Virus record (IMG/VR): IMGVR_UViG_3300045988_136409
Length of the DNA stretch: 39,499 bases
Source of the DNA: a virus
Strand: one strand, 5' to 3'
In this document: positions 1 to 39,499 of the stretch, one piece after another
Layout: each line of letters begins with the position of its first letter
Position numbering within the stretch: the first letter of the stretch is position 1
Notes under the pieces: model-generated
The model's input: only the letters and a program-made list of their open reading frames with translations
Database searches by the model: none
Told to the model about the DNA's origin: nothing
Translations under genes and position numbers: made by a program

Positions 1-26
1 AAGCGCGAGACGGGGATCGAACCCGC
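1..26 (-). repeat. attL core: duplicated 3' fragment of a tRNA gene (26-bp direct repeat of 39474-39499)
   Basis: aagcgcgagacggggatcgaacccgc is identical at both window ends. The reverse complement gcggg-ttcgatc-cccgt-ctcgcgc-t reads as T-stem, T-loop, T-stem, 7-nt acceptor 3' strand and discriminator U. The flank at 27 onward is not tRNA-like. Confidence 0.75.
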
Positions 27-139
27 AAAGCATTTTTAACGGAAACGCCGAAAATACAGGAAATGCTGATAAACACTGGGTTTGCAATAACGTACGAAAT
101 GTACTATACGCGATAAAAATACACTATTTACATAGGTTT

Positions 140-181
140 TGCAACGCAATGCAACATGAATGCAACATGAAATGCAACATG
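140..181 (+). repeat. array of TGCAAC-type direct repeats, candidate integrase arm-type binding sites (int-proximal arm)
   Basis: TGCAACGC at 140-147 and TGCAACATG at 150-158, 161-169 and 173-181, spaced 11-12 nt, immediately downstream of the int stop codon. The same 9-mer occurs twice near attR (39417-39437). Confidence 0.6.
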
Positions 182-186
182 GATGA

Positions 187-1437
187 TTATGTAGCAATTC
201 GGTGTTCTTCAATAAATTTCATAAACTCTTTCTGACTTTTCTTGCTATCTTCTTTGCCAAAAAGGATAAGCCAGGCTCTGTACTTTTCCCACGGCATATT
301 TTCCGAGATAGGATTTGCAATATTATCAAAATATCCATCAATTTTATCATCAACAGCATTACGGATTTCGGAGAAGGTCTGGGTGTATACTTTTTTCATG
401 ATCTTATCAGACTTCCAGCCCCCGCGCTCCTGAGCATACTTGTCCGGGATACGCAGAGCTGCCATAACGGATGCGTTCAGGTGACGAAGATCATGAAAGG
501 TCATATGCTTAAAACGGTGCTCGTCTTGGAACTTGATCCACCGATGATAGATCTGAGCTTCGGTGAGGGTGACGAGCCTGTCCCCGGGGACCTTATCAAT
601 GAGAGATTTGATATAGGGCGGGATCCGGTGTGTACGGTTACGGTATTTGTTTTTGGCAATATCCTTACGATGATCCTTGCCACCTACGACAACAACTACC
701 TCTGCAATGCGGATGTGATCTCCGGAAATTGATTTCGTCTTCGTCAAGCCACGGATCTCCGACATCGAGAAACTGAGCCAGGCAGCCAGCAGGACCGGCA
801 GCTCCAGCTCGTTGCCTTTGATCGCCGGCAGAAGCGCCTCCGCAGGTATCAGATCAGGCACGCGCTCGGGAACTTCGGGAAGCTCAATGTTACGAAGAAC
901 ATCATCCAAAGAGCTTGTATATTTACGGATTACAGATGCAATCAGGCTCCATTCGTTCTGCAGACGTTTAGGAGAGAGCGTGACTCCTTTTTTTCGGTTA
1001 CACGGACGCTGGGATTCCATATTGACAGATTCCTGCAGGAGCTCTTTATCCATATCTTTGACACAAATCTGCATCAGGTCCTGAAAACCGTTCCGCTGGA
1101 TACACCTATAATCCTGGATAGTAGTAAGAGATCTATTCAGGACAAGACGGGATTCAATATATTTGTCTATCAATTCTGTAAGCGGAAGAAGAGTATAATC
1201 TACTTTTTTTTGCTTCGGCTGCTTTGCCAGTTCTTCTTCCTTCTGCAGAACAAATTGCGCTGCTGCAAGTTCTACAGTTTTTTTGGTGGGACCGGTAATG
1301 GTTTTATATTTTCTTGTTGTCTTCTGTTTGCCGTTTGGCATAAAAACAGGAGTGCCGTCTGCATTGTATACAGGCTCTTCGTGGCTATATGGTTTGACAC
1401 ACCATGTTCCACTCGGCAGCTTATAAGGTGTTGCCAT
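187..1437 (-). CDS. int: tyrosine recombinase, phage integrase
   Basis: The C-terminal segment FHDLRHLNAS...GGWKSDKIMKKVYTQT carries the HxxR and catalytic Tyr context. Start chosen at MATPYKLPSG (ATG 1437), preceded by AAGGAGGA. The gene is adjacent to the att core. Confidence 0.9.
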   Translation of the reverse strand: MATPYKLPSGTWCVKPYSHEEPVYNADGTPVFMPNGKQKTTRKYKTITGPTKKTVELAAAQFVLQKEEELAKQPKQKKVDYTLLPLTELIDKYIESRLVLNRSLTTIQDYRCIQRNGFQDLMQICVKDMDKELLQESVNMESQRPCNRKKGVTLSPKRLQNEWSLIASVIRKYTSSLDDVLRNIELPEVPERVPDLIPAEALLPAIKGNELELPVLLAAWLSFSMSEIRGLTKTKSISGDHIRIAEVVVVVGGKDHRKDIAKNKYRNRTHRIPPYIKSLIDKVPGDRLVTLTEAQIYHRWIKFQDEHRFKHMTFHDLRHLNASVMAALRIPDKYAQERGGWKSDKIMKKVYTQTFSEIRNAVDDKIDGYFDNIANPISENMPWEKYRAWLILFGKEDSKKSQKEFMKFIEEHRIAT

Positions 1438-1637
1438 AGTATCATCCTCCTTAAAATAGGCATAAAAATGCCCGGACATATGTTTGCATTGCAATCCGTC
1501 CGGGAAAATGATAAAATGCACTTGTTCAAGGTGATTTTTATCGGTTATCCCGGTAAAATCGGATCAGCTCCGGTGCTCCAACACTGGGGCTGATTTATAT
1601 TAATATTTTCAAATTTCAAGATTATTCTTGTAGGATA

Positions 1638-1666
1638 TTGACATATTATTATTAGAGTGCTATTAT
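1638..1666 (+). promoter_or_regulatory. near-consensus sigma-A-type promoter pointing into the 3' end of the SIR2 gene (antisense)
   Basis: TTGACA (1638-1643), 17-nt spacer, extended -10 TGcTATTAT (1658-1666). There is no plus-strand ORF downstream. Confidence 0.6.
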
Positions 1667-1671
1667 GTACT

Positions 1672-1736
1672 CGATTCGAAGCCAGCCCCTGTAAAGGTTC
1701 ACGACAGTGAACTGTTTACACGCTGGCTTTTCCTTT
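1672..1736 (+). ncRNA. candidate ~60-nt antisense sRNA, overlapping the last codons and stop of the SIR2 gene
   Basis: The predicted TSS is about 6-8 nt after the -10. A 51-nt near-perfect hairpin spans 1679-1729: AAGCCAGC/GCTGGCTT, TGTAAA/TTTACA and GTTCAC/GTGAAC, with loop GACA. It is followed by a TTTTCCTTT tract. Confidence 0.45.
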
Positions 1737-3335
1737 GAATAAATCATGATAGCACATCCAATCATAGATTTTAATCAAGCGTCTCAAATCTGATGAGTGA
1801 GGGTGTTCTTCACCAGTATAGATATCTGTAGGATATGAAGTGAGAACATCCATCAAATAATCTTTTAAAGATTCCTTTGTTAAATGCTTATATGGTAATC
1901 TTACAATGTAATATAGGTTTTGTGGGTATACAAAATTTTCACATATGGAAGCAATGGATGAACCATATACAATGGTTCTACTACGGCGAATAGATCCATT
2001 GTAAAAATCTTCGATATCGTGCTTTACATATTTGTGTATGCAATTAGGTATAGGCTTTTGAGCACCGGCTAAGTATTTGAATAATGGCATACTGCCACAT
2101 GTACGCGAAAGATGACCATACATTGTTTTTTCTAATAGGAGATCAGGATCAAACTGTTGATCATCAAATACAATATCACGATAAATATCTTCGGCACAAA
2201 ACGATGAATATGCAGATTCAGCAAGTTTGGAAATTCCGACTCCAATTACGAATTCAACATTCGTAAAGTCTTTAGTATTTTCAAAAGGTAACATAATTTT
2301 TACCTTATCTGTCGGAGTAGTGGTTGCTACCAAATCGTAGACATTTTCTTTAAGCATTCGCAACCATTTTACAGGATATTTTGTGTGATTCAACGCTAGA
2401 ATTTCATAAATCATCCCATAATCATTTACCTTAATACGAGTCATCGGAAAGTCCTTTCCGGAAACTGTATGATAAGATATAGAGTCAATCTCATAATCAT
2501 CCATCTTCTCAGAAGAAAGTCTTTCGATAAAAATAAAACGTGACTTAAGAGTATTTAACTGATCAGCATCCAGGCAAATGGCAATATTGTTTAAAATATT
2601 CTTTATATCTTCATCTGATATAGAGTAACCGATAAAAACAATAGGATGTTCGACAAAGATAGTCAATAATTTAGCGGCTAAGTACCTGCTTCTTAAATTT
2701 AACTTATTATAATCATCGGAATTTATAATAATGGAGCGTGGATCTGTACAGCATCCATGTATTTTATATATTTCACCAATTCCTTGCAGAGGTGAAAAAA
2801 GAAGCTTTTCCTGACCAATATATGTCATAAAATCAAATATATTTTCTAAAAGTAGATCGTAATTCGTTGTTATAATGCCAGCAATAGAATTATGAGAAAG
2901 TAATTTTAGTTTTTCAATTTCGTCAGGAAGCATGTATGCATGATTATTTGTAAACGAGGCAAAATAATTGGCAAGCGCAAGCCTGAAGGGAGTACAACCG
3001 CTTATTACTTCATTGCTATATTGAGTACGCATGGAAGCAAACCTGTCATCGGTATACCATATGCGGTTGTATTCTTGTTCTATATAATCAGCTATAATAG
3101 AGTTAAGTATATTCACAGAAGATGCATCTAAGTTGTCTTTATATATTTTCGCCTTTGCTGCGGAGGAATATTGGTAGAATAGCAAAGGGTTAGAATGATC
3201 AATTTCATCGCAAAAATGCATTAATAATCGCTCCCAATCTGGAGTACCTAAGTAACGGCGAGAGAATCCAGAGCCAATAAAGAGAAAGGGGAGAGATTCA
3301 TTAAAAACAAGGTAATCTTCAAGTTTCTTTTCCAT
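1716..3335 (-). CDS. SIR2-family (SIR2_2-like) protein with an unassigned ~240-aa C-terminal domain
   Basis: Motifs seen: LFIGSGFSRRYLGTPDWERLL (GxGxS), GIITTNYDLLLE, EIYKIHGC and PIVFIGYSISDEDIKNIL. Start chosen at MEKKLEDY (ATG 3335) with GAAAGGAA RBS. The longer track ORF would read through the upstream palindrome. Confidence 0.8.
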   Translation of the reverse strand: MEKKLEDYLVFNESLPFLFIGSGFSRRYLGTPDWERLLMHFCDEIDHSNPLLFYQYSSAAKAKIYKDNLDASSVNILNSIIADYIEQEYNRIWYTDDRFASMRTQYSNEVISGCTPFRLALANYFASFTNNHAYMLPDEIEKLKLLSHNSIAGIITTNYDLLLENIFDFMTYIGQEKLLFSPLQGIGEIYKIHGCCTDPRSIIINSDDYNKLNLRSRYLAAKLLTIFVEHPIVFIGYSISDEDIKNILNNIAICLDADQLNTLKSRFIFIERLSSEKMDDYEIDSISYHTVSGKDFPMTRIKVNDYGMIYEILALNHTKYPVKWLRMLKENVYDLVATTTPTDKVKIMLPFENTKDFTNVEFVIGVGISKLAESAYSSFCAEDIYRDIVFDDQQFDPDLLLEKTMYGHLSRTCGSMPLFKYLAGAQKPIPNCIHKYVKHDIEDFYNGSIRRSRTIVYGSSIASICENFVYPQNLYYIVRLPYKHLTKESLKDYLMDVLTSYPTDIYTGEEHPHSSDLRRLIKIYDWMCYHDLFKGKASV

Positions 3336-3349
3336 AAAATTCCTTTCTG

Positions 3350-3363
3350 TTGCACCGGTGCAA
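3350..3363 (-). promoter_or_regulatory. copy 1 of the 14-bp palindrome TTGCACCGGTGCAA (exact)
   Basis: On the minus strand it reads AAATTGCACCGGTGCAACAGAAAGGA and then the SIR2 ATG. It lies between the zinc-ribbon gene and the SIR2 gene. Confidence 0.8.
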
Positions 3364-3388
3364 TTTTTTAAAATGAAGATCATAAATA

Positions 3389-3673
3389 TTATAAGCCGTA
3401 TATTGTAGCACCAAAGATTTTACCACAGACAGGGCAAGAACGTTGATATAGTATATCGGGTAACTTTGGATAATTTTTATTCTTCCCATAAAGAGAAAAC
3501 ACCTGTTGATTATATTGTTTACAGGCAGTACAATTTCGATTTGCAGTAATAAGCACAGTATCAATATTCCACTCATTAATTTTAGGAATAATGCGTTTCA
3601 ACGAGACGTTTTCGATATCCGAGGGTAACATAGTCGAAGAACGGATACTGTTAAAGATTTTAGTGAATCCCAT
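3389..3673 (-). CDS. small zinc-ribbon protein resembling the conserved core of the phage MuF/SPP1-gp7 domain
   Basis: 94 aa with AAAGGGGAAA RBS and two Cys pairs, NCTACKQYNQQVFSL ... LYQRSCPVCG. By eye these parallel NPCPKCLPFVGKIL ... LYHPRCK in this phage's own MuF protein (22620-24260). Confidence 0.6.
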   Translation of the reverse strand: MGFTKIFNSIRSSTMLPSDIENVSLKRIIPKINEWNIDTVLITANRNCTACKQYNQQVFSLYGKNKNYPKLPDILYQRSCPVCGKIFGATIYGL

Positions 3674-3700
3674 ATAAATTTCCCCTTTTCATATTAGTAT

Positions 3701-4162
3701 TTATATCAGCTCCAACACGGAAACCGGGTCGAAGTAGATCACGTAATTATCATATTGCACACACAGACCGTACTTGCTCCGATAGCACTGCAGGGCTTCC
3801 TGCAGAAACTCCTCTGTGACACCCAGGTAATCAGCCATCTCATAAGAGGTAGTATAGTGTGCTTTGTGGCAGGAGATGATGCCGTGTAGTCCAATCAGTT
3901 TGTTATAACTCCAGAGTCTTGCCCGGAGCTCCTGCTTGCGGTTGGAATCAGAGGACTGATTGATAATGTCTCCGATGGTTGTGTGGTAATGCCCAAGCTC
4001 TTCGGCAAGCACGCAGGCCCTCTGTGTGGATCTCCGCACGGTCCGATTGATACCGATCACATCATTACGGATCAGTCCATCGGCCCGGGACTGGAATGGA
4101 GCATCTTCTATTACATATACATTTTCATCGGCAGCTTCCTGCAGTAAGTTCTCATAGGTCAA
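3701..4162 (-). CDS. ImmA/IrrE-like (DUF955) metallopeptidase-family protein, putative anti-repressor protease
   Basis: It has the motif VLAEELGHYHTT (HExxH-like, with the first His replaced by Glu). It sits immediately downstream of the XRE repressor gene, as in ImmR/ImmA pairs. TTG start. Confidence 0.65.
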   Translation of the reverse strand: MTYENLLQEAADENVYVIEDAPFQSRADGLIRNDVIGINRTVRRSTQRACVLAEELGHYHTTIGDIINQSSDSNRKQELRARLWSYNKLIGLHGIISCHKAHYTTSYEMADYLGVTEEFLQEALQCYRSKYGLCVQYDNYVIYFDPVSVLELI

Positions 4163-4176
4163 ATTGCATCATCCTT

Positions 4177-4707
4177 TTATTTTTCAGGTCTTTTCAGAAG
4201 TTTCATATCGGTCTGCATCTTTTCCTGTTCCTCAGGATCCGAAGCGTGATCATTATGAGCGGCACTAAGCCAGGCAGTATCATTTGGAATAGATATTCTG
4301 TTGGAAGGTACCTTAGCCAAATCGGCAGGCCATGTTTGGATACCATCCATGAAATTCCCCCTAAAGTGATCAATACTAGCGGAACAACGGTCAGATTCTT
4401 CGGCAAGTACAAAATCGACCATCTTTTTACCATGCTCATCGAGAGCACGGTATTTTTTTATATGGTCATATTCTGCCAGGGTAACATCATTTTGTTTCGC
4501 TTTTATTTTAACAGCATCTTGGAACAAGTAGTTTGCATCCACATTTAATGTTTCCATTAATTTATATATAATCTGTTCTTTCGGATGGCTGGTTTCCTTT
4601 TCGTAGTTGGTAATAGCAGAACCCGTTACGCCAATTAAGGCACCGAGTTCAGTTTGGGTTAGTCCCATTCGTTCTCTTGCTTCTTTTATTCTATATCCAA
4701 TACCCAT
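4177..4707 (-). CDS. XRE-family HTH repressor (CI/ImmR-like)
   Basis: N-terminal IKEARERMGLTQTELGALIGVTGSAITNYEKE is a helix-turn-helix. Start at MGIGYRIK (ATG 4707) after AAAGAGGTG. It is divergent from the Cro-like gene. Confidence 0.85.
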   Translation of the reverse strand: MGIGYRIKEARERMGLTQTELGALIGVTGSAITNYEKETSHPKEQIIYKLMETLNVDANYLFQDAVKIKAKQNDVTLAEYDHIKKYRALDEHGKKMVDFVLAEESDRCSASIDHFRGNFMDGIQTWPADLAKVPSNRISIPNDTAWLSAAHNDHASDPEEQEKMQTDMKLLKRPEK

Positions 4708-4731
4708 ACACGCACCTCTTTCTTTGTTACT

Positions 4732-4760
4732 AATATAACTCAAAAATCTTCAAATGTAAA
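4732..4760 (-). promoter_or_regulatory. candidate lysogenic promoter for the immR-immA-Zn ribbon-SIR2 operon
   Basis: On the minus strand: TTTACA (4760-4755), 17 nt, TATATT (4737-4732). Confidence 0.45.
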
Positions 4761-4792
4761 TATAAAAAACTCAAGATTTTTTAGAAAATGTA

Positions 4793-4821
4793 TTGACAAC
4801 TAAAGAATCATTAGTTATGAT
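4793..4821 (+). promoter_or_regulatory. early (lytic) promoter for the Cro-like operon
   Basis: TTGACA (4793-4798), 17 nt, TATGAT (4816-4821). Confidence 0.65.
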
Positions 4822-4845
4822 GTAGTTGAACTAAAGAAACTTTAG
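4798..4845. promoter_or_regulatory. two related inverted-repeat operators (O1 4798-4816, O2 4831-4845)
   Basis: O1 is AACTAAagaatcaTTAGTT and lies between the -35 and -10 of the early promoter. O2 is CTAAAGaaaCTTTAG. Both share ACTAAAGAA. Confidence 0.55.
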
Positions 4846-4860
4846 GAAAGGAGAACAAAA

Positions 4861-5067
4861 TTGAATTCTATTGTAGCACCTAACGTAAAAAGAATAATTA
4901 AGCAGAAATGTTTAAAGCAATCTGCGGTAGCTACCAGAGCCGGATATACTCCGAATCAGTTCTGCTCCATGATGAAAGGCCGAAAGATTATCAAAGATAT
5001 AGACATTATGAATATTGCGATAGCTTTGGGTGTAGATGCCAATGAACTATTTAAGAAGGAGGAATAA
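4861..5067 (+). CDS. Cro-like XRE-family HTH protein
   Basis: 68 aa with KQSAVATRAGYTPNQFCSMMKG HTH-like segment. TTG start after AAAGGAG. Divergent from the repressor gene. Confidence 0.75.
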   Translation: MNSIVAPNVKRIIKQKCLKQSAVATRAGYTPNQFCSMMKGRKIIKDIDIMNIAIALGVDANELFKKEE

Positions 5068-5070
5068 CCA

Positions 5071-5214
5071 ATGAACAAAGTAGATGAATTGATCGACGCA
5101 CGGGCTGAACACATCAAAAAGCGTATCGATGCAGGTAATGACATGGAAAATGAGATTGCCGAAAAGACGAAGGCTCTTGCAGAGCTGGTGTCTGCAAGAG
5201 CCAAAGGATATTAG
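5071..5214 (+). CDS. hypothetical small protein (47 aa, not in ORF track)
   Basis: ATG at 5071, 7 nt after AAGGAGGA. Helical, charged sequence MNKVDELIDARAEHIKKRIDAG... Confidence 0.5.
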   Translation: MNKVDELIDARAEHIKKRIDAGNDMENEIAEKTKALAELVSARAKGY

Positions 5215-5381
5215 CAGAGTGCCTTGCTATTCAATTCGACCAGTTTGTTGTAGATTTCCTGCATGAATTCTGCAACATCATGCCCATTGTCTTTGTTGGG
5301 GGCATAAGTGGTACTAGACATTTTGGCAACAGTAATATCTCTGACAACGTCAATAAGGTATTTGTTGACTCTGGGATCCAT
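5211..5381 (-). CDS. hypothetical small protein (56 aa)
   Basis: Start at MDPRVNKY after AAAGGAGG. Convergent with the preceding ORF. Confidence 0.5.
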   Translation of the reverse strand: MDPRVNKYLIDVVRDITVAKMSSTTYAPNKDNGHDVAEFMQEIYNKLVELNSKALC

Positions 5382-5539
5382 AATGAATACCTCCTTTCTA
5401 CAATTAAATGAAACAAATGTTCTGCAATAATTGTAGAAAACAAATGTTCGCATGTCAAGATAAAAATACAATATATGCACATTTTATTTTGAAATCAACA
5501 ATATATTGTGGATTTCGAGTAGGGAAGAAGGCAGCAGGA

Positions 5540-5722
5540 ATGAAGGACCCACATAAGCTTAAAATCGTGGCTTCTGATAAATCATCATTCGAGATCTGGT
5601 TGGATGATAAACAGATCCACCATGTAAAAGAATATGAACTGAAGAAAGTGGAAAAAGGAAATCTGGTGGAATTAACCCTGAAATTGTTGGTCACATATCC
5701 TAACCAAGAAAGTAATCAGTAG
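5540..5722 (+). CDS. hypothetical small protein (60 aa)
   Basis: Start at MKDPHKLK with a weak GAAGG RBS. It has a 23-nt convergent overlap with the next gene. Confidence 0.35.
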   Translation: MKDPHKLKIVASDKSSFEIWLDDKQIHHVKEYELKKVEKGNLVELTLKLLVTYPNQESNQ

Positions 5723-6065
5723 CAGCACGCTTTGCAAGTTCCATAAGAATAGAGAGAGAAGCATCAGTGGCTTTTGATTTTACTTTATTCCATAAGGACT
5801 TAGCCCGGATATTAGCCAGAAATTCATGTCCAAGAGGTGTGAGATCACCAATTAAAACTGTAGCACCTCCGTCGTAGTAATGAACATTTTCAATGAGACC
5901 GGATACACTGGCCTGCTTTATGTGATAAACAATTTCTTCATGGGAAAACTCAGCAAGATATTCTGATTCAAAAGTATCTCGATCATACTCCCACGGAGTA
6001 TCAAAATTACATTTTTCTTCTACGCTCAGAAGGATTCCGCGGATGCAGTCGGGGTTAAGTTTCAT
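5700..6065 (-). CDS. DUF2513-like hypothetical protein
   Basis: The N-terminus MKLNPDCIRGILLSVEEKCNF... resembles DUF2513-family proteins. AAGGAG RBS. The track ORF is over-extended upstream. Confidence 0.55.
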   Translation of the reverse strand: MKLNPDCIRGILLSVEEKCNFDTPWEYDRDTFESEYLAEFSHEEIVYHIKQASVSGLIENVHYYDGGATVLIGDLTPLGHEFLANIRAKSLWNKVKSKATDASLSILMELAKRAATDYFLG

Positions 6066-6159
6066 AGCGTATCTCCTTAAAGTGTGACAAGTTACTGAAA
6101 TTATTATAGGAGAAAACAAAACGTAATACAACAGAATATTCAGGAAGGAGACAGCAGGA

Positions 6160-6264
6160 ATGGAGAGAATCGACAGATTATATGCTCTGCTGGAGCATGA
6201 TGACATTGACGAGGACACCAAGGCAGCGCTGCGGTGGGCGATTTTTGAGTTAGAAGGGAAGTAA
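6160..6264 (+). CDS. hypothetical mini-protein (34 aa, not in ORF track)
   Basis: ATG at 6160 after AGGAAGGAG. Sequence MERIDRLYALLEHDDIDEDTKAALRWAIFELEGK. Confidence 0.4.
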   Translation: MERIDRLYALLEHDDIDEDTKAALRWAIFELEGK

Positions 6265-6268
6265 AAAG

Positions 6269-6562
6269 ATGCCGAAAACCAATCTTTTAAAAACAGAAGC
6301 AGCCAGAAAGAATTATGCATCCAGGGCCAGAGCGGGAATCAAACGGCACATAGAACTGAGCAAAGTGCCGGAGGACAAGATCGCCGCGAAGCAGAATGTG
6401 CAGGTAAGAACGCTGATGAACCGGATCGAGGATCCGGGATCCATGCGGCTGAGAGATCTGTGGGATCTGGCAGAGATCATAGATGCTCCGGTCGGAGAAC
6501 TGGCTGGTGGGGATCTGCCGGAGGAAATGCTGGCAAAACTTCTGCAACAGAAATTATTGTAA
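6269..6562 (+). CDS. hypothetical protein, possible HTH DNA-binding
   Basis: 97 aa. The segment NVQVRTLMNRIEDPGSMRLRDLWDLAEII looks HTH-like. Confidence 0.5.
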   Translation: MPKTNLLKTEAARKNYASRARAGIKRHIELSKVPEDKIAAKQNVQVRTLMNRIEDPGSMRLRDLWDLAEIIDAPVGELAGGDLPEEMLAKLLQQKLL

Positions 6563-6842
6563 CCACAGGTATCCGTGCCCTGTACGTGGTGTATTCCCAA
6601 CACCACACTCCCCTTTTACACAATTAGCGTGTGTGTCCAGTCCTCCCCTGGCTGGGCACCACGTAGAGGGCATGGGGACAAGCATCATATTATAGATCAC
6701 GCTTTGTGCGTGGTGCATCTTGCTGCATCACCATATGACGGCATATCATCCACTGCTATGATGGTATGTTGCCCTCTTTCTGGTGGTACCCGGGTAGATC
6801 AGCACCGGGGCCACGCAGAGAGCGTGATCGGAAAGGGCAAAC
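6563..6842 (+). ncRNA. GC-rich structured non-coding region (candidate cis-regulatory RNA, ncRNA or inverted-repeat element)
   Basis: No credible ORF. Hairpin GTGGTGTattcccaACACCAC lies at about 6586-6606. A long-range imperfect inverted repeat pairs GATCACGCTttgTGCGTGG (6695-6713) with CCACGCAgagAGCGTGATC (6811-6829), enclosing 97 nt that contain further hairpins. The region ends at the RBS of the 6843 gene. Confidence 0.45.
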
Positions 6843-7133
6843 ATGGAAATGATTAAGTATTATGCCAAGGAAGTTGTGAAAAACAAAGACGGTCACAAAT
6901 ACTGGGAAGCCAGCAATTCGCAGCTGACCGGGTATGTCTATGATGAAGTGAAGCAGTCAGTGCCAGAGGCTAAATATTATAACTTTGAAGGCTTGCAGAT
7001 TATTACGACGAATGACAAGCAGGAGCAGTCATTGCTGAGCACACTGGAAGTGATGGAGGACCTTTGCAATGAAAGGATAATCCAGATACATAGACTGAGA
7101 GATCAGATATATGGAGGGGATGCGGATGTATAA
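6843..7133 (+). CDS. hypothetical protein
   Basis: 96-aa ORF with a GGAAAGGG RBS-like sequence upstream. Confidence 0.55.
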   Translation: MEMIKYYAKEVVKNKDGHKYWEASNSQLTGYVYDEVKQSVPEAKYYNFEGLQIITTNDKQEQSLLSTLEVMEDLCNERIIQIHRLRDQIYGGDADV

Positions 7134-7425
7134 AGATATTATGATATCACTCCTCGGAGCGTGGATTTTGAGGGATGCTTTTGGGACAACAGAAGTAAGA
7201 GAGCAGATCGCCATTGTCATAGGCTTGGCGGCAGTGCTTTTTATTTTTTTGCTTTTTTTGGAAAATCAAGTGGAAAAATGGCGGGAATACTGCCAGCGAG
7301 TACGGGATCTGGAGCAGAGGCTAGGGCAACTGAGAGGAGGCGGAAAGCGTGAAAGACGAGAGAGTGCAGGAGATTATGGAGAGGTTGGAACAGACCCCGA
7401 CAGAGCCATTAATGATGCTGGTTGA
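7126..7425 (+). CDS. hypothetical membrane protein
   Basis: Contains the hydrophobic segment IAIVIGLAAVLFIFLLFL. ATG 7126 follows GGAGGGG. Confidence 0.45.
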   Translation: MYKDIMISLLGAWILRDAFGTTEVREQIAIVIGLAAVLFIFLLFLENQVEKWREYCQRVRDLEQRLGQLRGGGKRERRESAGDYGEVGTDPDRAINDAG

Positions 7426-7696
7426 CCATGAGGCACAGGAGGTTTTCCCGTATGTCCTCCGGAAGTATCAGAATGCACATCTGGTCATGATGAAGGGCAT
7501 CCGGTATATCACAATCACCGATGATGCCATCCAGGTCATACTGGACCGCCTGCAGCGTGAGAGGGCAGATTTTAAACGCACGGTGGAGTACTACGACAGG
7601 GAGATCCAGGGCGTGGAGTACCTGCTGACAGGTAAAAAGCGGTACTACTGGTCACCGGATAATTACATAGTAGAGCCTGTCTACGCAGAGCAATAA
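7349..7696 (+). CDS. hypothetical protein
   Basis: 115 aa with a GTG start after GGAGG. It overlaps the previous ORF out of frame. Confidence 0.5.
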   Translation: MKDERVQEIMERLEQTPTEPLMMLVDHEAQEVFPYVLRKYQNAHLVMMKGIRYITITDDAIQVILDRLQRERADFKRTVEYYDREIQGVEYLLTGKKRYYWSPDNYIVEPVYAEQ

Positions 7697-7700
7697 AAAA

Positions 7701-7809
7701 GCCGGCATTTGGCGATGCCGGCCAGCTCACAGAGCTACTTATATAGACAAGATAAGTATACCTCTGTAAGCCGGAAAAGTCAAGAAAAATGGGGCTTTTT
7801 GAAAGCCCC
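7701..7809. promoter_or_regulatory. cluster of three hairpins upstream of the Rep-like gene (candidate origin or nick-site region)
   Basis: GCCGGCATttggcgATGCCGGC (7701-7722), ACTTATatagacaagATAAGT (7737-7757) and GGGGCTTTttgAAAGCCCC (7791-7809). Confidence 0.4.
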
Positions 7810-7849
7810 TGCGCACTTGATAAAGATATTAAAGTTAGGATACAGAGAC

Positions 7850-8647
7850 ATGGTTAAGAGAAAGAAAATAAGGCTAAGACATGGGGATGTGCTGGACGTG
7901 GAAGAATACCACGATGGCAACTATGGATCCCCAGGGAAGAGCAGACAGAAGAAGGAGAAGCCGACCAAGGAACAGGTGCGGCTGATCAATCAGAGGAACA
8001 AGGTCAGGAGATGTAGATGGAGGCTGATCCAGTACTTTGACCAGGGAGATTTGTTTATCACATGGACATATGCAGTAGGGAATCGTCCGCCGGATATGGA
8101 AGGAGCGCTGAAGGACTTCCGGGCAGCAATCACCAAGATCCGGAAGATCTACCGGGCCAGGGGCGTACCGCTCTACTGGATTAGGAACATAGAAAAGGGA
8201 ACCAAGGGAGCCTGGCATATCCATCTTGTGATAAAGCAGACACCGAAGGGTGATGCGGCTGCTATCGTGACCAAGGCATGGACAAAGGGCGGCACCTACG
8301 TGGCAGAGATCTGTCACAGCAAGTTTACAGGAGACGACATGGAGCAGCTGGCGAATTACCTGACCAAGGACGAGCACACAGCGGAGACCAAGGCAGACGG
8401 CACACCGGGCAAACCAAGGATTGCGGAGTCATCATACAACACTAGCCGTAATATGCCGCTTCCGGAGCCACGGACGGACAAGCTGGTCCGATGGAAGCTG
8501 GAGGTCAAGCCGCCCAAGGGATATTACATAGCCCGGATCCATGAGGGCATCAATCCGGTGACAGGATTCCTGTACAGGAGTTACACATTGATCAGACTTA
8601 AAACGCAAGAGCGGAAGAAACCGCCGAACAGGGTAAGGAGGTGTTGA
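7850..8647 (+). CDS. HUH-endonuclease-type rolling-circle replication initiator-like protein
   Basis: AWHIHLVIK is an HUH-like motif (HxH followed by hydrophobics), and QLANYLTKDEH provides a downstream Tyr. The N-terminus is basic. Start set at MVKRKKIRL (ATG 7850). Confidence 0.55.
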   Translation: MVKRKKIRLRHGDVLDVEEYHDGNYGSPGKSRQKKEKPTKEQVRLINQRNKVRRCRWRLIQYFDQGDLFITWTYAVGNRPPDMEGALKDFRAAITKIRKIYRARGVPLYWIRNIEKGTKGAWHIHLVIKQTPKGDAAAIVTKAWTKGGTYVAEICHSKFTGDDMEQLANYLTKDEHTAETKADGTPGKPRIAESSYNTSRNMPLPEPRTDKLVRWKLEVKPPKGYYIARIHEGINPVTGFLYRSYTLIRLKTQERKKPPNRVRRC

Positions 8648-8651
8648 TAAA

Positions 8652-9140
8652 TTGGAAAATGAATTGAAAGTAGTGGATATCTTTATAGGCACGACTCTCC
8701 GGGGATCCGCAAAGGGCTCCGGCCGGGCAATGTACATCATGAGGACAAAGCGCAAGAACGGCAGTGACTATGAAGCTGCTCCTCAGATCGTAGAGTATGA
8801 CGATACCACGGAGAGCGAGTCAGTCCTGCGTGCCATCCGTGATGCCCTGCAGCGACTCCATTATGCCTGTACTGTAGTGATCCATACAGAGTGCAGCAAC
8901 GTGGCAGCAGCCATCGCACAGCACTGGCCGGAGAAGTGGCAGCACGATGGCTGGAAGAACGCTAAGGGCAATCCGGTAAAAAACGCAGTCTTGTGGGAAA
9001 TGCTCCTCCAGGACGTGGAAGAGGGCGGTCATATCCTGCTGGCAGAGAGCGAAAAACACGAATATGCGGAGTGGATGCGGTTTAATCTGCCGCTGAAACG
9101 GGCATTAAAAGACATATTTGCAGAAGTGCCGAAAAACTAA
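8652..9140 (+). CDS. RNase HI-like fold protein, possibly catalytically divergent
   Basis: WPEKWQHDGWKNAKGNPVKNAVLWEML matches the RNase HI W..W..GW....G.PVKN..LW block. The first catalytic Asp position reads IFIGTT. TTG start after AAGGAGG. Confidence 0.5.
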   Translation: MENELKVVDIFIGTTLRGSAKGSGRAMYIMRTKRKNGSDYEAAPQIVEYDDTTESESVLRAIRDALQRLHYACTVVIHTECSNVAAAIAQHWPEKWQHDGWKNAKGNPVKNAVLWEMLLQDVEEGGHILLAESEKHEYAEWMRFNLPLKRALKDIFAEVPKN

Positions 9141-9175
9141 CAGCATGAGTAGGTTACTTATGTTAGAGACCAATC

Positions 9176-9189
9176 CGGTGACGTCACCG
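9176..9189. promoter_or_regulatory. 14-bp perfect palindrome CGGTGACGTCACCG (possible operator)
   Basis: The sequence is self-complementary and lies in the intergenic region 9141-9314. Confidence 0.4.
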
Positions 9190-9282
9190 AAATGGTAGAA
9201 ATAGAACATTTTGTCAAGAAAAGGTAACAGCTTATTACAAAATGAAACGAAATCGCACCCGAATGATACGTTTTTTGAAAAA

Positions 9283-9296
9283 TTGCATCGGTGCAA
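9283..9296 (+). promoter_or_regulatory. copy 2 of the palindrome (TTGCAtCGGTGCAA, 1 mismatch)
   Basis: AAATTGCATCGGTGCAACCGGGGAAAGGAGAACAG followed by the ATG at 9315. Confidence 0.65.
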
Positions 9297-9314
9297 CCGG
9301 GGAAAGGAGAACAG

Positions 9315-9839
9315 ATGGAGAAGAAATTTGGAATATTTAATACCGTAGAGGAGTTAAACAGGGCAGCAGCCGCCCAGAAGGCAGAGGGGGACCTGGAAGC
9401 GCTGATCGGACTGGCCACAGAGAACGGACTGGAGAAAGAGGATGCCGAGGACTACATGGACAGCGACGATGCAGAGGATACTCTGTGCAATGAGACAATG
9501 GCAGCAATCGGTAAGCTGAAACTGGAAGCAGAGGACCTGAAGCTGGAGAGCCAGATGAAGGACTGGAAAGATTTTGTGGTCCAGATGCTGATGGAATATC
9601 CGACACAGCACATGGAAGAGGACGGTGCAGCTCTGGCCAATGCCGTATTTAATCCGGATAAAAAGCTTTTGGATGTGCTGGCCGCCGGACTGAAACAGGC
9701 ATCGAAAAACCGAGTAACGGTTGACCGGAGAATCACAAAGGCAGCAGGATTGCCGGAGAGCGCCGGACAGATTGGAATGTGCGGGCGTGATGACTTAAAA
9801 AAGATCATCTTGGATTATTACATGGGAGAGAAGAAATGA
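9315..9839 (+). CDS. hypothetical acidic protein
   Basis: Start at MEKKFGIF after AAAGGAG. 174 aa. Confidence 0.6.
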   Translation: MEKKFGIFNTVEELNRAAAAQKAEGDLEALIGLATENGLEKEDAEDYMDSDDAEDTLCNETMAAIGKLKLEAEDLKLESQMKDWKDFVVQMLMEYPTQHMEEDGAALANAVFNPDKKLLDVLAAGLKQASKNRVTVDRRITKAAGLPESAGQIGMCGRDDLKKIILDYYMGEKK

Positions 9840-10420
9840 TTGTATTTAAAGCAACAAACAATGACATGACCTGTAAACCAGGGCAGGGAATACAGTATCA
9901 GCTTGGAGTACCGGCGACGGCAGAACGGTCACAATGCGCATCAACAGGACTGCATGCCTGCGAGTATGTGCTGGACTGCACATGGTATTACGGACTGGGC
10001 GCCGGTAACAGGTATTTTAAAGCCAAAGCAGAAGGAGACATTGCAGAAGACGGACACGACACCCGCATCGCATGCACAAAACTGACTCTGCTGCGAGAAC
10101 TGACCAACCGTGACATTGCAAAAGAAGCCATGCTTTACATGATACATCATCCGCGCCGGGATAACTGGAAGACCTCGCGTCATATGGTAGAGGTAAAGGA
10201 GAACACAGCAGAGATCAGGATTCCGGATGGGATCGCCATTGCAAGAGGAATCCATCCAAAAGTAAGCGGCTGTGACGGAGCACACCTGGGGCTGATCCAG
10301 GAAGAGAAAGGAAAGATCACAGCGGCCAAGATATTTGATGTGGACGGAGTCTATATCCTGCCGGGCGTGTGGTACACCCTGGAGGATCTGGCAGAAGCGG
10401 AGAGGAGGCAGCAGGCATGA
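9836..10420 (+). CDS. conserved phage hypothetical protein
   Basis: ATGA start/stop overlap. The N-terminus MIVFKATNNDMTCKPGQGIQYQLG...GLHACEY is of a type recurrent in phages. Confidence 0.6.
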   Translation: MIVFKATNNDMTCKPGQGIQYQLGVPATAERSQCASTGLHACEYVLDCTWYYGLGAGNRYFKAKAEGDIAEDGHDTRIACTKLTLLRELTNRDIAKEAMLYMIHHPRRDNWKTSRHMVEVKENTAEIRIPDGIAIARGIHPKVSGCDGAHLGLIQEEKGKITAAKIFDVDGVYILPGVWYTLEDLAEAERRQQA

Positions 10421-12537
10421 AGTGGAGAGAAATACTGAAAGCACCGTTGATACCACGGACAAAAAGTAGGAAGAAAGAAAACCAGATCACTTTTCAGGCG
10501 ACGGACCAGTACCTGATCATGGACATCTGGAAAAATAAAGTAAATATCTGCCGGCACGCCGTAGACCGGAAAACATGGGAATACGGCACCTATTACGTCG
10601 GATCAGGCAAAAAAGAGCAGACCAATCTGACAAATTGCACGGAAGGATTTGGAGGATGTTACTGGGGATCGGAACCGTGTAAGGGAGATTGGCTGGAAGA
10701 AAAACAGGCAAAAGAACTGGAGAAGTTTGTCCCGATGCATGATTACAGTTGGATCAGCGATCCCTTGCGGAGGATATGTCGGATGGAAAAAGACTACAGT
10801 GCGGATAAGAGGGAACGTGCCAGAGACCGGAAAGAACAGAGAATCAGAGATCTCATGAATAAGTGTCCTAAGCCGGGACACAGGGTATATGACTGGATCA
10901 CTGAGAGACTGGTAGGAGATCTCCAGTATGCCTTTTATAACAAGCAGGACAAGACCTGTCATTGTACCGCATGCAACGGGGATTTTAAAGAAGAGGCAGC
11001 AGATGTCCCCGTAAAACATCGTAAACAGATCAAATGTCCTCTCTGTGGCCATGACCTGACGGTGGAAAAAACAAGGGGAAGAATCCAAACAATCGGATGG
11101 CTGACGATGATCCACGACGTGGACGAGAAACAGGGAGTAGAGAGACATTTTAAGGTAACGGTGGACTGGCACAGAACAGGAAAGAGAGATACAGAGCTGG
11201 ATGAACAGATCCGCCTGATGATGCTCCGAGGAGCAAAGGATTTTATGAAAATCTATTACTACTGTGATGTGTACTGGTGCGGATGGCACGACCACAATCC
11301 ACAGAGCAGACGCTGGCATACATCCTACCTGTATCCAGATACAGAAGGAATCAAAGCAGGGCTGAAAGCTACGGCATACGAAGCCTGGTCAGATGTCATG
11401 CCAATGCTGGCACAGATGGGGATTAAGGCATTTTATAACGGATTGCTTGTGGAAAGCAATAAGCAATTTACCGGTATCGCAGAGTATATGGCAAAGGGAC
11501 GCTTTTACCGTCTGCTGGATGAACTGTCACAGTGTATTACATACTGGGGCGGGTATTCGGGGAGAACAATCGAAGTAAACGGTGAATGCATGGAAGATAT
11601 TTTACTGATAGATGACAAGCAGCTAGTCAACCGCCTGCGGCAGGAAAACGGCGGAATGCAGATGCTGCGTTGGATGCAGTGGTCAGAACTGGAAGAAAGA
11701 AAGCTGTCGGCAGAATTTATCGCATGGACAGAAAAAAACAGAATTGATCCGGAGGACTATGATAAATCTCTCGCCGGAGAATACATGTCTCCGGAACAGC
11801 TGATGAATTACCTGAACCGGCAGAAAAAGGAATCGTATCCGGGAATGAAGATCCAGGATGTCTGGAATCAGTACGAGGACTATCTGTCCATGTCACGAAC
11901 GCTGGGAAAACACATGGATGATGCACTGGTACACCGCCCCAGGGAATTGAAGCGCCGGCACGATGAAGTGAATGAGGAAGTGGAACTGCACAGGGAAGAA
12001 TTTGAAAGGAAAAGAAATGCGGAAATGGCAAGGAAGCAGGCGGAGGAGATGAGGAACAAGTATCCGGGATATGAGGATATCCTCTCCGAGATCAGCGAGA
12101 AGTTTGAGTATCAGAATGACACCTATTGTATTGTGGTTCCCAGGGACTTTATGGAGATTACAGCAGAGGGCATGGCACTGCATCACTGCGTCGGTAACAC
12201 GGAGAGATATTTTGACCGGATTGTCAGCAGAGAGACCTATATCTGCTTCCTGCGGCAGCAGTCGTCCCCGGATAAGCCTTTTTACACGATAGAGGTGGAG
12301 CCGGGCGGTACCATCCGCCAGCACCGGGGAGCCTACGACGAGGAGCCGGGCATAGAAGAGATCAAGCCGTTCCTGAGGGAGTGGCAGAAGGTGATTCGCA
12401 AGCGCATGAGCAGGCAGGATCATGAATATGCCGCACAGAGTGAGATCCTGCGGCAGAAGAACATAGAAGAACTGAAGGCAAAGAATAATACTGTGGTCCT
12501 GAAAGGACTGGCAGAAGATCTGATGGAGGTAATCTGA
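10417..12537 (+). CDS. PcfJ-like domain protein with zinc-finger region
   Basis: C-terminal GMALHHCVGNTERYFDRIVSRETYICFLR...PFYTIEV is the PcfJ-like signature. CHCTACNG...CPLCGH provides two Cys pairs. ATGA overlap start at 10417. Confidence 0.65.
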   Translation: MKWREILKAPLIPRTKSRKKENQITFQATDQYLIMDIWKNKVNICRHAVDRKTWEYGTYYVGSGKKEQTNLTNCTEGFGGCYWGSEPCKGDWLEEKQAKELEKFVPMHDYSWISDPLRRICRMEKDYSADKRERARDRKEQRIRDLMNKCPKPGHRVYDWITERLVGDLQYAFYNKQDKTCHCTACNGDFKEEAADVPVKHRKQIKCPLCGHDLTVEKTRGRIQTIGWLTMIHDVDEKQGVERHFKVTVDWHRTGKRDTELDEQIRLMMLRGAKDFMKIYYYCDVYWCGWHDHNPQSRRWHTSYLYPDTEGIKAGLKATAYEAWSDVMPMLAQMGIKAFYNGLLVESNKQFTGIAEYMAKGRFYRLLDELSQCITYWGGYSGRTIEVNGECMEDILLIDDKQLVNRLRQENGGMQMLRWMQWSELEERKLSAEFIAWTEKNRIDPEDYDKSLAGEYMSPEQLMNYLNRQKKESYPGMKIQDVWNQYEDYLSMSRTLGKHMDDALVHRPRELKRRHDEVNEEVELHREEFERKRNAEMARKQAEEMRNKYPGYEDILSEISEKFEYQNDTYCIVVPRDFMEITAEGMALHHCVGNTERYFDRIVSRETYICFLRQQSSPDKPFYTIEVEPGGTIRQHRGAYDEEPGIEEIKPFLREWQKVIRKRMSRQDHEYAAQSEILRQKNIEELKAKNNTVVLKGLAEDLMEVI

Positions 12538-13880
12538 TGGAATTAATGGAATACACAAAAACTTATCAGGAATATAAACAGGAACTGGATGCAGTCCTCA
12601 CCCGGACAGCAGAGGACTTTGTACAGATCGGGTATCTGCTTAAGGTGGCAAGGGATACCAATGTACTGGAAGAGAGTGGGTATGCCAATGTGACGGACTT
12701 CGCAAAAGCGGAATATGGCATAGATAAGACTCAGGTGAGCCGATTTATCAACATCAATGACCGATTTTCAGAAAATGGATACTCGGATCACCTCATACCG
12801 AATTACCAAGGATTTGGATATGCAAAGCTGACACTGATGCTGCAGATTCCGGATGAGATCAACGAGGCTTTACCGCCTACACTGTCCAAAACAGAGATAC
12901 AGGCCATCAAAGATGAGGTGGATGCGGAAAACAAGATATCCGACATCGAGGTAGAAATCGAGCGGGCAGAGGCAGCAGCCGTAACGGACAAGCCCATGCT
13001 TCCACCGGAGGGATCACCGCTGAAAAGAAACCTATGGCAGCTGGGGAAAGAGCAGGAAGAACTCTTCCGGAAGCTGTGGAAGATATGTTTTTTACATACT
13101 GCATTTGGCAACAAAAATAATGCAGAGATCATGGATATCCTGATACCGCAGGGAGACGCAGTGTATACCGTCCGGATCCCGGGAGAGCGTAGGACGCAGA
13201 TCATTGTAAATTCTGATGGAGCTACCATCGTGAATTTGAAAACGCTGGAGCGGAGCAGATACACAGAGGATCAGATCTGTGATGCAGTCCGGTCTCTCAT
13301 AGATGGAGGCAGCAGTCCTGAGGAGCAGTACAAGAAACTCTATGGCGAGGACCTGACTCCGGAAGAACCGGAAATTGCACCGGTGCAACCGACCGACTCT
13401 CCGAAAGAAAAGAAGCCGGAAAAGCGTAAGGAATCCCGTGTGACCAAAGCAAACACAGAACCGAAGAAAAAGCCCAAGGAACCGGAAAAGAAGCCGGAGC
13501 AGATGACCATCCCGGGAGCCGCACCGGATCCGGCACCAGAAGAGCCGCAAACACAGGTAAATGACTCGCCTTCCCGGGAAACTGACGCGGATAATCAGAA
13601 TACCGACACCATGGATACGGAAGAGCAGGTACCGGGACAGACAGACCTTGAAAACGATTTTCCGCAATATTGTCCGGATGCAGACCAAAGGACTGCTTAT
13701 CTCCAGTCCATCCGTGGAGCAGTGGATAATCTGGTACGTTACGCAGAGATGGATCTGATCATCGCGGCGCGAGTGCAGGTGAAAGATATCTCCGAATACT
13801 TGGACAAGTTGGAAGAACTCATAAAGGAGGCGGATAGCAATGCCGAAGCGGTCGAAGCAGGCGAGAGCGCGGGAGTTTAA
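12537..13880 (+). CDS. hypothetical protein; N-terminal DUF3102-like region, C-terminal K/P/E-rich low-complexity region
   Basis: 447-aa ORF coupled to the upstream gene (TGATG). Low-complexity stretch PKEKKPEKRKESRVTKANTEPKKKPKEPEKKPE. Confidence 0.6.
   Translation: MELMEYTKTYQEYKQELDAVLTRTAEDFVQIGYLLKVARDTNVLEESGYANVTDFAKAEYGIDKTQVSRFININDRFSENGYSDHLIPNYQGFGYAKLTLMLQIPDEINEALPPTLSKTEIQAIKDEVDAENKISDIEVEIERAEAAAVTDKPMLPPEGSPLKRNLWQLGKEQEELFRKLWKICFLHTAFGNKNNAEIMDILIPQGDAVYTVRIPGERRTQIIVNSDGATIVNLKTLERSRYTEDQICDAVRSLIDGGSSPEEQYKKLYGEDLTPEEPEIAPVQPTDSPKEKKPEKRKESRVTKANTEPKKKPKEPEKKPEQMTIPGAAPDPAPEEPQTQVNDSPSRETDADNQNTDTMDTEEQVPGQTDLENDFPQYCPDADQRTAYLQSIRGAVDNLVRYAEMDLIIAARVQVKDISEYLDKLEELIKEADSNAEAVEAGESAGV
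13375..13388 (+). repeat. copy 3 of the palindrome (exact), intragenic
   Basis: ACCGGAAATTGCACCGGTGCAACCG. The 23-nt stretch ACCGGAAATTGCACCGGTGCAAC is identical to the copy at 18329-18351. It encodes EIAPVQP. Confidence 0.7.
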
Positions 13881-14190
13881 TGCTGCCTCCCGGCAGATTA
13901 TCAAAGAGCGGGATCTGTACCAGTGCATCTTTTGCCGCATGGAATATCATATGGAGGATGTCACCTGGTACGGACAGCAGCTGCAGAGCATCATGCACTA
14001 CATACCGCGCTCCCGGGGTGGTCTCGGGATCCCGCAGAATGGTGCATTGGGCTGCCAAAGTCACCATGAGATGCTGGATAACGGGAACAAGGGCAGACGG
14101 GAGGAAATGCTGCAGATGTTTAGGCAGTACCTGCAGGACCATTACCCAGACTGGTCGGAGGAAACCCTGACCTACAGCAAATGGAAATAA
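13840..14190 (+). CDS. HNH endonuclease
   Basis: CIFCRMEY...HYIPRSRGGLGIPQNGALGCQSHHEMLDNG gives an HNH-type Cys/His/Asn pattern. AAGGAGG RBS. Confidence 0.7.
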   Translation: MPKRSKQARAREFNAASRQIIKERDLYQCIFCRMEYHMEDVTWYGQQLQSIMHYIPRSRGGLGIPQNGALGCQSHHEMLDNGNKGRREEMLQMFRQYLQDHYPDWSEETLTYSKWK

Positions 14191-14213
14191 TGTATATACA
14201 AAACGGAGAAATT

Positions 14214-14381
14214 ATGAAAGCACGAACTGAACTTATCTCAGTACGACTGACACCAGAAGAAAAACGGAGAATGGAATATTGCGCTGAAATGATGGGAATT
14301 ACACAGACAGAACTTTTAGTGCGTGGAATCAATCGCTATTACGACAGCGTCAAAGAAACAATTAAGAAATTAAACCAATAA
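14214..14381 (+). CDS. ribbon-helix-helix (CopG/MobC-like) protein
   Basis: MKARTELISVRLTPEEKRRMEYCAEMMGITQTELLVRG is a typical RHH N-terminal beta-strand plus helices. Confidence 0.6.
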   Translation: MKARTELISVRLTPEEKRRMEYCAEMMGITQTELLVRGINRYYDSVKETIKKLNQ

Positions 14382-14473
14382 GCCTTTTGGAGTGTACTCA
14401 CGATAACTATAGACATAGCCACGGGGCGGCCGCTGATACCAAGAGGCAGCAGCCGCCCAGGAAGGAGACAACA

Positions 14474-14797
14474 ATGCAGTATAAGGACTGGGACGGCAAT
14501 CTTCTGCCGGATCCTGCACCTACGGTTCAGAGTGTACATATAGGAGACCCCATAAAAATCAAAATGAATGACGAGGACCGTATCGGCCGCACGAGCAAAT
14601 ACTGCGAATATGAAGTCATAGGAGTTTACCCACGGAACGTGCTGACCAGGGATAAAAAGACAGGATTCCGCCGGAGCTTTTCTTACGGAGATCTCCTGAC
14701 AATGGGATTGGAGAACCAGGATCCGGTATGTGCTCCGGGATGTACCGGAATATGGACTGATGCCGGGTTACTGTATCATCGGATGGTAAAGGAGTAG
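14474..14797 (+). CDS. hypothetical protein
   Basis: Start at MQYKDWDG after GGAAGGAG. 107 aa. Confidence 0.55.
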   Translation: MQYKDWDGNLLPDPAPTVQSVHIGDPIKIKMNDEDRIGRTSKYCEYEVIGVYPRNVLTRDKKTGFRRSFSYGDLLTMGLENQDPVCAPGCTGIWTDAGLLYHRMVKE

Positions 14798-14803
14798 TGA
14801 AGA

Positions 14804-14962
14804 ATGAAAGTACGAGAACTGGCAGAATATTGTAAATCAATACTGATTAACTGCAATAACTGCAAACATAAAACAGAGTGTGAGAAATTAGAAGATAAGC
14901 TGGAAGATATGTCACCTTATGGAGTCGTAGACATAGTGGATAGGGATGAAGAGTTAACTTAG
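14804..14962 (+). CDS. hypothetical Cys-containing mini-protein (52 aa, not in ORF track)
   Basis: ATG at 14804 after AAGGAG. Sequence MKVRELAEYCKSILINCNNCKHKTECEKLEDKLEDM... Confidence 0.45.
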   Translation: MKVRELAEYCKSILINCNNCKHKTECEKLEDKLEDMSPYGVVDIVDRDEELT

Positions 14963-14978
14963 GAATGGAGGAGGCGTA

Positions 14979-15236
14979 ATGTATCGAGATGATAGATGGG
15001 AAAAAGGAATGTATGCAGATGACTTGGTAAAGTTCCGCTGTGGATCATGCGGCGATGAATTTATAGCGGGGAGAGCAGCGATAGAAAAAGCAAATACTAA
15101 AGGTCATCGCATATGCTGTCCGTATTGCGGCAGCAGGTACCCAGAAGAGCGGGTCAGCACCGATGAGGAGGACATGGAATTTTTGTCAGACGCAATGGGA
15201 TGCTTGGCAATATACGTAGGTGACGAAGATAACTAA
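14979..15236 (+). CDS. zinc-ribbon protein
   Basis: CGSCGDEF...CCPYCGSRY gives two Cys pairs. GGAGGAGG RBS. Confidence 0.6.
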   Translation: MYRDDRWEKGMYADDLVKFRCGSCGDEFIAGRAAIEKANTKGHRICCPYCGSRYPEERVSTDEEDMEFLSDAMGCLAIYVGDEDN

Positions 15237-15263
15237 CTTAGGATTTAGCGGAGGAAATAAATT

Positions 15264-16175
15264 ATGGGAATGACGAGAAATCAACTTGCCTTAGTGCGAT
15301 ATGTGGCTGAAAACAATATACAAAAAGCCAAAGATGCAGCTCTTTGCTGCTGTGCGGAAGATACAACTCAGAAGAATCACTATGCAGTCACAAAATATCA
15401 AAGTCTATTACGATCTGGTGGAATGAATCTTATGGAGTTACCAGCAAATGTTTCCAGTTTTGCAACGATGGAAGATCTGACAAATACATACTTAGAAAGC
15501 AGATATTATCTGACCAATGAAGAAAAGGAATTATTCGAACTGATCAAGAACATGAATGATGTGAGTTTACAGCTTATGGAGAAACAGATCCCGTATCTGA
15601 ATGCAACATTGCTCTATGGCGAGAGCGGAGTCGGGAAGACGGCTTTTTCCAGGTATGTAGCATATAAACTGGAAATGCCGTATTTATATGTAAATTTTTC
15701 AAGAATGCTTGATAGTTATCTTGGTGGAACTGCAAAAAATCTTACGAATCTGTTTAATTTCATCAATCAGCATCAATGCGTTGTAATGTTGGATGAAATC
15801 GACAGCTTGGCAGTAAAGAGGGAATATGGTGGAGGAGGAGCGAGCGCAGAGGTTTCCAGAAGTACAACATGCTTGTTACAGCTGTTAGATGCAGTTACTA
15901 ACGACCATGTAATCATTGCCGCAACAAACCTCATAGATGATGTTGATACTGCAGTGAAGCGTAGATTTACAGAAAAGCATGAATTGCATCGTCTTTCATC
16001 AGAAGATAATGAACGGTTTATCAGACAGTACCTTGATGATGCAGGCTTTTCTTATGATTTGGATTCTATTAGAAAGTATGCTACAGAAAATCATTCACAG
16101 GCTGAAATTATGACACATGTAACAAGAAGTATTGCCAGTACGCTTATCAACAAGGATGAACTGGTAATGCTGTAA
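15264..16175 (+). CDS. AAA+ ATPase (classical AAA clade)
   Basis: Walker A LLYGESGVGKTAF, Walker B CVVMLDEIDSL, sensor IIAATNLIDDVD, and an RRF arginine-finger-like motif. Confidence 0.8.
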   Translation: MGMTRNQLALVRYVAENNIQKAKDAALCCCAEDTTQKNHYAVTKYQSLLRSGGMNLMELPANVSSFATMEDLTNTYLESRYYLTNEEKELFELIKNMNDVSLQLMEKQIPYLNATLLYGESGVGKTAFSRYVAYKLEMPYLYVNFSRMLDSYLGGTAKNLTNLFNFINQHQCVVMLDEIDSLAVKREYGGGGASAEVSRSTTCLLQLLDAVTNDHVIIAATNLIDDVDTAVKRRFTEKHELHRLSSEDNERFIRQYLDDAGFSYDLDSIRKYATENHSQAEIMTHVTRSIASTLINKDELVML

Positions 16176-16202
16176 ACTGAAAGTTAGTGAAGGAGAGCGG
16201 AA

Positions 16203-16673
16203 ATGTGTGATTTTTGCGAGAAGTATGCAAATGTAAGCGGCAAACATGGAACTATTAGGCTGGGAGCAGAAAATTATATGCTCTTTGCCAATAGTGAAAA
16301 CGAGCCGATGGGAGCAATAAAAATAAAAATCTGCCCGCTGTGCGGCAGAGAATTGACGGCCGATTGGATAAATGGGATAGAGTTAGGCATAGCAAAAGCA
16401 GTATTAGTGATGGATATGCCGGAATCGTGTGTTGAATGTAATTTAAACTACATGATACCGCTTGGAAGTAGGTTAAGATGTCATGCGTTTGCGCTAGGAA
16501 AAGCAATTGATTCTAATACACGTGAAAAGCCGAAATGGTGTCCACTCAGGGAGCTGCCGGAACGTGAGACAGAGATGACCGATGAGGACGATCTCGGAAA
16601 GGATTATGTCAGAGGTACAATGGATGGTTGGAACGCGTGCCTGGAGGAGATAGATCCTTTAAAAAATACATAA
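16203..16673 (+). CDS. Cys-rich hypothetical protein
   Basis: 156 aa with CDFCEKY...CPLCGREL...CVEC. GAAGGAG RBS. Confidence 0.6.
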   Translation: MCDFCEKYANVSGKHGTIRLGAENYMLFANSENEPMGAIKIKICPLCGRELTADWINGIELGIAKAVLVMDMPESCVECNLNYMIPLGSRLRCHAFALGKAIDSNTREKPKWCPLRELPERETEMTDEDDLGKDYVRGTMDGWNACLEEIDPLKNT

Positions 16674-16817
16674 ATAATATTTATGTAAGAAAAATACAAA
16701 AAAGTTTCAAAAAAATAAAAATTATTTTCAAAAATGCCTCCGTTGGCGGTTTTTCTTTACATATACAAGTGTAAGCATTAGTGCTTATAAAAAAATATGC
16801 AAAGGAGAAAAAGAATA

Positions 16818-17039
16818 ATGAGAAATTATCTTTATGATGTGGAAATGTACGATCTGGATCCGAATTACGACGAGAGTAATGTAGACCTGGACAACTACGA
16901 GCGAGAAGCGGATTACTATGAAGCTGAACGTGCTGAGGGAGTAACAGTGAAAAATTACGCTGATATTAATGATCCTGTTTGCGACCGGCTCCATAACTGG
17001 AATGACTGTTTCTGGTTTCGGAAGCATTTCGGAATGTAG
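16818..17039 (+). CDS. hypothetical acidic protein
   Basis: Start at MRNYLYD after AAAGGAG. 73 aa. Confidence 0.5.
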   Translation: MRNYLYDVEMYDLDPNYDESNVDLDNYEREADYYEAERAEGVTVKNYADINDPVCDRLHNWNDCFWFRKHFGM

Positions 17040-17053
17040 TACATAACGTACTA

Positions 17054-17113
17054 CGGAAGATCTGGGAGTGTCGTACATATCTGTGTGGCATTCCCGGGAT
17101 CTTCCGGGAAGAT
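17054..17113. repeat. inverted GGAAGATC-type repeats upstream of the second recombinase gene
   Basis: CGGAAGATC (17054-17062) is inverted relative to GATCTTCCG (17098-17106). A 15-nt palindrome ATCTTCCgGGAAGAT lies at 17099-17113. In addition, GCGGTACA ... TGTACCGC lies at about 17221-17255. Confidence 0.4.
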
Positions 17114-17320
17114 GAAAGGAGTGATAGAAAAAGGAAAAATGTTAAAAGTGTAATAAGTATCATAATACACAATTCGAAATTCCAGCTGCAGAGGGGCCTG
17201 CAAACAATCACATAATAATAGCGGTACAACCACCGACCAAAGTAGACTGTACCGCTCAACTGCTTAAGACCATCATATCACACGGATGTTTCTTAGGCAA
17301 CGAGAAAATGAGGTGCGCAT

Positions 17321-18322
17321 ATGACTAAAAATGATTTAATCAACGACGTAGCTTATGAATTACGTGACAGCATGACCAAGGAACAGATCGACCGGATGAA
17401 GATTACGCTTTACGTAAAATTGCAGGATTTTGAGCTGGCAGAGATCAAACAGCTGCCTATGACTATGGAGCATGACAATGAGTGGTTAATGCAAAGGTAT
17501 TGTGTAGACAGCGTGGCAGCAGGACTCCATGCCGGAACTATCAGGAGTTATATTGGAATCATAAAGAAATTCTTTGACTTTGTGAATAAAAATTATAAAT
17601 ATGTGACAGCGCAGGATATCACAGATTATCTTGCTATTAGATCCTATCGTGATCACATCAGCCACAATTATAAATCCACAATATACCGGTACTTATGCAC
17701 ATTCTTTTCCTGGGCATTTAAAAAGAGGCATATCCAGGATAATATCATTGATGGCGTTGATCGTGTTAAGCAGGTGAAAAAGAAGAAGGTACGATTGACA
17801 GATGAGGAAGTTGAAACTATCCGCTATGCGCTGCAAACGCCAAAGGAGAAGGCGTTGTTTGAATTGATGATTTGTACCGGCATGCGTGTAGGTGAAATCT
17901 CTTACCTCAACGTGTCAGATATTGATCTGACAAATAAGCAGGTATCAATTTACGCAGAAAAAACGGACACATATCGCACAGGAATGCTCACTCCGGTAGC
18001 TGTGATGGCACTGAGAAATTACATTGGGGACAGACCGGGAACAGATCCGCTGTTTTTGGCAGATCGGGCACCGCATAACAGAATGAAAGAGTATGGAATT
18101 GAAAAGCTGGCTAAAGAAATGGCTGTCCGTGGCGGAGTAACCAGGATTACCGCAACCGTGCATGTGTACCGCAAGACCTTTGCAAGCGTATTATATCGCA
18201 AGACGGGTGATGTCCTGCTGGTGAGTAAATTACTTGGCCATGCTAAGCCGGACATGACAGTGCAGTATTATCTGATCGACGATATCGAAGAAATGCAGCA
18301 CAAGTATAACAGAGTAGCATAG
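17321..18322 (+). CDS. second tyrosine recombinase, XerC/XerD-like
   Basis: N-terminal SAM-like core-binding region (ITDYLAIRSYRDHISHNYKSTIYRYLCTFFSWAFKK). Catalytic region GMRVGEISYL, HVYRKTFAS and LLGHAKPDMTVQYY. Confidence 0.85.
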   Translation: MTKNDLINDVAYELRDSMTKEQIDRMKITLYVKLQDFELAEIKQLPMTMEHDNEWLMQRYCVDSVAAGLHAGTIRSYIGIIKKFFDFVNKNYKYVTAQDITDYLAIRSYRDHISHNYKSTIYRYLCTFFSWAFKKRHIQDNIIDGVDRVKQVKKKKVRLTDEEVETIRYALQTPKEKALFELMICTGMRVGEISYLNVSDIDLTNKQVSIYAEKTDTYRTGMLTPVAVMALRNYIGDRPGTDPLFLADRAPHNRMKEYGIEKLAKEMAVRGGVTRITATVHVYRKTFASVLYRKTGDVLLVSKLLGHAKPDMTVQYYLIDDIEEMQHKYNRVA

Positions 18323-18337
18323 TAACAGCACCGGAAA

Positions 18338-18351
18338 TTGCACCGGTGCAA
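18338..18351 (+). promoter_or_regulatory. copy 4 of the palindrome (exact)
   Basis: AAATTGCACCGGTGCAACAGAAAGGAGAAAGCATCG followed by the rinA-like ATG. The 26 nt at 18335-18360 are identical to minus-strand 3366-3341. Confidence 0.8.
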
Positions 18352-18370
18352 CAGAAAGGAGAAAGCATCG

Positions 18371-18799
18371 ATGCAAAGAATTAACAGAGCAAGCTGGAGG
18401 ATTATCGAAACTATATTATTACGGTATCCCCAACGAAAGAAAGAATATGAGGAGTACATATCAGACATTATGGCATCACCGGCGGGAGGCAGCAGTCGTC
18501 CGTCGGATCCTGCCAGGGAAAGAGATAAGGCACAGTCTGTCACAGAGGCAAAAGCCTTGAAGATGACATCCGTATACCATGAACGGATCAAGAAAGAGAT
18601 TGAGGCAGTGGAATTTGTATATAATTCTCTTCGGCCAGAAGAACAGAAGGTAATAAGAATCAGGTACTGGAGTAAAGGTCTCAGAGCACCGATTCCCTAC
18701 CTAAAAATCGGTGGTGCCTCGTACAGTGAGAGACAAATGAAGAGGATAGTTTTTAAGACCATAGAACAGATTGGAAGGTATATTGGGGAGTTAAAGTAA
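18371..18799 (+). CDS. RinA-family phage late transcriptional activator-like protein
   Basis: 142 aa with the architecture YPQRKKEYEEYISDIM...GGSSRPSDP...IEAVEFVYNSLRPEEQKVIRIRYW...SERQMKRIVFKTIEQIGRYIG. It sits directly upstream of terS. Confidence 0.65.
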   Translation: MQRINRASWRIIETILLRYPQRKKEYEEYISDIMASPAGGSSRPSDPARERDKAQSVTEAKALKMTSVYHERIKKEIEAVEFVYNSLRPEEQKVIRIRYWSKGLRAPIPYLKIGGASYSERQMKRIVFKTIEQIGRYIGELK

Positions 18800-18860
18800 A
18801 AGATGGCATAATTTCGCATGTCAAATGTGATAATATAGTATCGTGATAAATTAGTGACAG

Positions 18861-18890
18861 GGCAATGCAGATAGCTGCGTTGCCTTTTTT
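18861..18890 (+). terminator. rho-independent terminator between rinA-like gene and terS
   Basis: GGCAATGCAG atag CTGCGTTGCC followed by TTTTTT. Confidence 0.75.
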
Positions 18891-18897
18891 CGTGGAG

Positions 18898-18911
18898 TTG
18901 CACCGGTGCAA
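18898..18911 (+). promoter_or_regulatory. copy 5 of the palindrome (exact; 16-bp perfect GTTGCACCGGTGCAAC)
   Basis: It lies 7 nt after the terminator T-tract and 21 nt before the terS ATG. Confidence 0.8.
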
Positions 18912-18932
18912 CTTTAGAGAGATGGTGAGCAG

Positions 18933-19502
18933 ATGGCCAAAGGCAAATACAAATATTGGCTGACACCGGAAGGCTTACTAAAGCTGGAAGGATGGACAAG
19001 AGATGGACTAACAGAAGAGCAGATCGCTGGTAATATGGGAATCTCCAGGTCTACATTAAATGAATGGAAAAAATTGTATCCGGACATTTCGGACACCCTA
19101 AAAAAGGGAAAGGAAGTTGTGGACCTGCAAGTGGAAAATGCGCTCTTAAAAAGGGCACTGGGATATCGGTATACAGAAGATAAATATGTAAGCGTTCCGA
19201 TGGAGCAGGAAGAATATAGTCAAAAGCTATTTGAATATATGAATCGCTACAAACTGGAGCATCCGGAGGCAACAGATGATGAGCTGATGCTTGTAAGAGA
19301 GAAGTTCCCTAAAACAAAAGAAATGCTTGTGGAACGAAAAGTAAAAGAAGTAGAGCCGGATACCACGGCCCAGATATTCTGGTTGAAGAACCGGAAACCG
19401 GATAAATGGAGAGATAAACAGGATGTCCAGATCTCCGGAGAACTCAAGTCCGAACAGAGTAAACTGGATGACCTGATTAGACAGATGCGTGGTGATGGGT
19501 AA
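18933..19502 (+). CDS. terS: terminase small subunit
   Basis: N-terminal HTH WTRDGLTEEQIAGNMGISRSTLNEWKK. It lies directly upstream of, and overlaps (TAATG), the large subunit gene. Confidence 0.8.
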   Translation: MAKGKYKYWLTPEGLLKLEGWTRDGLTEEQIAGNMGISRSTLNEWKKLYPDISDTLKKGKEVVDLQVENALLKRALGYRYTEDKYVSVPMEQEEYSQKLFEYMNRYKLEHPEATDDELMLVREKFPKTKEMLVERKVKEVEPDTTAQIFWLKNRKPDKWRDKQDVQISGELKSEQSKLDDLIRQMRGDG

Positions 19503-20875
19503 TGAGCGCAAGTAAGCTCCTGCTGTCAGAGAAATACAAAGCATTCCTGAAATGCGATGCTCCGGTGGAATTCCTGGAAGGAACCACGGCGGCAGGTAAA
19601 ACAACGGTAGGAATCTTCAAGTTTATGCTTAAGGTGGCGGAAAGCCCCAAGAAGCTGCATATCATTGCAGCGGATGACACTGGAACTGCTGAGAAGAACA
19701 TCATCAACAAGGATCTTGGTATATTGGATGATTTCGGGATCCTGGTGGAGTATAACGGCAGCGGAACCAAAGACGATAAGATTCCGCATCTGATTCTGCA
19801 TACTGGCAAGGGGGATAAAGTAATTTATGTGCTGGGCTACGGTAACAAGAAAAAGTGGAAGAAGGCCCTGGGTGGACAATATGGCTGTCTGTACATAGAT
19901 GAAGTAAATACCGCAGACATAGATTTTGTCAGAGAAGCATCCATGAGATGTGATTATCTGATGGCAACACTGAACCCGGATGATCCGGGACTGCCGGTGT
20001 ATAAAGAATATATCAACTGTGCGCGTCCTCTTCCGGAATGGAAGGATGAGACACCGCAGGAAATCATAGAGGAACTGAAAGAAGAGCCAAAGGACGGATG
20101 GATCCATTGGTTCTTTTCTTTTAAAGACAATGCAGGCCTTCCACCGGATAAGCTGCAGATGATCCTGCAAAACACACCTAAGGGTACCAAAATTTGGAAA
20201 AACAAGATTCAAGGTCTCCGCGGAAAAGCGACAGGGTTGGTATTCTCCAACTTTGTCAGAAAGAAACATGTTGTTACTGCTGCGTGGGTGAAGAAACAGA
20301 TTGCGGATGGGAATATCCGTTTCAGGAAGTTTACAGCAGGACTGGATACATCATATTCCTCAAAATCTCCGGATACTATTGCAATGATCTTCCAGGGCAT
20401 TACGGATGACCGCAAGCTGATCACACTAGCTGAGAAGGTATATAGCAATGCGGATCTCAGTGTGCCGCTGGCTCCTTCTGACACAGCGGTAAAGTTTATA
20501 GCTTTTCTGGATAGATGCAGATCGGAATGGGGATTTGCAAAAGAGTCTTTTATTGACTGCGCAGATGCGGCGACGATAACAGAACTTCGAAAGTATAAGC
20601 GCCTGCATGGGTGCCTTTATAATTTCATTGAGTCCTATAAGAAGGTAACAATACTGGACCGTATCAATTTACAACTGGGATGGATCCAGCAAGACTGCTA
20701 TCTGGTAGTTGAGGATTGTACAAACCATATCTCAGAATTGGAACGCTATTCATGGGACGAGGAAGAGGATGTTCCGGTACCGGAGGATAAGAACGACCAT
20801 ACGATCAATGCAAACCAGTACGGATGGATTCCATACCGGAATATGATTGGATTCGAGGAGGATAAACAGAGGTGA
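19502..20875 (+). CDS. terL: terminase large subunit
   Basis: Walker A-like EGTTAAGKTTVG. 457 aa, with a C-terminal nuclease-like region containing acidic residues. Position between terS and portal. Confidence 0.85.
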   Translation: MSASKLLLSEKYKAFLKCDAPVEFLEGTTAAGKTTVGIFKFMLKVAESPKKLHIIAADDTGTAEKNIINKDLGILDDFGILVEYNGSGTKDDKIPHLILHTGKGDKVIYVLGYGNKKKWKKALGGQYGCLYIDEVNTADIDFVREASMRCDYLMATLNPDDPGLPVYKEYINCARPLPEWKDETPQEIIEELKEEPKDGWIHWFFSFKDNAGLPPDKLQMILQNTPKGTKIWKNKIQGLRGKATGLVFSNFVRKKHVVTAAWVKKQIADGNIRFRKFTAGLDTSYSSKSPDTIAMIFQGITDDRKLITLAEKVYSNADLSVPLAPSDTAVKFIAFLDRCRSEWGFAKESFIDCADAATITELRKYKRLHGCLYNFIESYKKVTILDRINLQLGWIQQDCYLVVEDCTNHISELERYSWDEEEDVPVPEDKNDHTINANQYGWIPYRNMIGFEEDKQR

Positions 20876-20880
20876 ACCTG

Positions 20881-22470
20881 ATGGAAAAGATAAATGAGAA
20901 TATCAAAAGAGGTATACGGAGCTGGCTGAATGTTTCTCCGGCGAATCCCTATGTGTTCAATATCAATGAGATGATGGACTTCGAGGGGAATGCGATCCGA
21001 AACCGCATCTGGTATCGTGGTGACAGCAACGAACTGGAGCAGTTCTATGAGCAGAATGCGGAATATGCAGATAAATATAAATTCTGGTCCAGCAAGAGTA
21101 CACCGGGGATGGAAATGCGCAAGATCCACACAGGTGTTCCGGCGCTTACGGTGAGAACTCTGGCAGCAGTAGTCCTTCCGGATATGGGGGAATTTGAATT
21201 TTCCTCAGAGAATCAAAAGCAGAAACAGATATGGAAAGACATTGCAAAGCCTGAGAATAATAACTTTGCCGATAAGATAGAGGATGCAATCAAAGAGACG
21301 CTGTATATCGGAGACGGGGCTTTTAAAGTGTCCATTGATACAGAGCTCAGTAAGTATCCTATTTTAGAATGGTATGCCGGGGATCGTGTCGAAATCATCC
21401 GGAAAAAGGACAAGGTCAGGGAAGTAATATTTAAGACACCATACAGCGGAGGAGGCAAGACATATGTGCTCAATGAGATATATGGATATGGGTATGTAAA
21501 GAACGAACTGTATCTGGATAACAGACAGGTTCCGCTGACTACATTACAGATAACCGATTCACTGGAAGACGTGACCTTCGATAAAAGCGTTATGCTGGCG
21601 GTGCCTATGATGTTCTATAAGTCGGCAAAATATGAAGGACGTGGCGGAAGCATCTTTGACGGAAAGGTGGACAGCTATGATGCGCTGGATGAAGTATGGA
21701 GCCAGTGGATGGATGCACTGAGAGCAGGAAGAGCCAAAACATATATTCCGGACTGTCTGGTTCCGAGGGATCCGGAAACAGGAGCTGCGATAACACCAAA
21801 TCCGTTCGATAACAGATATTTTGCAGCAGAAGGAGACCAGCGCGAAGGGCAGAAAAACGTAATCGGTACAGACCAGCCGAGCATTCCTCATGACAGCTAT
21901 CAGGCTTCCTACTGTACGGCACTGGACCTTTGCCTGCAGGGGATCATCAGTCCTTCTACACTGGGGATTGATGTAAAAAAACTGGATAATGCAGAAGCGC
22001 AGCGTGAAAAGGAAAAAACAACGCTGTACACAAGAAATATTATCGTGGAAACTCTTCAGACAGTATTGCCACAGGTAGTATCCATGTGTATCAACGCATA
22101 TCACCTGATGAAGAATGAGGCAGTGGAAAGTGTAGAGGTAAATCTCCCATTTGGAGAATATGCCAATCCTTCATTTGAATCTCAGGTGGAAACAGTTGGT
22201 AAGGCAAAGCAGAGCGGAATCATGAGCATTGAGCGCTGTGTGGAGGAATTGTATGGTGACAGTCTGGATGATGATTGCAAAAAGGAAGAGATCGCAAGGC
22301 TCAAGGCAGAGCAGGGTATTCAGAGTATTCCGGAGCCGGAAATCAGGACGGATGCAGGAGAATTCAGGATAAACGGATTTACAGGAGGCAGTGATGGAAG
22401 TAAAAGTAGCGAAAAAAACATACCGGATGAACCGGGAGGAATACCAGGGGCTCCTGAAGGTGGCCAGTGA
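20881..22470 (+). CDS. portal protein (SPP1 gp6-like)
   Basis: About 530 aa, located after terL. ATG 20881 follows GAGGTG (the track start is GTG 20872). Confidence 0.8.
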   Translation: MEKINENIKRGIRSWLNVSPANPYVFNINEMMDFEGNAIRNRIWYRGDSNELEQFYEQNAEYADKYKFWSSKSTPGMEMRKIHTGVPALTVRTLAAVVLPDMGEFEFSSENQKQKQIWKDIAKPENNNFADKIEDAIKETLYIGDGAFKVSIDTELSKYPILEWYAGDRVEIIRKKDKVREVIFKTPYSGGGKTYVLNEIYGYGYVKNELYLDNRQVPLTTLQITDSLEDVTFDKSVMLAVPMMFYKSAKYEGRGGSIFDGKVDSYDALDEVWSQWMDALRAGRAKTYIPDCLVPRDPETGAAITPNPFDNRYFAAEGDQREGQKNVIGTDQPSIPHDSYQASYCTALDLCLQGIISPSTLGIDVKKLDNAEAQREKEKTTLYTRNIIVETLQTVLPQVVSMCINAYHLMKNEAVESVEVNLPFGEYANPSFESQVETVGKAKQSGIMSIERCVEELYGDSLDDDCKKEEIARLKAEQGIQSIPEPEIRTDAGEFRINGFTGGSDGSKSSEKNIPDEPGGIPGAPEGGQ

Positions 22471-22615
22471 GCAGGTCCCGAAAGGAATCTATGCAGTGGA
22501 AAAAGGTAATTATGCGGAACTCCGATGTGATCATTGTACCAGCGTCACGCAGATCAAGACATTGACCAGACAGTTTAAAAGCCAGGGATTCAAGGTATAT
22601 GCAAACGGCAGGTGA
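22394..22615 (+). CDS. hypothetical small protein overlapping the portal 3' end
   Basis: ATG 22394 lies 5 nt after AGGAGG. 73 aa, with a 77-nt out-of-frame overlap with the portal gene. Confidence 0.5.
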   Translation: MEVKVAKKTYRMNREEYQGLLKVASEQVPKGIYAVEKGNYAELRCDHCTSVTQIKTLTRQFKSQGFKVYANGR

Positions 22616-22619
22616 TTAG

Positions 22620-24260
22620 ATGCCTAAGATAAATTCAGAATATGATATCGGAGCAGCATTCGAAGCTATTGAGAATGAACTCATTGCTTCCATGATCCGG
22701 AATATGCGAAGACATAAGATTGAGGAAATCGATGAGGACAAGCAGTGGTCCATGTGGCAGGCAGAACAACTCCGGGCACTGGAAAAGTATAGAAAAGAGA
22801 ATCAGGAGCGGTTCGGTGCGAAATTCAAGGATATCAATAACCGAATTGAAGCACTGATCAGTACTGCCAGGGATGAAGGAGATATGGAGCAGGAGATAGC
22901 CATACTGGAGGCTATAAAGAAAGGTTTCCCGGCAAGAAGAGTAAGTCCGGGAGCATCGGCGGCATTCTTCCGGTTGAACCAGAGGAAGCTGGAGGCGCTG
23001 ATCTGGGCGACCACATCAGACATGGAAAAGGCCGAGACAGCTGTCCTGCGCATGGCAAATGACCAATATCGCAAGATTATTTTTAATGCTCAGGTATATG
23101 CCAACAGTGGAGCAGGGACTTATGAGAAGGCGGTAGACATGGCTACAAAGGATTTCATTGCCGCTGGTCTTAACTGTGTGGAATATGCCAATGGATCCAG
23201 ACACACATTGGCAGACTATGCGGACATGGCAATACGGACAGCCAGTAAGCGTGCATACCTGCAGGGGGAAGGGCAGAAAAGGCAGGAATGGGGGATATCC
23301 ACGGTGATCATGAATAAGCGTGGAAATCCCTGCCCCAAGTGTTTACCGTTTGTTGGTAAGATACTGATCGATGATGTATGGAGCGGTGGAAGCGCCAAGG
23401 ATGGACCATATCCCCTGATGAGCGCGGCAATAGCAGCAGGGCTTTATCATCCCAGGTGTAAGGATAGCCATACGACCTATTTCCCAGAACTGGAAGATTT
23501 GGATAATGAATACAGCAAAAAGGATATAGAAGATATAGAGGAGCAGAACAGACAGGAGGCAAGACAGCAATATGCAGAGAGACAGGAGAAAAAGTATGAT
23601 CGGCTTGCAAAGTATTCTATTGATTCAGAAAACAAAAGAGTATATGCCGAACGCTCGCGAGAATGGAATATAGAAGCTACAAAACGATTTGAAAATACTG
23701 AGGGACTAGAAAAGTATATAGAAGAAGAGTATAATGGAAAGGTTGATAGGGATGTAAGGGAATTGGATATCCGACAGGTTGGATTGACATTAACAGAGCT
23801 TGAAAAAGTTATTGCTGATTTTCAAAATGCAAAGGTATATTTTTCTGGAATTAATGTATCTGACAAAGGGAAAGCGGGATTCCTGCCAAACGGTGAACTT
23901 GTGTTGAGCAGTAGATATTATCATAAGCCGACAGTAAAACTGATTGGAACTGGGTATCATGAAGCAGGTCATCTTCTTGAACTGGCCCTGATCCATAAAA
24001 ATAATTTGAAATGTTCGGAAGATGAGGTTATAGAACTATATGTAACGGGAAAATATGCAAAAGATATTGTTAAAAGAGCGTATGATAGACTTCGAACAAA
24101 TAAATCACTTAAATCACTGAGAAGCGAAATATCAAACTATGCGTTAACGGACGAATCCGAGACTATTGGGGAGGCTGTTAAAGACTATTATATGAATGGC
24201 TTTGAAGCATCAATATTATCACGGCAAATCATAAAAGTTTTACAGGAGGAATTGAGATGA
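22620..24260 (+). CDS. MuF/SPP1-gp7-family head morphogenesis protein with C-terminal HExxH domain
   Basis: MuF core NKRGNPCPKCLPFVGKIL...LYHPRCKDSHTTYFP at about residues 230-290. The C-terminal 200 aa contain GTGYHEAGHLLELAL (HExxH). Confidence 0.8.
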   Translation: MPKINSEYDIGAAFEAIENELIASMIRNMRRHKIEEIDEDKQWSMWQAEQLRALEKYRKENQERFGAKFKDINNRIEALISTARDEGDMEQEIAILEAIKKGFPARRVSPGASAAFFRLNQRKLEALIWATTSDMEKAETAVLRMANDQYRKIIFNAQVYANSGAGTYEKAVDMATKDFIAAGLNCVEYANGSRHTLADYADMAIRTASKRAYLQGEGQKRQEWGISTVIMNKRGNPCPKCLPFVGKILIDDVWSGGSAKDGPYPLMSAAIAAGLYHPRCKDSHTTYFPELEDLDNEYSKKDIEDIEEQNRQEARQQYAERQEKKYDRLAKYSIDSENKRVYAERSREWNIEATKRFENTEGLEKYIEEEYNGKVDRDVRELDIRQVGLTLTELEKVIADFQNAKVYFSGINVSDKGKAGFLPNGELVLSSRYYHKPTVKLIGTGYHEAGHLLELALIHKNNLKCSEDEVIELYVTGKYAKDIVKRAYDRLRTNKSLKSLRSEISNYALTDESETIGEAVKDYYMNGFEASILSRQIIKVLQEELR

Positions 24261-24421
24261 CAGAATATGAAGATGCGGAATTCTGGAAGTACATTGTTAC
24301 GGATAAAGAAACTGGAAATATGATAGGTGTGCGTGATGATATGCCTGAAAGCGCGCGAGCAGACTATGAGGCGTTTCTGGAAGAACAGAGGTATGCAAAA
24401 GAGCATGGAATGAAAATATAG
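24257..24421 (+). CDS. 54-aa ORF translationally coupled (ATGA) to the MuF-HExxH gene; candidate immunity/partner protein (not in ORF track)
   Basis: ATG 24257 overlaps TGA 24258-24260. Sequence MTEYEDAEFWKYIVTDKETGNMIGVRDDMPESARADYEAFLEEQRYAKEHGMKI. A terminator follows. Confidence 0.5.
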   Translation: MTEYEDAEFWKYIVTDKETGNMIGVRDDMPESARADYEAFLEEQRYAKEHGMKI

Positions 24422-24426
24422 TGAAA

Positions 24427-24458
24427 ATACCACCAGCCATCGGACCGGTGGTATTTTT
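24427..24458 (+). terminator. candidate rho-independent terminator
   Basis: ATACCACC ... GGTGGTAT (8-bp stem, 12-nt loop) followed by TTTTT. Confidence 0.5.
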
Positions 24459-24474
24459 ATACATAAAAGTAAAA

Positions 24475-24488
24475 TTGCACCGGTGCAA
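24475..24488 (+). promoter_or_regulatory. copy 6 of the palindrome (exact)
   Basis: AAATTGCACCGGTGCAACTG lies between two terminator-like hairpins, upstream of the scaffold gene. Confidence 0.8.
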
Positions 24489-24509
24489 CTGAATATTGAA
24501 ATGGATGAG

Positions 24510-24534
24510 AACACCTGTAACAAGGTGTTTTTTA
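24510..24534 (+). terminator. rho-independent terminator-like hairpin
   Basis: AACACCT gtaaca AGGTGTT followed by TTTTT. Confidence 0.6.
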
Positions 24535-24638
24535 TATGCCCAAACACGAGCAAGGCAATAAACTGCAGCGTGGCCGGAGACACCGAAGACAATGGATCGC
24601 AGTAAGGGTGACACCCTCAAAATGGAAAGGAGTACGTT

Positions 24639-25262
24639 ATGTTTTACAAGACAGTAAGAAGATTCTTAAACCCTGATGGGAGCCAGGGCGGAGCACCGTC
24701 AGGAGAACAGACTGATCAGCAGTCACAGCAGAATGTAGCACCGCAGATTGACTATGGAAAAATCCAGCAGATGTTGGATGGAACGCTTGCGGCAAAAGAG
24801 GATACGGCATTGAAAGCCTATTTCAAGCAGCAGGGGCTTTCCCAACAGGAGGTGGAACAGGCTATAGCAACCTTCAAGGAACAGAAGGCGGCAAACCAGC
24901 CGAATGTGGAAGCATTGCAACAACAGGCTGCAACCGCAGCAGCTGAGGCAAGACAGGCACAGATCCAACAGGCAGCGACGATGGCAGCAGTCGGACTGGG
25001 AATCAGTGTAACATCCATTCCCTATGTACTGAAGATGGCAGATTTCAGCCAGGCAGTAGGACAGGATGGAAAGATCAGTAACGAGAAACTTACGGAAGCG
25101 CTGAATAAGGTGCTGGAGGATATTCCTGCATTAAAGCCGCAGGAGACAGATACTACCGGTTTCCTTCATGTGGGAACAGGAGGAGATCCTTCGCAGCATG
25201 CGCAGCAGGCGACTGTACAACAGACACAGACACCGACCAAAAGATGGAACCGGTGGAACTAA
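24639..25262 (+). CDS. scaffolding protein
   Basis: 207 aa, Q/A-rich and helical, located immediately before the capsid gene. AAAGGAG RBS. Confidence 0.7.
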   Translation: MFYKTVRRFLNPDGSQGGAPSGEQTDQQSQQNVAPQIDYGKIQQMLDGTLAAKEDTALKAYFKQQGLSQQEVEQAIATFKEQKAANQPNVEALQQQAATAAAEARQAQIQQAATMAAVGLGISVTSIPYVLKMADFSQAVGQDGKISNEKLTEALNKVLEDIPALKPQETDTTGFLHVGTGGDPSQHAQQATVQQTQTPTKRWNRWN

Positions 25263-25281
25263 GGAAAGGAAGGTATAAGAT

Positions 25282-26265
25282 ATGCCTAATTTAAACTATG
25301 CACAGCAGTGGAGTCCTGAACTCCTGCAGATCCTGATGCAGGGAGCGTTAACATCTCCCTTTATTACATCTAATGTAAGATGGCTGGATGCGAAGACATT
25401 CCACTTTACACAGATGAGCACCACAGGTTATAAGAATCACAAGAGAACCGGTGGTTGGAACACGGGATCCTTCGATCAGACAGATGTTCCTTTTACGGTA
25501 AGCCATGACAGAGACGTTCAGTTCCTGGTAGACAAGGCAGATGTGGATGAGACCAACGCAACAGCATCCATGCAGAAGATTTCCAAAACCTTTGAACAGA
25601 CTCAGGTAGTGCCTGAGACAGATGCACTGTTCTTCTCCCGTGTGGCACAGGTGGCACAGAAGACAGAGGGATACCACAGCGAGACTGCTATTTCTGCTTA
25701 TACCAAGGCAAAGGTATTCGGAATGCTGAAGGATATACTTGCAAAAGGTAAGTTGAGACGGTACAAGGCAAATGGCAGCCTGCTTATGTATGTGGCCAGT
25801 CCTATTATGGATGCACTGGAGCAGTCCACAGAGTTTACCCGTAAAATTGAACTTACACAGATCGCTGAGGGTGGTATCGGCATCGAGACCAGAGTAACGG
25901 ACATCGATGGTGTACCCATCATGGAAGTTATCGACGATGAGCGTTTCTATGATGCTTTCGACTGGGAGCCTGCTGAGGGTGGATTTGCTCCGCTGAAAAA
26001 AGTTGCAGCAGACAGCACTCATAATATCGAAGCGGTAACCGGAGCTCATAAGATCAATGTACTGGTGGCATGCGGACAGACCTGTAAGACAGTTCCTAAG
26101 ATTGCTTCTATCTATTATTTCAATCCCGGAACACATACAGAAGGAGACGGATACCTGTACCAGAACAGATCTCTGTCTGATACCTTTGTATTCCCGAATG
26201 GACGTGACAATAAAGTGGATAGCGTTTATGTAGATGTGGATACCACGGAGTATACCGGGGAGTAA
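25282..26265 (+). CDS. major capsid protein
   Basis: 327 aa. The call rests on size and on position after the scaffold gene. Strong RBS. Confidence 0.75.
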   Translation: MPNLNYAQQWSPELLQILMQGALTSPFITSNVRWLDAKTFHFTQMSTTGYKNHKRTGGWNTGSFDQTDVPFTVSHDRDVQFLVDKADVDETNATASMQKISKTFEQTQVVPETDALFFSRVAQVAQKTEGYHSETAISAYTKAKVFGMLKDILAKGKLRRYKANGSLLMYVASPIMDALEQSTEFTRKIELTQIAEGGIGIETRVTDIDGVPIMEVIDDERFYDAFDWEPAEGGFAPLKKVAADSTHNIEAVTGAHKINVLVACGQTCKTVPKIASIYYFNPGTHTEGDGYLYQNRSLSDTFVFPNGRDNKVDSVYVDVDTTEYTGE

Positions 26266-26274
26266 GGATGGCAT

Positions 26275-26661
26275 ATGTCATACAAACCTTATGTAAGAAA
26301 AGAAGAATATAAAGATAGCTATAATGGCAGCGTGATTCCTGACGGAGAGCTTGAAAGAGCACTTCGTCAGGCCTCCCGGCATATTGACAGTCTGACATTT
26401 AACCGGATTGTGGCAGCAGGATTCGACCATATGACAGCTTTTCAAAAGGAGACCATCAAAGAGGTTGTCTGCATGCAGGCAGATTTCGAATATGAGAATG
26501 CAGATGAAATCAATACGATTTTATCCGGCTATAGCATAAATGGAGTATCCGCACAGTTTGGAAGTTCCTGGAATGTTTTCATGGAAAAAGGTATTGCCAT
26601 GAAGCGGGATGTCTATTCGTTGCTGATGCAGACGGGTCTGTGTTGCAGAATTGCGAGGTGA
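26275..26661 (+). CDS. head-tail connector/adaptor protein
   Basis: 128 aa. Called from position directly after the capsid gene. Confidence 0.55.
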   Translation: MSYKPYVRKEEYKDSYNGSVIPDGELERALRQASRHIDSLTFNRIVAAGFDHMTAFQKETIKEVVCMQADFEYENADEINTILSGYSINGVSAQFGSSWNVFMEKGIAMKRDVYSLLMQTGLCCRIAR

Positions 26662-26665
26662 TTCC

Positions 26666-27004
26666 ATGAAATATCCGTGTCTGGTGCCCAAAAGATTATG
26701 CAAGACAGATATCTCTGTTGCGATAGATCAGGAAGGACTGAACAAATACGGGGAGCCATTGAAGCCGGTGGAATATTCCGGAAAATGTAACTATCAGGAC
26801 AAAGCCAAGACTGTGCTGACAGCCGAGAAGAAACTGATAGAGATTACAGGAACAGCATTGTTTTCAGGAGATATTTGCCCGGAGCTTCCGGTTATATCCG
26901 GAGGAAGTGCTGTGATATTTGGGGGTAAGCGCAGGATTCTGGAAGGGCGTAAGGCGAGAAACCCGGACGGAACAGTCAACTATACGGAGGTGCTACTGGT
27001 ATGA
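26666..27004 (+). CDS. head closure / head-tail joining protein
   Basis: 112 aa. Start at MKYPCLV after GAGGTG. Called from synteny. Confidence 0.5.
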   Translation: MKYPCLVPKRLCKTDISVAIDQEGLNKYGEPLKPVEYSGKCNYQDKAKTVLTAEKKLIEITGTALFSGDICPELPVISGGSAVIFGGKRRILEGRKARNPDGTVNYTEVLLV

Positions 27005-27381
27005 TCAGTGTAAACTCCACAGTAAAGCTGAATTTTCCGAAGATCCAACAATTGACGAGAGCACAGGTGATGGCTTTAGAGCAGACCGCCGAGGCATTAC
27101 ATACCAATGTGGTGCAGGCACAGGTGTTCCCAAGGGATACCGGCAATCTGCAAAACGAGAGCACTTTTGTCGATTATTCGGAGAGCAGCCAGGGAAAAGT
27201 CAGTATCATATCTAGCACATCCTATGCAAGACGGCTTTATTTTCACCCGGAATATCATTTCCAGAAGACGGAGAATCCGAATGCAAGAGGCGAATGGTAT
27301 GAGGACTGGATCTCTGGGAAGAAATCAGAGTACTGCCAAAAGGCATACAAACAAATATACAGGAGGATTGCCGGATTATGA
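27001..27381 (+). CDS. head-tail joining (HK97 gp10-like) protein
   Basis: 126 aa with an ATGA overlap. Called from synteny. Confidence 0.5.
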   Translation: MISVNSTVKLNFPKIQQLTRAQVMALEQTAEALHTNVVQAQVFPRDTGNLQNESTFVDYSESSQGKVSIISSTSYARRLYFHPEYHFQKTENPNARGEWYEDWISGKKSEYCQKAYKQIYRRIAGL

Positions 27382-27785
27382 TGTTATCGGATGTGCGGGA
27401 TTATGTGGAATCCATTGAACTGGCAGACCATGTATATATGGGAAGCCTGCCGGACAAGCAGGAGAAGTCCATCGGTGTTTATAACAGCAAACATCAGCAG
27501 GAGTATAAGACAGCATTAGGAGGACCACAACTTGTATCTTACGGGACAAAATATGTCACCCTGTTGATTCACTGGAATAATTCGCCGAGAGAGTCAGAAA
27601 AGACAGCCATGACAGCATTTGATGCGGTGAAGGCTGCAAGAAATGTAACGGTCAACAATCAGTTGATAAAATTTATACAGCCTCTTTATGAACCGCAGGA
27701 TGTCGGAAAAGATGATGCCGGTATCTGCGAATGGGTCATAGAGATGGCTGTTATTTATGAGAAAGGAAAAGGTGAAAAAGAATGA
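27378..27785 (+). CDS. tail completion/terminator protein
   Basis: 135 aa with an overlapping start. Called from synteny. Confidence 0.5.
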   Translation: MMLSDVRDYVESIELADHVYMGSLPDKQEKSIGVYNSKHQQEYKTALGGPQLVSYGTKYVTLLIHWNNSPRESEKTAMTAFDAVKAARNVTVNNQLIKFIQPLYEPQDVGKDDAGICEWVIEMAVIYEKGKGEKE

Positions 27786-28231
27786 GCACACCTATTACAG
27801 GAGTATATCCATGCTATGAAAACCAGTTCCAGATCAATGCGGCAGCAAGCGGTGTCGAAAAGAAAATGGTTGATATTGCGGACTGCGAGACATTCAGTGT
27901 ATCTTTCGATAATGGAGTAGAGGAATGGCATCCGTTTACAGAAAAAGGATGGGTGAGACGCCTGCTTACCAGTAAGGGAGTTACCATATCCGTAACTGCG
28001 AAACGTAACGTAGGAGATGCCGGTAATGATGCTGTAGCAGCACTTGCGTGGGTAAACGGTCGCTCTGCAGAGAAAGATGTCCAGTGGACATTCCCCGACG
28101 GAACCGTGGTGCTGTTTGCCGGAGCAGTCGTGAACGTAAAGAACATTGGAGCAGGAGACTCTACAGCTGTGGCACCGTTGGAATTCGATATTATGAGCAA
28201 TGGAAAACCTGAGATTACTCCCGCAGCATAA
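27782..28231 (+). CDS. major tail (tube) protein
   Basis: 149 aa, located immediately before the chaperone pair and the tape measure gene. Confidence 0.65.
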   Translation: MSTPITGVYPCYENQFQINAAASGVEKKMVDIADCETFSVSFDNGVEEWHPFTEKGWVRRLLTSKGVTISVTAKRNVGDAGNDAVAALAWVNGRSAEKDVQWTFPDGTVVLFAGAVVNVKNIGAGDSTAVAPLEFDIMSNGKPEITPAA

Positions 28232-28246
28232 AAACAGGAGGCTATT

Positions 28247-28543
28247 ATGGCAAAGAAAATCGTAGATATTACAGAAAAGCTGAGTTTTGACGAGAACCCG
28301 GTATTGAAGGTTAAGGATGTTACCGTAGAAGTAAATTCCGATGCAGCCACTGTGCTGAAGATCATGGGTATTTTTTCGAAGGATACATCAGCTAAAGAAG
28401 TGTTGGCGGTATATGAACTGATTTTTAATGAGAAGGATCGGAAAAAGATCGATAAACTGAATCTCCAGTTCAAGGATTTCCAGACAATCATCATGGCAGC
28501 AGTAGACATGATCACGGGAGACGAAGAGCCGGGAGAGCAGTGA
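28247..28543 (+). CDS. tail assembly chaperone (G-like)
   Basis: 98 aa and acidic, located between the tube and tape measure genes. AGGAGG RBS. Confidence 0.65.
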   Translation: MAKKIVDITEKLSFDENPVLKVKDVTVEVNSDAATVLKIMGIFSKDTSAKEVLAVYELIFNEKDRKKIDKLNLQFKDFQTIIMAAVDMITGDEEPGEQ

Positions 28544-28880
28544 CCCGTACTATGATCTGATCGGAGATTACAGTCTGATCGTATCATCCTTCCAGGCGCA
28601 GTACGGGATCCGGCTGTCAAAAGAAATTGATACCATGAAGTGGGATGAGTTTAGGGATCTTCTTATTGGAATCGGACCGGAGACACCGCTGGGACGGATT
28701 GTAGCAATCAGGGCCGAGGAGGATAAGGATATTTTAGACCATTTTACTCCGGAACAGCACAGAATCAGGAATGAATGGCGTGCAAACAGAGCAAAAAAGG
28801 TAGCGCCTGATAATATGGCAGCAGTCCTTGATCAACTGAAGAATGCGTTCATTTCTCTGGCAGGGGGCGATATACATTGA
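28512..28880 (+). CDS. tail assembly chaperone extension (T-like, Gp15-like), probably reached by recoding from 28247-28543
   Basis: The frame is open from 28512. Coding-looking sequence DPYYDLIGDYSLIVSSFQAQYGIRL precedes the first ATG (28635), which has no RBS. This frame is +1 relative to the upstream ORF. Confidence 0.45.
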   Translation, partial: SRETKSRESSDPYYDLIGDYSLIVSSFQAQYGIRLSKEIDTMKWDEFRDLLIGIGPETPLGRIVAIRAEEDKDILDHFTPEQHRIRNEWRANRAKKVAPDNMAAVLDQLKNAFISLAGGDIH

Positions 28881-28902
28881 AAAAGTAGATAAGAAAAAAG
28901 TA

Positions 28903-29022
28903 GTGTGTCCTTACTGTGGGCATCCGGTGAATGCAATGCAGACGGAAGATGCACATTGCAGAGGAATTTATTTCCGCTGTAAAAATAAGGACTGTAAAAA
29001 GATTTTTGAGTTGAAGTTATAA
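28903..29022 (+). CDS. Cys-rich zinc-ribbon mini-protein (KTR/Com-like), start codon uncertain
   Basis: VVCPYCGHPVNAMQTEDAHCRGIYFRCKNKDCKKIFELKL. The only in-frame candidate starts are GTG 28903 or ATT 28876, which overlaps the previous stop. Confidence 0.35.
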   Translation: MCPYCGHPVNAMQTEDAHCRGIYFRCKNKDCKKIFELKL

Positions 29023-29063
29023 GACGCTGTGCCGATGTGCCTGTCTTAGAAGGCAGGCTGGTT

Positions 29064-31721
29064 ATGAGTGAAGCTACAAGCGTTGGACAGATCGGATTAG
29101 ATCTGGTCGTAAATAAAAAGGACTTTAATAAGCAGATGAGCGGCATCCAGAGCCTGGCTACGAAAGTAGGTAAGAAACTGGCTGCCGCTTTTGCTGTAAA
29201 AAAGCTCGTAGATTTCAGTGAGAAGTGTATCGAACTGGGATCAGATCTGAGTGAAGTACAGAATGTTGTGGACGTAACATTCCCGGCAATGTCAAAGCAG
29301 GTAGATAAATTTGCGCATAATGCCGCAACTGCATTTGGACTGTCCGAGACGATGGCCAAGAGGTACACAGGAACCTTCGGTGCAATGGCCAAGGCTTTCG
29401 GATTCAGCGAGAAGCAGGCATACGATATGTCTACCACTCTGACAGGACTGGCGGGAGATGTGGCATCCTTTTATAACATATCTCAGGACGAAGCATATAC
29501 AAAGCTGAAATCGGTATTCACTGGAGAAACAGAGAGTCTGAAAGATCTTGGTGTCGTCATGACACAGACGGCACTGGATGCCTATGCTATGGCCAACGGC
29601 TACGGGAAGACCACTGCGGCTATGTCGGAGGCAGAAAAGGTAGCCATACGGTATTCCTTTGTTCAGAGTAAACTGGCGACGGCATCCGGGGACTTTATGC
29701 GGACTTCTGATGGCTGGGCCAATCAGGTCAGAATCCTGAAGCTGCAGACTGAGTCTTTTATGGCGGCAATCGGTCAGGGATTGATCAACGTCCTGACACC
29801 GGCAATCAAGGTGATCAATACCCTGATGGGAAAACTGGTACAGCTGGCGAATGTATTTAAAGCATTTACGGATAAATTTGCCGGGAAGAAGGGTAATGAT
29901 GTAGCCACAGGCATGGCGGCTGCAGAGGATGCGTCTGCCGGAATCAGTGATAATATTAATGCCGCGGGAAAAGCAGCTAAAAAGTTAGGCGGATTACTTC
30001 CAACTGATGAATTGGATTTGCTCTCCCAGAAGACAGATTCCTCTTCGGCATCCGGAGGATCTTCAGGAATAGATATTGCTGGTTTGCAGACTTCCACGCA
30101 GGAAGTTGAAGCCAGTGTGGATAAAATTTCGAAAAAACTCTCAGATGCATTCAAGATTCCCGGTGTCAAAAATTTTGCAGATCAGTTCAACAATGGTCTG
30201 AAAAAGATTGATTTCGGAAATCTGAAGGATAATTTTTCAAGAATCATGGCTCAGATGGATCCATTGGCCAAAACTACAGTCAGAAACATTGAGACAATCA
30301 TGGATCCGCTGGGAGGATATCTCGGAAACAGAATCGGAAATAAGATTGCTGTTACAGCCAAGGCGGTAGACCTGGGGCTGGATGGAATTGCAAGCTATCT
30401 GGAGCGCAACAGGAAAAAGATAGAATCCTGGAGCAGTGATGTAAGCCAGTCTATTGCGAACGGATTTACAAATCTTACGGATATCAATGAGCAGATATAC
30501 AATAATCTGCTCGGGGCACTGGATAAAGCAGGACCTGATATTGTAAACGGAATCAATGATATTCTGACTGGATGTACTGGATTTGGAATGTCACTGGGAA
30601 CAATCTTCGCGGAAGGGTTTGAAATTTCCACAGAACACACATCCCAGTGGATGAAAGACAATCAGGAGCTGATAGAAGGTACACTCACAGATCTGTTTGA
30701 ATTCGGTGGAGAATGTGCATCACTGGCAGGAAAAATTGTTGAAGAACTTGGTAGCTCTCTTACAGACTGGTGGGAGTCTCAGGGAAGCAGTACCTTTGGA
30801 AACATTGTAGATGCCTGGAATGATATCAAGAAGACGGTTTTAGAACTGTGGAATGATATTGCAATGCCGGTACTGAATCATGCAAAGGAAGCGTTACAGG
30901 AATTATGGGAAGAAAATCTAAGACCACTATGGGATAACATTCTTAATCTGATCAGCTCAGTAGGCGATTTCCTTGCAGCCGCGTGGAGTACCGTAATCAA
31001 ACCAATTATTGGGTATCTGGCACCGACAATCAAGCAGGTGGCAGACATTGTGATAAACATCATGAGTACCGTATTCGCAACCGTGTCAGACATTATATCT
31101 GGAGCTATGAAAATACTGGGAGGACTGTTGGACTTCCTCACCGGAGTGTTTACAGGCAACTGGAAAAAGGCATGGGAAGGCTTACAAAAAATTACGGATG
31201 GAATCTGGCAAGCAATTTGGGGATCTATCAAGGGAGTATGTAATCTTATTATTGACGGTGTGAATGCAATGATTTCACTGATATATTCTACACTACGCAA
31301 TGTGGTAAATGGCATCGGAAGCGTCGCAAAGAAGGCAGGAGATCTGGTTGGAAAAGACTGGGGCTTCGAAATGCCGAGTGATCCACCGCAGATACCTAAA
31401 TTGTGGAATGGTGGATATGTCAAGGCTAATACGCCACAGCTTGCCATGATAGGTGATAATAGGCATCAGGGAGAAATTGTATCACCGGAAGATAAGTTAC
31501 AGAAAATGGCACTGAGTGCAGCGCAGGCTACGGCAGGATCTGGAGGAACCATTTCCGCGGAAAAGCTGGATAAGATCATTACACTTTTGGAGACCATCAT
31601 CAGAATCATAGCTTCTGGAAATACGATAGAAATAAATGGCGTGAAATTTGCGGAATTATTGAAAAAGGTAAACAGGGAGTATTTTAAGGCAACCGGAAAT
31701 TACCTGTTGCTGGATGTATAA
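29064..31721 (+). CDS. tape measure protein
   Basis: About 885 aa. Helical, A/G/K-rich, repetitive W/G-rich C-terminal part. Canonical position. Confidence 0.85.
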   Translation: MSEATSVGQIGLDLVVNKKDFNKQMSGIQSLATKVGKKLAAAFAVKKLVDFSEKCIELGSDLSEVQNVVDVTFPAMSKQVDKFAHNAATAFGLSETMAKRYTGTFGAMAKAFGFSEKQAYDMSTTLTGLAGDVASFYNISQDEAYTKLKSVFTGETESLKDLGVVMTQTALDAYAMANGYGKTTAAMSEAEKVAIRYSFVQSKLATASGDFMRTSDGWANQVRILKLQTESFMAAIGQGLINVLTPAIKVINTLMGKLVQLANVFKAFTDKFAGKKGNDVATGMAAAEDASAGISDNINAAGKAAKKLGGLLPTDELDLLSQKTDSSSASGGSSGIDIAGLQTSTQEVEASVDKISKKLSDAFKIPGVKNFADQFNNGLKKIDFGNLKDNFSRIMAQMDPLAKTTVRNIETIMDPLGGYLGNRIGNKIAVTAKAVDLGLDGIASYLERNRKKIESWSSDVSQSIANGFTNLTDINEQIYNNLLGALDKAGPDIVNGINDILTGCTGFGMSLGTIFAEGFEISTEHTSQWMKDNQELIEGTLTDLFEFGGECASLAGKIVEELGSSLTDWWESQGSSTFGNIVDAWNDIKKTVLELWNDIAMPVLNHAKEALQELWEENLRPLWDNILNLISSVGDFLAAAWSTVIKPIIGYLAPTIKQVADIVINIMSTVFATVSDIISGAMKILGGLLDFLTGVFTGNWKKAWEGLQKITDGIWQAIWGSIKGVCNLIIDGVNAMISLIYSTLRNVVNGIGSVAKKAGDLVGKDWGFEMPSDPPQIPKLWNGGYVKANTPQLAMIGDNRHQGEIVSPEDKLQKMALSAAQATAGSGGTISAEKLDKIITLLETIIRIIASGNTIEINGVKFAELLKKVNREYFKATGNYLLLDV

Positions 31722-31733
31722 GGAGGCAACAGA

Positions 31734-32135
31734 ATGGCATTTCAAGGGTGGCTGTTAAAAGTAGGAGATACAGATATTTCGAAATATGTGGATATCGAAA
31801 ATTATAAGGTAAGCCCGGAACAGAGAGCAGACTTGGATTCTGACAGAAATGGATTGAATAAGTTATACCGTGAGGTCGCAGACCATTATACAACCAAAAT
31901 AGAGTTCAATACAATTCCTATGGAGTCTGCAGAAATGACAGATTTTCTGCAGACTTTGGAAACTGCATACATAAATGTGAAGGAAAGGAAAGCATTAGTC
32001 ACATACTTTGATGTGAACACCGGAGAATATAAGACGGGAGAAATGTATGTGCCGAATTATACAGTAGAAACGAAGTCGTGGAACGGCATGGAGCTTGAGT
32101 ATAAACCTCTGCGTATTGCATTCATAGAGTATTAA
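31734..32135 (+). CDS. distal tail protein-like
   Basis: 133 aa, located directly after the tape measure gene. AAGGAGG RBS. Confidence 0.55.
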   Translation: MAFQGWLLKVGDTDISKYVDIENYKVSPEQRADLDSDRNGLNKLYREVADHYTTKIEFNTIPMESAEMTDFLQTLETAYINVKERKALVTYFDVNTGEYKTGEMYVPNYTVETKSWNGMELEYKPLRIAFIEY

Positions 32136-32144
32136 GGAGGAGAC

Positions 32145-33929
32145 ATGGTAGATTACAAATATAAAGATATTTATAATGACACATCTGTTTCCAAAAAAAT
32201 GCAGATTGAATGTAGTGATGGAAGTGTGCTGAATGAGGAGGACTGGAAAGGTGAAAGCGCAGAACTCACAGAGAGACTATGCTCAGAGAGTGAAATAAGT
32301 TTTGGCAGATGTGAGGCGAGTACTTTCAAATTGAGGGTCAGGGAACGGGTAGTACCTCTTGCAGGGAAAAAGATATCAGTATCAGTAACATTGGAAGGAG
32401 CCGATGAGGCTCCTTTTATGATGGGAGTTTATAAAGTGGATTCTGATGTACCTACGGCAGATAGAAGATATCGGGATATCGTAGCATACGATGCTATGTA
32501 CGACATTCTGAATGCGGAGGTGTCTGCGTGGTATAACAGCCTGACATTTCCGATAACTCTTCGGCAGTTCCGGGATAACTTTTGCACCTATGTCGGCGTG
32601 GAGCAGGAAGAAATTACGTTGGTTAACGATGATATGGTGGTAGAAAAAACCATAGATCCCGGAGAACTCCCAGGAAAGACGGTTATAGAAGCCATCTGCG
32701 AGATCAATGGCTGCTTTGGACACATTACCCGAGCAGGCAAGTTGCGATATGTGGTGCTGGAGCAGATGATAGAAGGACTGTATCCGGCGGATGATCTGTA
32801 TCCGGCAGATGACCTTTATCCTGCAGATCCGATGGGCACCACAGAAGTATCCCGGAATAATTATATCTCCTGCCAATATGAGGATTTCATAGTTCAGCAC
32901 ATTGATAAATTGCAGATTCGCCAGGAAGAAAATGATATCGGGGCAATCGCCGGCACAGGGGATAACTGCTATATCATCGAAGATAACTTCTTGGTATACG
33001 GCAAATCGGCAGCAGACCTGCAGACCATCGCAGACAACGTCCTCAGCGTAATCGGTGTCGTATGGTATCGCCCAGCGCAGGTGGAAGCCCGCGGCAATCC
33101 CTGCCTGGAGGTGGGAGATGGCATTTTGTTACATACAACCCGTGAGGATGTGTACACCTACATCTTACAGCGAACACTGAAAGGCATCCAGGCACTCCGG
33201 GACAGTTATACAGCGGAGGGCGAGGAGTACAGGACCGGGCAGGTTAATGGACTGCAGAAGCAGATTATCCAGTTGAAGGGCAAAACAAATGTGCTTACTA
33301 GGACGGTGGATGAAACTCGTCTGGAAATGAAAGATATCAACCAGAACCTGTCCACGCAGATCAGCATCAATGCACAGCAGATCCTTACCAAGGTATCCAA
33401 GGACAACATTGTATCAGAGATCAATCAGACTGCGGAAAGCATCAAGATCAAGGCAGAGCGGATAGACCTGGTCGGTGTGGTAAATGCGGACGAACTGGTT
33501 AGCAAATATGCGACCATCGAGACCCTGAATGTAACCAAACTGGAACTGAACAACCTGATTGCCACCAAGGCAACCATTGACTCTCTGAATGCCGTCAGTG
33601 GCCGCGTGGGGAGCCTGGAAGCAGATCATGTGACAGTCTCTGATCTGAATGGTGTAAGCGCCCGTTTGGGAACGGTAGAAGCCAACTATATCAGTGCTGG
33701 AACCGTAAAGGCTAATTACATGGAAGTAGCTAACTGGACATCCTCCGGGGTAATCAAAGCAGAGAGAATCAGTGCAGCTACTATCGTTAACAAGCTGTCC
33801 AGTGTGGACCTGATCAGCGTAAGAGCTATCGGTGTGTCGGGCTATATGAATTATAAAGGTACGGCAGTTGCGTGGAGAACAAAAAACATTAGTGGGACTG
33901 TTATTACTTATTTAGGACCGGAGGATTAA
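32145..33929 (+). CDS. tail-associated / baseplate hub (Tal-like) protein with C-terminal coiled-coil
   Basis: 594 aa. Called from position after Dit. The C-terminal part has heptad-like repeats. Confidence 0.65.
   Translation: MVDYKYKDIYNDTSVSKKMQIECSDGSVLNEEDWKGESAELTERLCSESEISFGRCEASTFKLRVRERVVPLAGKKISVSVTLEGADEAPFMMGVYKVDSDVPTADRRYRDIVAYDAMYDILNAEVSAWYNSLTFPITLRQFRDNFCTYVGVEQEEITLVNDDMVVEKTIDPGELPGKTVIEAICEINGCFGHITRAGKLRYVVLEQMIEGLYPADDLYPADDLYPADPMGTTEVSRNNYISCQYEDFIVQHIDKLQIRQEENDIGAIAGTGDNCYIIEDNFLVYGKSAADLQTIADNVLSVIGVVWYRPAQVEARGNPCLEVGDGILLHTTREDVYTYILQRTLKGIQALRDSYTAEGEEYRTGQVNGLQKQIIQLKGKTNVLTRTVDETRLEMKDINQNLSTQISINAQQILTKVSKDNIVSEINQTAESIKIKAERIDLVGVVNADELVSKYATIETLNVTKLELNNLIATKATIDSLNAVSGRVGSLEADHVTVSDLNGVSARLGTVEANYISAGTVKANYMEVANWTSSGVIKAERISAATIVNKLSSVDLISVRAIGVSGYMNYKGTAVAWRTKNISGTVITYLGPED
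32778..32831 (+). repeat. 3 x 18-bp tandem repeat encoding LYPADD-LYPADD-LYPADP
   Basis: ctgtatccggcggatgat / ctgtatccggcagatgac / ctttatcctgcagatccg. Confidence 0.9.
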
Positions 33930-33931
33930 GA

Positions 33932-34144
33932 ATGAGCAATTTAGAAATCAGGGAATTTAGTCAGGCAATTACAAACTTTGTGGATAGTTCCGGGTTGCCG
34001 GAGGAGGTCAAGCGTATGGCACTGCAGGAGGTGCTGACACGTCAGGAGCAGAAAGCGCGGGAGGCATTGTTAGCGGAGATTAAAGCCAGGGATGTGACCG
34101 AGGCGAAACAGGAAGAGGTGAAGCAGGATGCAGAAAGCGTATGA
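33932..34144 (+). CDS. hypothetical small protein
   Basis: 70 aa with a GGAGGA RBS. Confidence 0.55.
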   Translation: MSNLEIREFSQAITNFVDSSGLPEEVKRMALQEVLTRQEQKAREALLAEIKARDVTEAKQEEVKQDAESV

Positions 34145-35138
34145 ACCCACAGTATGGAAAAACAAACCGTCGGTGGATACTCCGCTGAATGAAACGAATC
34201 TGAATAAATTGAGTCAGGGTGTGAGCGAGATTGATAACCGAGTGATTACCTTGAATATGACCAAGTTTGAGAAAACGGATGCGCAGTCCTGCATCAAAAA
34301 GATCGAGTATGACAAGGCAACAGGTAAGTTTACCATCACAGCGGTCTCCGGCGCACAACAGGTTATTGATACTATGCTCGAAAAGCTGGCGGTCAATTTT
34401 GACTACGATCCCACTGCACAGCAGCTGATCATCACGCTGGATGACGGCAGTAAAAAATACGTGGATCTGTCAGCACTGATCACACAGTTTGAATTTGTGG
34501 ACTCCAATATCGTTTATTGGACGGTAGGAGATGATGGCAAAGTAAAGGCTGACATCAAAAACGGCAGCATTACGGCGGATAAACTGCAGCCTAATTACCT
34601 GGCAGACATCACTGTGCAGGCAGAAAACGCAAGCGCTTCTGCGACTGCAGCGGCAAAGTCAGCGACGGCGGCAGCGGGATCTGAGACGGAAGCAGCCCAG
34701 TCTGAGGAAAATGCCAGGGTATCTGCAGAGCAGGCAGGGATATCAGCTGATAATGCCAGTGCAAGTGCCACAGCGGCAGCAGGATCCGAAACGGCAGCAG
34801 CAAAGTCTGCGGAATCTGCGCAGACCACCAGCAAACACGCAGAGGATTTGGTGGAAGATGTTACACAAAAACTGGAGACCGGTCAATTTAACGGTCCTCA
34901 AGGCATTCAGGGTCCGAAAGGTGATAAGGGAGATAAAGGAGACAAGGGGGATAAAGGGGATCCTGGGGAGAAGGGTGATCGTGGAGACAGTGGGGTGACA
35001 GTGCCAATAAACGGTATGTTTACCCTGTCTGGGGACGCAGAGGGGAACCTGTGGGCGTACTACGCAGATGACACGACACCCCCACAGTTCGAAGTAGACG
35101 AAGAAGGAAACATATATTATTTAACACCAGATGCATAG
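34128..35138 (+). CDS. tail fibre protein with Ala-rich repeats and collagen-like G-X-Y tract
   Basis: GPQGIQGPKGDKGDKGDKGDKGDPGEKGDRGDSG (34893-34994), with duplicated ASASATAAA...GSETAAA segments. Confidence 0.75.
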   Translation: MQKAYEPTVWKNKPSVDTPLNETNLNKLSQGVSEIDNRVITLNMTKFEKTDAQSCIKKIEYDKATGKFTITAVSGAQQVIDTMLEKLAVNFDYDPTAQQLIITLDDGSKKYVDLSALITQFEFVDSNIVYWTVGDDGKVKADIKNGSITADKLQPNYLADITVQAENASASATAAAKSATAAAGSETEAAQSEENARVSAEQAGISADNASASATAAAGSETAAAKSAESAQTTSKHAEDLVEDVTQKLETGQFNGPQGIQGPKGDKGDKGDKGDKGDPGEKGDRGDSGVTVPINGMFTLSGDAEGNLWAYYADDTTPPQFEVDEEGNIYYLTPDA

Positions 35139-35149
35139 GAGGATAGATT

Positions 35150-36079
35150 ATGTCAAAAGTGTTGATCGGAAATTTTAAAGGACCACAGGGAGAACAGGGG
35201 ATTCCAGGTATTCAGGGAGAACAAGGGGAACGGGGGAATAGGGGATCCCGCTGGACCGAAGGGACCGCTATTACCGGGACAAGCACCACACCTACAGTAT
35301 TTAACGGCACAGGAATATCGGATTCACTCGCAGAAGATATGTATCTTAACACAGATACCGGAAATGCATATCGTTGCACGACTGGCGGAGAGGCTACGGT
35401 AGCAAAGTGGGTGTACGCCTGTAATCTTAAAGGCATCAAGGGTGATACAGGAGCTAAGGGAGATCCCGGAACTGCCGGCCCGAAGGGAGAAAAGGGAGAT
35501 ACAGGAGAACAGGGACCTAAAGGAGAAACACCTACTGTGGCTGACAACATGACCGTGGCTTTTACTGAGGCAGCCACCAGAGAGAATATTTCCACTGGTG
35601 AAAAAGTTTCTACTGTATTTGGAAAAATAAAGAAATTTTTTGCTGATCTCACTGCCCCGGCATTTGCGCAGATGATTACATCTAAGGAGGATCTGTTGGC
35701 TGCAAAGGTGACCGGATATGTGCCGGATGCCAAGGCGGTAGCAGATACATATACTGAGTTAAATGGCAATTTAACTTATTCAACGGAAGAAACAATATGC
35801 GGTAAATGGATTGATGGTAGAAAGATATATCGAGTTGTTAAGCAAGTCACATCAAATATTAATACTAATATTGTTGCATTATCGCTTCCTACCGCATCTC
35901 GTGTTATAGATATCAAAGGTACTATAGATACTAACGAAAACAGAACAATTCCCATTTATTGTACATGGGAAACTGGATTATCAATATATGCATACTACTA
36001 CCAATCTGAAAAAAATATCTATCTTAATAACAAGGTTGGAAGCGGTACGGCATATATAATAGTTGAGTATATTAAATAA
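35150..36079 (+). CDS. collagen-like tail fibre / receptor-binding protein (constant part 35150-35758 plus expressed C-terminal cassette A 35759-36079)
   Basis: Two G-X-Y tracts. The composition switches to AT-rich after ELNGNL. The crossover-like site TAAATGGCAA lies at 35760-35769, within the 18-bp dyad GTTAAATggcaATTTAAC. Confidence 0.8.
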   Translation: MSKVLIGNFKGPQGEQGIPGIQGEQGERGNRGSRWTEGTAITGTSTTPTVFNGTGISDSLAEDMYLNTDTGNAYRCTTGGEATVAKWVYACNLKGIKGDTGAKGDPGTAGPKGEKGDTGEQGPKGETPTVADNMTVAFTEAATRENISTGEKVSTVFGKIKKFFADLTAPAFAQMITSKEDLLAAKVTGYVPDAKAVADTYTELNGNLTYSTEETICGKWIDGRKIYRVVKQVTSNINTNIVALSLPTASRVIDIKGTIDTNENRTIPIYCTWETGLSIYAYYYQSEKNIYLNNKVGSGTAYIIVEYIK

Positions 36080-36412
36080 TTACTTTAATCCATATATCTT
36101 AATATCAGAAAAAGTCCAACCGGAAGATGCGCATGTTTGAATATATATAGATTCATTTACCACATATCCACCAATAGTATAATAATAATCTGATCCAGCA
36201 GCATTATTGTAATATCTTCTAAACCATATTTGTCCAACGACTTTTACAACAGACATATCAATTATAATGTCTTCAATGTGTCCTGCTGTAAATCTTATTA
36301 ATATTTTTTTATATGGAGTGAAATTAATATTATACCTCTGTTCTTTCTGCGACGTTATTGTTGTTAATAATTCAGATGATGACAAATCTAATTTGCCATT
36401 TAGCGTAGTAGA
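36080..36412 (-). other. silent tail-fibre C-terminal cassette B (no RBS or ATG), inverted and tail-to-tail with cassette A
   Basis: The minus-strand frame opens 3 codons before LNGKLDLSSSELL... TAAATGGCAA on the minus strand (plus 36393-36402) is in the same codon phase as site A. About 106 aa, AT-rich. Confidence 0.6.
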
Positions 36413-36456
36413 TCAGATGGCGGGCGCAGCCACAAGAGCGCCAGAAAGGAGCCCAC

Positions 36457-36972
36457 ATGGGTTACATAAAATTTAAAAAGAAAAAGACCGTTACAAAGGT
36501 CATTGTGTCAGAAGAGAGTCCTCATGTGATCCGGATCACCGGAGACAATCTCACAGTAAATACTGACGGCTTCCGCCTCTACCTGGATGAGGGATGCAAA
36601 TACCAGCTGGACAACGGCGAGTATGAGGCATACACAACTTTATTCAGGGAGGGTAACGGCTGGTATGAGCTGTCCGATGACGGATCCGTATATATTGAGC
36701 CGGTTGTACCGGTGCAACCGGAGCCCACAGAAGAGGAGCTTGCAGAGCAGGAACGGCAGCAGCAGATCAGTCAGTTGACAGCGCAGATTGATGACCTTAA
36801 GACCCGGATTGCTGCCAGCGACTATAAAGTCATCAAAACATACGAGTATACTCTTCTCGGTGAGCAGACTGAGTATGACATGGAGACTGTCCATGCAGAG
36901 CGGCAGGCTCTCCGGGATCAGATCAACACCCTGGAGACCCAGCTTGCAGATCTGACCACAACTGCAGAGTAG
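36457..36972 (+). CDS. hypothetical phage protein (XkdW-like position), C-terminal coiled-coil
   Basis: 171 aa with an AAAGGAG RBS. Confidence 0.6.
   Translation: MGYIKFKKKKTVTKVIVSEESPHVIRITGDNLTVNTDGFRLYLDEGCKYQLDNGEYEAYTTLFREGNGWYELSDDGSVYIEPVVPVQPEPTEEELAEQERQQQISQLTAQIDDLKTRIAASDYKVIKTYEYTLLGEQTEYDMETVHAERQALRDQINTLETQLADLTTTAE
36704..36717 (+). repeat. copy 7 of the palindrome (TTGtACCGGTGCAA, 1 mismatch), intragenic
   Basis: CCGGTTGTACCGGTGCAACCGG is a 22-bp near-palindrome. It encodes PVVPVQP. Confidence 0.6.
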
Positions 36973-37087
36973 GAGGTTGCCTATGAGAGTGAGAGACGGT
37001 CCCGAACAATTACATAGTAACCAAGAGCCATGAGCCGATTGCTTCCTTCCGGAGGTGACCGGCTTTTATATTTGAGTGAGGTGCGAC

Positions 37088-37429
37088 ATGAATGAAACCG
37101 AAATGGAACATCGTCTTACAGAGGTAGAATCCAGATCAAAATCCAATACTCATAGGATTGATAAGTTGGAGAGAGTGACGGAAGAAATACATACGATGTC
37201 AAACACGATGATTCAGCTGGTGGAGGAAGTAAAACACACCAATGAGACGGTCTCCAGCCTTGATCAGAAAGTTGAAAAAATGGATGGTCGTGTGGATGAC
37301 ATGGAGCGTGCTCCGGGGAAAGAGTGGAGTAATGCAAAGAGAACAGTATTTAATACTGTAGTAGGAGCAGTGATAGGCTTTTTAATTGCTGGCCTGATGT
37401 GGGCAGCAGTGCAGGCATTTTTAATATAA
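37088..37429 (+). CDS. XhlA-like lysis-associated membrane protein
   Basis: N-terminal coiled-coil (RLTEVESRSKSNTHRIDKLE...) plus C-terminal TM segment VVGAVIGFLIAGLMWAAV. GTGAGGTG RBS. Confidence 0.65.
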   Translation: MNETEMEHRLTEVESRSKSNTHRIDKLERVTEEIHTMSNTMIQLVEEVKHTNETVSSLDQKVEKMDGRVDDMERAPGKEWSNAKRTVFNTVVGAVIGFLIAGLMWAAVQAFLI

Positions 37430-37443
37430 GGAGGATACGAGTT

Positions 37444-37776
37444 ATGAGTACAAGTACAATCATGGTAATTATTTTGGCAGTGCTGACGGCACTGGTAGCA
37501 GGTACCTTTTTATGGATATACATCCGCGATAAGACAATTGATGAGATCAGAGTGGATGTATATCACCTGTTCCTGATAGCGGAACATGCATTCAAGGAAT
37601 CCGGATCCGGGAAACAGAAGATGAAATATGTGGTAAGTCAGGCGAGAAGGCTTTTACCGTCGTGGCTGCAGTATTTTATCACAGACGATTTTTTAGAAAG
37701 CGTAATAGAAAAGTGGTTTCAATCAGTGAAGGATCTGCTGGATGACGGCAAACTGAATGGATCAGAGGAGGAATAA
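37444..37776 (+). CDS. putative holin (N-terminal TM, LL-H-like)
   Basis: The TM segment is IMVIILAVLTALVAGTFLWIYI. AAGGAGGA RBS. Located directly before the lysin gene. Confidence 0.6.
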   Translation: MSTSTIMVIILAVLTALVAGTFLWIYIRDKTIDEIRVDVYHLFLIAEHAFKESGSGKQKMKYVVSQARRLLPSWLQYFITDDFLESVIEKWFQSVKDLLDDGKLNGSEEE

Positions 37777-37779
37777 GCC

Positions 37780-38610
37780 ATGATGAAGGGCATTGACGTA
37801 GCAAAATGGAACGGAGTTATCGACTGGGCGAAGGTGAAAAAGGCAGGGGTAGAGTTTGCCGTCCTGAAAGTCATCGATAAATCCAATAAAACAGAGTCGT
37901 CTTTTGTCAGAAACTATGCGGGAGCAAGCGCACAGGGACTACCTTTGGATGTCTATAATTACCTGTATACTACCACTGAGGCAGCAGCCAGGGAAGCAGC
38001 CAAAGCAGTGGTAAATGCACTTGCCGGGAGAAAGATCGGAAAGGTATGGGCAGATGCGGAGGATGCCTGCCTTAAAAATAAAGGTATTCAGTTGATTTGG
38101 ATCCTTAACACCTATAAGGCAGTGATCGAGGCGGCTGGTTATGAGTTTGGCGTGTATACTGGGTTGTCCTTTTACAACAGTTATATCAAACCTTACAAGG
38201 CTTATATTGACTGTGATTTCTGGATTGCAAGATATCCGTCTACGAAAGATATGACAATTGCTATGGACCCGCCAGCATCAAAAAAACCGGTTATCTGTCA
38301 TAATCTTTGGGGCTGGCAGCATTCCAGCCGCGGTAGAGTGTCTGGAATCAGCGGATATGTAGATATGGATATCTGCTATACAAAGGTGACCAGTAGCGGA
38401 ACCGTGCAGTCAACTACGGCATATTATCCTAGATACACCGGTACATCTGGATCCATTGTAGCGGCACTTAATGCTGTCGGAGTTAACTCCAGTTTTGCCA
38501 ACCGTAAAGCAATCGCGAAGGAAAATGGTATCACAGGATACATCGGATCGGCAAAACAGAATATACAAATGTTAGCATTGCTGAAAAGTGGGAAACTTAA
38601 AAGGACTTGA
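37780..38610 (+). CDS. endolysin, GH25 muramidase with C-terminal cell-wall-binding domain
   Basis: N-terminal MKGIDVAKWNGVIDWAKVKKAGVEFAVLKV is typical of GH25. The C-terminal SIVAALNAVGVNSSFANRKAIAKENGITGYIGSAKQNIQMLALLKSGKL resembles an Amidase02_C-like tail. Confidence 0.85.
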   Translation: MMKGIDVAKWNGVIDWAKVKKAGVEFAVLKVIDKSNKTESSFVRNYAGASAQGLPLDVYNYLYTTTEAAAREAAKAVVNALAGRKIGKVWADAEDACLKNKGIQLIWILNTYKAVIEAAGYEFGVYTGLSFYNSYIKPYKAYIDCDFWIARYPSTKDMTIAMDPPASKKPVICHNLWGWQHSSRGRVSGISGYVDMDICYTKVTSSGTVQSTTAYYPRYTGTSGSIVAALNAVGVNSSFANRKAIAKENGITGYIGSAKQNIQMLALLKSGKLKRT

Positions 38611-38674
38611 TTGACGGTATAATAAATATATGGTAATCTACAACTAGTCCAATTTGAACCTTTTCATTGGTAAA

Positions 38675-38703
38675 GGCGGAGAGTCTCGGAAAAACTCTCC
38701 GCC
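38675..38703 (+). terminator. rho-independent terminator after the lysis genes
   Basis: GGCGGAGAGT ctcggaaaa ACTCTCCGCC followed by the T-rich tgttctcgttt. Confidence 0.6.
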
Positions 38704-38712
38704 TGTTCTCGT

Positions 38713-39009
38713 TTAAATGGCAAGTTTGTGACAGAAAAAGTCGAACTCGGTTCGGATGTAATATTAAACAAAAATAGCAGTTTTACGATCGAATTTAATG
38801 TTACAAAAACTGGATATATACCTATAGCTGTCTGCTCATGGGCACTTTATAATAGAGATAATGCACAATATATCCACGTGAACGGCATTGAAGTTGGAAC
38901 AGGAATAAATACTGGATTTATTTATATACAGGGAAGACACTCTAATTCATCTAACACAGCTAGGATACCAGCTGATGCATATGTCGTAGTTCTATACCAA
39001 GCACAGTAA
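38713..39009 (+). other. silent tail-fibre C-terminal cassette D (no RBS; begins LNGKFVTEK)
   Basis: TAAATGGCAA at 38714-38723 is in the same codon phase as site A and lies 10 nt after the terminator. About 98 aa, AT-rich. The track ORF starts at an internal GTG. Confidence 0.55.
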
Positions 39010-39056
39010 TTTTGAAATATAATGTAAGTGGCAAATTAATACAAAGCACCTAGTAT

Positions 39057-39386
39057 TTAATCAATAATAAATGAACCACTAAATATACATAATCTAATAG
39101 TAGCTTGCGTAATCTCTTGAAAAATATTTCCGTTTGGTAATAATGATATTGTTCCTGCTTGAACATTACTACCATCAAATACTGCACCTAAAATAGATAT
39201 CATGGTTGATGGTCTGTAGCCTTCCGGGAGTGTTCCAATAACAGCTCCATATGGGATACTACAGTCAGTTAATCTAAATGATATATTGACTATTTTACCG
39301 TATTTACGCAATTGAGAATATGTCAATACACCATTTGCAACACCTAATTTGCTACTACCATCTAACATCGCTAACTTGCCATTTAC
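39057..39386 (-). other. silent tail-fibre C-terminal cassette C (begins VNGKLAMLDGSS), inverted and convergent with cassette D
   Basis: TAAATGGCAA on the minus strand (plus 39376-39385) is in the same phase. No RBS before the ATG at 39368. The sequence ...GTLPEGYRPS...LLPNGNI... is typical of fibre-tip domains. Confidence 0.55.
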
Positions 39387-39416
39387 AGAGAAAATAAATT
39401 ACAGGAAACAACTTGA

Positions 39417-39437
39417 TGCAACATGAAATGCAACATG
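39417..39437 (+). repeat. two TGCAACATG direct repeats, candidate integrase arm-type sites (int-distal arm)
   Basis: Copies at 39417-39425 and 39429-39437, in the same orientation and with the same 12-nt spacing as the left array. Confidence 0.6.
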
Positions 39438-39440
39438 AAA

Positions 39441-39470
39441 TAGAAAAACCCTTGAAAAATCAAGGGTTTT
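39441..39470 (-). terminator. phage-borne rho-independent terminator directly downstream of the reconstituted tRNA 3' end
   Basis: On the minus strand: AAAACCCTTG attttt CAAGGGTTTT followed by tctattt, starting 3 nt after the tRNA discriminator. Confidence 0.7.
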
Positions 39471-39473
39471 AAG

Positions 39474-39499
39474 AAGCGCGAGACGGGGATCGAACCCGC
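39474..39499 (-). tRNA. 3' end (T-arm plus acceptor strand) of a tRNA gene continuing beyond the window; attR core
   Basis: The reverse complement is GCGGG TTCGATC CCCGT CTCGCGC T. No CCA is encoded. The isotype cannot be determined from this fragment. Confidence 0.6.

Follow-up and report, generated by a model that had tools for sequence, protein, structure and literature searches.

A predicted small RNA gene that converges on a prophage SIR2 defence gene and ends on its stop codon

The stretch of DNA analysed here (the window, 39,499 nucleotides, IMG/VR record IMGVR_UViG_3300045988_136409) is a complete prophage of 39.5 kb. Each of its ends carries the 26-bp repeat AAGCGCGAGACGGGGATCGAACCCGC, probably the att core, which is similar to the 3' terminus of a tRNA gene. 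The genes of the left arm all lie on the minus strand, in the order integrase, SIR2_2, a 94-aa Cys-rich ORF, ImmA/IrrE protease and XRE repressor, the SIR2 gene being a prophage moron placed between the repressor and the integrase gene (int). The subject of this analysis is the 278-nt region between int and SIR2, together with the end of SIR2 on which it borders. The features referred to below are the following.

1-26 and 39474-39499: the 26-bp terminal repeat
187-1437, minus strand: tyrosine integrase (int)
1489-1491 (TTG) and 1509-1517 (TGATAAAAT), plus strand: P2, an int-proximal promoter-like site
1563-1594: T2, an int-proximal hairpin plus T tract
1638-1643, plus strand: TTGACA, the -35 hexamer of promoter P1, found by promoter scan and invariant in relatives
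1655-1672, plus strand: 6-bp inverted repeat GAGTGC/GTACTC (arms 1655-1660 and 1667-1672) that flanks the -10 hexamer
1658-1666, plus strand: TGcTATTAT, the extended -10 of P1 (TG 1658-1659, TATTAT 1661-1666), after a 17-nt spacer
1673-1736, plus strand: predicted small RNA (sRNA) of about 60-64 nt, deduced from the geometry of promoter and terminator
1678-1730, plus strand: terminator and structural hairpin of 22 pairs (dG -28.7, z -5.8)
1716-3335, minus strand: SIR2_2 defence gene, 539 aa counted from M17 of the longest ORF
1728-1736, plus strand: U tract of the plus-strand terminator, TTTTCCTTT, within the last SIR2 codons

The SIR2 protein matches Pfam SIR2_2 (1.1e-21) and, over its full length, the PADLOC profile PDC-S25 (PDLC04968; E 7.5e-145, residues 15-546 on positions 6-515 of 517), which PADLOC lists as a single-gene candidate. 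Its homologues are 531-547 aa long, which places the true start at M17 of the longest ORF, and the homologue comparison shows N158, D160 and H193 to be invariant, that is, the N/D/H catalytic motif is kept. In a structure model, the best fold matches are DSR2, ThsA and KomC, none of which extends beyond the SIR2 domain; the helical C-terminal half gave no informative fold match. Pfam and fold comparison yielded no nuclease domain, and the structure model contains no recognisable RNA-binding domain.

Promoter P1 points into the end of SIR2 from the opposite strand, as the earlier note on this DNA had described, and the TTGACA-17 nt-TGcTATTAT arrangement is present where it had been placed. With 11 of 12 consensus matches plus the TG, P1 is by its sequence a sigma-70/sigma-A promoter, and the accompanying observation that no plus-strand ORF follows it also holds: none of at least 30 aa starts after P1 before position 1877. 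A lone match of this kind is weak evidence, given that the first 6 kb contain 18 promoter-like matches where 20.5 are expected, which is no enrichment of such matches as a class (besides P1, two matches reach 11/12, both within the early cI/cro region), and the case therefore rests on comparison with relatives. Close relatives, none of which were found by protein pattern in IMG/VR or GTDB, were recovered through a SIR2 homologue search and the contigs that encode the homologues. In the 13 distinct loci of the window type thus compared (SIR2 49-99% identical), TTGACA is unchanged throughout, the two hexamers stand 17-18 nt apart, TGnTAnnnT is kept in all 13 and TAnnAT in 12, L107 having TATACT. 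The check that the earlier note had called for, namely, conservation of promoter and hairpin in homologous prophages, was run, and both are kept in these 13 relatives.

The hairpin begins 12 nt past the -10 and runs into a T tract, as had been noticed from the sequence. Its outer stem pairs 1678-1686 with 1722-1730 and its inner stem 1690-1702 with 1707-1720, with bulges at CCC 1687-1689, G1714 and C1721 and a GNRA-type loop, GACA (1703-1706). As plus-strand RNA it has a minimum free energy of -28.7 kcal/mol (z -5.79), equalled by none of 200 shuffles; the minus strand, the sense strand of SIR2, folds at -26.1 (z -3.6). On the plus strand, the hairpin is followed by UUUUCCUUU and is by sequence a rho-independent terminator, the first three T of TTTTCCTTT (1728-1730) closing the stem; it escaped a simple terminator scan because the scan model admits only gapless stems with loops of 3-8 nt. 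What follows the stem on the sense strand, CGAAUCGAG, is not a U tract, so that this side lacks the form of a rho-independent terminator, and a weak sense-strand UUUGUUACU occurs only in L006, L014 and L020. The further suggestion that the same hairpin terminates the SIR2 mRNA is, for want of such a tract, unlikely to hold in the window, where the hairpin would make a poor SIR2 terminator; the mRNA probably extends in the direction of T2, the next hairpin, which has CCGAUUUUACC after its sense side.

From these elements, transcription is predicted to begin 7 nt past the -10, near 1673, and to stop in the U tract; a covariance model built on the window-type loci, R1, matches 1672-1737 with a score of 82.8 bits. 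The predicted RNA, which consists almost wholly of the bulged hairpin, contains no ATG, and its sole GTG frame comprises 11 codons with no Shine-Dalgarno sequence. It overlaps the 3' end of SIR2 at 1716-1736: the stop codon (1716-1718) falls within the inner stem of the hairpin, and the 3' arm and T tract cover the six codons before it (KGKASV). The best reading of 1638-1736 appears to be a small non-coding RNA gene that is convergent to SIR2 and ends on its stop codon, and we estimate the probability that the sRNA is real and expressed at roughly 85%.

This reading draws on the pattern of conservation. In an alignment of eight sequences (A2; SIR2 57-99% identical), pairwise identity is 100% in the -35, 79% in the TGn and -10 and 83% in the non-coding part of the hairpin; outside these elements, the upstream spacer stands at 34%, the promoter spacer at 50% and the neighbouring SIR2 coding DNA at 73%. 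The fixed positions of TGnTAnnAT are invariant in this alignment. Compensatory changes affect 8 of the 22 hairpin pairs, such as GCCAGC/GCTGGC to GCTAGC/GCTAGC, TTCAC/GTGAA to TTTGC/GCGAA or TCTAT/ATAGA, and TGTAAA/TTTACA to TGTGAA/TTCACA. The proportion of hairpin cells that are paired is 93.3%, compared with 31-45% when the partners are slid, none of 500 shuffles matches the observed measures of compensatory change or covariation, and RNAalifold, unaided, returns the same fold with eight compensatory pairs. With compensatory pairs in excess of both the shuffled and the slid controls, the hairpin behaves as a conserved structured RNA, and the putative promoter-hairpin unit is far beyond chance. 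Across the relatives, neither the unpaired CCC nor the outer stem varies, and the inner stem and loop vary freely; even in L101, L102 and L107, where the inner stems differ, the architecture of outer stem, CCC, inner stem and U tract is kept.

The imperfections of the hairpin are informative about the strand. On the plus strand, they comprise 24 G.U cells versus a single A.C cell, the G.U pair at 1696-1713 is kept in 12 of 13 sequences, and each plus-strand G.U pair is a C.A mismatch on the SIR2 sense strand. Together with the U tract, which is found on the plus side only, this wobble bias indicates that the fold has been selected in an RNA antisense to SIR2. The constraint also acts on the nucleotides and not on the protein: the position of the stop codon varies, L012 uses another frame across the 3' arm of the hairpin, and the nucleotides GCTRGCY are conserved in spite of both. 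The stop lies 13-22 nt inside the stem in most loci, and in L014, L101 and L107 the entire hairpin is 3-11 nt beyond it. Thus, of the transcript of about 60 nt over the SIR2 end that had been proposed initially, the non-coding unit is conserved and covarying, whereas the overlap with codons is not conserved, as these three loci and L012 demonstrate. What is conserved in the predicted gene is that it abuts the end of SIR2, not that it overlaps the last SIR2 codons.

A second covarying element surrounds the -10. The inverted repeat GAGTGC/GTACTC recurs in the relatives as GAGTGA/TCACTC, AGGTGT/ACACCT, GAATGC/GTGTTC and GAATGC/GCATTT, and also as GGTGTA/TACACC, GGGTGTA/TACACCC and TAGGTTA/TAACCTA, with all imperfections being G.T on the plus strand. 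A transcript begun at P1 cannot include the repeat; it could serve as the operator of some dimer, or fold into a hairpin, either in the DNA or in RNA that reads through. An operator for the phage repressor was considered and rejected, given that the repeat occurs once in the window and the cI/cro region uses a different repeat, AACTAAAGAAnCnTTAG.

The predicted RNA does not belong to a known family. Rfam 15 gave no match in the window at gathering thresholds, only noise at E up to 10 on positions 1400-1800, and only tRNAs on 20 related loci, and ARAGORN found no tRNA or tmRNA; identity with a known RNA family was rejected on the lack of an Rfam match. Scans of metagenomes, viral sequences and GTDB matched no copy of the sRNA outside SIR2 loci: a degenerate hairpin pattern had 0 matches in IMG/VR and a single, SIR2-linked, match in metagenomes, and a 19-mer of the hairpin had four matches in GTDB, in unrelated phyla, which is about the estimated chance number and none of which fits R1. 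A BLAST search of 1440-1800 against phage GenBank sequences yielded no match, and a weak R1 match elsewhere in the window, at 38261-38326, was dismissed as lying inside a coding ORF. Pairing of the sRNA with the SIR2 ribosome-binding region, compared over 46 loci, showed no difference in duplex energy between cognate and non-cognate combinations (mean z 0.04). Elsewhere in the prophage, no complementarity to the sRNA exceeds 10 nt, and the matches of 9-10 nt are about as numerous as chance would give, by an estimate for 79 kb made with no shuffle control. The literature covered describes neither an RNA partner of PDC-S25 nor an antisense RNA to SIR2.

The window-type loci differ in what lies beyond the sRNA unit: it may be a serine recombinase, a lysis module, a Uma2 gene, a gene for an unknown 515-aa protein or a tyrosine integrase, of which there are three sizes. 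In each of these neighbourhoods, which represent four different kinds of genomic context, the unit accompanies SIR2. The sRNA is therefore very probably a specific partner of SIR2. Between the sRNA unit and int lies another small unit, P2/T2 (1489-1605), with a different distribution: its motif recurs in over 120 phage contigs of IMG/VR, a single one of them with SIR2, it adjoins the stop of the gene preceding int in more than 80, and L101, L102 and L107 have the SIR2 sRNA unit without it. The comparison with L001, where SIR2 is 99% identical to that of the window and the recombinases are unrelated, shows homology breaking between P2 and T2. An integrase-linked sRNA was accordingly rejected as an identity for the unit at 1638-1736, which stays with SIR2, P2/T2 being a separate, int-proximal element.

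Beyond the window type, we compared 75 distinct SIR2 (PADLOC PDC-S25) loci, 30-99% identical, with 312 other ORFs of the same DNA, scoring antisense-strand hairpins of dG -15 or lower with a T tract that starts between -25 and +45 nt from the stop. Such a terminator is found at 80% of the SIR2 loci versus 12.5% of the control ORFs, and in about 45 of the 75 loci there is also a strong antisense promoter 65-190 nt away. The SIR2 relatives in IMG/VR are all distant (30-44% identity). The sRNAs predicted in distant relatives are longer (120-170 nt) and of different sequence, with a common GTACTYGATT-like 5' end; a terminator arm, CTGGCTTTT, is common to the window type and the L088/L097 group, and R1 weakly matches the same position in L045, L088 and L022. 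The window-type sRNA looks like a shortened member of one old family. The sRNA gene travels with SIR2 across many phages, which suggests that what has been taken for a one-gene defence system probably has an RNA partner.

What the RNA might do is a separate matter, and our proposal, the likeliest of the readings weighed here, is a tentative one, with somewhat less than an even chance of being correct, namely, that the sRNA acts in cis on the SIR2 mRNA as a negative regulator. Under this proposal, the sRNA would be made constitutively in the lysogen from P1 by sigma-A. Without a mismatch, it would complement the final 21 nt of the SIR2 frame, stop included (1716-1736), and the first ~40 nt of the SIR2 3'UTR, the mRNA being transcribed through the hairpin because its strand lacks a U tract. 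The sRNA would pair with the 3' end of the mRNA, and RNase III or 3' exonucleases would cut or trim the duplex, with head-on transcription from P1 adding interference. The net effect would be to hold SIR2 expression down and to keep SIR2 transcription out of int, by the logic of a brake on a potentially suicidal enzyme of the type I toxin-antitoxin or lambda OOP kind. Several observations weigh against such a brake. The overlap with the coding sequence is not conserved; a GNRA-type tetraloop is a poor kissing partner; the sole bases that are both invariant and unpaired, CCC, might just as well bind a protein or seed pairing in trans, and a pure antisense role would by itself leave the invariance of the CCC and the outer stem unexplained; and the covarying inverted repeat at the -10 is unaccounted for. 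Nor is a brake obviously needed, given the uninformative C-terminus of the protein and the control of DSR2 and ThsA at the protein level, with no antitoxin of either known to us. That the sRNA is needed to prevent SIR2 toxicity, as a true antitoxin would be, is doubtful.

Of the alternatives to a cis-acting brake, one would have the sRNA act on the SIR2 protein, in the manner of a type III antitoxin or as a sensor, its CCC-bulged hairpin binding the NADase and silencing or licensing it; when a phage shuts off host transcription, the short-lived sRNA would be lost and SIR2 released. The invariance of the CCC and outer stem combined with a free inner stem and loop is the pattern of a recognition site rather than of pure antisense, and this reading would also fit the strict co-inheritance of the sRNA with SIR2 in every context, the dispensable overlap with the coding sequence and the lack of cognate pairing to the SIR2 translation start. 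We nonetheless consider it rather unlikely, given the helical C-terminus and the absence of a recognisable RNA-binding domain from the structure model. Moreover, the sRNAs that occupy this place in distant members differ widely in both length and sequence, which implies that position and orientation outweigh a fixed protein-binding fold, and the known type III antitoxins are built otherwise, as tandem repeats on the strand of the toxin and processed by it. A further alternative is that the unit is a transcriptional insulator only, which stops SIR2 read-through into int, or into any other gene that comes next, and outside transcription into SIR2, and makes an RNA without function. The prophage has a second, analogous and presumably plus-strand unit before int in P2/T2, and the adjacency of P2/T2 to pre-int gene stops in more than 80 contigs makes small convergent cassettes look like a general boundary device; in addition, without a sense-side U tract, SIR2 read-through needs another stop. 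Insulation alone seems improbable, however, because P2/T2 would already insulate int in the window, the cassette persists in L102 and L107, that is, in places without an integrase next to it and with a convergent neighbour that has a terminator of its own, and neither the invariant CCC bulge nor the conserved G.U pair would be needed.

The same bulge could be put to use by a trans-acting prophage sRNA, a moron whose C-rich bulge targets mRNAs of host or phage at G-rich or Shine-Dalgarno stretches and whose adjacency to SIR2 reflects co-transfer only. Firmicutes sRNAs, for example, RsaE/RoxS, usually have C-rich unpaired motifs as their seeds, and both the invariant CCCC(U) in the internal loop and the strong promoter and terminator of its own would suit an sRNA of this kind. 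What renders this quite improbable is that complementarity within the prophage does not exceed 10 nt and is chance-like by estimate, that SIR2 start regions show no cognate signal, that the metagenome, viral and GTDB scans gave no true match outside SIR2 loci and that linkage and the end-on-stop geometry are kept down to 30% SIR2 identity, neither of which a free-standing sRNA would need. Finally, there might be no functional transcript at all, the region being a protein-binding or recombination site in DNA, or a SIR2 terminator with a fortuitous promoter-like sequence. The -10 lies within a covarying palindrome, a possible protein operator, and the hairpin folds on the sense strand, too (dG -26.1). 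Against this stand the -35 and TGnTAnnnT at an exact spacing of 17-18 nt in 13 diverged loci, and a U tract confined to the plus strand and G.U imperfections that neither a DNA site nor a sense terminator would lead one to expect, and we regard it as very improbable.

The antisense layout as such is known. In Firmicutes prophages, convergent, 3'-overlapping antisense RNAs control toxin mRNAs, by RNase III-assisted decay and/or a translation block (PMC3834814, PMC5848175, PMC3531473, PMC6563280). Examples of such type I toxin-antitoxin pairs are bsrG/SR4, yonT/SR6 and txpA/RatA of B. subtilis and CD0956.2/RCd10, with others, of the C. difficile phiCD630 prophages. The locus described here resembles them in being convergent and carried on a prophage, with a sigma-A promoter and terminator of its own and complementarity at the 3' end (all three predicted). 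The 3' ends of the sRNA and SIR2 overlap or abut at -22 to +11 nt from the stop, the complementarity to the mRNA depending on where the SIR2 mRNA ends. It differs in that the predicted sRNA is about 60 nt long, compared to 100-220 nt, that the overlap with the coding sequence is 0-25 nt and not conserved, and, decisively, in the partner: type I toxins are small hydrophobic or membrane peptides, usually of fewer than 60 aa (30-60 aa), and SIR2 is a 539-aa enzyme, so that the locus is by definition not a type I system. Of the likeness drawn initially, it is thus the convergent, 3'-overlapping layout that matches, and not the toxin.

A phage antecedent outside toxin-antitoxin systems is lambda OOP, reportedly (Krinke and Wulff) a constitutive 77-nt antisense RNA with its own promoter and terminator that pairs with the 3' end of the cII mRNA and leads to RNase III cleavage. 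Like OOP/cII and, more loosely, P22 sar/ant, the present candidate is a short antisense RNA of a temperate phage with its own predicted promoter and terminator; unlike OOP, to which it has no sequence relation, it would target a defence effector, not a lysis-lysogeny regulator, in a Gram-positive host. With the type III toxin-antitoxin and abortive infection systems (ToxIN, CptIN and TenpIN), it shares the placement of an effector protein beside a small structured RNA, and the logic of those systems, where a labile RNA decays upon phage transcription shut-off, would fit a SIR2 sRNA. The RNAs of those systems, however, form tandem arrays of repeats upstream of the toxin gene, on its own strand, and the endoribonuclease toxin both cuts and binds them, whereas here there is one convergent unit, with no tandem repeat at the locus and no nuclease domain in the protein. 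With DSR2, ThsA (Thoeris), KomC and PDC-S25, SIR2 has in common the SIR2_2 domain with the N/D/H catalytic motif; to our knowledge, none of these has been described with an RNA component, and the predicted one sets the present locus apart from them as described. The comparison of loci thus gives good support to a putative cis-antisense sRNA whose partner is a large defence enzyme of the SIR2 kind.

A bolder combination of these elements would cast PDC-S25 as a two-component RNA-protein abortive-infection module in which a constitutive, short-lived antisense sRNA silences SIR2 and its decay after phage shut-off of transcription unleashes NAD+ depletion; this we deem unlikely. Silencing in such a module could proceed through the 3' end of the SIR2 mRNA or through protein binding via the CCC bulge. 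It would amount to a type I- or type III-like RNA antitoxin guarding a large enzyme, conserved in 75 or more lineages of prophages.

As effectors against phages, SIR2 NADases rank among the most common, and we know of their restraint before infection only at the protein level (DSR2, ThsA and SIR2-HerA). Model R1 provides a new, well-supported family of predicted RNAs for the annotation of gut Firmicutes prophages. When PDC-S25 is cloned for defence assays, about 120 nt downstream of the gene should be included, their omission being a possible explanation of toxicity or of loss of function. If the partnership proposed here is true, it would add an RNA layer of control to one SIR2 family, redefine the 'single-gene' candidate PDC-S25 as a two-part system, and offer a testable model in which the loss of transcription is itself the signal of infection.

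Between the unit of the sRNA promoter (P1) and the tyrosine integrase gene int (187-1437, minus strand) lies a second promoter-like site with its own hairpin, designated P2/T2, which is listed here together with an open reading frame on the far side of SIR2.

Features beside int and upstream of SIR2
1489-1605, plus strand: P2/T2, promoter-like site followed by a hairpin and T tract, from the sequence; also in L108-L227
1489-1491 and 1509-1517, plus strand: P2 promoter-like site, TTG and then TGATAAAAT
1563-1594, plus strand: T2 hairpin, with the T tract after it
3389-3673, minus strand: 94-aa ORF with two CxxC pairs, between ImmA and SIR2

Over 120 phage contigs of IMG/VR carry the P2 motif, TTG-N10-CCGAAGATGATAYAAT, beside integrase starts; SIR2 is present in only one of them. 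Both the -35 and the -10 of P2 are spanned by inverted repeats that covary and, therefore, P2/T2 may act on the minus strand, as a structured leader of int, instead of, or besides, serving as a promoter unit on the plus strand; folding energies did not discriminate between the two strands. The T2 loop bears GGTGCTCCAACAC in the window (1573-1584) vs its reverse complement, GGTGTTGGTAGCACC, in L012, L014, and L036, so that the T2 hairpin exists in both orientations among the loci.

On the minus strand, in 1441-1560, a hairpin, GGCAU-AAAAA-AUGCC (~1459-1473), lies 5' of the int ribosome-binding site and is followed by AUUUUAAGGAGG. A complementary pair, CCCGGAC/GUCCGGG, could compete with this hairpin, and, taken together, these elements suggest a possible attenuator within the int leader.

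At the sRNA promoter itself, a 6-bp inverted repeat (1655-1672), with arms enclosing the -10 hexamer, covaries in relatives, the imperfections on the plus strand being G.T only. This repeat occurs once in the window and differs from the cI/cro operators. In the phage repressor region, two AACTAAAGAAnCnTTAG repeats (4798-4845), likely the repressor operators, flank a promoter with an 11/12 match at 4793-4821. In a distant SIR2 clade (L036, L055, L074, and L079), GGTGTTCGCACTAT, a UUCG-loop mini-hairpin, occurs twice in the longer sRNAs of the SIR2-int intergenic region; its second copy is coding in L055 and L074 and falls within the 3'UTR in L036 and L079.

Just before the start of SIR2, the plus strand carries the palindrome TTGCACCGGTGCAA and, after it, TTTTTT (3350-3369). 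This further site resembles a terminator, lies antisense to SIR2 and might halt antisense read-through across this gene. The site was seen in the window and in L001, whose SIR2 is 99% identical, only. The 94-aa ORF yielded no match in Pfam or PADLOC and is not conserved across related loci.

The window is bounded by a 26-bp direct repeat, AAGCGCGAGACGGGGATCGAACCCGC (1-26 and 39474-39499), that is similar to the 3' end of a tRNA; on this evidence, the window is a whole prophage, the two copies probably being the attL and attR cores. Close to both ends, ATGCAACATGAA repeats (150-185 and ~39415-39445) are likely to be integrase arm sites.

Follow-up and report, generated by a model that had tools for sequence, protein, structure and literature searches.

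A SIR2-family defence candidate and a stand-alone MuF-core gene share a prophage lysogeny region but are not a conserved pair

Introduction

Do two genes that lie side by side in the lysogeny region of a prophage work together, or are they neighbours by chance? The question is raised by a viral genome (IMG/VR record IMGVR_UViG_3300045988_136409; "the window" denotes this whole stretch of 39,499 nucleotides) in which a gene for a SIR2-family protein follows, at a spacing of 53 nt, a gene for a small zinc-ribbon protein, here called mini-MuF. A preliminary description made from the sequence had proposed that the two form an uncharacterised defence pair of an architecture that fits no known system. 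We confirmed all of its sequence-level statements; its interpretation was partly supported. In our assessment the two are probably independent accessory genes expressed in the lysogen that have become neighbours by chance: a single-gene SIR2 abortive-infection candidate and a separate mini-MuF gene. Nothing at this locus amounts to a novel type of system, and the two genes do not make up the two-gene architecture that had been proposed.

Results

The lysogeny operon

The genes immR, immA, mini-MuF, SIR2 and int all lie on one strand (Table 1). The slot between repressor and integrase, which had been called a moron slot from the sequence, is indeed bounded by genes with HTH_3, Peptidase_M78 and Phage_integrase domains. 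The true start of immR is probably an internal ATG near 4707. The integrase DNA is 91% identical to that of related prophages carrying an NYN gene at the same site (NYN-type prophages). The mini-MuF gene begins 27 nt past the immA stop, as had been noted before, with GGGGA as its ribosome-binding site.

Two promoter-like sites point away from each other, one at 4760-4732, for immR, and one on the plus strand at 4793-4821. These sites are consensus matches, and because the counts of promoters and terminators were not above shuffled expectation, individual sites are to be read as hints only. The 28 nt that lie between the upstream junction and the SIR2 ATG hold a ribosome-binding site only. Since that site is present and an own promoter is absent, transcription of SIR2 most likely runs on from the lysogeny promoter, and the palindrome between mini-MuF and SIR2 could attenuate this read-through. 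Transcription of both genes in the lysogen, proposed earlier, is probable from the gene layout. An Rfam scan of positions 1-7000 returned no RNA family.

Table 1. Features of the window discussed in the text
Feature	Position	Strand	Description and evidence
Tyrosine integrase (int)	187..1521	minus	Last gene before the attachment repeat; Pfam Phage_integrase 2e-07
Downstream junction AAATCAGCCCCAGTGTTGGAGCACCGGAGCTGAT, hairpin	1563..1596	minus	Overlap of two homology blocks
Mobile SIR2 cargo cassette	1563..3363		1801 bp, ~33% GC; both flanking hairpin junctions included
SIR2 gene	1716..3335	minus	539 aa; Pfam SIR2_2, PADLOC PDC-S25, phrog_2695, AlphaFold2
SIR2 NADase-type domain	residues ~1-337 of the SIR2 protein		
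Low-confidence linker	residues 340-369 of the SIR2 protein		
All-helical C-terminal domain	residues 370-539 of the SIR2 protein		
Upstream junction palindrome TTGCACCGGTGCAA	3350..3363	minus	Cargo starts right behind
mini-MuF gene	3389..3673	minus	94 aa; stand-alone Zn-binding core of MuF2/Phage_min_cap2 (CxxC...CPxC)
immA	3701..4162	minus	Peptidase_M78 anti-repressor protease; Pfam 9.8e-09
immR	4177..4743	minus	HTH_3 repressor; Pfam 8.5e-14
Canonical MuF2 head protein	22620..24260	plus	546 aa; Pfam Phage_min_cap2 3.8e-33

The SIR2 protein

Counted from its first ATG, the open reading frame (1716-3383, minus strand) encodes 555 aa. We rejected this start: the ATG at 3383 lies outside the mobile cassette described below, because the cassette starts at 3363, and homologues have about 539 aa (range 520-540 aa). 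The true start is the ATG at 3335, preceded at 6 nt by the ribosome-binding site AAAGGA.

The sole Pfam domain of the protein is SIR2_2 (PF13289; residues 154-252, E 1.4e-21, 77.5 bits against a gathering score of 24.5), in line with the motifs first read from the sequence. The TTNYD (N158) and KIHG (H193) motifs are invariant across 61 homologues. N158 and H193 align with N112 and H152 of ThsA, and H193 also with H146 of KomC; judged from these alignments, the catalytic Asn and His are intact. The AlphaFold2 model (pLDDT 85) gave ThsA, DSR2 and KomC as its best PDB matches in Foldseek, over the SIR2 part only, and no match with E <0.1 among viral structures. The C-terminal domain had been described as unrecognisable and not SLOG-like. 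This view holds: the domain is all-alpha in the model and had no confident Foldseek match in the PDB, where long alignments to DSR2 have an rmsd of 17-21 A. A search for fusions to other effectors with residues 320-539 alone retrieved five short fragments, which are uninformative.

Over its full length the protein belongs, by profile match, to a catalogued family. It matches the PADLOC model for PDC-S25 (PDLC04968) with E 3.4e-144 and 479.7 bits (residues 2-530, profile positions 11-515 of 517), a second PADLOC model (PDLC04967) at 6e-49, and phrog_2695 with E 1e-121 (profile positions 9-527 of 531). More than 3,497 full-length homologues conserve both domains. PDC-S25 is PADLOC's label for a single-gene phage defence candidate, and the family is a computational candidate. 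It shares with our protein the length class, the single-gene organisation and the prophage or island contexts, with no structural difference. The idea that the architecture fits no known system therefore does not stand, and the full-length match comes near to what the preliminary description had itself named as evidence against its proposal. In the published literature we found no report of a PDC-S25 member protecting against phage or depleting NAD+.

The neighbours of the SIR2 gene vary across the 11 loci, from five lineages, in which we inspected them, and the mini-MuF HMM matched none of these neighbours. For instance, the order is repressor-SIR2-serine recombinase in L012 and L013, HTH-SIR2-int in L014, and immR-immA-Big_2-SIR2-int in L016, while in Clostridium perfringens loci (C. 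perfringens, L045-48) a lysin lies further upstream and a D12 methylase gene directly precedes SIR2.

Comparison with characterised SIR2 systems places the protein close to several and inside none. With Thoeris ThsA it shares SIR2 homology and the aligned catalytic residues, and ThsA superposes on the SIR2 part only (alignments of ~316-348 columns); the C-terminus of ThsA is Rossmann-like (SLOG), whereas here it is all-helical. No ThsB/TIR gene lies near SIR2, either in the window, where its neighbours are mini-MuF and int, or among the genes tabulated for related loci, and therefore the locus lacks a gcADPR signalling logic. DSR1 and DSR2 are likewise single polypeptides in which a SIR2 NADase at the N-terminus is followed by a helical C-terminal part, but at ~1000-1250 aa they are about twice as long; the NCBIfam Dsr1 model scored 9.5 bits against a cut-off of 1400, and the PADLOC Dsr1 match covers the SIR2 region only. 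KomC of Kongming is the best PDB sequence match to the SIR2 core (2e-15). KomC and SIR2-HerA belong to multi-gene systems, with KomA/B and HerA as their partners, and none of these partner genes flanks SIR2 in the 11 loci. No HerA, pAgo or STAND NTPase, as found in SIR2-HerA, SPARSA and AVAST-5, occurs as a fusion or neighbour. The earlier statement that such partners and a TIR protein are missing is thus correct for the window flanks and the related loci. By homology, the SIR2 protein is probably an NAD+-depleting effector like ThsA.

A mobile cassette that ends before mini-MuF

The SIR2 gene lies in a mobile cassette with sharp boundaries. The same cassette, 98.6% identical over 1563-3363, occurs in the unrelated prophage backbone of L012 and L013, where a different HTH repressor lies on one side of it and a serine recombinase on the other, with no mini-MuF. 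In the window, homology to NYN-type prophages ends at 3349 and restarts at 1596, and GC content is ~33% over 1600-3600 vs 45-50% in the flanks. On the upstream side, the palindrome TTGCACCGGTGCAA is common to the window and to NYN-type, Abi_2-type, empty-site and L012 loci; read on the plus strand, it is a hairpin followed by a T-run. On the downstream side, backbone homology restarts at AAATCAGCCCCAGTGTTGGAGCACCGGAGCTGAT, upstream of int, and a terminator-like plus-strand hairpin (1575-1590) lies within this junction.

The backbone homology to NYN-type prophages on the immA side (3349-4264, 93.6%) includes mini-MuF, which by this measure is a gene of the immR-immA backbone and lies outside the SIR2 cassette. 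In 31 related loci in which mini-MuF is at least 97% identical, the slot after it is empty in 11, holds NYN in 19 (10 viral or genomic loci and 9 metagenomic places) and Abi_2 in one; none holds SIR2. When only closely related viral loci are counted, 11 of 22 are without a downstream effector, with mini-MuF still intact. The NYN and Abi_2 cargos have TTGACA/TATAAT boxes and lie 250 nt away. A megablast search with 1500-4800 found no match in the GenBank phage collection, and a genome scan with alignment A1 yielded one locus, from Waltera acetigignens.

Intervals between repressor and integrase are cargo ("moron") hotspots of prophages, analogous to the defence hotspots of P2 and P4. As in P2/P4-type hotspots, we see a fixed insertion point with interchangeable contents (nothing, NYN, Abi_2 or SIR2) in a conserved backbone. 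The present hotspot differs in its lineage, Lachnospiraceae siphophage-like prophages, and in the short palindrome/hairpin pair that marks its junctions.

HMM cross-checks gave the same answer for the proposed pair. None of the 11 loci of the SIR2 family contains a match to the mini-MuF HMM, and none of the 37 mini-MuF loci contains a match to the SIR2 HMM. SIR2 and mini-MuF are not a conserved pair, although an interaction specific to the lineage of this one phage may exist.

mini-MuF is a stand-alone MuF core

The two Cys pairs of mini-MuF that had been noted before are C48-x2-C51 and C80-x2-C83. Direct scans with Pfam, NCBIfam and PADLOC gave sub-threshold zinc-ribbon noise only. The protein itself has no PF06152 (Phage_min_cap2) match, and the only PHROG match was phrog_581 ("minor head protein", E 0.056). 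The relation to MuF emerges at the level of the family. A profile search retrieved 73 relatives among 1.84 billion representatives, and Pfam found PF06152 in 29 of the 71 relatives scanned. In several of them the match, at profile positions ~212-300, exceeds the gathering score of the model; for instance, the 95-aa relative P0173 scores 51 bits against a cut-off of 26. The core of the window's own MuF2 protein (NPCPKC...HPRC, residues ~213-293) corresponds to the same stretch of the profile, and hhalign of the mini-MuF family against it gave E 9e-4, a probability of only 23% and 22% identity over 73 columns. The direct BLASTP match to this MuF2 (9/22 identities, E 0.016) is suggestive only, and we therefore relied on profile and fold evidence instead. 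The AlphaFold2 model is of moderate confidence (pLDDT 61.5); its Foldseek matches are almost all annotated "Minor capsid protein" (TMq 0.5-0.58).

The likeness to MuF exceeds chance. It had first been seen by eye as a likeness to the conserved core of the phage's own head protein, and the call was right in that mini-MuF is a stand-alone MuF/Phage_min_cap2 Zn-binding core; the resemblance holds at family level only, and the gene was not copied from the phage's own MuF gene. Relative to MuF2 (SPP1 gp7-type head proteins), mini-MuF lacks the rest of the domain, because it has 94 aa vs ~300-550 aa, and its second metal-ligand motif is CPxC where MuF2 has HPxC. Canonical muf genes adjoin portal or terminase genes in 85-87% of cases (Jamet et al. 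2017, PMC5576092), whereas mini-MuF follows immA in the lysogeny operon. The portal gene of this phage is at 20872-22470.

D38, C48, C51, S60, G63, P72, C80 and C83 are invariant in the family, and mini-MuF is under purifying selection (pN/pS 0.12; 8 alleles, 32 intact copies). We rejected the possibility that it is a decayed head-gene fragment, given these intact copies, the low pN/pS and the conservation of the Cys ligands at 30-50% identity.

In divergent lineages (L019, L043, L044, L049-L052) mini-MuF also follows immA or a repressor, and this set includes a Zn-ribbon/TM/Mrr_cat fusion; among the relatives, some stand alone and some are fused to Mrr nuclease or membrane domains. Relatives in L042 and L053 lie in head-tail or tail modules, and so the association with the lysogeny operon is not universal. 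Abi_2 follows two mini-MuFs (L035, L043), each only ~40% identical to the window protein, and BrnT follows mini-MuF in another lineage.

Discussion

On the reading that we think probable, in which the two genes are independent, a 1.8-kb cassette has brought SIR2 into a cargo hotspot that lies behind the final immR-immA operon gene and ahead of int, and SIR2 would be expressed by read-through from the lysogeny promoter. In the uninfected lysogen the NADase domain (of ThsA/DSR2/KomC type) would be held inactive. The all-helical, family-specific C-terminal domain may sense a component of an infecting phage, upon which the SIR2 domain would hydrolyse NAD+; NAD+ loss would halt the infected cell and so protect the lysogen population by abortive infection. 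DSR2, which according to PDB titles is activated through direct binding of a phage tail-tube protein, serves as our working analogy for this mechanism; because the C-terminal domain has no recognisable relative, its sensor role is an analogy only. In this scheme mini-MuF might, independently of SIR2, bind a phage component as a mimic of the MuF core and contribute to superinfection exclusion.

A stronger form of this last idea is tentative at best and, on balance, unlikely. In it, mini-MuF would be a phage-sensing or -blocking module that mimics the MuF core and binds the portal/DNA-end complex of related incoming phages. It would be expressed from the repressor operon and act alone, as a poison of assembly or ejection, or fused to an effector such as Mrr nuclease or membrane domains, and perhaps cooperate loosely with downstream abortive-infection cargo (SIR2, NYN, Abi_2).

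We consider it doubtful that mini-MuF is a generic sensor or adaptor for any effector encoded downstream (NYN, Abi_2, SIR2, BrnT) or fused to it (Mrr_cat, membrane domains). Defence-type effectors do follow it in several lineages and the Mrr_cat fusion exists, but half of the closely related viral loci keep an intact mini-MuF with no effector, and the NYN and Abi_2 cargos stand off at a distance with predicted promoters of their own. The same effectors are also common as prophage cargo without mini-MuF, and the repressor-integrase interval is a cargo hotspot anyway, which is the simpler explanation.

An accessory role in the ImmR/ImmA switch, such as modulating the ImmA protease or repressor stability, seems unlikely to us. 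Such a role would account for the position of mini-MuF, which in six or more divergent lineages comes directly behind immA or a repressor, at short translational-coupling distances (9-27 nt). It fits poorly with the three repressor types that mini-MuF follows, including an S24 LexA-like one without ImmA, with its fusions to nuclease or membrane domains and its place in tail modules of other phages, and with its low GC, which marks it as imported.

As for SIR2, domains of this kind are also known as deacylases and ADP-ribosyltransferases, and we found no experimental datum on this family in the literature. The protein might be a non-immune enzyme that benefits the phage, through deacylation, ADP-ribosylation or the remodelling of NAD+ or signal metabolism, or an addiction-module toxin. 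We judge this quite improbable, because the nearest relatives in sequence and structure are all defence NADases (ThsA, DSR2, KomC), the gene is found in moron slots near the ends of prophages, in the company of other defence cargo, and PADLOC defence-candidate models match it.

That mini-MuF is a sensor, decoy or antitoxin specifically controlling the SIR2 NADase is very improbable. In its favour, the neighbouring genes share a strand and probably a transcript, and it is plausible that a mimic of the MuF core would bind some component of a phage head. Against it, the two never co-occur in the 11 and 37 loci searched, another backbone carries a near-identical SIR2 cassette but no mini-MuF, 11 loci without any cargo keep mini-MuF intact and under purifying selection, the cassette boundary separates the genes, and PADLOC models the SIR2 family as a single gene.

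Should PDC-S25 proteins be confirmed as NADase abortive-infection genes, this locus would be a clean natural example of their use. The Lachnospiraceae host is from the human gut, and a single prophage backbone in it swaps one-gene immune cassettes, with SIR2, NYN, Abi_2 or nothing at a nucleotide-precise site. Such a site is useful for understanding how temperate phages equip their hosts with defences and for finding further cargo at the same place. The half-size SIR2 protein with its helical putative sensor would, by its compactness, lend itself to studying what triggers SIR2 effectors. The stand-alone MuF core, apparently co-expressed with the repressor, offers a new way into the study of the MuF head-protein domain; if the mimic reading is true, mini-MuF proteins would constitute a new superinfection-exclusion or defence family.

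Organization of the lysogeny module

The minus-strand lysogeny module of the window runs in the order immR, immA, the 94-aa ORF (mini-MuF), the SIR2 ORF and a tyrosine integrase (int), with 27 nt between the immA stop and the start of the 94-aa gene. The SIR2 start is most likely the ATG at 3335, giving 539 aa, with an AAAGGA ribosome-binding site 6 nt 5' of it. GC content is ~33% over 1600-3600 vs 45-50% in immA and int. The sequence-level statements of the preliminary description were all correct. The perfect 26-bp direct repeat at both window ends, which also matches the end of loci carrying an NYN-domain gene (L001 8764-8789), is probably the attL/attR core, and the window is therefore probably one complete prophage. 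In the early-gene region, a DUF2513 gene (Pfam 5e-22) lies on the strand opposite to its neighbours and is possibly another accessory gene.

Coordinates of features in the window
Feature	Position	Strand	Domain or remark
immR	4743-4177	minus	HTH_3
immA	4162-3701	minus	Peptidase_M78
94-aa ORF (mini-MuF)	3673-3389	minus	GGGGA ribosome-binding site
SIR2 ORF	3383/3335-1716	minus	SIR2_2
Tyrosine integrase (int)	1521-187	minus	
SIR2 cassette	1563-3363		
Junction 1	3350-3363		14-bp palindrome TTGCACCGGTGCAA
Junction 2	1563-1596		second hairpin, containing GCACCGGAGC
Promoter-like sites	4760-4732; 4793-4821		divergent
DUF2513 gene	5700-6320	minus	DUF2513
MuF2 head protein gene	22620-24260		
Direct repeat	1-26; 39474-39499		26 bp

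The SIR2 gene and the 94-aa gene do not form a pair

The two genes had been proposed as a defence pair. When the window is compared with prophages whose 94-aa gene is 97% identical, DNA homology covers 4264-3349 (93.6%) and 1596-1 (91%), and between these blocks an 878-bp NYN-domain gene segment stands in place of the SIR2 segment. The SIR2 cassette recurs at 98.6% identity in two other loci (L012 and L013), where a different HTH repressor and a serine recombinase flank it and the 94-aa gene is absent around it. SIR2 homologues at 70%, 57% and 39% identity have three differing contexts (HTH-SIR2-int, immR-immA-Big_2-SIR2-int and lysin...D12-methylase-SIR2). In Clostridium perfringens prophages (L045-L047 3121-5590), the homologue with 39% identity follows holin/lysin genes, and three of the four places have a D12-class DNA methyltransferase directly upstream of it.

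Copies of the 94-aa gene with at least 97% identity occur in nine metagenomic places, 21 viral contigs and one Waltera acetigignens genome. Their downstream neighbour is NYN in 19 loci, nothing in 11 and Abi_2 in one; in these 31 loci it is never SIR2. The 94-aa ORF is intact in 32 of the 32 copies compared, with a pN/pS of 0.12, which argues that it is a functional gene needing no downstream effector. The check on whether the pair is conserved across other prophages was negative: an HMM of mini-MuF, which finds 37/37 of its own loci, matched none of the 11 SIR2 loci, the SIR2 HMM matched none of the 37 mini-MuF loci, and the SIR2 cassette travels alone. The homology boundaries, the lone cassette, the zero co-occurrence and the selection on mini-MuF argue against a pair, and the two-gene architecture is an accident of cassette insertion.

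Insertion site and expression of the cargo

Cargo always starts right after the palindrome TTGCACC(G/A)GTGCAA at junction 1 and stops before AAATCAGCCCCAGTG... at junction 2; in empty sites, the 12 nt TTTCAATAAAAA replace it. Empty sites were observed in L028, L034, L032, L027, L038 and L039 (~5310-5370). Both junction elements, which may be terminators, recombination sites or both, accompany the SIR2 cassette into the unrelated backbone of L012. Alternative cargos in the same slot are a 221-aa NYN-domain protein (Pfam 3e-10; L001-L009 6537-7202), seen in hundreds of metagenome blocks, and a 358-aa Abi_2 protein (1.3e-28; L035 5495-6571), which adjoins a large serine-recombinase-like ORF.

The NYN and Abi_2 cargos each carry consensus-like TTGACA/TATAAT boxes. 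Within its cassette, the SIR2 ATG is preceded only by 28 nt and the ribosome-binding site, so that the gene would most likely be expressed by read-through from the immR promoter region; the relevant promoter-like site (4760-4732) and the one divergent from it (4793-4821) are consensus matches only. This predicted source agrees with the earlier proposal of transcription in the lysogen.

The SIR2 protein belongs to a catalogued candidate family

The SIR2 protein had been said to fit no known system. HMM searches confirmed its SIR2_2 domain (Pfam, E 1.4e-21), and it matches PDC-S25, a PADLOC single-gene phage defence candidate family, along its entire length (E 3.4e-144, profile 11-515 of 517), as well as phrog_2695 (PHROG, 1e-121). 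Judged by sequence, it is a member of this already catalogued family, for which we found no validating paper in the literature. The ThsA, Dsr1 and LmuA models match more weakly and in the SIR2 domain only (NCBIfam Dsr1: 9.5 bits, cut-off 1400). The homology search found >3,497 homologues. The 120 listed are 475-563 aa long, with a query coverage of 86-100%; where a source is named, it is a member of the Firmicutes or, once, of the Fusobacteriota (Clostridium, Paenibacillus, Brevibacillus, Romboutsia, Haliovirga and Lachnospiraceae).

In an alignment of 61 sequences, TTNYD (N158) and KIHG (H193) are invariant, and conservation extends to the C-terminal half. N158/H193 align to ThsA N112/H152 and KomC H146, positions mutated in deposited inactive structures. 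In the AlphaFold2 model (pLDDT 85), the SIR2 core reaches approximately residue 337, followed by a low-confidence linker (340-369) and an all-helical domain (370-539). Foldseek matches in the PDB were ThsA, DSR2 and KomC, superposing in the SIR2 part only. As had been anticipated, the C-terminal domain lacks a recognisable relative: it does not resemble SLOG, and no PDB entry matches it confidently. Neither Foldseek against viral structures nor a homology search with this domain alone gave anything informative. DSR2 and ThsA are closest in mode, sharing the SIR2 NADase effector (predicted here). The SLOG domain and ThsB that define Thoeris are absent, the protein fails the size and model criteria of DSR, and the defining partners of SIR2-HerA, SPARSA and AVAST are absent.

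The 94-aa protein is related to MuF2

Direct library scans of the 94-aa protein yielded no significant match; the only entry to appear was phrog_581 'minor head protein' (E 0.056). Searching 1.84 billion representatives with a profile built from this protein plus two close homologues recovered 73 relatives. Pfam PF06152 (Phage_min_cap2) was found in 29 of the 71 scanned; relatives checked in detail match its positions ~212-300, mostly above the gathering score, and these positions correspond to residues 213-293 of the MuF2 head protein that the window itself encodes. Within the MuF superfamily, PF06152 represents the MuF2 branch; MuF2 genes normally lie just downstream of the portal, and their function is still unassigned (PMC5576092). 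Aligning the family to the window's own MuF2 stretch with hhalign gave E 9e-4 with a probability of only 23%, pairing CxxC with CxxC and CPxC with HPRC. The AlphaFold2 model is of moderate confidence (pLDDT 61.5), and almost all of its fold-search matches are 'Minor capsid protein' entries (TMq 0.5-0.58). Sixteen small members (30-68% identity) share invariant D38, C48, C51, S60, G63, P72, C80 and C83. Because the profile and fold searches tie the protein to MuF2, the resemblance noted by eye was right at the family level; at 22% identity, the protein is not a copy of the phage's own muf.

Genomic contexts and possible role of mini-MuF

Divergent members occupy the same genomic place: immR-immA-fusion-int (L049/L050), immR-immA-mini-MuF-choline-binding protein-int (L051), immR-immA-480-aa protein ending in mini-MuF (L052), S24 repressor-mini-MuF-Abi_2 (L043), HTH-long form-BrnT (L044) and HTH-137 aa-TM2-mini-MuF (L019). 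The 350-aa fusion (L049/L050 3236-4288) consists of a zinc ribbon at the N-terminus, a transmembrane segment, an Mrr_cat restriction-endonuclease domain (1.4e-31) and, at the C-terminus, mini-MuF. Two members (L042 and L053) lie among head-tail or tail genes instead. The recurring repressor-side contexts thus point to a recurrent module, predicted to be lysogen-expressed and in some members joined to nuclease or membrane domains. This would be compatible with binding of a phage component in superinfection exclusion; alternatively, the module may well modulate ImmA or the repressor.

In two other element types (L010 and L011, both at 4142), mini-MuF homology stops at the same nucleotide, after codon 47 (window 3532), and the ORF runs on into different, unrelated tails (P0010/P0012 and P0011; 64 aa), marking a putative recurrent breakpoint or insertion site within the gene. 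In L010, which resembles a mobilisable element, the ORF is followed by an opposite-strand integrase, HTH_17 and MobA_MobL, and in L011 by DUF6061 and ABC-transporter genes. A conserved helical module at the N-terminus (...YVLQRKATEHKKNxxxDLAIACLRKSNxxSD...HPEFxDKRIxN...) is common to many longer relatives (P0148-P0201, 200-540 aa), some of which add a C-terminal one (SNRPFVDDRT...LPxxAPKSxxGYxRMKNxNSxNY). Neither module has a Pfam assignment, and these proteins appear to form a multi-domain family of gut Firmicute phages that is still uncharacterised.

Two points of interest remain: a well-ordered cargo hotspot in prophages of gut Lachnospiraceae, and an undescribed family of stand-alone MuF cores downstream of prophage repressors.

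Follow-up and report, generated by a model that had tools for sequence, protein, structure and literature searches.

The stretch of viral DNA analysed here, which we call the window (39,499 nucleotides, IMG/VR virus record IMGVR_UViG_3300045988_136409), combines a conserved early module with a short palindrome that recurs from one end of the sequence to the other. The module consists of the following genes:

7709-8647, plus strand: HUH Rep (REP_ORF2-G2P), assigned by Pfam
8652-9140, plus strand: RNase H-like protein, assigned by Pfam
9315-9839, plus strand: PcfK-like protein, a weak Pfam match, seen in relatives
9836-10420, plus strand: DUF7666 protein, assigned by Pfam
10369-12537, plus strand: PcfJ-like protein, assigned by Pfam
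12537-13880, plus strand: orphan protein of 447 amino acids (phrog_15077), the putative binder of the palindrome

The palindrome lies at seven places:

3349-3364, minus strand: copy 1, ATTGCACCGGTGCAAC on the minus strand, 25 nt past the stop codon of ORF 3389-3673 (minus strand) and 14 nt 5' of the SIR2 ATG
9282-9297, plus strand: copy 2, ATTGCATCGGTGCAAC, 18 nt 5' of the ATG of the PcfK-like gene
13374-13389, plus strand: copy 3, ATTGCACCGGTGCAAC, within ORF 12537-13880, coding for IAPVQ at the start of a K/E/P-rich linker
18337-18352, plus strand: copy 4, ATTGCACCGGTGCAAC, between the second tyrosine recombinase gene (17321-18322) and the RinA-like gene (ATG at 18371)
18897-18912, plus strand: copy 5, the full palindrome GTTGCACCGGTGCAAC, after the terminator 18859-18886 and 21 nt 5' of the terS ATG (18933)
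24474-24489, plus strand: copy 6, ATTGCACCGGTGCAAC, after the bidirectional terminator 24424-24457 and 150 nt 5' of the scaffold gene 24639-25262
36703-36718, plus strand: copy 7, GTTGTACCGGTGCAAC, within ORF 36457-36972 (coding for VVPVQP), where it links the N-terminal part to the C-terminal coiled coil

The palindrome copies are non-random and invariant. A sequence-only reading of this DNA had described a 14-bp palindrome, TTGCACCGGTGCAA, and our search of the window confirms it, with exact copies at 3350, 13375, 18338, 18898 and 24475, one-mismatch copies at 9283 (TTGCATCGGTGCAA) and 36704 (TTGTACCGGTGCAA), both mismatches being C-to-T, and no further copy in the window at up to two mismatches. 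The copies lie about 5 kb apart. Dinucleotide shuffles put the chance expectation at 0.12 core matches against the seven seen; the maximum among 100 shuffles was two, and none of the 100 reached seven. The 14-bp palindrome is the core of a complete 16-bp unit, GTTGCACCGGTGCAAC, whose first position is A in five of the window copies. Across about 1.9 Mb of related loci we found 214 distinct exact 16-mers, and the commonest variant there (G1 to A) alters the outermost base only.

The copies occupy two kinds of place, gene junctions, in the order stop codon, motif, SD, and inter-domain linkers. Four had been said to sit just upstream of starts (SIR2, the 9315 gene, the rinA-like gene and terS), and they do, the end of the core lying 14, 18, 19 and 21 nt, respectively, from the start codon. 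The two intragenic copies reported in PVQP segments, 13375 and 36704, are likewise in frame as (I/V)(A/V)PVQP in the linkers of ORFs 12537-13880 and 36457-36972. As for the terminators proposed beside copies 5 and 6, our scan recovered those at 18859-18886 and 24424-24457, while a further hairpin, near 24510-24534, can be made out by eye but is unlisted by the scan. Read along the local gene, the core is followed by C in all seven window copies and preceded by AAA in five, and the minus-strand copy at 3350, upstream of the SIR2 gene, obeys the same rule, so that the oriented extension noted earlier is borne out. On the sense strand, A stands at -2 in about 90% and at -3 in about 70% of copies, against T at +2 in only 1-17%, and for the A variant at -1 the ratio to its mirror image is about 50 to 3. 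The orientation signal is real but small: it resides in the flanks alone (A at -2/-3, the A variant at -1), which track the sense strand, and the core itself is symmetric. Such asymmetry is not predicted by a purely symmetric duplex site, and it counts against the cognate-duplex-site reading that we favour below.

The motif is scattered over the genomes of thousands of gut Lachnospiraceae phages, at three to seven copies per genome in phage and prophage DNA. It is phage-specific rather than a host-wide repeat: among the matches listed, all those in Lachnospiraceae genomes lie in phage-like DNA, and matches outside the family are chance singletons in unrelated phyla. In more than 100 distinct intergenic contexts it stands right after a stop codon and no more than about 10 nt from an SD; another 93 distinct contexts are deep inside ORFs, and still other copies occupy 3' untranslated positions or the space between terminators. 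The position of copy 2 is the most frequently conserved intergenic one (60 instances, 24 distinct contexts), copy 4 is syntenic in relatives, and the position of copy 7 is occupied in homologues. The position of copy 3 is kept in homologues with 35-50% amino-acid identity, its 16-mer is conserved far above the flanking codons, and among 149 representatives taken at 50% identity, 78% have [VI]APVQ. At the copy-1 site, relatives join at least five different left flanks to at least four different right flanks; a terminator adjoins there and the SIR2 gene is absent. Roseburia phage Jekyll has one exact copy, in an endolysin linker, without the early module, which speaks against the reading favoured below.

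Elsewhere, what travels with the motif is the early module, comprising the HUH Rep, RNase H, PcfK-like, DUF7666, PcfJ and 447-aa proteins; the window genes that most frequently adjoin the motif in other loci are those at 7709-13880. The reverse test gives the same picture, in that all 80 loci selected by the 447-aa protein alone carry the motif in syntenic places (251 copies at up to two mismatches), and in all 80 one copy lies within the gene of the 447-aa protein itself. A copy is always present in or beside the PcfK-like gene as well. At the own-gene copy the flanking codons are free and, where the motif is mutated, the resulting amino-acid changes are tolerated, which argues that selection acts there on the nucleotides. 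The Rep, by comparison, is poorly conserved (27-35% identity) against an invariant motif.

The 447-aa protein opens with a helical N-terminal domain, which is followed by a middle domain, a K/E/P linker of basic character and a helix at the C terminus. Its N-terminal domain includes a stretch, EFAKAEYGIDKTQVSRFININ, whose sequence pattern and predicted helices alone suggest an HTH. The AF2 model of this domain is helical (pTM 0.75), and its fold relatives are uncharacterised viral proteins only, among them DUF3102 and an inovirus protein; searches of Pfam, PDB sequences and the PDB Foldseek library returned no known DNA-binding family or fold for the protein. A sister clade (B) pairs with a different 16-bp palindrome, TGTGCGAC(G/A)TCGCACA, in 18 of 18 loci. 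Motif B, too, lies inside the gene of its protein in 18 of 18, but in another linker than in clade A, and it again marks the PcfK-like gene and adjoins SDs. The two classes do not mix, with 232 motif A and no motif B in clade A, and 35 motif B and no motif A in clade B. What covaries is motif class with phage lineage or module; the 447-aa protein is not singled out among the module proteins, which weakens the case for it as the binder. Both motifs are perfectly symmetric through the centre, which fits a dimer on duplex DNA, where such symmetry is required, whereas a hairpin does not require it. Some clade-B proteins carry, as a fusion, the alpha-CTD domain of RNA polymerase, which binds DNA. 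In pCBU3, a small inovirus-like replicon, a relative of the N-terminal domain is encoded next to the rep gene, and two perfect 16-bp palindromes, one of them the canonical parS, lie about 190 bp upstream of this relative.

Overall, the earlier view is supported in its general form: these look like genome-dispersed sites of a sequence-specific phage protein, conserved and enriched in related phages. Its specific proposals (stoperators, RinA-like or Xer-like sites, an RNA hairpin) are not supported. On balance we lean towards a reading in which the palindromes are cognate duplex-DNA sites of the 447-aa protein family, in the manner of ParB-parS, KorB-OB or lambda O-ori, and the 447-aa early protein, always found together with the motif, is most likely its DNA-binding partner. 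A dimer of the 12537-13880 protein would recognise GTTGCACCGGTGCAAC through its HTH-like N-terminal domain. The phage would maintain three to seven sites: one within the binder's own gene, one at the PcfK-like gene, at the head of an operon segment extending through PcfJ to the gene of the binder, while the remaining ones would mark the lysogeny junction, the early/late junction (RinA-like gene, terS) and the structural region. The sites may be confined to places that tolerate 16 fixed base pairs, namely short spacers between stop codon and SD and flexible inter-domain linkers, and such tolerance-limited placement would explain the apparent rule that copies lie upstream of an RBS. Bound protein could act as a roadblock to read-through transcription at gene junctions, or insulate against it, and regulate its own gene as well; equally, it could nucleate a complex serving the adjacent rolling-circle replication module. 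The motif and its pairing with a protein appear to be undescribed.

The proposed mode of working is like that of ParB-parS and KorB-OB (chromosomal Spo0J/parS, RK2 KorB with its 12 OB sites, N15 with its dispersed SopB sites), which share a short perfect palindrome of 13-16 bp that is scattered in several copies over the replicon, within genes and between them. They also share a site in the binder's gene or next to it, and a cognate palindrome that differs between family members. Unlike those systems, the binder here would come from an orphan family, the replicon is an integrating prophage rather than a plasmid, the window has no ParA partner, and the N-terminal (CTPase) domain and HTH of ParB were looked for and not detected. 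The initiators lambda O (ori iterons in the O linker) and SPP1 G38P (oriL in gene 38, oriR elsewhere) offer a second likeness, with a site in the linker-coding part of the initiator's own gene and more copies elsewhere, an N-terminal DNA-binding domain (putative here), a linker and a C-terminal domain, clade-wise covariation of specificity and a gene in the replication module. Here, however, each place has a single palindrome rather than tandem iterons with an AT-rich region, the five to seven copies extend into lysogeny and structural regions, and the module already has an HUH Rep.

An RNA-level element is unlikely, although the more than 100 intergenic contexts between stop codon and SD speak for it, as do flanks that track the sense strand, the minus-strand SIR2 copy included. 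Here the hairpin GUUGCA-CCGG-UGCAAC beside the SD, bound by a protein or cut by an RNase, would determine how the downstream cistron is translated or processed, or how stable it is, and the two C-to-T mismatches in the window would preserve G-U pairing. But the hairpin is weak (-6.7 kcal/mol), and the A-variant tested has a different minimum-energy fold; the most frequent change, G1 to A, disrupts the closing pair while the wobble-compatible C16 to U is rare; and the remaining variants show neither wobble bias nor compensation. The supposed loop is self-complementary in both motif classes, the copies deep in ORFs, between terminators or in 3' untranslated positions count against it, no Rfam family matches, and RNA models that rely on structure alone fit poorly. 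The start-associated sequences (SAS) in cluster K mycobacteriophages and the RNase III sites between T7 cistrons are also conserved elements directly 5' of some translation starts, but the former are asymmetric and include the SD, and the latter are long structured RNAs, whereas this symmetric 16-mer also occurs in genes and after last genes.

Improbable, too, is a single-stranded DNA signal of the rolling-circle module, a hairpin on the displaced sense strand at which priming would start or which the HUH Rep would recognise. The motif co-travels with an inovirus-type HUH Rep and RNase H, the asymmetry is strand-specific, the copies are spaced at about 5 kb, and the pCBU3 relative adjoins a rep gene. 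Known single-strand origins and Rep hairpins (ssoA/ssoU, IS608/REP) make a 6-bp stem look very short, however, and such a signal has no need of a palindromic centre. The Rep diverges while the motif does not, multiple nick sites would fragment the genome, and the asymmetry of the SIR2 copy tracks the local gene rather than a genome-wide direction. REP elements with their RAYT (HUH) transposases are similarly short palindromes after stop codons with an HUH enzyme encoded nearby, but REPs are longer and imperfect, have a GTAG guide and number hundreds in host chromosomes, unlike this phage-restricted motif, and the Rep here belongs to the G2P type rather than to the Y1 transposases.

We give a similarly low probability to a recombination site or hot spot at which a site-specific nuclease or recombinase, for instance the Xer-like one or the Zn-ribbon/HNH-like protein whose gene follows 12537-13880, would cause genes and domains to be swapped as modules. 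Copies do lie at gene and domain junctions, the Jekyll endolysin linker included; the lysogeny-junction copy joins many alternative flanks, with the SIR2 moron exactly beside it; and homology confined to one flank is about 3-4 fold enriched there (17 excess combinations against 2-8 at control offsets, which are not motif-free gene junctions). Phage gene junctions are mosaic break points anyway, the sites are stably syntenic in relatives, and many motif-bearing loci lack the recombinase; the Xer-like enzyme, once suggested as a partner, is present in a minority only. A fully symmetric 16-bp site is, moreover, too short and directionless for tyrosine recombinases.

Less plausible still is the proposal that the immunity repressor (4177-4743) uses these as stoperator-type sites or that they serve the RinA-like activator (18371-18799). 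Like the stoperators of cluster A mycobacteriophages, the copies are many, dispersed, mostly in short intergenic spacers and co-oriented with transcription, and two of them flank the RinA-like gene and precede terS. Stoperators, however, are asymmetric 13-mers identical to the operator of the immunity repressor, whereas the palindrome is linked to an early replication-module protein and missing from the CI/Cro switch (4743-4861), which has unrelated operators, two copies of AACTAAAGAAnCnTTAGTT; this difference argues against a stoperator of the immunity repressor. Homologues of the repressor, Cro and the RinA-like protein occur in few motif-bearing loci, the same invariant motif is present in phages with unrelated late regulators, and the copies are too near start codons for promoter activator sites.

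Equally remote is a site of a conserved Lachnospiraceae host protein, ParB- or Noc-like for example, exploited by phages: the motif is invariant over phages of several host genera and resembles parS, a true copy of which is present in pCBU3, but none of the matches listed from Lachnospiraceae is in non-phage host DNA, and the two motif classes segregate by phage clade rather than by host. The half-site GTTGCAC resembles the parS half-site, GTTTCAC, and the motif has two extra central bases. Finally, the occurrence of TGCAAC in the integrase arm repeats (ATGCAACATGA), already suspected of being a coincidence, does look coincidental.

We searched the window with the 14-bp palindrome TTGCACCGGTGCAA and recovered the five exact copies that the sequence-only reading had listed (3350, 13375, 18338, 18898 and 24475) as well as its two one-mismatch copies (9283 and 36704), with no others in the window at up to two mismatches. 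Dinucleotide-preserving shuffles give 0.12 expected matches, in keeping with the earlier estimate of far less than one copy by chance. Five of the seven copies are intergenic and two intragenic, and they occupy the lysogeny, early and structural regions. Their flanks are indeed co-oriented with the local gene: C follows all seven and AAA precedes five, and the minus-strand copy at 3350 obeys the same rule, with the ATG of the SIR2-domain gene 14 nt further on. The other start-proximal copies lie 18-21 nt 5' of the genes at 9315, 18371 and 18933 (terS). The terminators said to precede two copies were found by a terminator scan at 18859-18886 and 24424-24457, and the two linker copies encode, in frame, (I/V)(A/V)PVQP in the ORFs 12537-13880 and 36457-36972.

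These sites are set in a complete siphovirus-like prophage bounded by a 26-bp direct repeat at both ends, with genes for an integrase, a SIR2 moron, an M78 peptidase, an HTH repressor, a cro-like protein, the early module, a second tyrosine recombinase, a RinA-like regulator, terS, terL, portal, capsid, tail and lysis. The features on which the following discussion draws are:

1-26 and 39474-39499: terminal direct repeat AAGCGCGAGACGGGGATCGAACCCGC, 26 bp
139-178 and 39416-39434: integrase arm-type repeats ATGCAACATGA, four near the left end and two near the right
4793-4821: sigma-70-like promoter of the CI/Cro switch, TTGACA-17-TATGAT
7709-13880: early module, encoding an HUH Rep of inovirus G2P type (REP_ORF2-G2P), an RNase H-like protein, a PcfK-like protein (9315-9839), a DUF7666 protein, a PcfJ-like protein and an orphan 447-aa protein (12537-13880, phrog_15077)
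13840-14190, plus strand: ORF for a Cys/His-rich protein, overlapping the 3' end of 12537-13880
14181-14381, plus strand: small ribbon-helix-helix (RHH) protein with a NikA-like (relaxosome accessory) Pfam match, E = 1.9e-5, just below the curated cut-off
17321-18322, plus strand: second, Xer-like tyrosine recombinase, between the early genes and the late regulator

The terminal repeat resembles a tRNA-gene 3' end; ARAGORN found no complete tRNA in the window. The product of 13840-14190 has the look of a Zn-ribbon or HNH/NinG-type protein, for which Pfam gives a weak Zn-ribbon match and nothing else, and in many divergent lineages the gene after that of the 447-aa protein encodes a Cys/His protein of this or an analogous type. 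The bidirectional terminator at 24424-24457 is long and A/T-flanked (AAAATACCACC...GGTGGTATTTT), includes ACCGGTGG, which is similar to the centre of the motif, and is found again, directly 5' of the motif, in many phages that otherwise differ. The SIR2-domain gene (1716-3383, minus strand) is a moron placed exactly between the post-integrase terminator and the first motif copy; in relatives (L245-L299) the terminator directly adjoins the motif, or other inserts occupy the same point.

Conservation and enrichment of the motif in related phages, the check proposed earlier, are readily apparent. A scan of IMG/VR with a 15-mer query gave at least 120 stretches, and the matches listed carry mostly the full 16-bp palindrome GTTGCACCGGTGCAAC, hereafter motif A, often in two to three copies per stretch. 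In a genome scan with the 16-mer, which covered one genome per species and whose figures hold among the matches listed, the hits are overwhelmingly in Lachnospiraceae (Acetatifactor, Roseburia, Lachnospira, Oribacterium and others), while those in unrelated phyla are singletons, as chance predicts. All but one of the Lachnospiraceae loci listed have proteins in common with the viral loci, and the 23 listed loci that lack such similarity are nearly all from other phyla. Motif A is thus a phage feature, and we reject a host-wide repeat, since the listed matches that fall outside phage-like DNA are single chance hits in other phyla. Across about 1.9 Mb of motif-selected loci there are 214 distinct exact 16-mers and 44 more with A at position 1, with only a handful of inner changes. 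It is therefore the motif sequence itself, and not just its structure, that is conserved.

The settings in which these copies occur are varied. Intergenic copies recur in more than 100 distinct contexts, before many unrelated downstream genes, in the order stop codon (often overlapping positions -5 to -1), (A)AG, motif, SD within about 10 nt, and start codon. Intragenic copies lie in flexible linkers, mostly in the frame GTT GCA CCG GTG CAA, or VAPVQ (93 distinct contexts, against 15 in the CTGA frame), and some copies stand 3' of an operon's last gene, beside the terminator. Because intergenic, linker and post-operon copies all occur, what the sites share is tolerance of 16 fixed base pairs rather than proximity to a ribosome-binding site, and the seeming rule that the motif sits upstream of an RBS can come simply from where a fixed 16-mer fits into a tightly packed genome. 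The cultured Roseburia phage Jekyll (LR596902.1), which has no early module, carries one exact copy (2100-2115), in the CTGA frame, in the endolysin linker between the catalytic and cell-wall-binding domains. The same endolysin context is seen in two IMG/VR loci (L012 and L019), which suggests that this copy travelled with a shuffled lysin module.

In the motif-selected loci, the window genes found most commonly beside the motif are those of the early module, and about 50 homologues of the 447-aa protein, at 35-50% identity, have the exact motif at the same place in their genes, where the 285 conserved N-terminal residues end. The association holds in the reverse direction too, with loci fetched by peptide patterns of the 447-aa protein instead of by the motif. 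Relatives of the protein are encoded on at least 532 IMG/VR contigs; the motif is present in all 80 of the loci kept (251 copies in 1.22 Mb), and each of these 80 loci, which represent the branch of the protein family that we call clade A, has an in-gene copy. The syntenic places in the 80 loci are the lysogeny junction, the position upstream of the PcfK-like gene, the in-gene site and a pair around the late regulator; there is one copy per place, with no tandem repeats, both here and in the window. In the protein-selected loci the in-gene 16-mer is conserved far above the neighbouring codons, and where it is mutated the residue changes are varied (A to E, P to S, V to A or E), which places the selection on the nucleotides. 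The orphan family as a whole comprises about 2,200 clusters at 50% identity; [VI]APVQ is found in 78% of 149 representatives at 50% identity, at median residue 274, and no bridge to a known family appeared among the representatives listed, all of them strong members.

The 447-aa protein has no match in Pfam or in PDB sequence searches. An AF2 model of the full-length protein is poor (pLDDT 57), and one of the N-terminal domain (residues 1-117) is good (pTM 0.75). No PDB fold matches the domain model, and its fold relatives are uncharacterised viral proteins only, including DUF3102 proteins and one inovirus protein. An HTH-like stretch coincides with two predicted helices (H52-60 and H64-77), and the domain is accompanied by a basic linker and a long C-terminal helix; the in-gene motif lies in the linker-coding part, where pLDDT is below 50. 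A basic peptide, (R)KESKV(T/V)KAK (window 13420-13450), is kept 10-15 codons past the in-gene motif even in very divergent homologues, in what is otherwise a free low-complexity linker. The site is not an internal start, since GTA replaces GTG in some homologues.

A second specificity class came to light in the Clostridium phage phiCs5676-1, which has the module and lacks motif A. Its homologue (CS5676_0056) differs from clade A in the two most conserved N-terminal segments (GYYLKKTAKDELY against clade A GYLLKVARDTDIL, and SRPTAIRFMEIN against DKTQVSRFININ), and another near-palindrome occurs twice in this phage, in the homologue's gene and in the PcfK-like gene, with a third, weaker one abutting the SD of the endolysin gene (16359, 31532 and 34067). 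As a query for related loci in IMG/VR the phiCs5676-1 protein found nothing; 184 relatives of it were fetched and 18 loci of this sister clade, clade B, were examined. All 18 have motif B, TGTGCGAC(G/A)TCGCACA, within the homologue's gene. In most the site falls at codons 141-144, in a linker that differs from that of clade A and encodes LCD(V/I)AQ. Most clade-B loci have another copy in the PcfK-like gene and a further one downstream, the latter in some cases in the setting stop-AAAG-motif-SD. The contigs (L322-L338) are mostly from Clostridium scindens-like and other gut Clostridia, and one of them (L338) has a perfect variant, TGTGCGGCGCCGCACA, within its PcfK-like gene. Motif A and motif B number 232 and 0 copies in clade A and 0 and 35 in clade B: in the loci examined the two classes are mutually exclusive and never mixed. 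No third class was seen among the subgroups of the sister clade that were examined, all of which use motif B. Some clade-B proteins are fused to the DNA-binding domain of the RNA polymerase alpha subunit (alpha-CTD, PF03118), and the in-gene motif B copies of these fusion proteins are hundreds of bp apart. Two such fusion genes (L334 6288-8192 and L335 2461-4365) have two to three motif B copies each, and their modules are missing the PcfJ gene.

On balance, we lean towards the view that the motif copies are dispersed binding sites of a dimeric protein encoded in the module, with the 12537-13880 family as the candidate binder. Recognition of duplex DNA by such a dimer is indicated by a dyad that is perfect across its centre in both classes, by the invariance and phage restriction of the sequence, by the covariation of motif class with protein clade, and by the retention of one in-gene copy at a different position in each clade. 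The 12537-13880 family is the best candidate because the motif was tested with it in both directions and because of its HTH-like stretch, basic linker and C-terminal helix. At the same time, the covariation is with the whole module lineage, and so is not enough on its own to point to the 447-aa protein in particular. Of the sequence-only interpretation, the idea of putative dispersed protein-binding sites stands, and the binders proposed and the stoperator analogy do not.

A role in recombination has some support. In a gapped comparison (an ungapped one is confounded by indels), one-flank homology shows a 3-4 fold enrichment at the motif over controls at offsets of 100-400 nt from it, which are not motif-free gene junctions. 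The copy at the lysogeny junction is found with many different flanks, and the SIR2 moron lies immediately next to it. Phage gene junctions, however, are mosaic break points anyway. A single-stranded DNA signal for the rolling-circle Rep is possible and disfavoured, as the stem is short and Rep is poorly conserved while the motif is invariant. REP/RAYT elements have many host-chromosome copies and a Y1 HUH transposase, whereas motif A is, among the matches listed, restricted to phage DNA and this Rep is of the REP_ORF2-G2P type.

The reading of the motif as a hairpin acting at the RNA level, also raised earlier, is weakened. All that keeps it alive is the asymmetry of the flanks: with sites oriented independently, by purine skew, the sense strand has A at -3 in 67-76%, A at -2 in about 90%, G or A at -1 in 80/20 proportion, C at +1 in 96% and T at +2 in just 1-17%, and for the -1 A variant against its mirror image the ratio is roughly 50 to 3. 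This asymmetry is real but small. Against a hairpin, the predicted fold is weak (-6.7 kcal/mol), the commonest variant breaks the closing pair, wobble or compensatory bias is absent, many copies have no start codon close by, and no Rfam family matches the motif. Likewise, boxB/nut-like or RNase III elements show compensatory or wobble changes and a free loop, whereas motif A is invariant, its centre included.

Other binders proposed for the motif fare poorly. The RinA-like protein has a homologue in only 7 of the 120 motif-bearing viral loci among the matches listed, other late regulators follow the same motif in other phages, and a RinA/ArpU/Ltr site is confined to the late promoter and occurs with its activator, neither of which is true of motif A. 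The Xer-like recombinase is present in some motif-bearing lineages only (a recombinase occupies the equivalent place in several clade-A and clade-B phages, not all), and the RHH protein in close relatives only; as each of the three occurs in a subset of motif-bearing lineages, all are unlikely binders. Stoperators of an immunity repressor are rejected: the switch region (4743-4861) has AACTAAAGAAnCnTTAGTT twice and no motif; the two copies of this operator-like palindrome, in fuller form AACTAAAGAA(T/A)C(A/T)TTAG(TT), at 4793-4845, overlap the good sigma-70-like promoter. The stoperators of cluster A mycobacteriophages, typically in 20-30 copies where the window has seven, are asymmetric, oriented sites with the sequence of the repressor's operator, whereas motif A has a perfect palindromic 16-bp core, differs from the switch operators and follows the sense strand in its flanking bases alone. 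A promoter role is dismissed for want of sigma-70-like hexamers of usable spacing at the sites and for the wrong geometry to start codons.

For the dispersed binding sites that we favour, established points of comparison are Spo0J, RK2 KorB, N15 SopB, lambda O and SPP1 G38P. Like ParB-parS and KorB-OB, the motif is a short perfect palindrome in several dispersed copies, some intragenic, with a copy in or beside the gene of the likely binder and a site that changes with the protein clade. Unlike those systems, the 447-aa protein has no detectable ParB/Srx N-terminal domain or ParB HTH by Pfam, PDB sequence or fold, no ParA-type partner ATPase was matched among the window proteins scanned, and conservation of the AAA protein at 15264-16175 does not follow the motif. 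Membership of the ParB family, without ParB domain, ParA partner or fold match, is thus unsupported. Lambda O and SPP1 G38P likewise have their site within the linker-coding part of the binder's own gene, but tandem iterons and an AT-rich unwinding region are not seen here.

Autoregulation, together with a roadblock to read-through into the late genes or insulation from it, would fit copies at the operon head, in the gene and flanking the late regulator; alternatively, the sites might serve as an origin or organiser, in line with a motif linked in-gene to its candidate binder and with that gene's place in the replication module. More tentatively, and with slightly less than even confidence, we suggest that temperate phages of Lachnospiraceae have an undescribed site-specific system, consisting of the orphan family and its cognate 16-bp palindromes in at least two specificity classes, with one site in the binder's gene and others scattered as 'self' marks. 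Such a system would be analogous to ParB/KorB or to origin-binding initiators on a different fold, and would serve to organise the phage chromosome, or to insulate it, in rolling-circle replication and at the early-to-late switch. A pairing of motif and protein with two specificity classes appears to be undescribed: neither 16-mer was found in the papers searched, and neither the motif nor the partner family has an annotation or paper in the annotations and literature searched. Prophages of Lachnospiraceae from human and animal guts widely carry both (at least 532 IMG/VR contigs, thousands of protein clusters). If the proposal is true, both the orphan family and the conserved Rep/RNase H/PcfK/PcfJ module would gain a function, and the pairing may explain how read-through into late genes is controlled or replication organised. 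The two 16-mers also provide a simple sequence marker by which these prophages can be recognised and classified.

A distant relative of the N-terminal domain adjoins the rep gene of pCBU3 (NZ_AP019719.1), a 6-kb 'plasmid' of Clostridium butyricum that is an inovirus-like replicon whose genes include a Zot-like one and an RCR rep. Two perfect 16-bp palindromes (3689-3704 and 3712-3727), the canonical parS TGTTTCACGTGAAACA and a second one, GTAACGACGTCGTTAC, lie about 190 bp upstream of this relative.

Follow-up and report, generated by a model that had tools for sequence, protein, structure and literature searches.

A split, multi-site inversion system that probably switches the tail-fibre tip of a human-gut Lachnospiraceae prophage

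The switching of fibre tips by DNA flipping is known from other phages. In the Mu Gin/G, P1 Cin/C and p15B Min systems, a small serine recombinase adjoins the segment and acts on 26-bp sites with a 2-bp crossover. Inversion swaps the C-termini of the fibre and thereby alters host range; the fibre cassettes lie tail-to-tail between inverted sites, and in p15B, several sites give rise to many isomers. The R64/IncI shufflon (Rci, sfx, pilV) is made of short segments bounded by alternating sites, which place alternative C-termini in frame on a constant N-terminal part; the variable protein sets which cell surface is recognised, and rci lies beside the shufflon. In each sfx site, a 7-bp core separates a left arm of 12 bp, which varies, from a conserved right arm of equal length (PMC11852207). 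In the Rin shufflon of temperate gut phages of Bifidobacterium, an asymmetric 11-bp site precedes each silent receptor-binding C-terminus; Rin is a predicted Xer-like tyrosine recombinase without an arm-binding domain, and isomers occur between prophages (PMC6109161). The fibre shufflon of BV01-like Phocaeicola vulgatus phages features three cassettes in a single block, within a 1.7-kb window flanked by the recombinase (PMC13596623, 2026 preprint).

The locus described here, carried by a prophage of a human-gut Lachnospiraceae bacterium, has an unusual layout, and its enzyme is not adjacent. It occupies the end of a 39.5-kb stretch of DNA, the whole of which was analysed and is referred to as the window. 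We conclude, with a probability of about 0.8, that this four-site region is a multi-site inversion system (a shufflon) switching the C-terminal tip of the tail fibre; the figure covers the inversion system itself and leaves the identity of the enzyme aside. The window was compared with ~160 related loci drawn from collections of viruses, metagenomes and genomes, and every rearrangement was read as a difference between assemblies. At this level, the comparison establishes how the sites are built, where the crossover falls, that modules and the lysis block invert, that deletion occurs, and that exchange takes place between phages. We infer that the shufflon is active at present in the window prophage, and that tip switching affects host range.

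The exact 10-mer TAAATGGCAA occurs four times in the window, at 35760 (+), 36393 (-), 38714 (+) and 39376 (-). All copies fall within the final 3.7 kb, and ~0.08 exact copies are expected by chance on both strands (uniform-composition estimate). Each site is read in the same codon phase, xTA-AAT-GGC-AAx, and leads into an open frame 98-109 codons long. The general site is a 14-mer, TAAATGGCAAGTTA, an imperfect palindrome with the consensus TAA(A/C)-TGGCAA-NTTA, while an 18-bp dyad, GTTAAATGGCAATTTAAC, is found at site A only. Conserved arms extend 4-5 bp on either side of the 6-bp core, a short length for a tyrosine recombinase, and the outer flank shows a weak pattern. The relic fifth site opens a frame of only 9 codons. 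Alternating sites delimiting invertible segments, at least three of which are expected in a shufflon, number four in the window (+ - + -) and two to four in relatives. The site A junction recurs in most of 80 IMG/VR loci and in 97 metagenome stretches, and in most relatives a site precedes the homologue of gene 36457 by ~55 bp. The features of the locus are listed in Table 1.

Table 1 Coordinates of the features of the window. The sequences of sites B and C are given on the minus strand.
Feature	Position	Strand	Remarks
Prophage integrase	187..1521	-	Own att core 1-26 = 39474-39499; arm repeats TGCAACATGAA
Xer-like tyrosine recombinase	17321..18322	+	Candidate invertase; Pfam Phage_integrase 1e-25 and SAM_4
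Tail-fibre constant part	35150..35759	+	Pfam Collagen, PHROG tail-fibre families
Site A	35760..35773	+	TAAA-TGGCAA-TTTA; joins constant part to expressed tip
Cassette A	35770..36079	+	Family F29; currently expressed tip, end of fibre gene 35150-36079
Cassette B	36080..36392	-	Family F30; silent tip, tail-to-tail with A
Site B	36389..36402	-	TAAA-TGGCAA-ATTA
Block between sites B and D	36403..38713	+	Pfam, PHROGs; itself invertible
Conserved 171-aa gene	36457-36972	+	In B-D block
XhlA/haemolysin-like protein	37088-37429	+	In B-D block; Pfam/PHROGs
Holin-like protein	37444-37776	+	In B-D block; Pfam/PHROGs
GH25 endolysin	37780-38610	+	In B-D block; Pfam/PHROGs
Hairpin	38675-38703		In B-D block
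Site D	38714..38727	+	TAAA-TGGCAA-GTTT
Cassette D	38724..39009	+	Family F7; silent tip
Relic fifth site TAAGTGGCAAATTA	39025..39038	+	One-mismatch match; between cassettes D and C
Cassette C	39057..39375	-	Family F16; silent tip
Site C	39372..39385	-	TAAA-TGGCAA-GTTA; ~90 bp from attachment-site core

In the constant part of the fibre, collagen-like Gly-X-Y repeats lead to a conserved neck ending in ...AKAVADTYTEL. This part has 406 relatives in IMG/VR, and residues 136-206 are 82-92% identical among the relatives listed. The cassettes, which encode 106 (A, LNGNL...), 107 (B, LNGKLDL...), 98 (D, LNGKFVT...) and 109 residues (C, VNGKLAM...), are mutually unrelated in sequence and have a GC content of 28-35%, compared with 44-48% in the remaining window. 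Neither a Shine-Dalgarno motif nor a start codon at the site could be read in cassettes B, C and D. Cassettes A and B meet stop-to-stop (taa abutting tta at 36077-36082), and the A/B and D/C modules measure 643 and 672 bp. The original prediction had described four in-phase 10-mer sites in alternating orientation, AT-rich tip frames of ~100 aa lacking ribosome-binding sites and starts, two tail-to-tail modules of ~0.65 kb and an 18-bp dyad at the fibre junction, and is borne out on each of these points.

The same prediction took the cassettes for alternative fibre ends, and relatives feature them as such. Families D (L002, L009, L016, L017 and L022) and C (L080, L449 and L470) are found joined to the constant part, and cassette A recurs in L458 as a distal cassette that is silent (96% nucleotide identity). 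The in-frame alternative C-termini that characterize a shufflon are thus found on one constant part, in the same phase, with families both fused and silent. In other phage types, the cassette D family is joined to four or more further constant parts. Cassette D is predicted to adopt an 8-stranded all-beta domain (pLDDT 86), a tip fold that had no significant match among known structures; its position in the fibre suggests that the tip binds a receptor. A diversity-generating retroelement was considered as a route to tip variation and rejected, since no reverse-transcriptase family is present among the Pfam matches of 50 ORFs and the cassettes share no sequence relationship.

Comparison of junctions located the crossover. 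In L460, site B reads TAAA-TGGCAA-T and site D TAAC-TGGCAA-G, and the recombinant in L440 reads TAAC-TGGCAA-T; L017 and L022 junctions follow the same pattern. In these recombinants, strand exchange maps within the 6-bp core. In 65 of 66 multi-site loci, all sites share a single core, either TGGCAA (60 loci), TAGGAA (3), TGATAA (1) or TAGCAA (1). A fourth TAGGAA locus, L163, carries an additional overlapping remnant. Variant cores, which differ at three adjacent co-varying positions, turn NGK into NRK, NDK or NSK. For instance, L020 and L040 have both cassettes in common (95% and 90% aa identity), but the core differs at both sites. Covariation of the core despite an altered protein excludes conservation at the protein level and favours a tyrosine recombinase. 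Protein conservation had been named in the original prediction as an explanation of the 10-mer that would count against it; cores that change amino acids at all sites together dispose of that objection.

Among described systems, the R64 shufflon is similar in its alternating sites, short segments and alternative C-termini, probably in the class of its enzyme, and presumably in the recognition of cell surfaces by the variable protein. The analogy with R64, drawn in the original prediction, holds for the architecture but only loosely for the site, which has a 6-bp core flanked only by TAA(A/C) and NTTA, both arms being very short, and no conserved 12-bp arm. Moreover, R64 is a plasmid, its array is not split in two by essential lysis genes, and deletion between direct sites occurs here (L425). 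The Mu, P1 and p15B systems are similar in their tail-to-tail cassettes and, for Min, in the number of sites. In contrast, neither an adjacent Resolvase nor a 26-bp dyad with a 2-bp crossover was found here; 14 bp are conserved, crossover occurs within a 6-bp core with three adjacent co-varying positions, and cassettes come without a dedicated chaperone gene. As in the Rin system, a short site precedes each silent tip, and a recombinase of the Rin build, the candidate enzyme, is encoded in the window. However, rin flanks its cassettes, whereas the candidate lies 17 kb off and is not universal. The Rin site TTCCCTAACCC is unrelated to the site found here, Rin cassettes form one block rather than two split by lysis genes and located beside attR, and the hosts are Actinobacteria rather than Lachnospiraceae. 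The BV01-like system is likewise found in gut temperate phages and uses a 10-bp directional motif with short extensions; its non-homologous cassettes overlap the distal fibre end, and configurations differ by sample (PMC13596623). Its motif, TGGGAGAACT, differs from the site described here. The cassettes also recall those of integrons, in exchange behaviour only and with no claim of membership, as promoterless, site-bounded units pooled across unrelated replicons. Here, neither an attC-type folded site nor an adjacent IntI is present, and units appear to be inverted or exchanged rather than inserted as circles.

Modules of 0.6-0.75 kb occur in both orientations among relatives, 95-99% identical and with breakpoints exactly at the sites, such that the predicted A x B inversion has many counterparts. 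In four pairs of isomers (L017/L029, L037/L039, L033/L046 and L041/L064), the inter-site segment lies in opposite orientation and is 95-99% identical (at least 98.5% in three of the four), whereas flanks are in direct orientation and 78-95% identical. Further inversion-isomer pairs are present in metagenomes. The F2/F5, F1/F3 and F26/F27 module pairs occupy the proximal locus in some phages and the distal one in others, and window cassettes D, C and A hold other positions in other phages. The flipping of lysis genes, which had been predicted to be unusual, exists: four contigs (L022, L024, L418 and L440) carry the lysis block inverted with respect to the fibre. The B-to-D block is flipped in L022 relative to L017 (98.9-99.9% identity) and in L440 relative to L460 (97%); L024 and L023 (99.9%) differ in the orientation of the block and in the cassettes on the constant part. 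A single natural case of deletion between direct sites was identified in L425, in which all the DNA between a B-type and a C-type site, including the B-to-D block, is absent; flanks are 98-99% identical to the Waltera acetigignens prophage (L167). One contig, L007, has a chimeric appearance. Modules also cross between phages. A 774-bp F7/F12 module is 98-99% identical in L017 (siphovirus-type), L392 (P2-like myovirus) and L388 (a third phage type); outside the module, no other match was found among the three, except for two lysis-region stretches (~76%) shared by L392 and L017.

Pfam searches of 50 window ORFs revealed two tyrosine recombinases, the integrase and the 17321-18322 protein, and no serine recombinase or Pfam Resolvase. 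Around L388 and L392, the annotated genes likewise include no Resolvase. In every relative examined, the 6-10 kb surrounding the shufflon are free of recombinase genes, and no Rci-family recombinase adjoins the array. These results agree with the original prediction, which had found no adjacent invertase, no serine invertase and one spare tyrosine recombinase at 17321. The integrase gene is ~0.3 kb from site C in the circular phage, and its att core matches the junction beside tRNA-Gly(GCC) in relatives; it is unlikely to be the invertase, as its core and arm sequences are unlike the shufflon site. The 17321-18322 protein is the most likely shufflon enzyme, a candidate to which we grant slightly less than even odds. 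It features core-binding and catalytic domains, and maps 17.4 kb from site A. NCBIfam matches are XerA/XerD-like, below cut-offs, and the nearest solved structures are XerA and XerD. Across an alignment of relatives sharing 57-62% identity, the R, H-x-x-R, H and Y residues do not vary. Of 49 long shufflon contigs, at least 28 contain a member of the family, and the protein is 88-100% identical among the 80 listed of 98 IMG/VR contigs found. A 74%-identical subtype lies at an equal distance from the fibre in further shufflon phages. No shufflon site was found near the recombinase gene.

The inversion system may instead be served in trans by a recombinase that the Lachnospiraceae host, or another prophage in the same cell, encodes, an explanation that has a substantial, though less than even, chance of being correct. 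Mpi, the master invertase of Bacteroides, acts in this manner on many distant loci. Identical 14-bp sites are found in at least three unrelated phage backbones, and the lack of a neighbouring recombinase in relatives points in the same direction. Contig 096852 (37.8 kb, read end to end) has a perfect four-site shufflon without the 17321 family; its sole tyrosine recombinase is an unrelated 197-aa protein whose catalytic domain shares 25% identity with that of 17321. In an unrelated phage, the 17321 family has the same position, directly upstream of the terminase genes, and could therefore have a role other than inversion. For a locus in a bifidophage that has no recombinase at its flank, Mavrich et al. 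likewise raised trans-acting invertases (PMC6109161). Against a foreign enzyme, most window-like shufflon phages carry one of the two 17321 subtypes at a fixed distance from the fibre, and a phage whose integrase has its own att and arm sites needs another function for a second recombinase.

It is improbable that the shufflon is a fossil in this prophage, with past inversions, sites no longer recombined and distal cassettes kept as stored remnants. The second assembly of the window phage, L465 (99.8% identical), has the same A/B pair and an identical arrangement, no isomer of cassette B was found among metagenome contigs, and the relic site indicates that decay occurs. However, the four sites are perfect and the four frames open. 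Modules 98-99% identical between flanks differing by 5-20%, and isomers at 97-99.9% identity that differ by inversion alone, denote recent events, and core covariation implies continuing selection for compatible sites. Far less probable is that the 10-mer encodes a conserved peptide motif, LNGK, that the small frames are separate genes or debris, and that ordinary homologous recombination of mosaic phages accounts for the differences. The constant part and the 171-aa gene, which flank the proximal module and are 80-95% conserved, could support homologous exchange among window-like phages, but peptide-changing cores are uniform across the sites of each phage, cassettes carry neither a start codon nor a ribosome-binding site, the 14-bp sites with which breakpoints exactly coincide offer too little length for RecA-type recombination, and modules move between phages without common flanking homology. 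Least credible of all is that isomers are assembly artefacts of inverted repeats: although the four lysis-block-inverted contigs are short (3.2-5.0 kb), as where assembly graphs break, and L007 looks chimeric, the repeats span only ~14 bp, less than usual assembly k-mers, isomers recur across many independent samples, including long contigs, and an isolate genome, that of Waltera acetigignens, carries the system.

We propose that the shufflon operates as follows. Each site is laid out as variable flank, TAA(A/C), 6-bp core TGGCAA, N, TTA and cassette, with strand exchange within the core. The flank up to position 4 stays, and the cassette from position 11 onwards is swapped, always landing in frame as ...ELNG(K/N)L.... 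Given the alternating + - + - sites, A x B, D x C, B x D and A x C would all be invertible. A x B would exchange the two proximal tips, whereas use of a distal tip would need A x C, which would also flip the block with the 171-aa gene, holins and endolysin; a subsequent B x D inversion would restore its orientation. The catalyst would be a tyrosine recombinase acting in trans, most likely the Xer-like protein of the phage, or alternatively one from the host or a co-resident prophage. Common sites would let different phages in one cell trade whole two-cassette modules, providing the phage family with a pool of >60 tip families.

A broader and more speculative reading, which we consider rather unlikely, is that the two-cassette tip modules form a mobile, site-bounded pool on which Lachnospiraceae phages of unrelated types draw (siphovirus-like, P2-like myovirus and others), served by an unlinked trans recombinase, with the 6-bp core classes acting as compatibility groups and tip switching coupled to lysis ON/OFF. 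If this were true, the location of the lysis genes inside the invertible span would render the prophage transiently non-lytic whenever distal cassettes are drawn on.

The window is a complete prophage. It is bounded by a direct repeat and carries an integrase gene close to one end, and a tRNA-Gly(GCC) gene lies beside the same right-hand junction in relatives. In the circular phage form, site C would be located about 0.3 kb from the integrase gene. For the SIR2-like protein encoded next to the integrase, there is a match to the PADLOC candidate defence family PDC-S25 (E = 7.5e-145) and a weaker one to ThsA; its gene is probably an anti-phage gene carried by the prophage.

Features of the prophage and of related loci
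Feature	Locus	Position (strand)	Description
Direct repeat, 26 bases	window	1-26 = 39474-39499	window ends; resembles a tRNA 3' end
TGCAACATGAA repeats	window	141-180 and 39417-39440	both sides of the window; probably integrase arm sites
Tyrosine integrase gene	window	187-1521	next to TGCAACATGAA repeats
SIR2-like gene	window	1716-3383 (-)	555-aa protein
Xer-like tyrosine recombinase gene	window	17321-18322 (+)	candidate invertase
Tail gene	window	34128-35138	long Ala/Ser/Glu-rich stretch, then collagen-like Gly-X-Y repeats
Tail-fibre gene	window	35150-36079	collagen-like Gly-X-Y repeats; constant part 35150-35759
Site A, TAAATGGCAA	window	35760 (+)	cassette A, family F29, expressed
Site B, TAAATGGCAA	window	36393 (-)	cassette B, family F30
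171-aa gene	window	36457-36972	beside site B
Lysis block	window		between cassette pairs: conserved 171-aa gene, XhlA-like protein, holin-like protein, GH25 endolysin
Site D, TAAATGGCAA	window	38714 (+)	cassette D, family F7
Fifth site, TAAGTGGCAAATTA	window	39025-39038 (+)	one mismatch; between cassettes D and C
Site C, TAAATGGCAA	window	39376 (-)	cassette C, family F16
Facing tail modules	L007 (IMGVR_UViG_3300029385_000038)	6611-9800	plus inverted lysis block
TAGGAA-class site and remnant	L163	10620-10645	12 nt past the site, degenerate canonical-like TAAATGGAAAATT inside the cassette
197-aa tyrosine recombinase	L270 (contig IMGVR_UViG_3300045988_096852)	1502-2095 (-)	catalytic domain only; PHROG 216, E = 3.5e-30

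A search of the whole window revealed that exact copies of TAAATGGCAA occur at sites A, B, D and C and nowhere else. All four share the phase xTA-AAT-GGC-AAx, and each opens a frame of 98-109 codons. The frame at the first site is the end of the tail-fibre gene; in the window sequence, the remaining three have neither a start codon at the site nor a ribosome-binding site. The G+C content of the cassettes is 28-35%, in contrast to 44-48% in the surroundings. Pfam searches of the 50 window ORFs detected no serine recombinase, and, apart from the integrase, the Xer-like gene encodes the sole recombinase. The original prediction, which had described four in-phase sites, silent frames and the lack of a serine recombinase, thus proved accurate when the sequence was re-checked. 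A promoter and terminator scan of the region gave nothing above shuffled controls. The fifth site, which retains an intact core and opens a frame of 9 codons, represents a cassette that has decayed or else a "null" tip. The fibre gene and the preceding tail gene are adjacent, and both encode collagen-like repeats. The 171-aa gene is 68-98% identical in nearly all relatives and has a distant homologue in a P2-like myovirus locus; its sole match is phrog_17180, a family of unknown function, and it may encode a fibre assembly factor.

The system is common: 406 relatives of the constant fibre part are present in IMG/VR, and the exact junction occurs 97 times in metagenome contigs. Named hosts of the relatives are Lachnospiraceae, which are dominant butyrate-producing gut bacteria, and one is an isolate of Waltera acetigignens. 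For comparison, 80 IMG/VR loci, a few genome loci and 80 metagenome loci with the exact junction were selected; sites were classified by their flanks and cassettes by family. The cassettes of these loci fall into about 60 families, and their median length is 101 aa. As a whole, the system uses more than 60 tip families of approximately 100 aa each, which are unrelated to one another.

Two-cassette modules occur in both orientations across relatives. Inversion isomers were identified for F7/F12 (L017 vs L029), F8/F4 (L037 and L038 vs L039, L052, L054 and L060), F1/F9 (L033 vs L046) and F2/F5 (L041 vs L064), and likewise for F3/F1, F20/F14, F16/F2 and F23/F13. The inverted segment between the sites shows 95-99% nucleotide identity (at least 98.5% in three of the four pairs compared), while the flanks are in direct orientation and 78-95% identical; the breakpoints fall on the sites. 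Modules also vary in position: F2/F5, F1/F3 and F26/F27 are proximal in some phages and distal in others. The families of the silent distal cassettes of the window are fused to the fibre elsewhere, that of cassette D in five IMG/VR loci and that of cassette C in L080, L449 and L470. Conversely, cassette A is silent and distal in L458, where it lies beside the same attachment site with 96% nucleotide identity. The start of cassette B has no match in metagenome contigs, and the arrangement of the window recurs in L465, which is another assembly of this phage. Every rearrangement described here is deduced by comparing assemblies of closely related phages, and together they support the interpretation of the region as a multi-site inversion system. 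L007, a locus considered as an isomer produced by A x C inversion, has instead a single shufflon with a different tail module on each side, the two being 77% identical and pointing towards each other. Either the assembly is chimeric, having been joined through a module of 99% identity, or site-specific recombination took place between two prophages in one chromosome; the locus was left out of the evidence.

Inversions between the two modules are also observed. It had been predicted that reaching the distal cassettes would flip the lysis genes, a rearrangement regarded as unusual; the inverted block is indeed found in four contigs. L022 differs from L017 by an inverted B-to-D block at 98.9-99.9% identity, and in L024, which is 99.9% identical to L023 and L017, the block is inverted and other cassettes are joined to the constant part. 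The lysis block of L440 is inverted relative to that of L460 (97% identity), and L418 has the same inverted layout. In L425, which corresponds to the L167 prophage (same neighbouring host phosphate-transport operon, flanks 98-99% identical), the fibre module joins the C-side flank directly and the entire lysis block is gone, a deletion between two directly oriented sites.

Aligned sites yielded the consensus TAAATGGCAAGTTA, beyond which a weak pattern is present on the flank side only. Partner sites differ at position 4 (A or C) and position 11 (G, T or A), so that the exchange point can be located. For instance, L460 has TAAA-TGGCAA-T at site B and TAAC-TGGCAA-G at site D, and the recombinant site of L440 is TAAC-TGGCAA-T, which means that position 4 remains with the flank and position 11 moves with the cassette. 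The junctions of the L017/L022 pair behave in the same way. On this comparison, the crossover takes place inside the six bases TGGCAA.

The six-base core varies among phages and is the same at all sites in 65 of the 66 loci with at least two sites. The core is TGGCAA in 60 loci, TAGGAA in three (four-site versions included), TGATAA in one and TAGCAA in one. In the exception, L163, four TAGGAA sites coexist with an overlapping remnant within a cassette, which looks as if it had been captured from another core class along with its old site. Altered junctions (TAAATAGGAA and similar) were evaluated as "locked" fibres devoid of partners, a view dismissed by the finding of partner sites with the same variant core; the B sites of these variant relatives were located through flank homology, not by motif. 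Variant cores change the encoded NGK to NRK, NDK or NSK, and L020 and L040 have both of their cassettes in common (95% and 90% aa identity) and differ in core at each of the two sites. Because residue-changing variants are shared by all the sites of a phage, the 10-mer is constrained as DNA rather than as protein, and the constraint is that the crossover region must match among all sites of one phage. Protein-level conservation, the alternative against which the original prediction was to be judged, does not account for the 10-mer, as variant cores alter the peptide yet co-vary between sites.

Tyrosine recombinases need identity over a 6-8 bp overlap, serine invertases over only 2 bp. Covariation at three adjacent positions, along with the lack of a serine recombinase, favours a tyrosine recombinase as the putative enzyme. 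No recombinase is encoded within 6-10 kb of the shufflon in the loci examined. The best candidate, to which we assign slightly less than even odds, is the Xer-like protein of the phage itself. It features core-binding and catalytic domains, and an alignment of relatives at 57-62% identity shows no variation at the R, H-x-x-R, H and Y residues. Members of the family occur in 98 IMG/VR contigs, with 88-100% identity in the 80 of these that were listed. A subtype (P0045, 74% identical) is present in seven further shufflon contigs, where the single distance measured is again 17.7 kb, and at least 28 of the 49 contigs long enough to show a family member have one. The TAGGAA-class contigs L040 and L076 also carry the family, which would fit an enzyme indifferent to the core sequence. 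Yet contig 096852, read end to end, contains a perfect four-site shufflon and no member of the family, its only such enzyme being an unrelated 197-aa tyrosine recombinase. Moreover, no shufflon site lies near the Xer-like gene, and an unrelated phage whose portal is of the P22 type (L393-L395) has the arrangement of window positions 17321-19502, with a 60%-identical relative immediately ahead of the genes for the small and large terminase subunits.

The same observations bear on a second possibility, which we hold somewhat more tentatively, namely that the recombinase catalysing inversion comes from the host or a co-resident prophage. The 57-62%-identical class of relatives is almost absent from IMG/VR. 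Some relatives, as seen in L091 and L119 about 2 kb upstream of the recombinase, encode an additional tyrosine recombinase, approximately 377 aa long and 25% identical, about 0.9 kb ahead of the homologue of the Xer-like gene. Other candidates were discarded: the att core and arm repeats of the integrase are unrelated to the shufflon site, the recombinase found after a collagen-like gene in L208 (a Bulleidia MAG) has no cassettes or sites there, and the integrase fragment 4 kb upstream in L417, beside a truncated tape-measure gene, probably belongs to a degraded prophage.

Modules are shared by unrelated phages. Across the same xNGKL junction, cassette D homologues are joined to no fewer than four unrelated N-terminal parts. 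Two of these fusions were traced, one to L392, a P2-like myovirus (Baseplate_J, Tail_P2_I and GpU genes), the other to L388, a third phage type. In both, the F7/F12 module (774 bp) is flanked by inverted TAAATGGCAAGTT sites and is 98-99% identical to that of L017, whereas the rest is without match, except for two stretches of approximately 76% identity in the lysis region of L392 and L017. A near-identical module in otherwise non-matching phages indicates that the module is a unit bounded by its sites, which moves between phages without flanking homology.

Modelled with AlphaFold2 from a 20-sequence alignment, cassette D (98 aa) is predicted with confidence to form an all-beta domain of eight strands (pLDDT 86, pTM 0.75). 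Foldseek searches of PDB and BFVD with this model returned nothing significant, the best match being Helix pomatia agglutinin, an H-type lectin (E = 0.13, TM-score 0.46). Receptor binding is suggested by the position of the tip at the end of a collagen-like fibre, not by its fold.

The architecture matches that of the R64 plasmid shufflon (Rci; sfx anatomy in PMC11852207), of the Gin, Cin and Min phage switches, and of two tyrosine-type phage shufflons, Rin of Bifidobacterium prophages (PMC6109161) and that of BV01-like Phocaeicola phages (PMC13596623). In contrast to all of these, the array described here has no adjoining recombinase, is split by lysis genes, so that some inversions flip them, uses a 14-bp site with a 6-bp core in several co-varying classes, and has modules common to unrelated phage types. 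Neither lysis genes inside the invertible span nor the absence of a linked recombinase is described for the Rin (PMC6109161) or BV01-like (PMC13596623) shufflons, and both raise testable questions on how the system is controlled. The GenBank phage collection contains no record with the module, and the site, the system and the family are not described in the literature searched.

To our knowledge, phages of Lachnospiraceae are almost unstudied. If the shufflon is active, one prophage can yield particles of differing receptor specificity, and co-resident phages could swap tips without sequence homology. Host-range prediction from gut viromes would be affected, and the 14-bp site with orthogonal 6-bp cores would provide a compact natural scaffold for host-range engineering.
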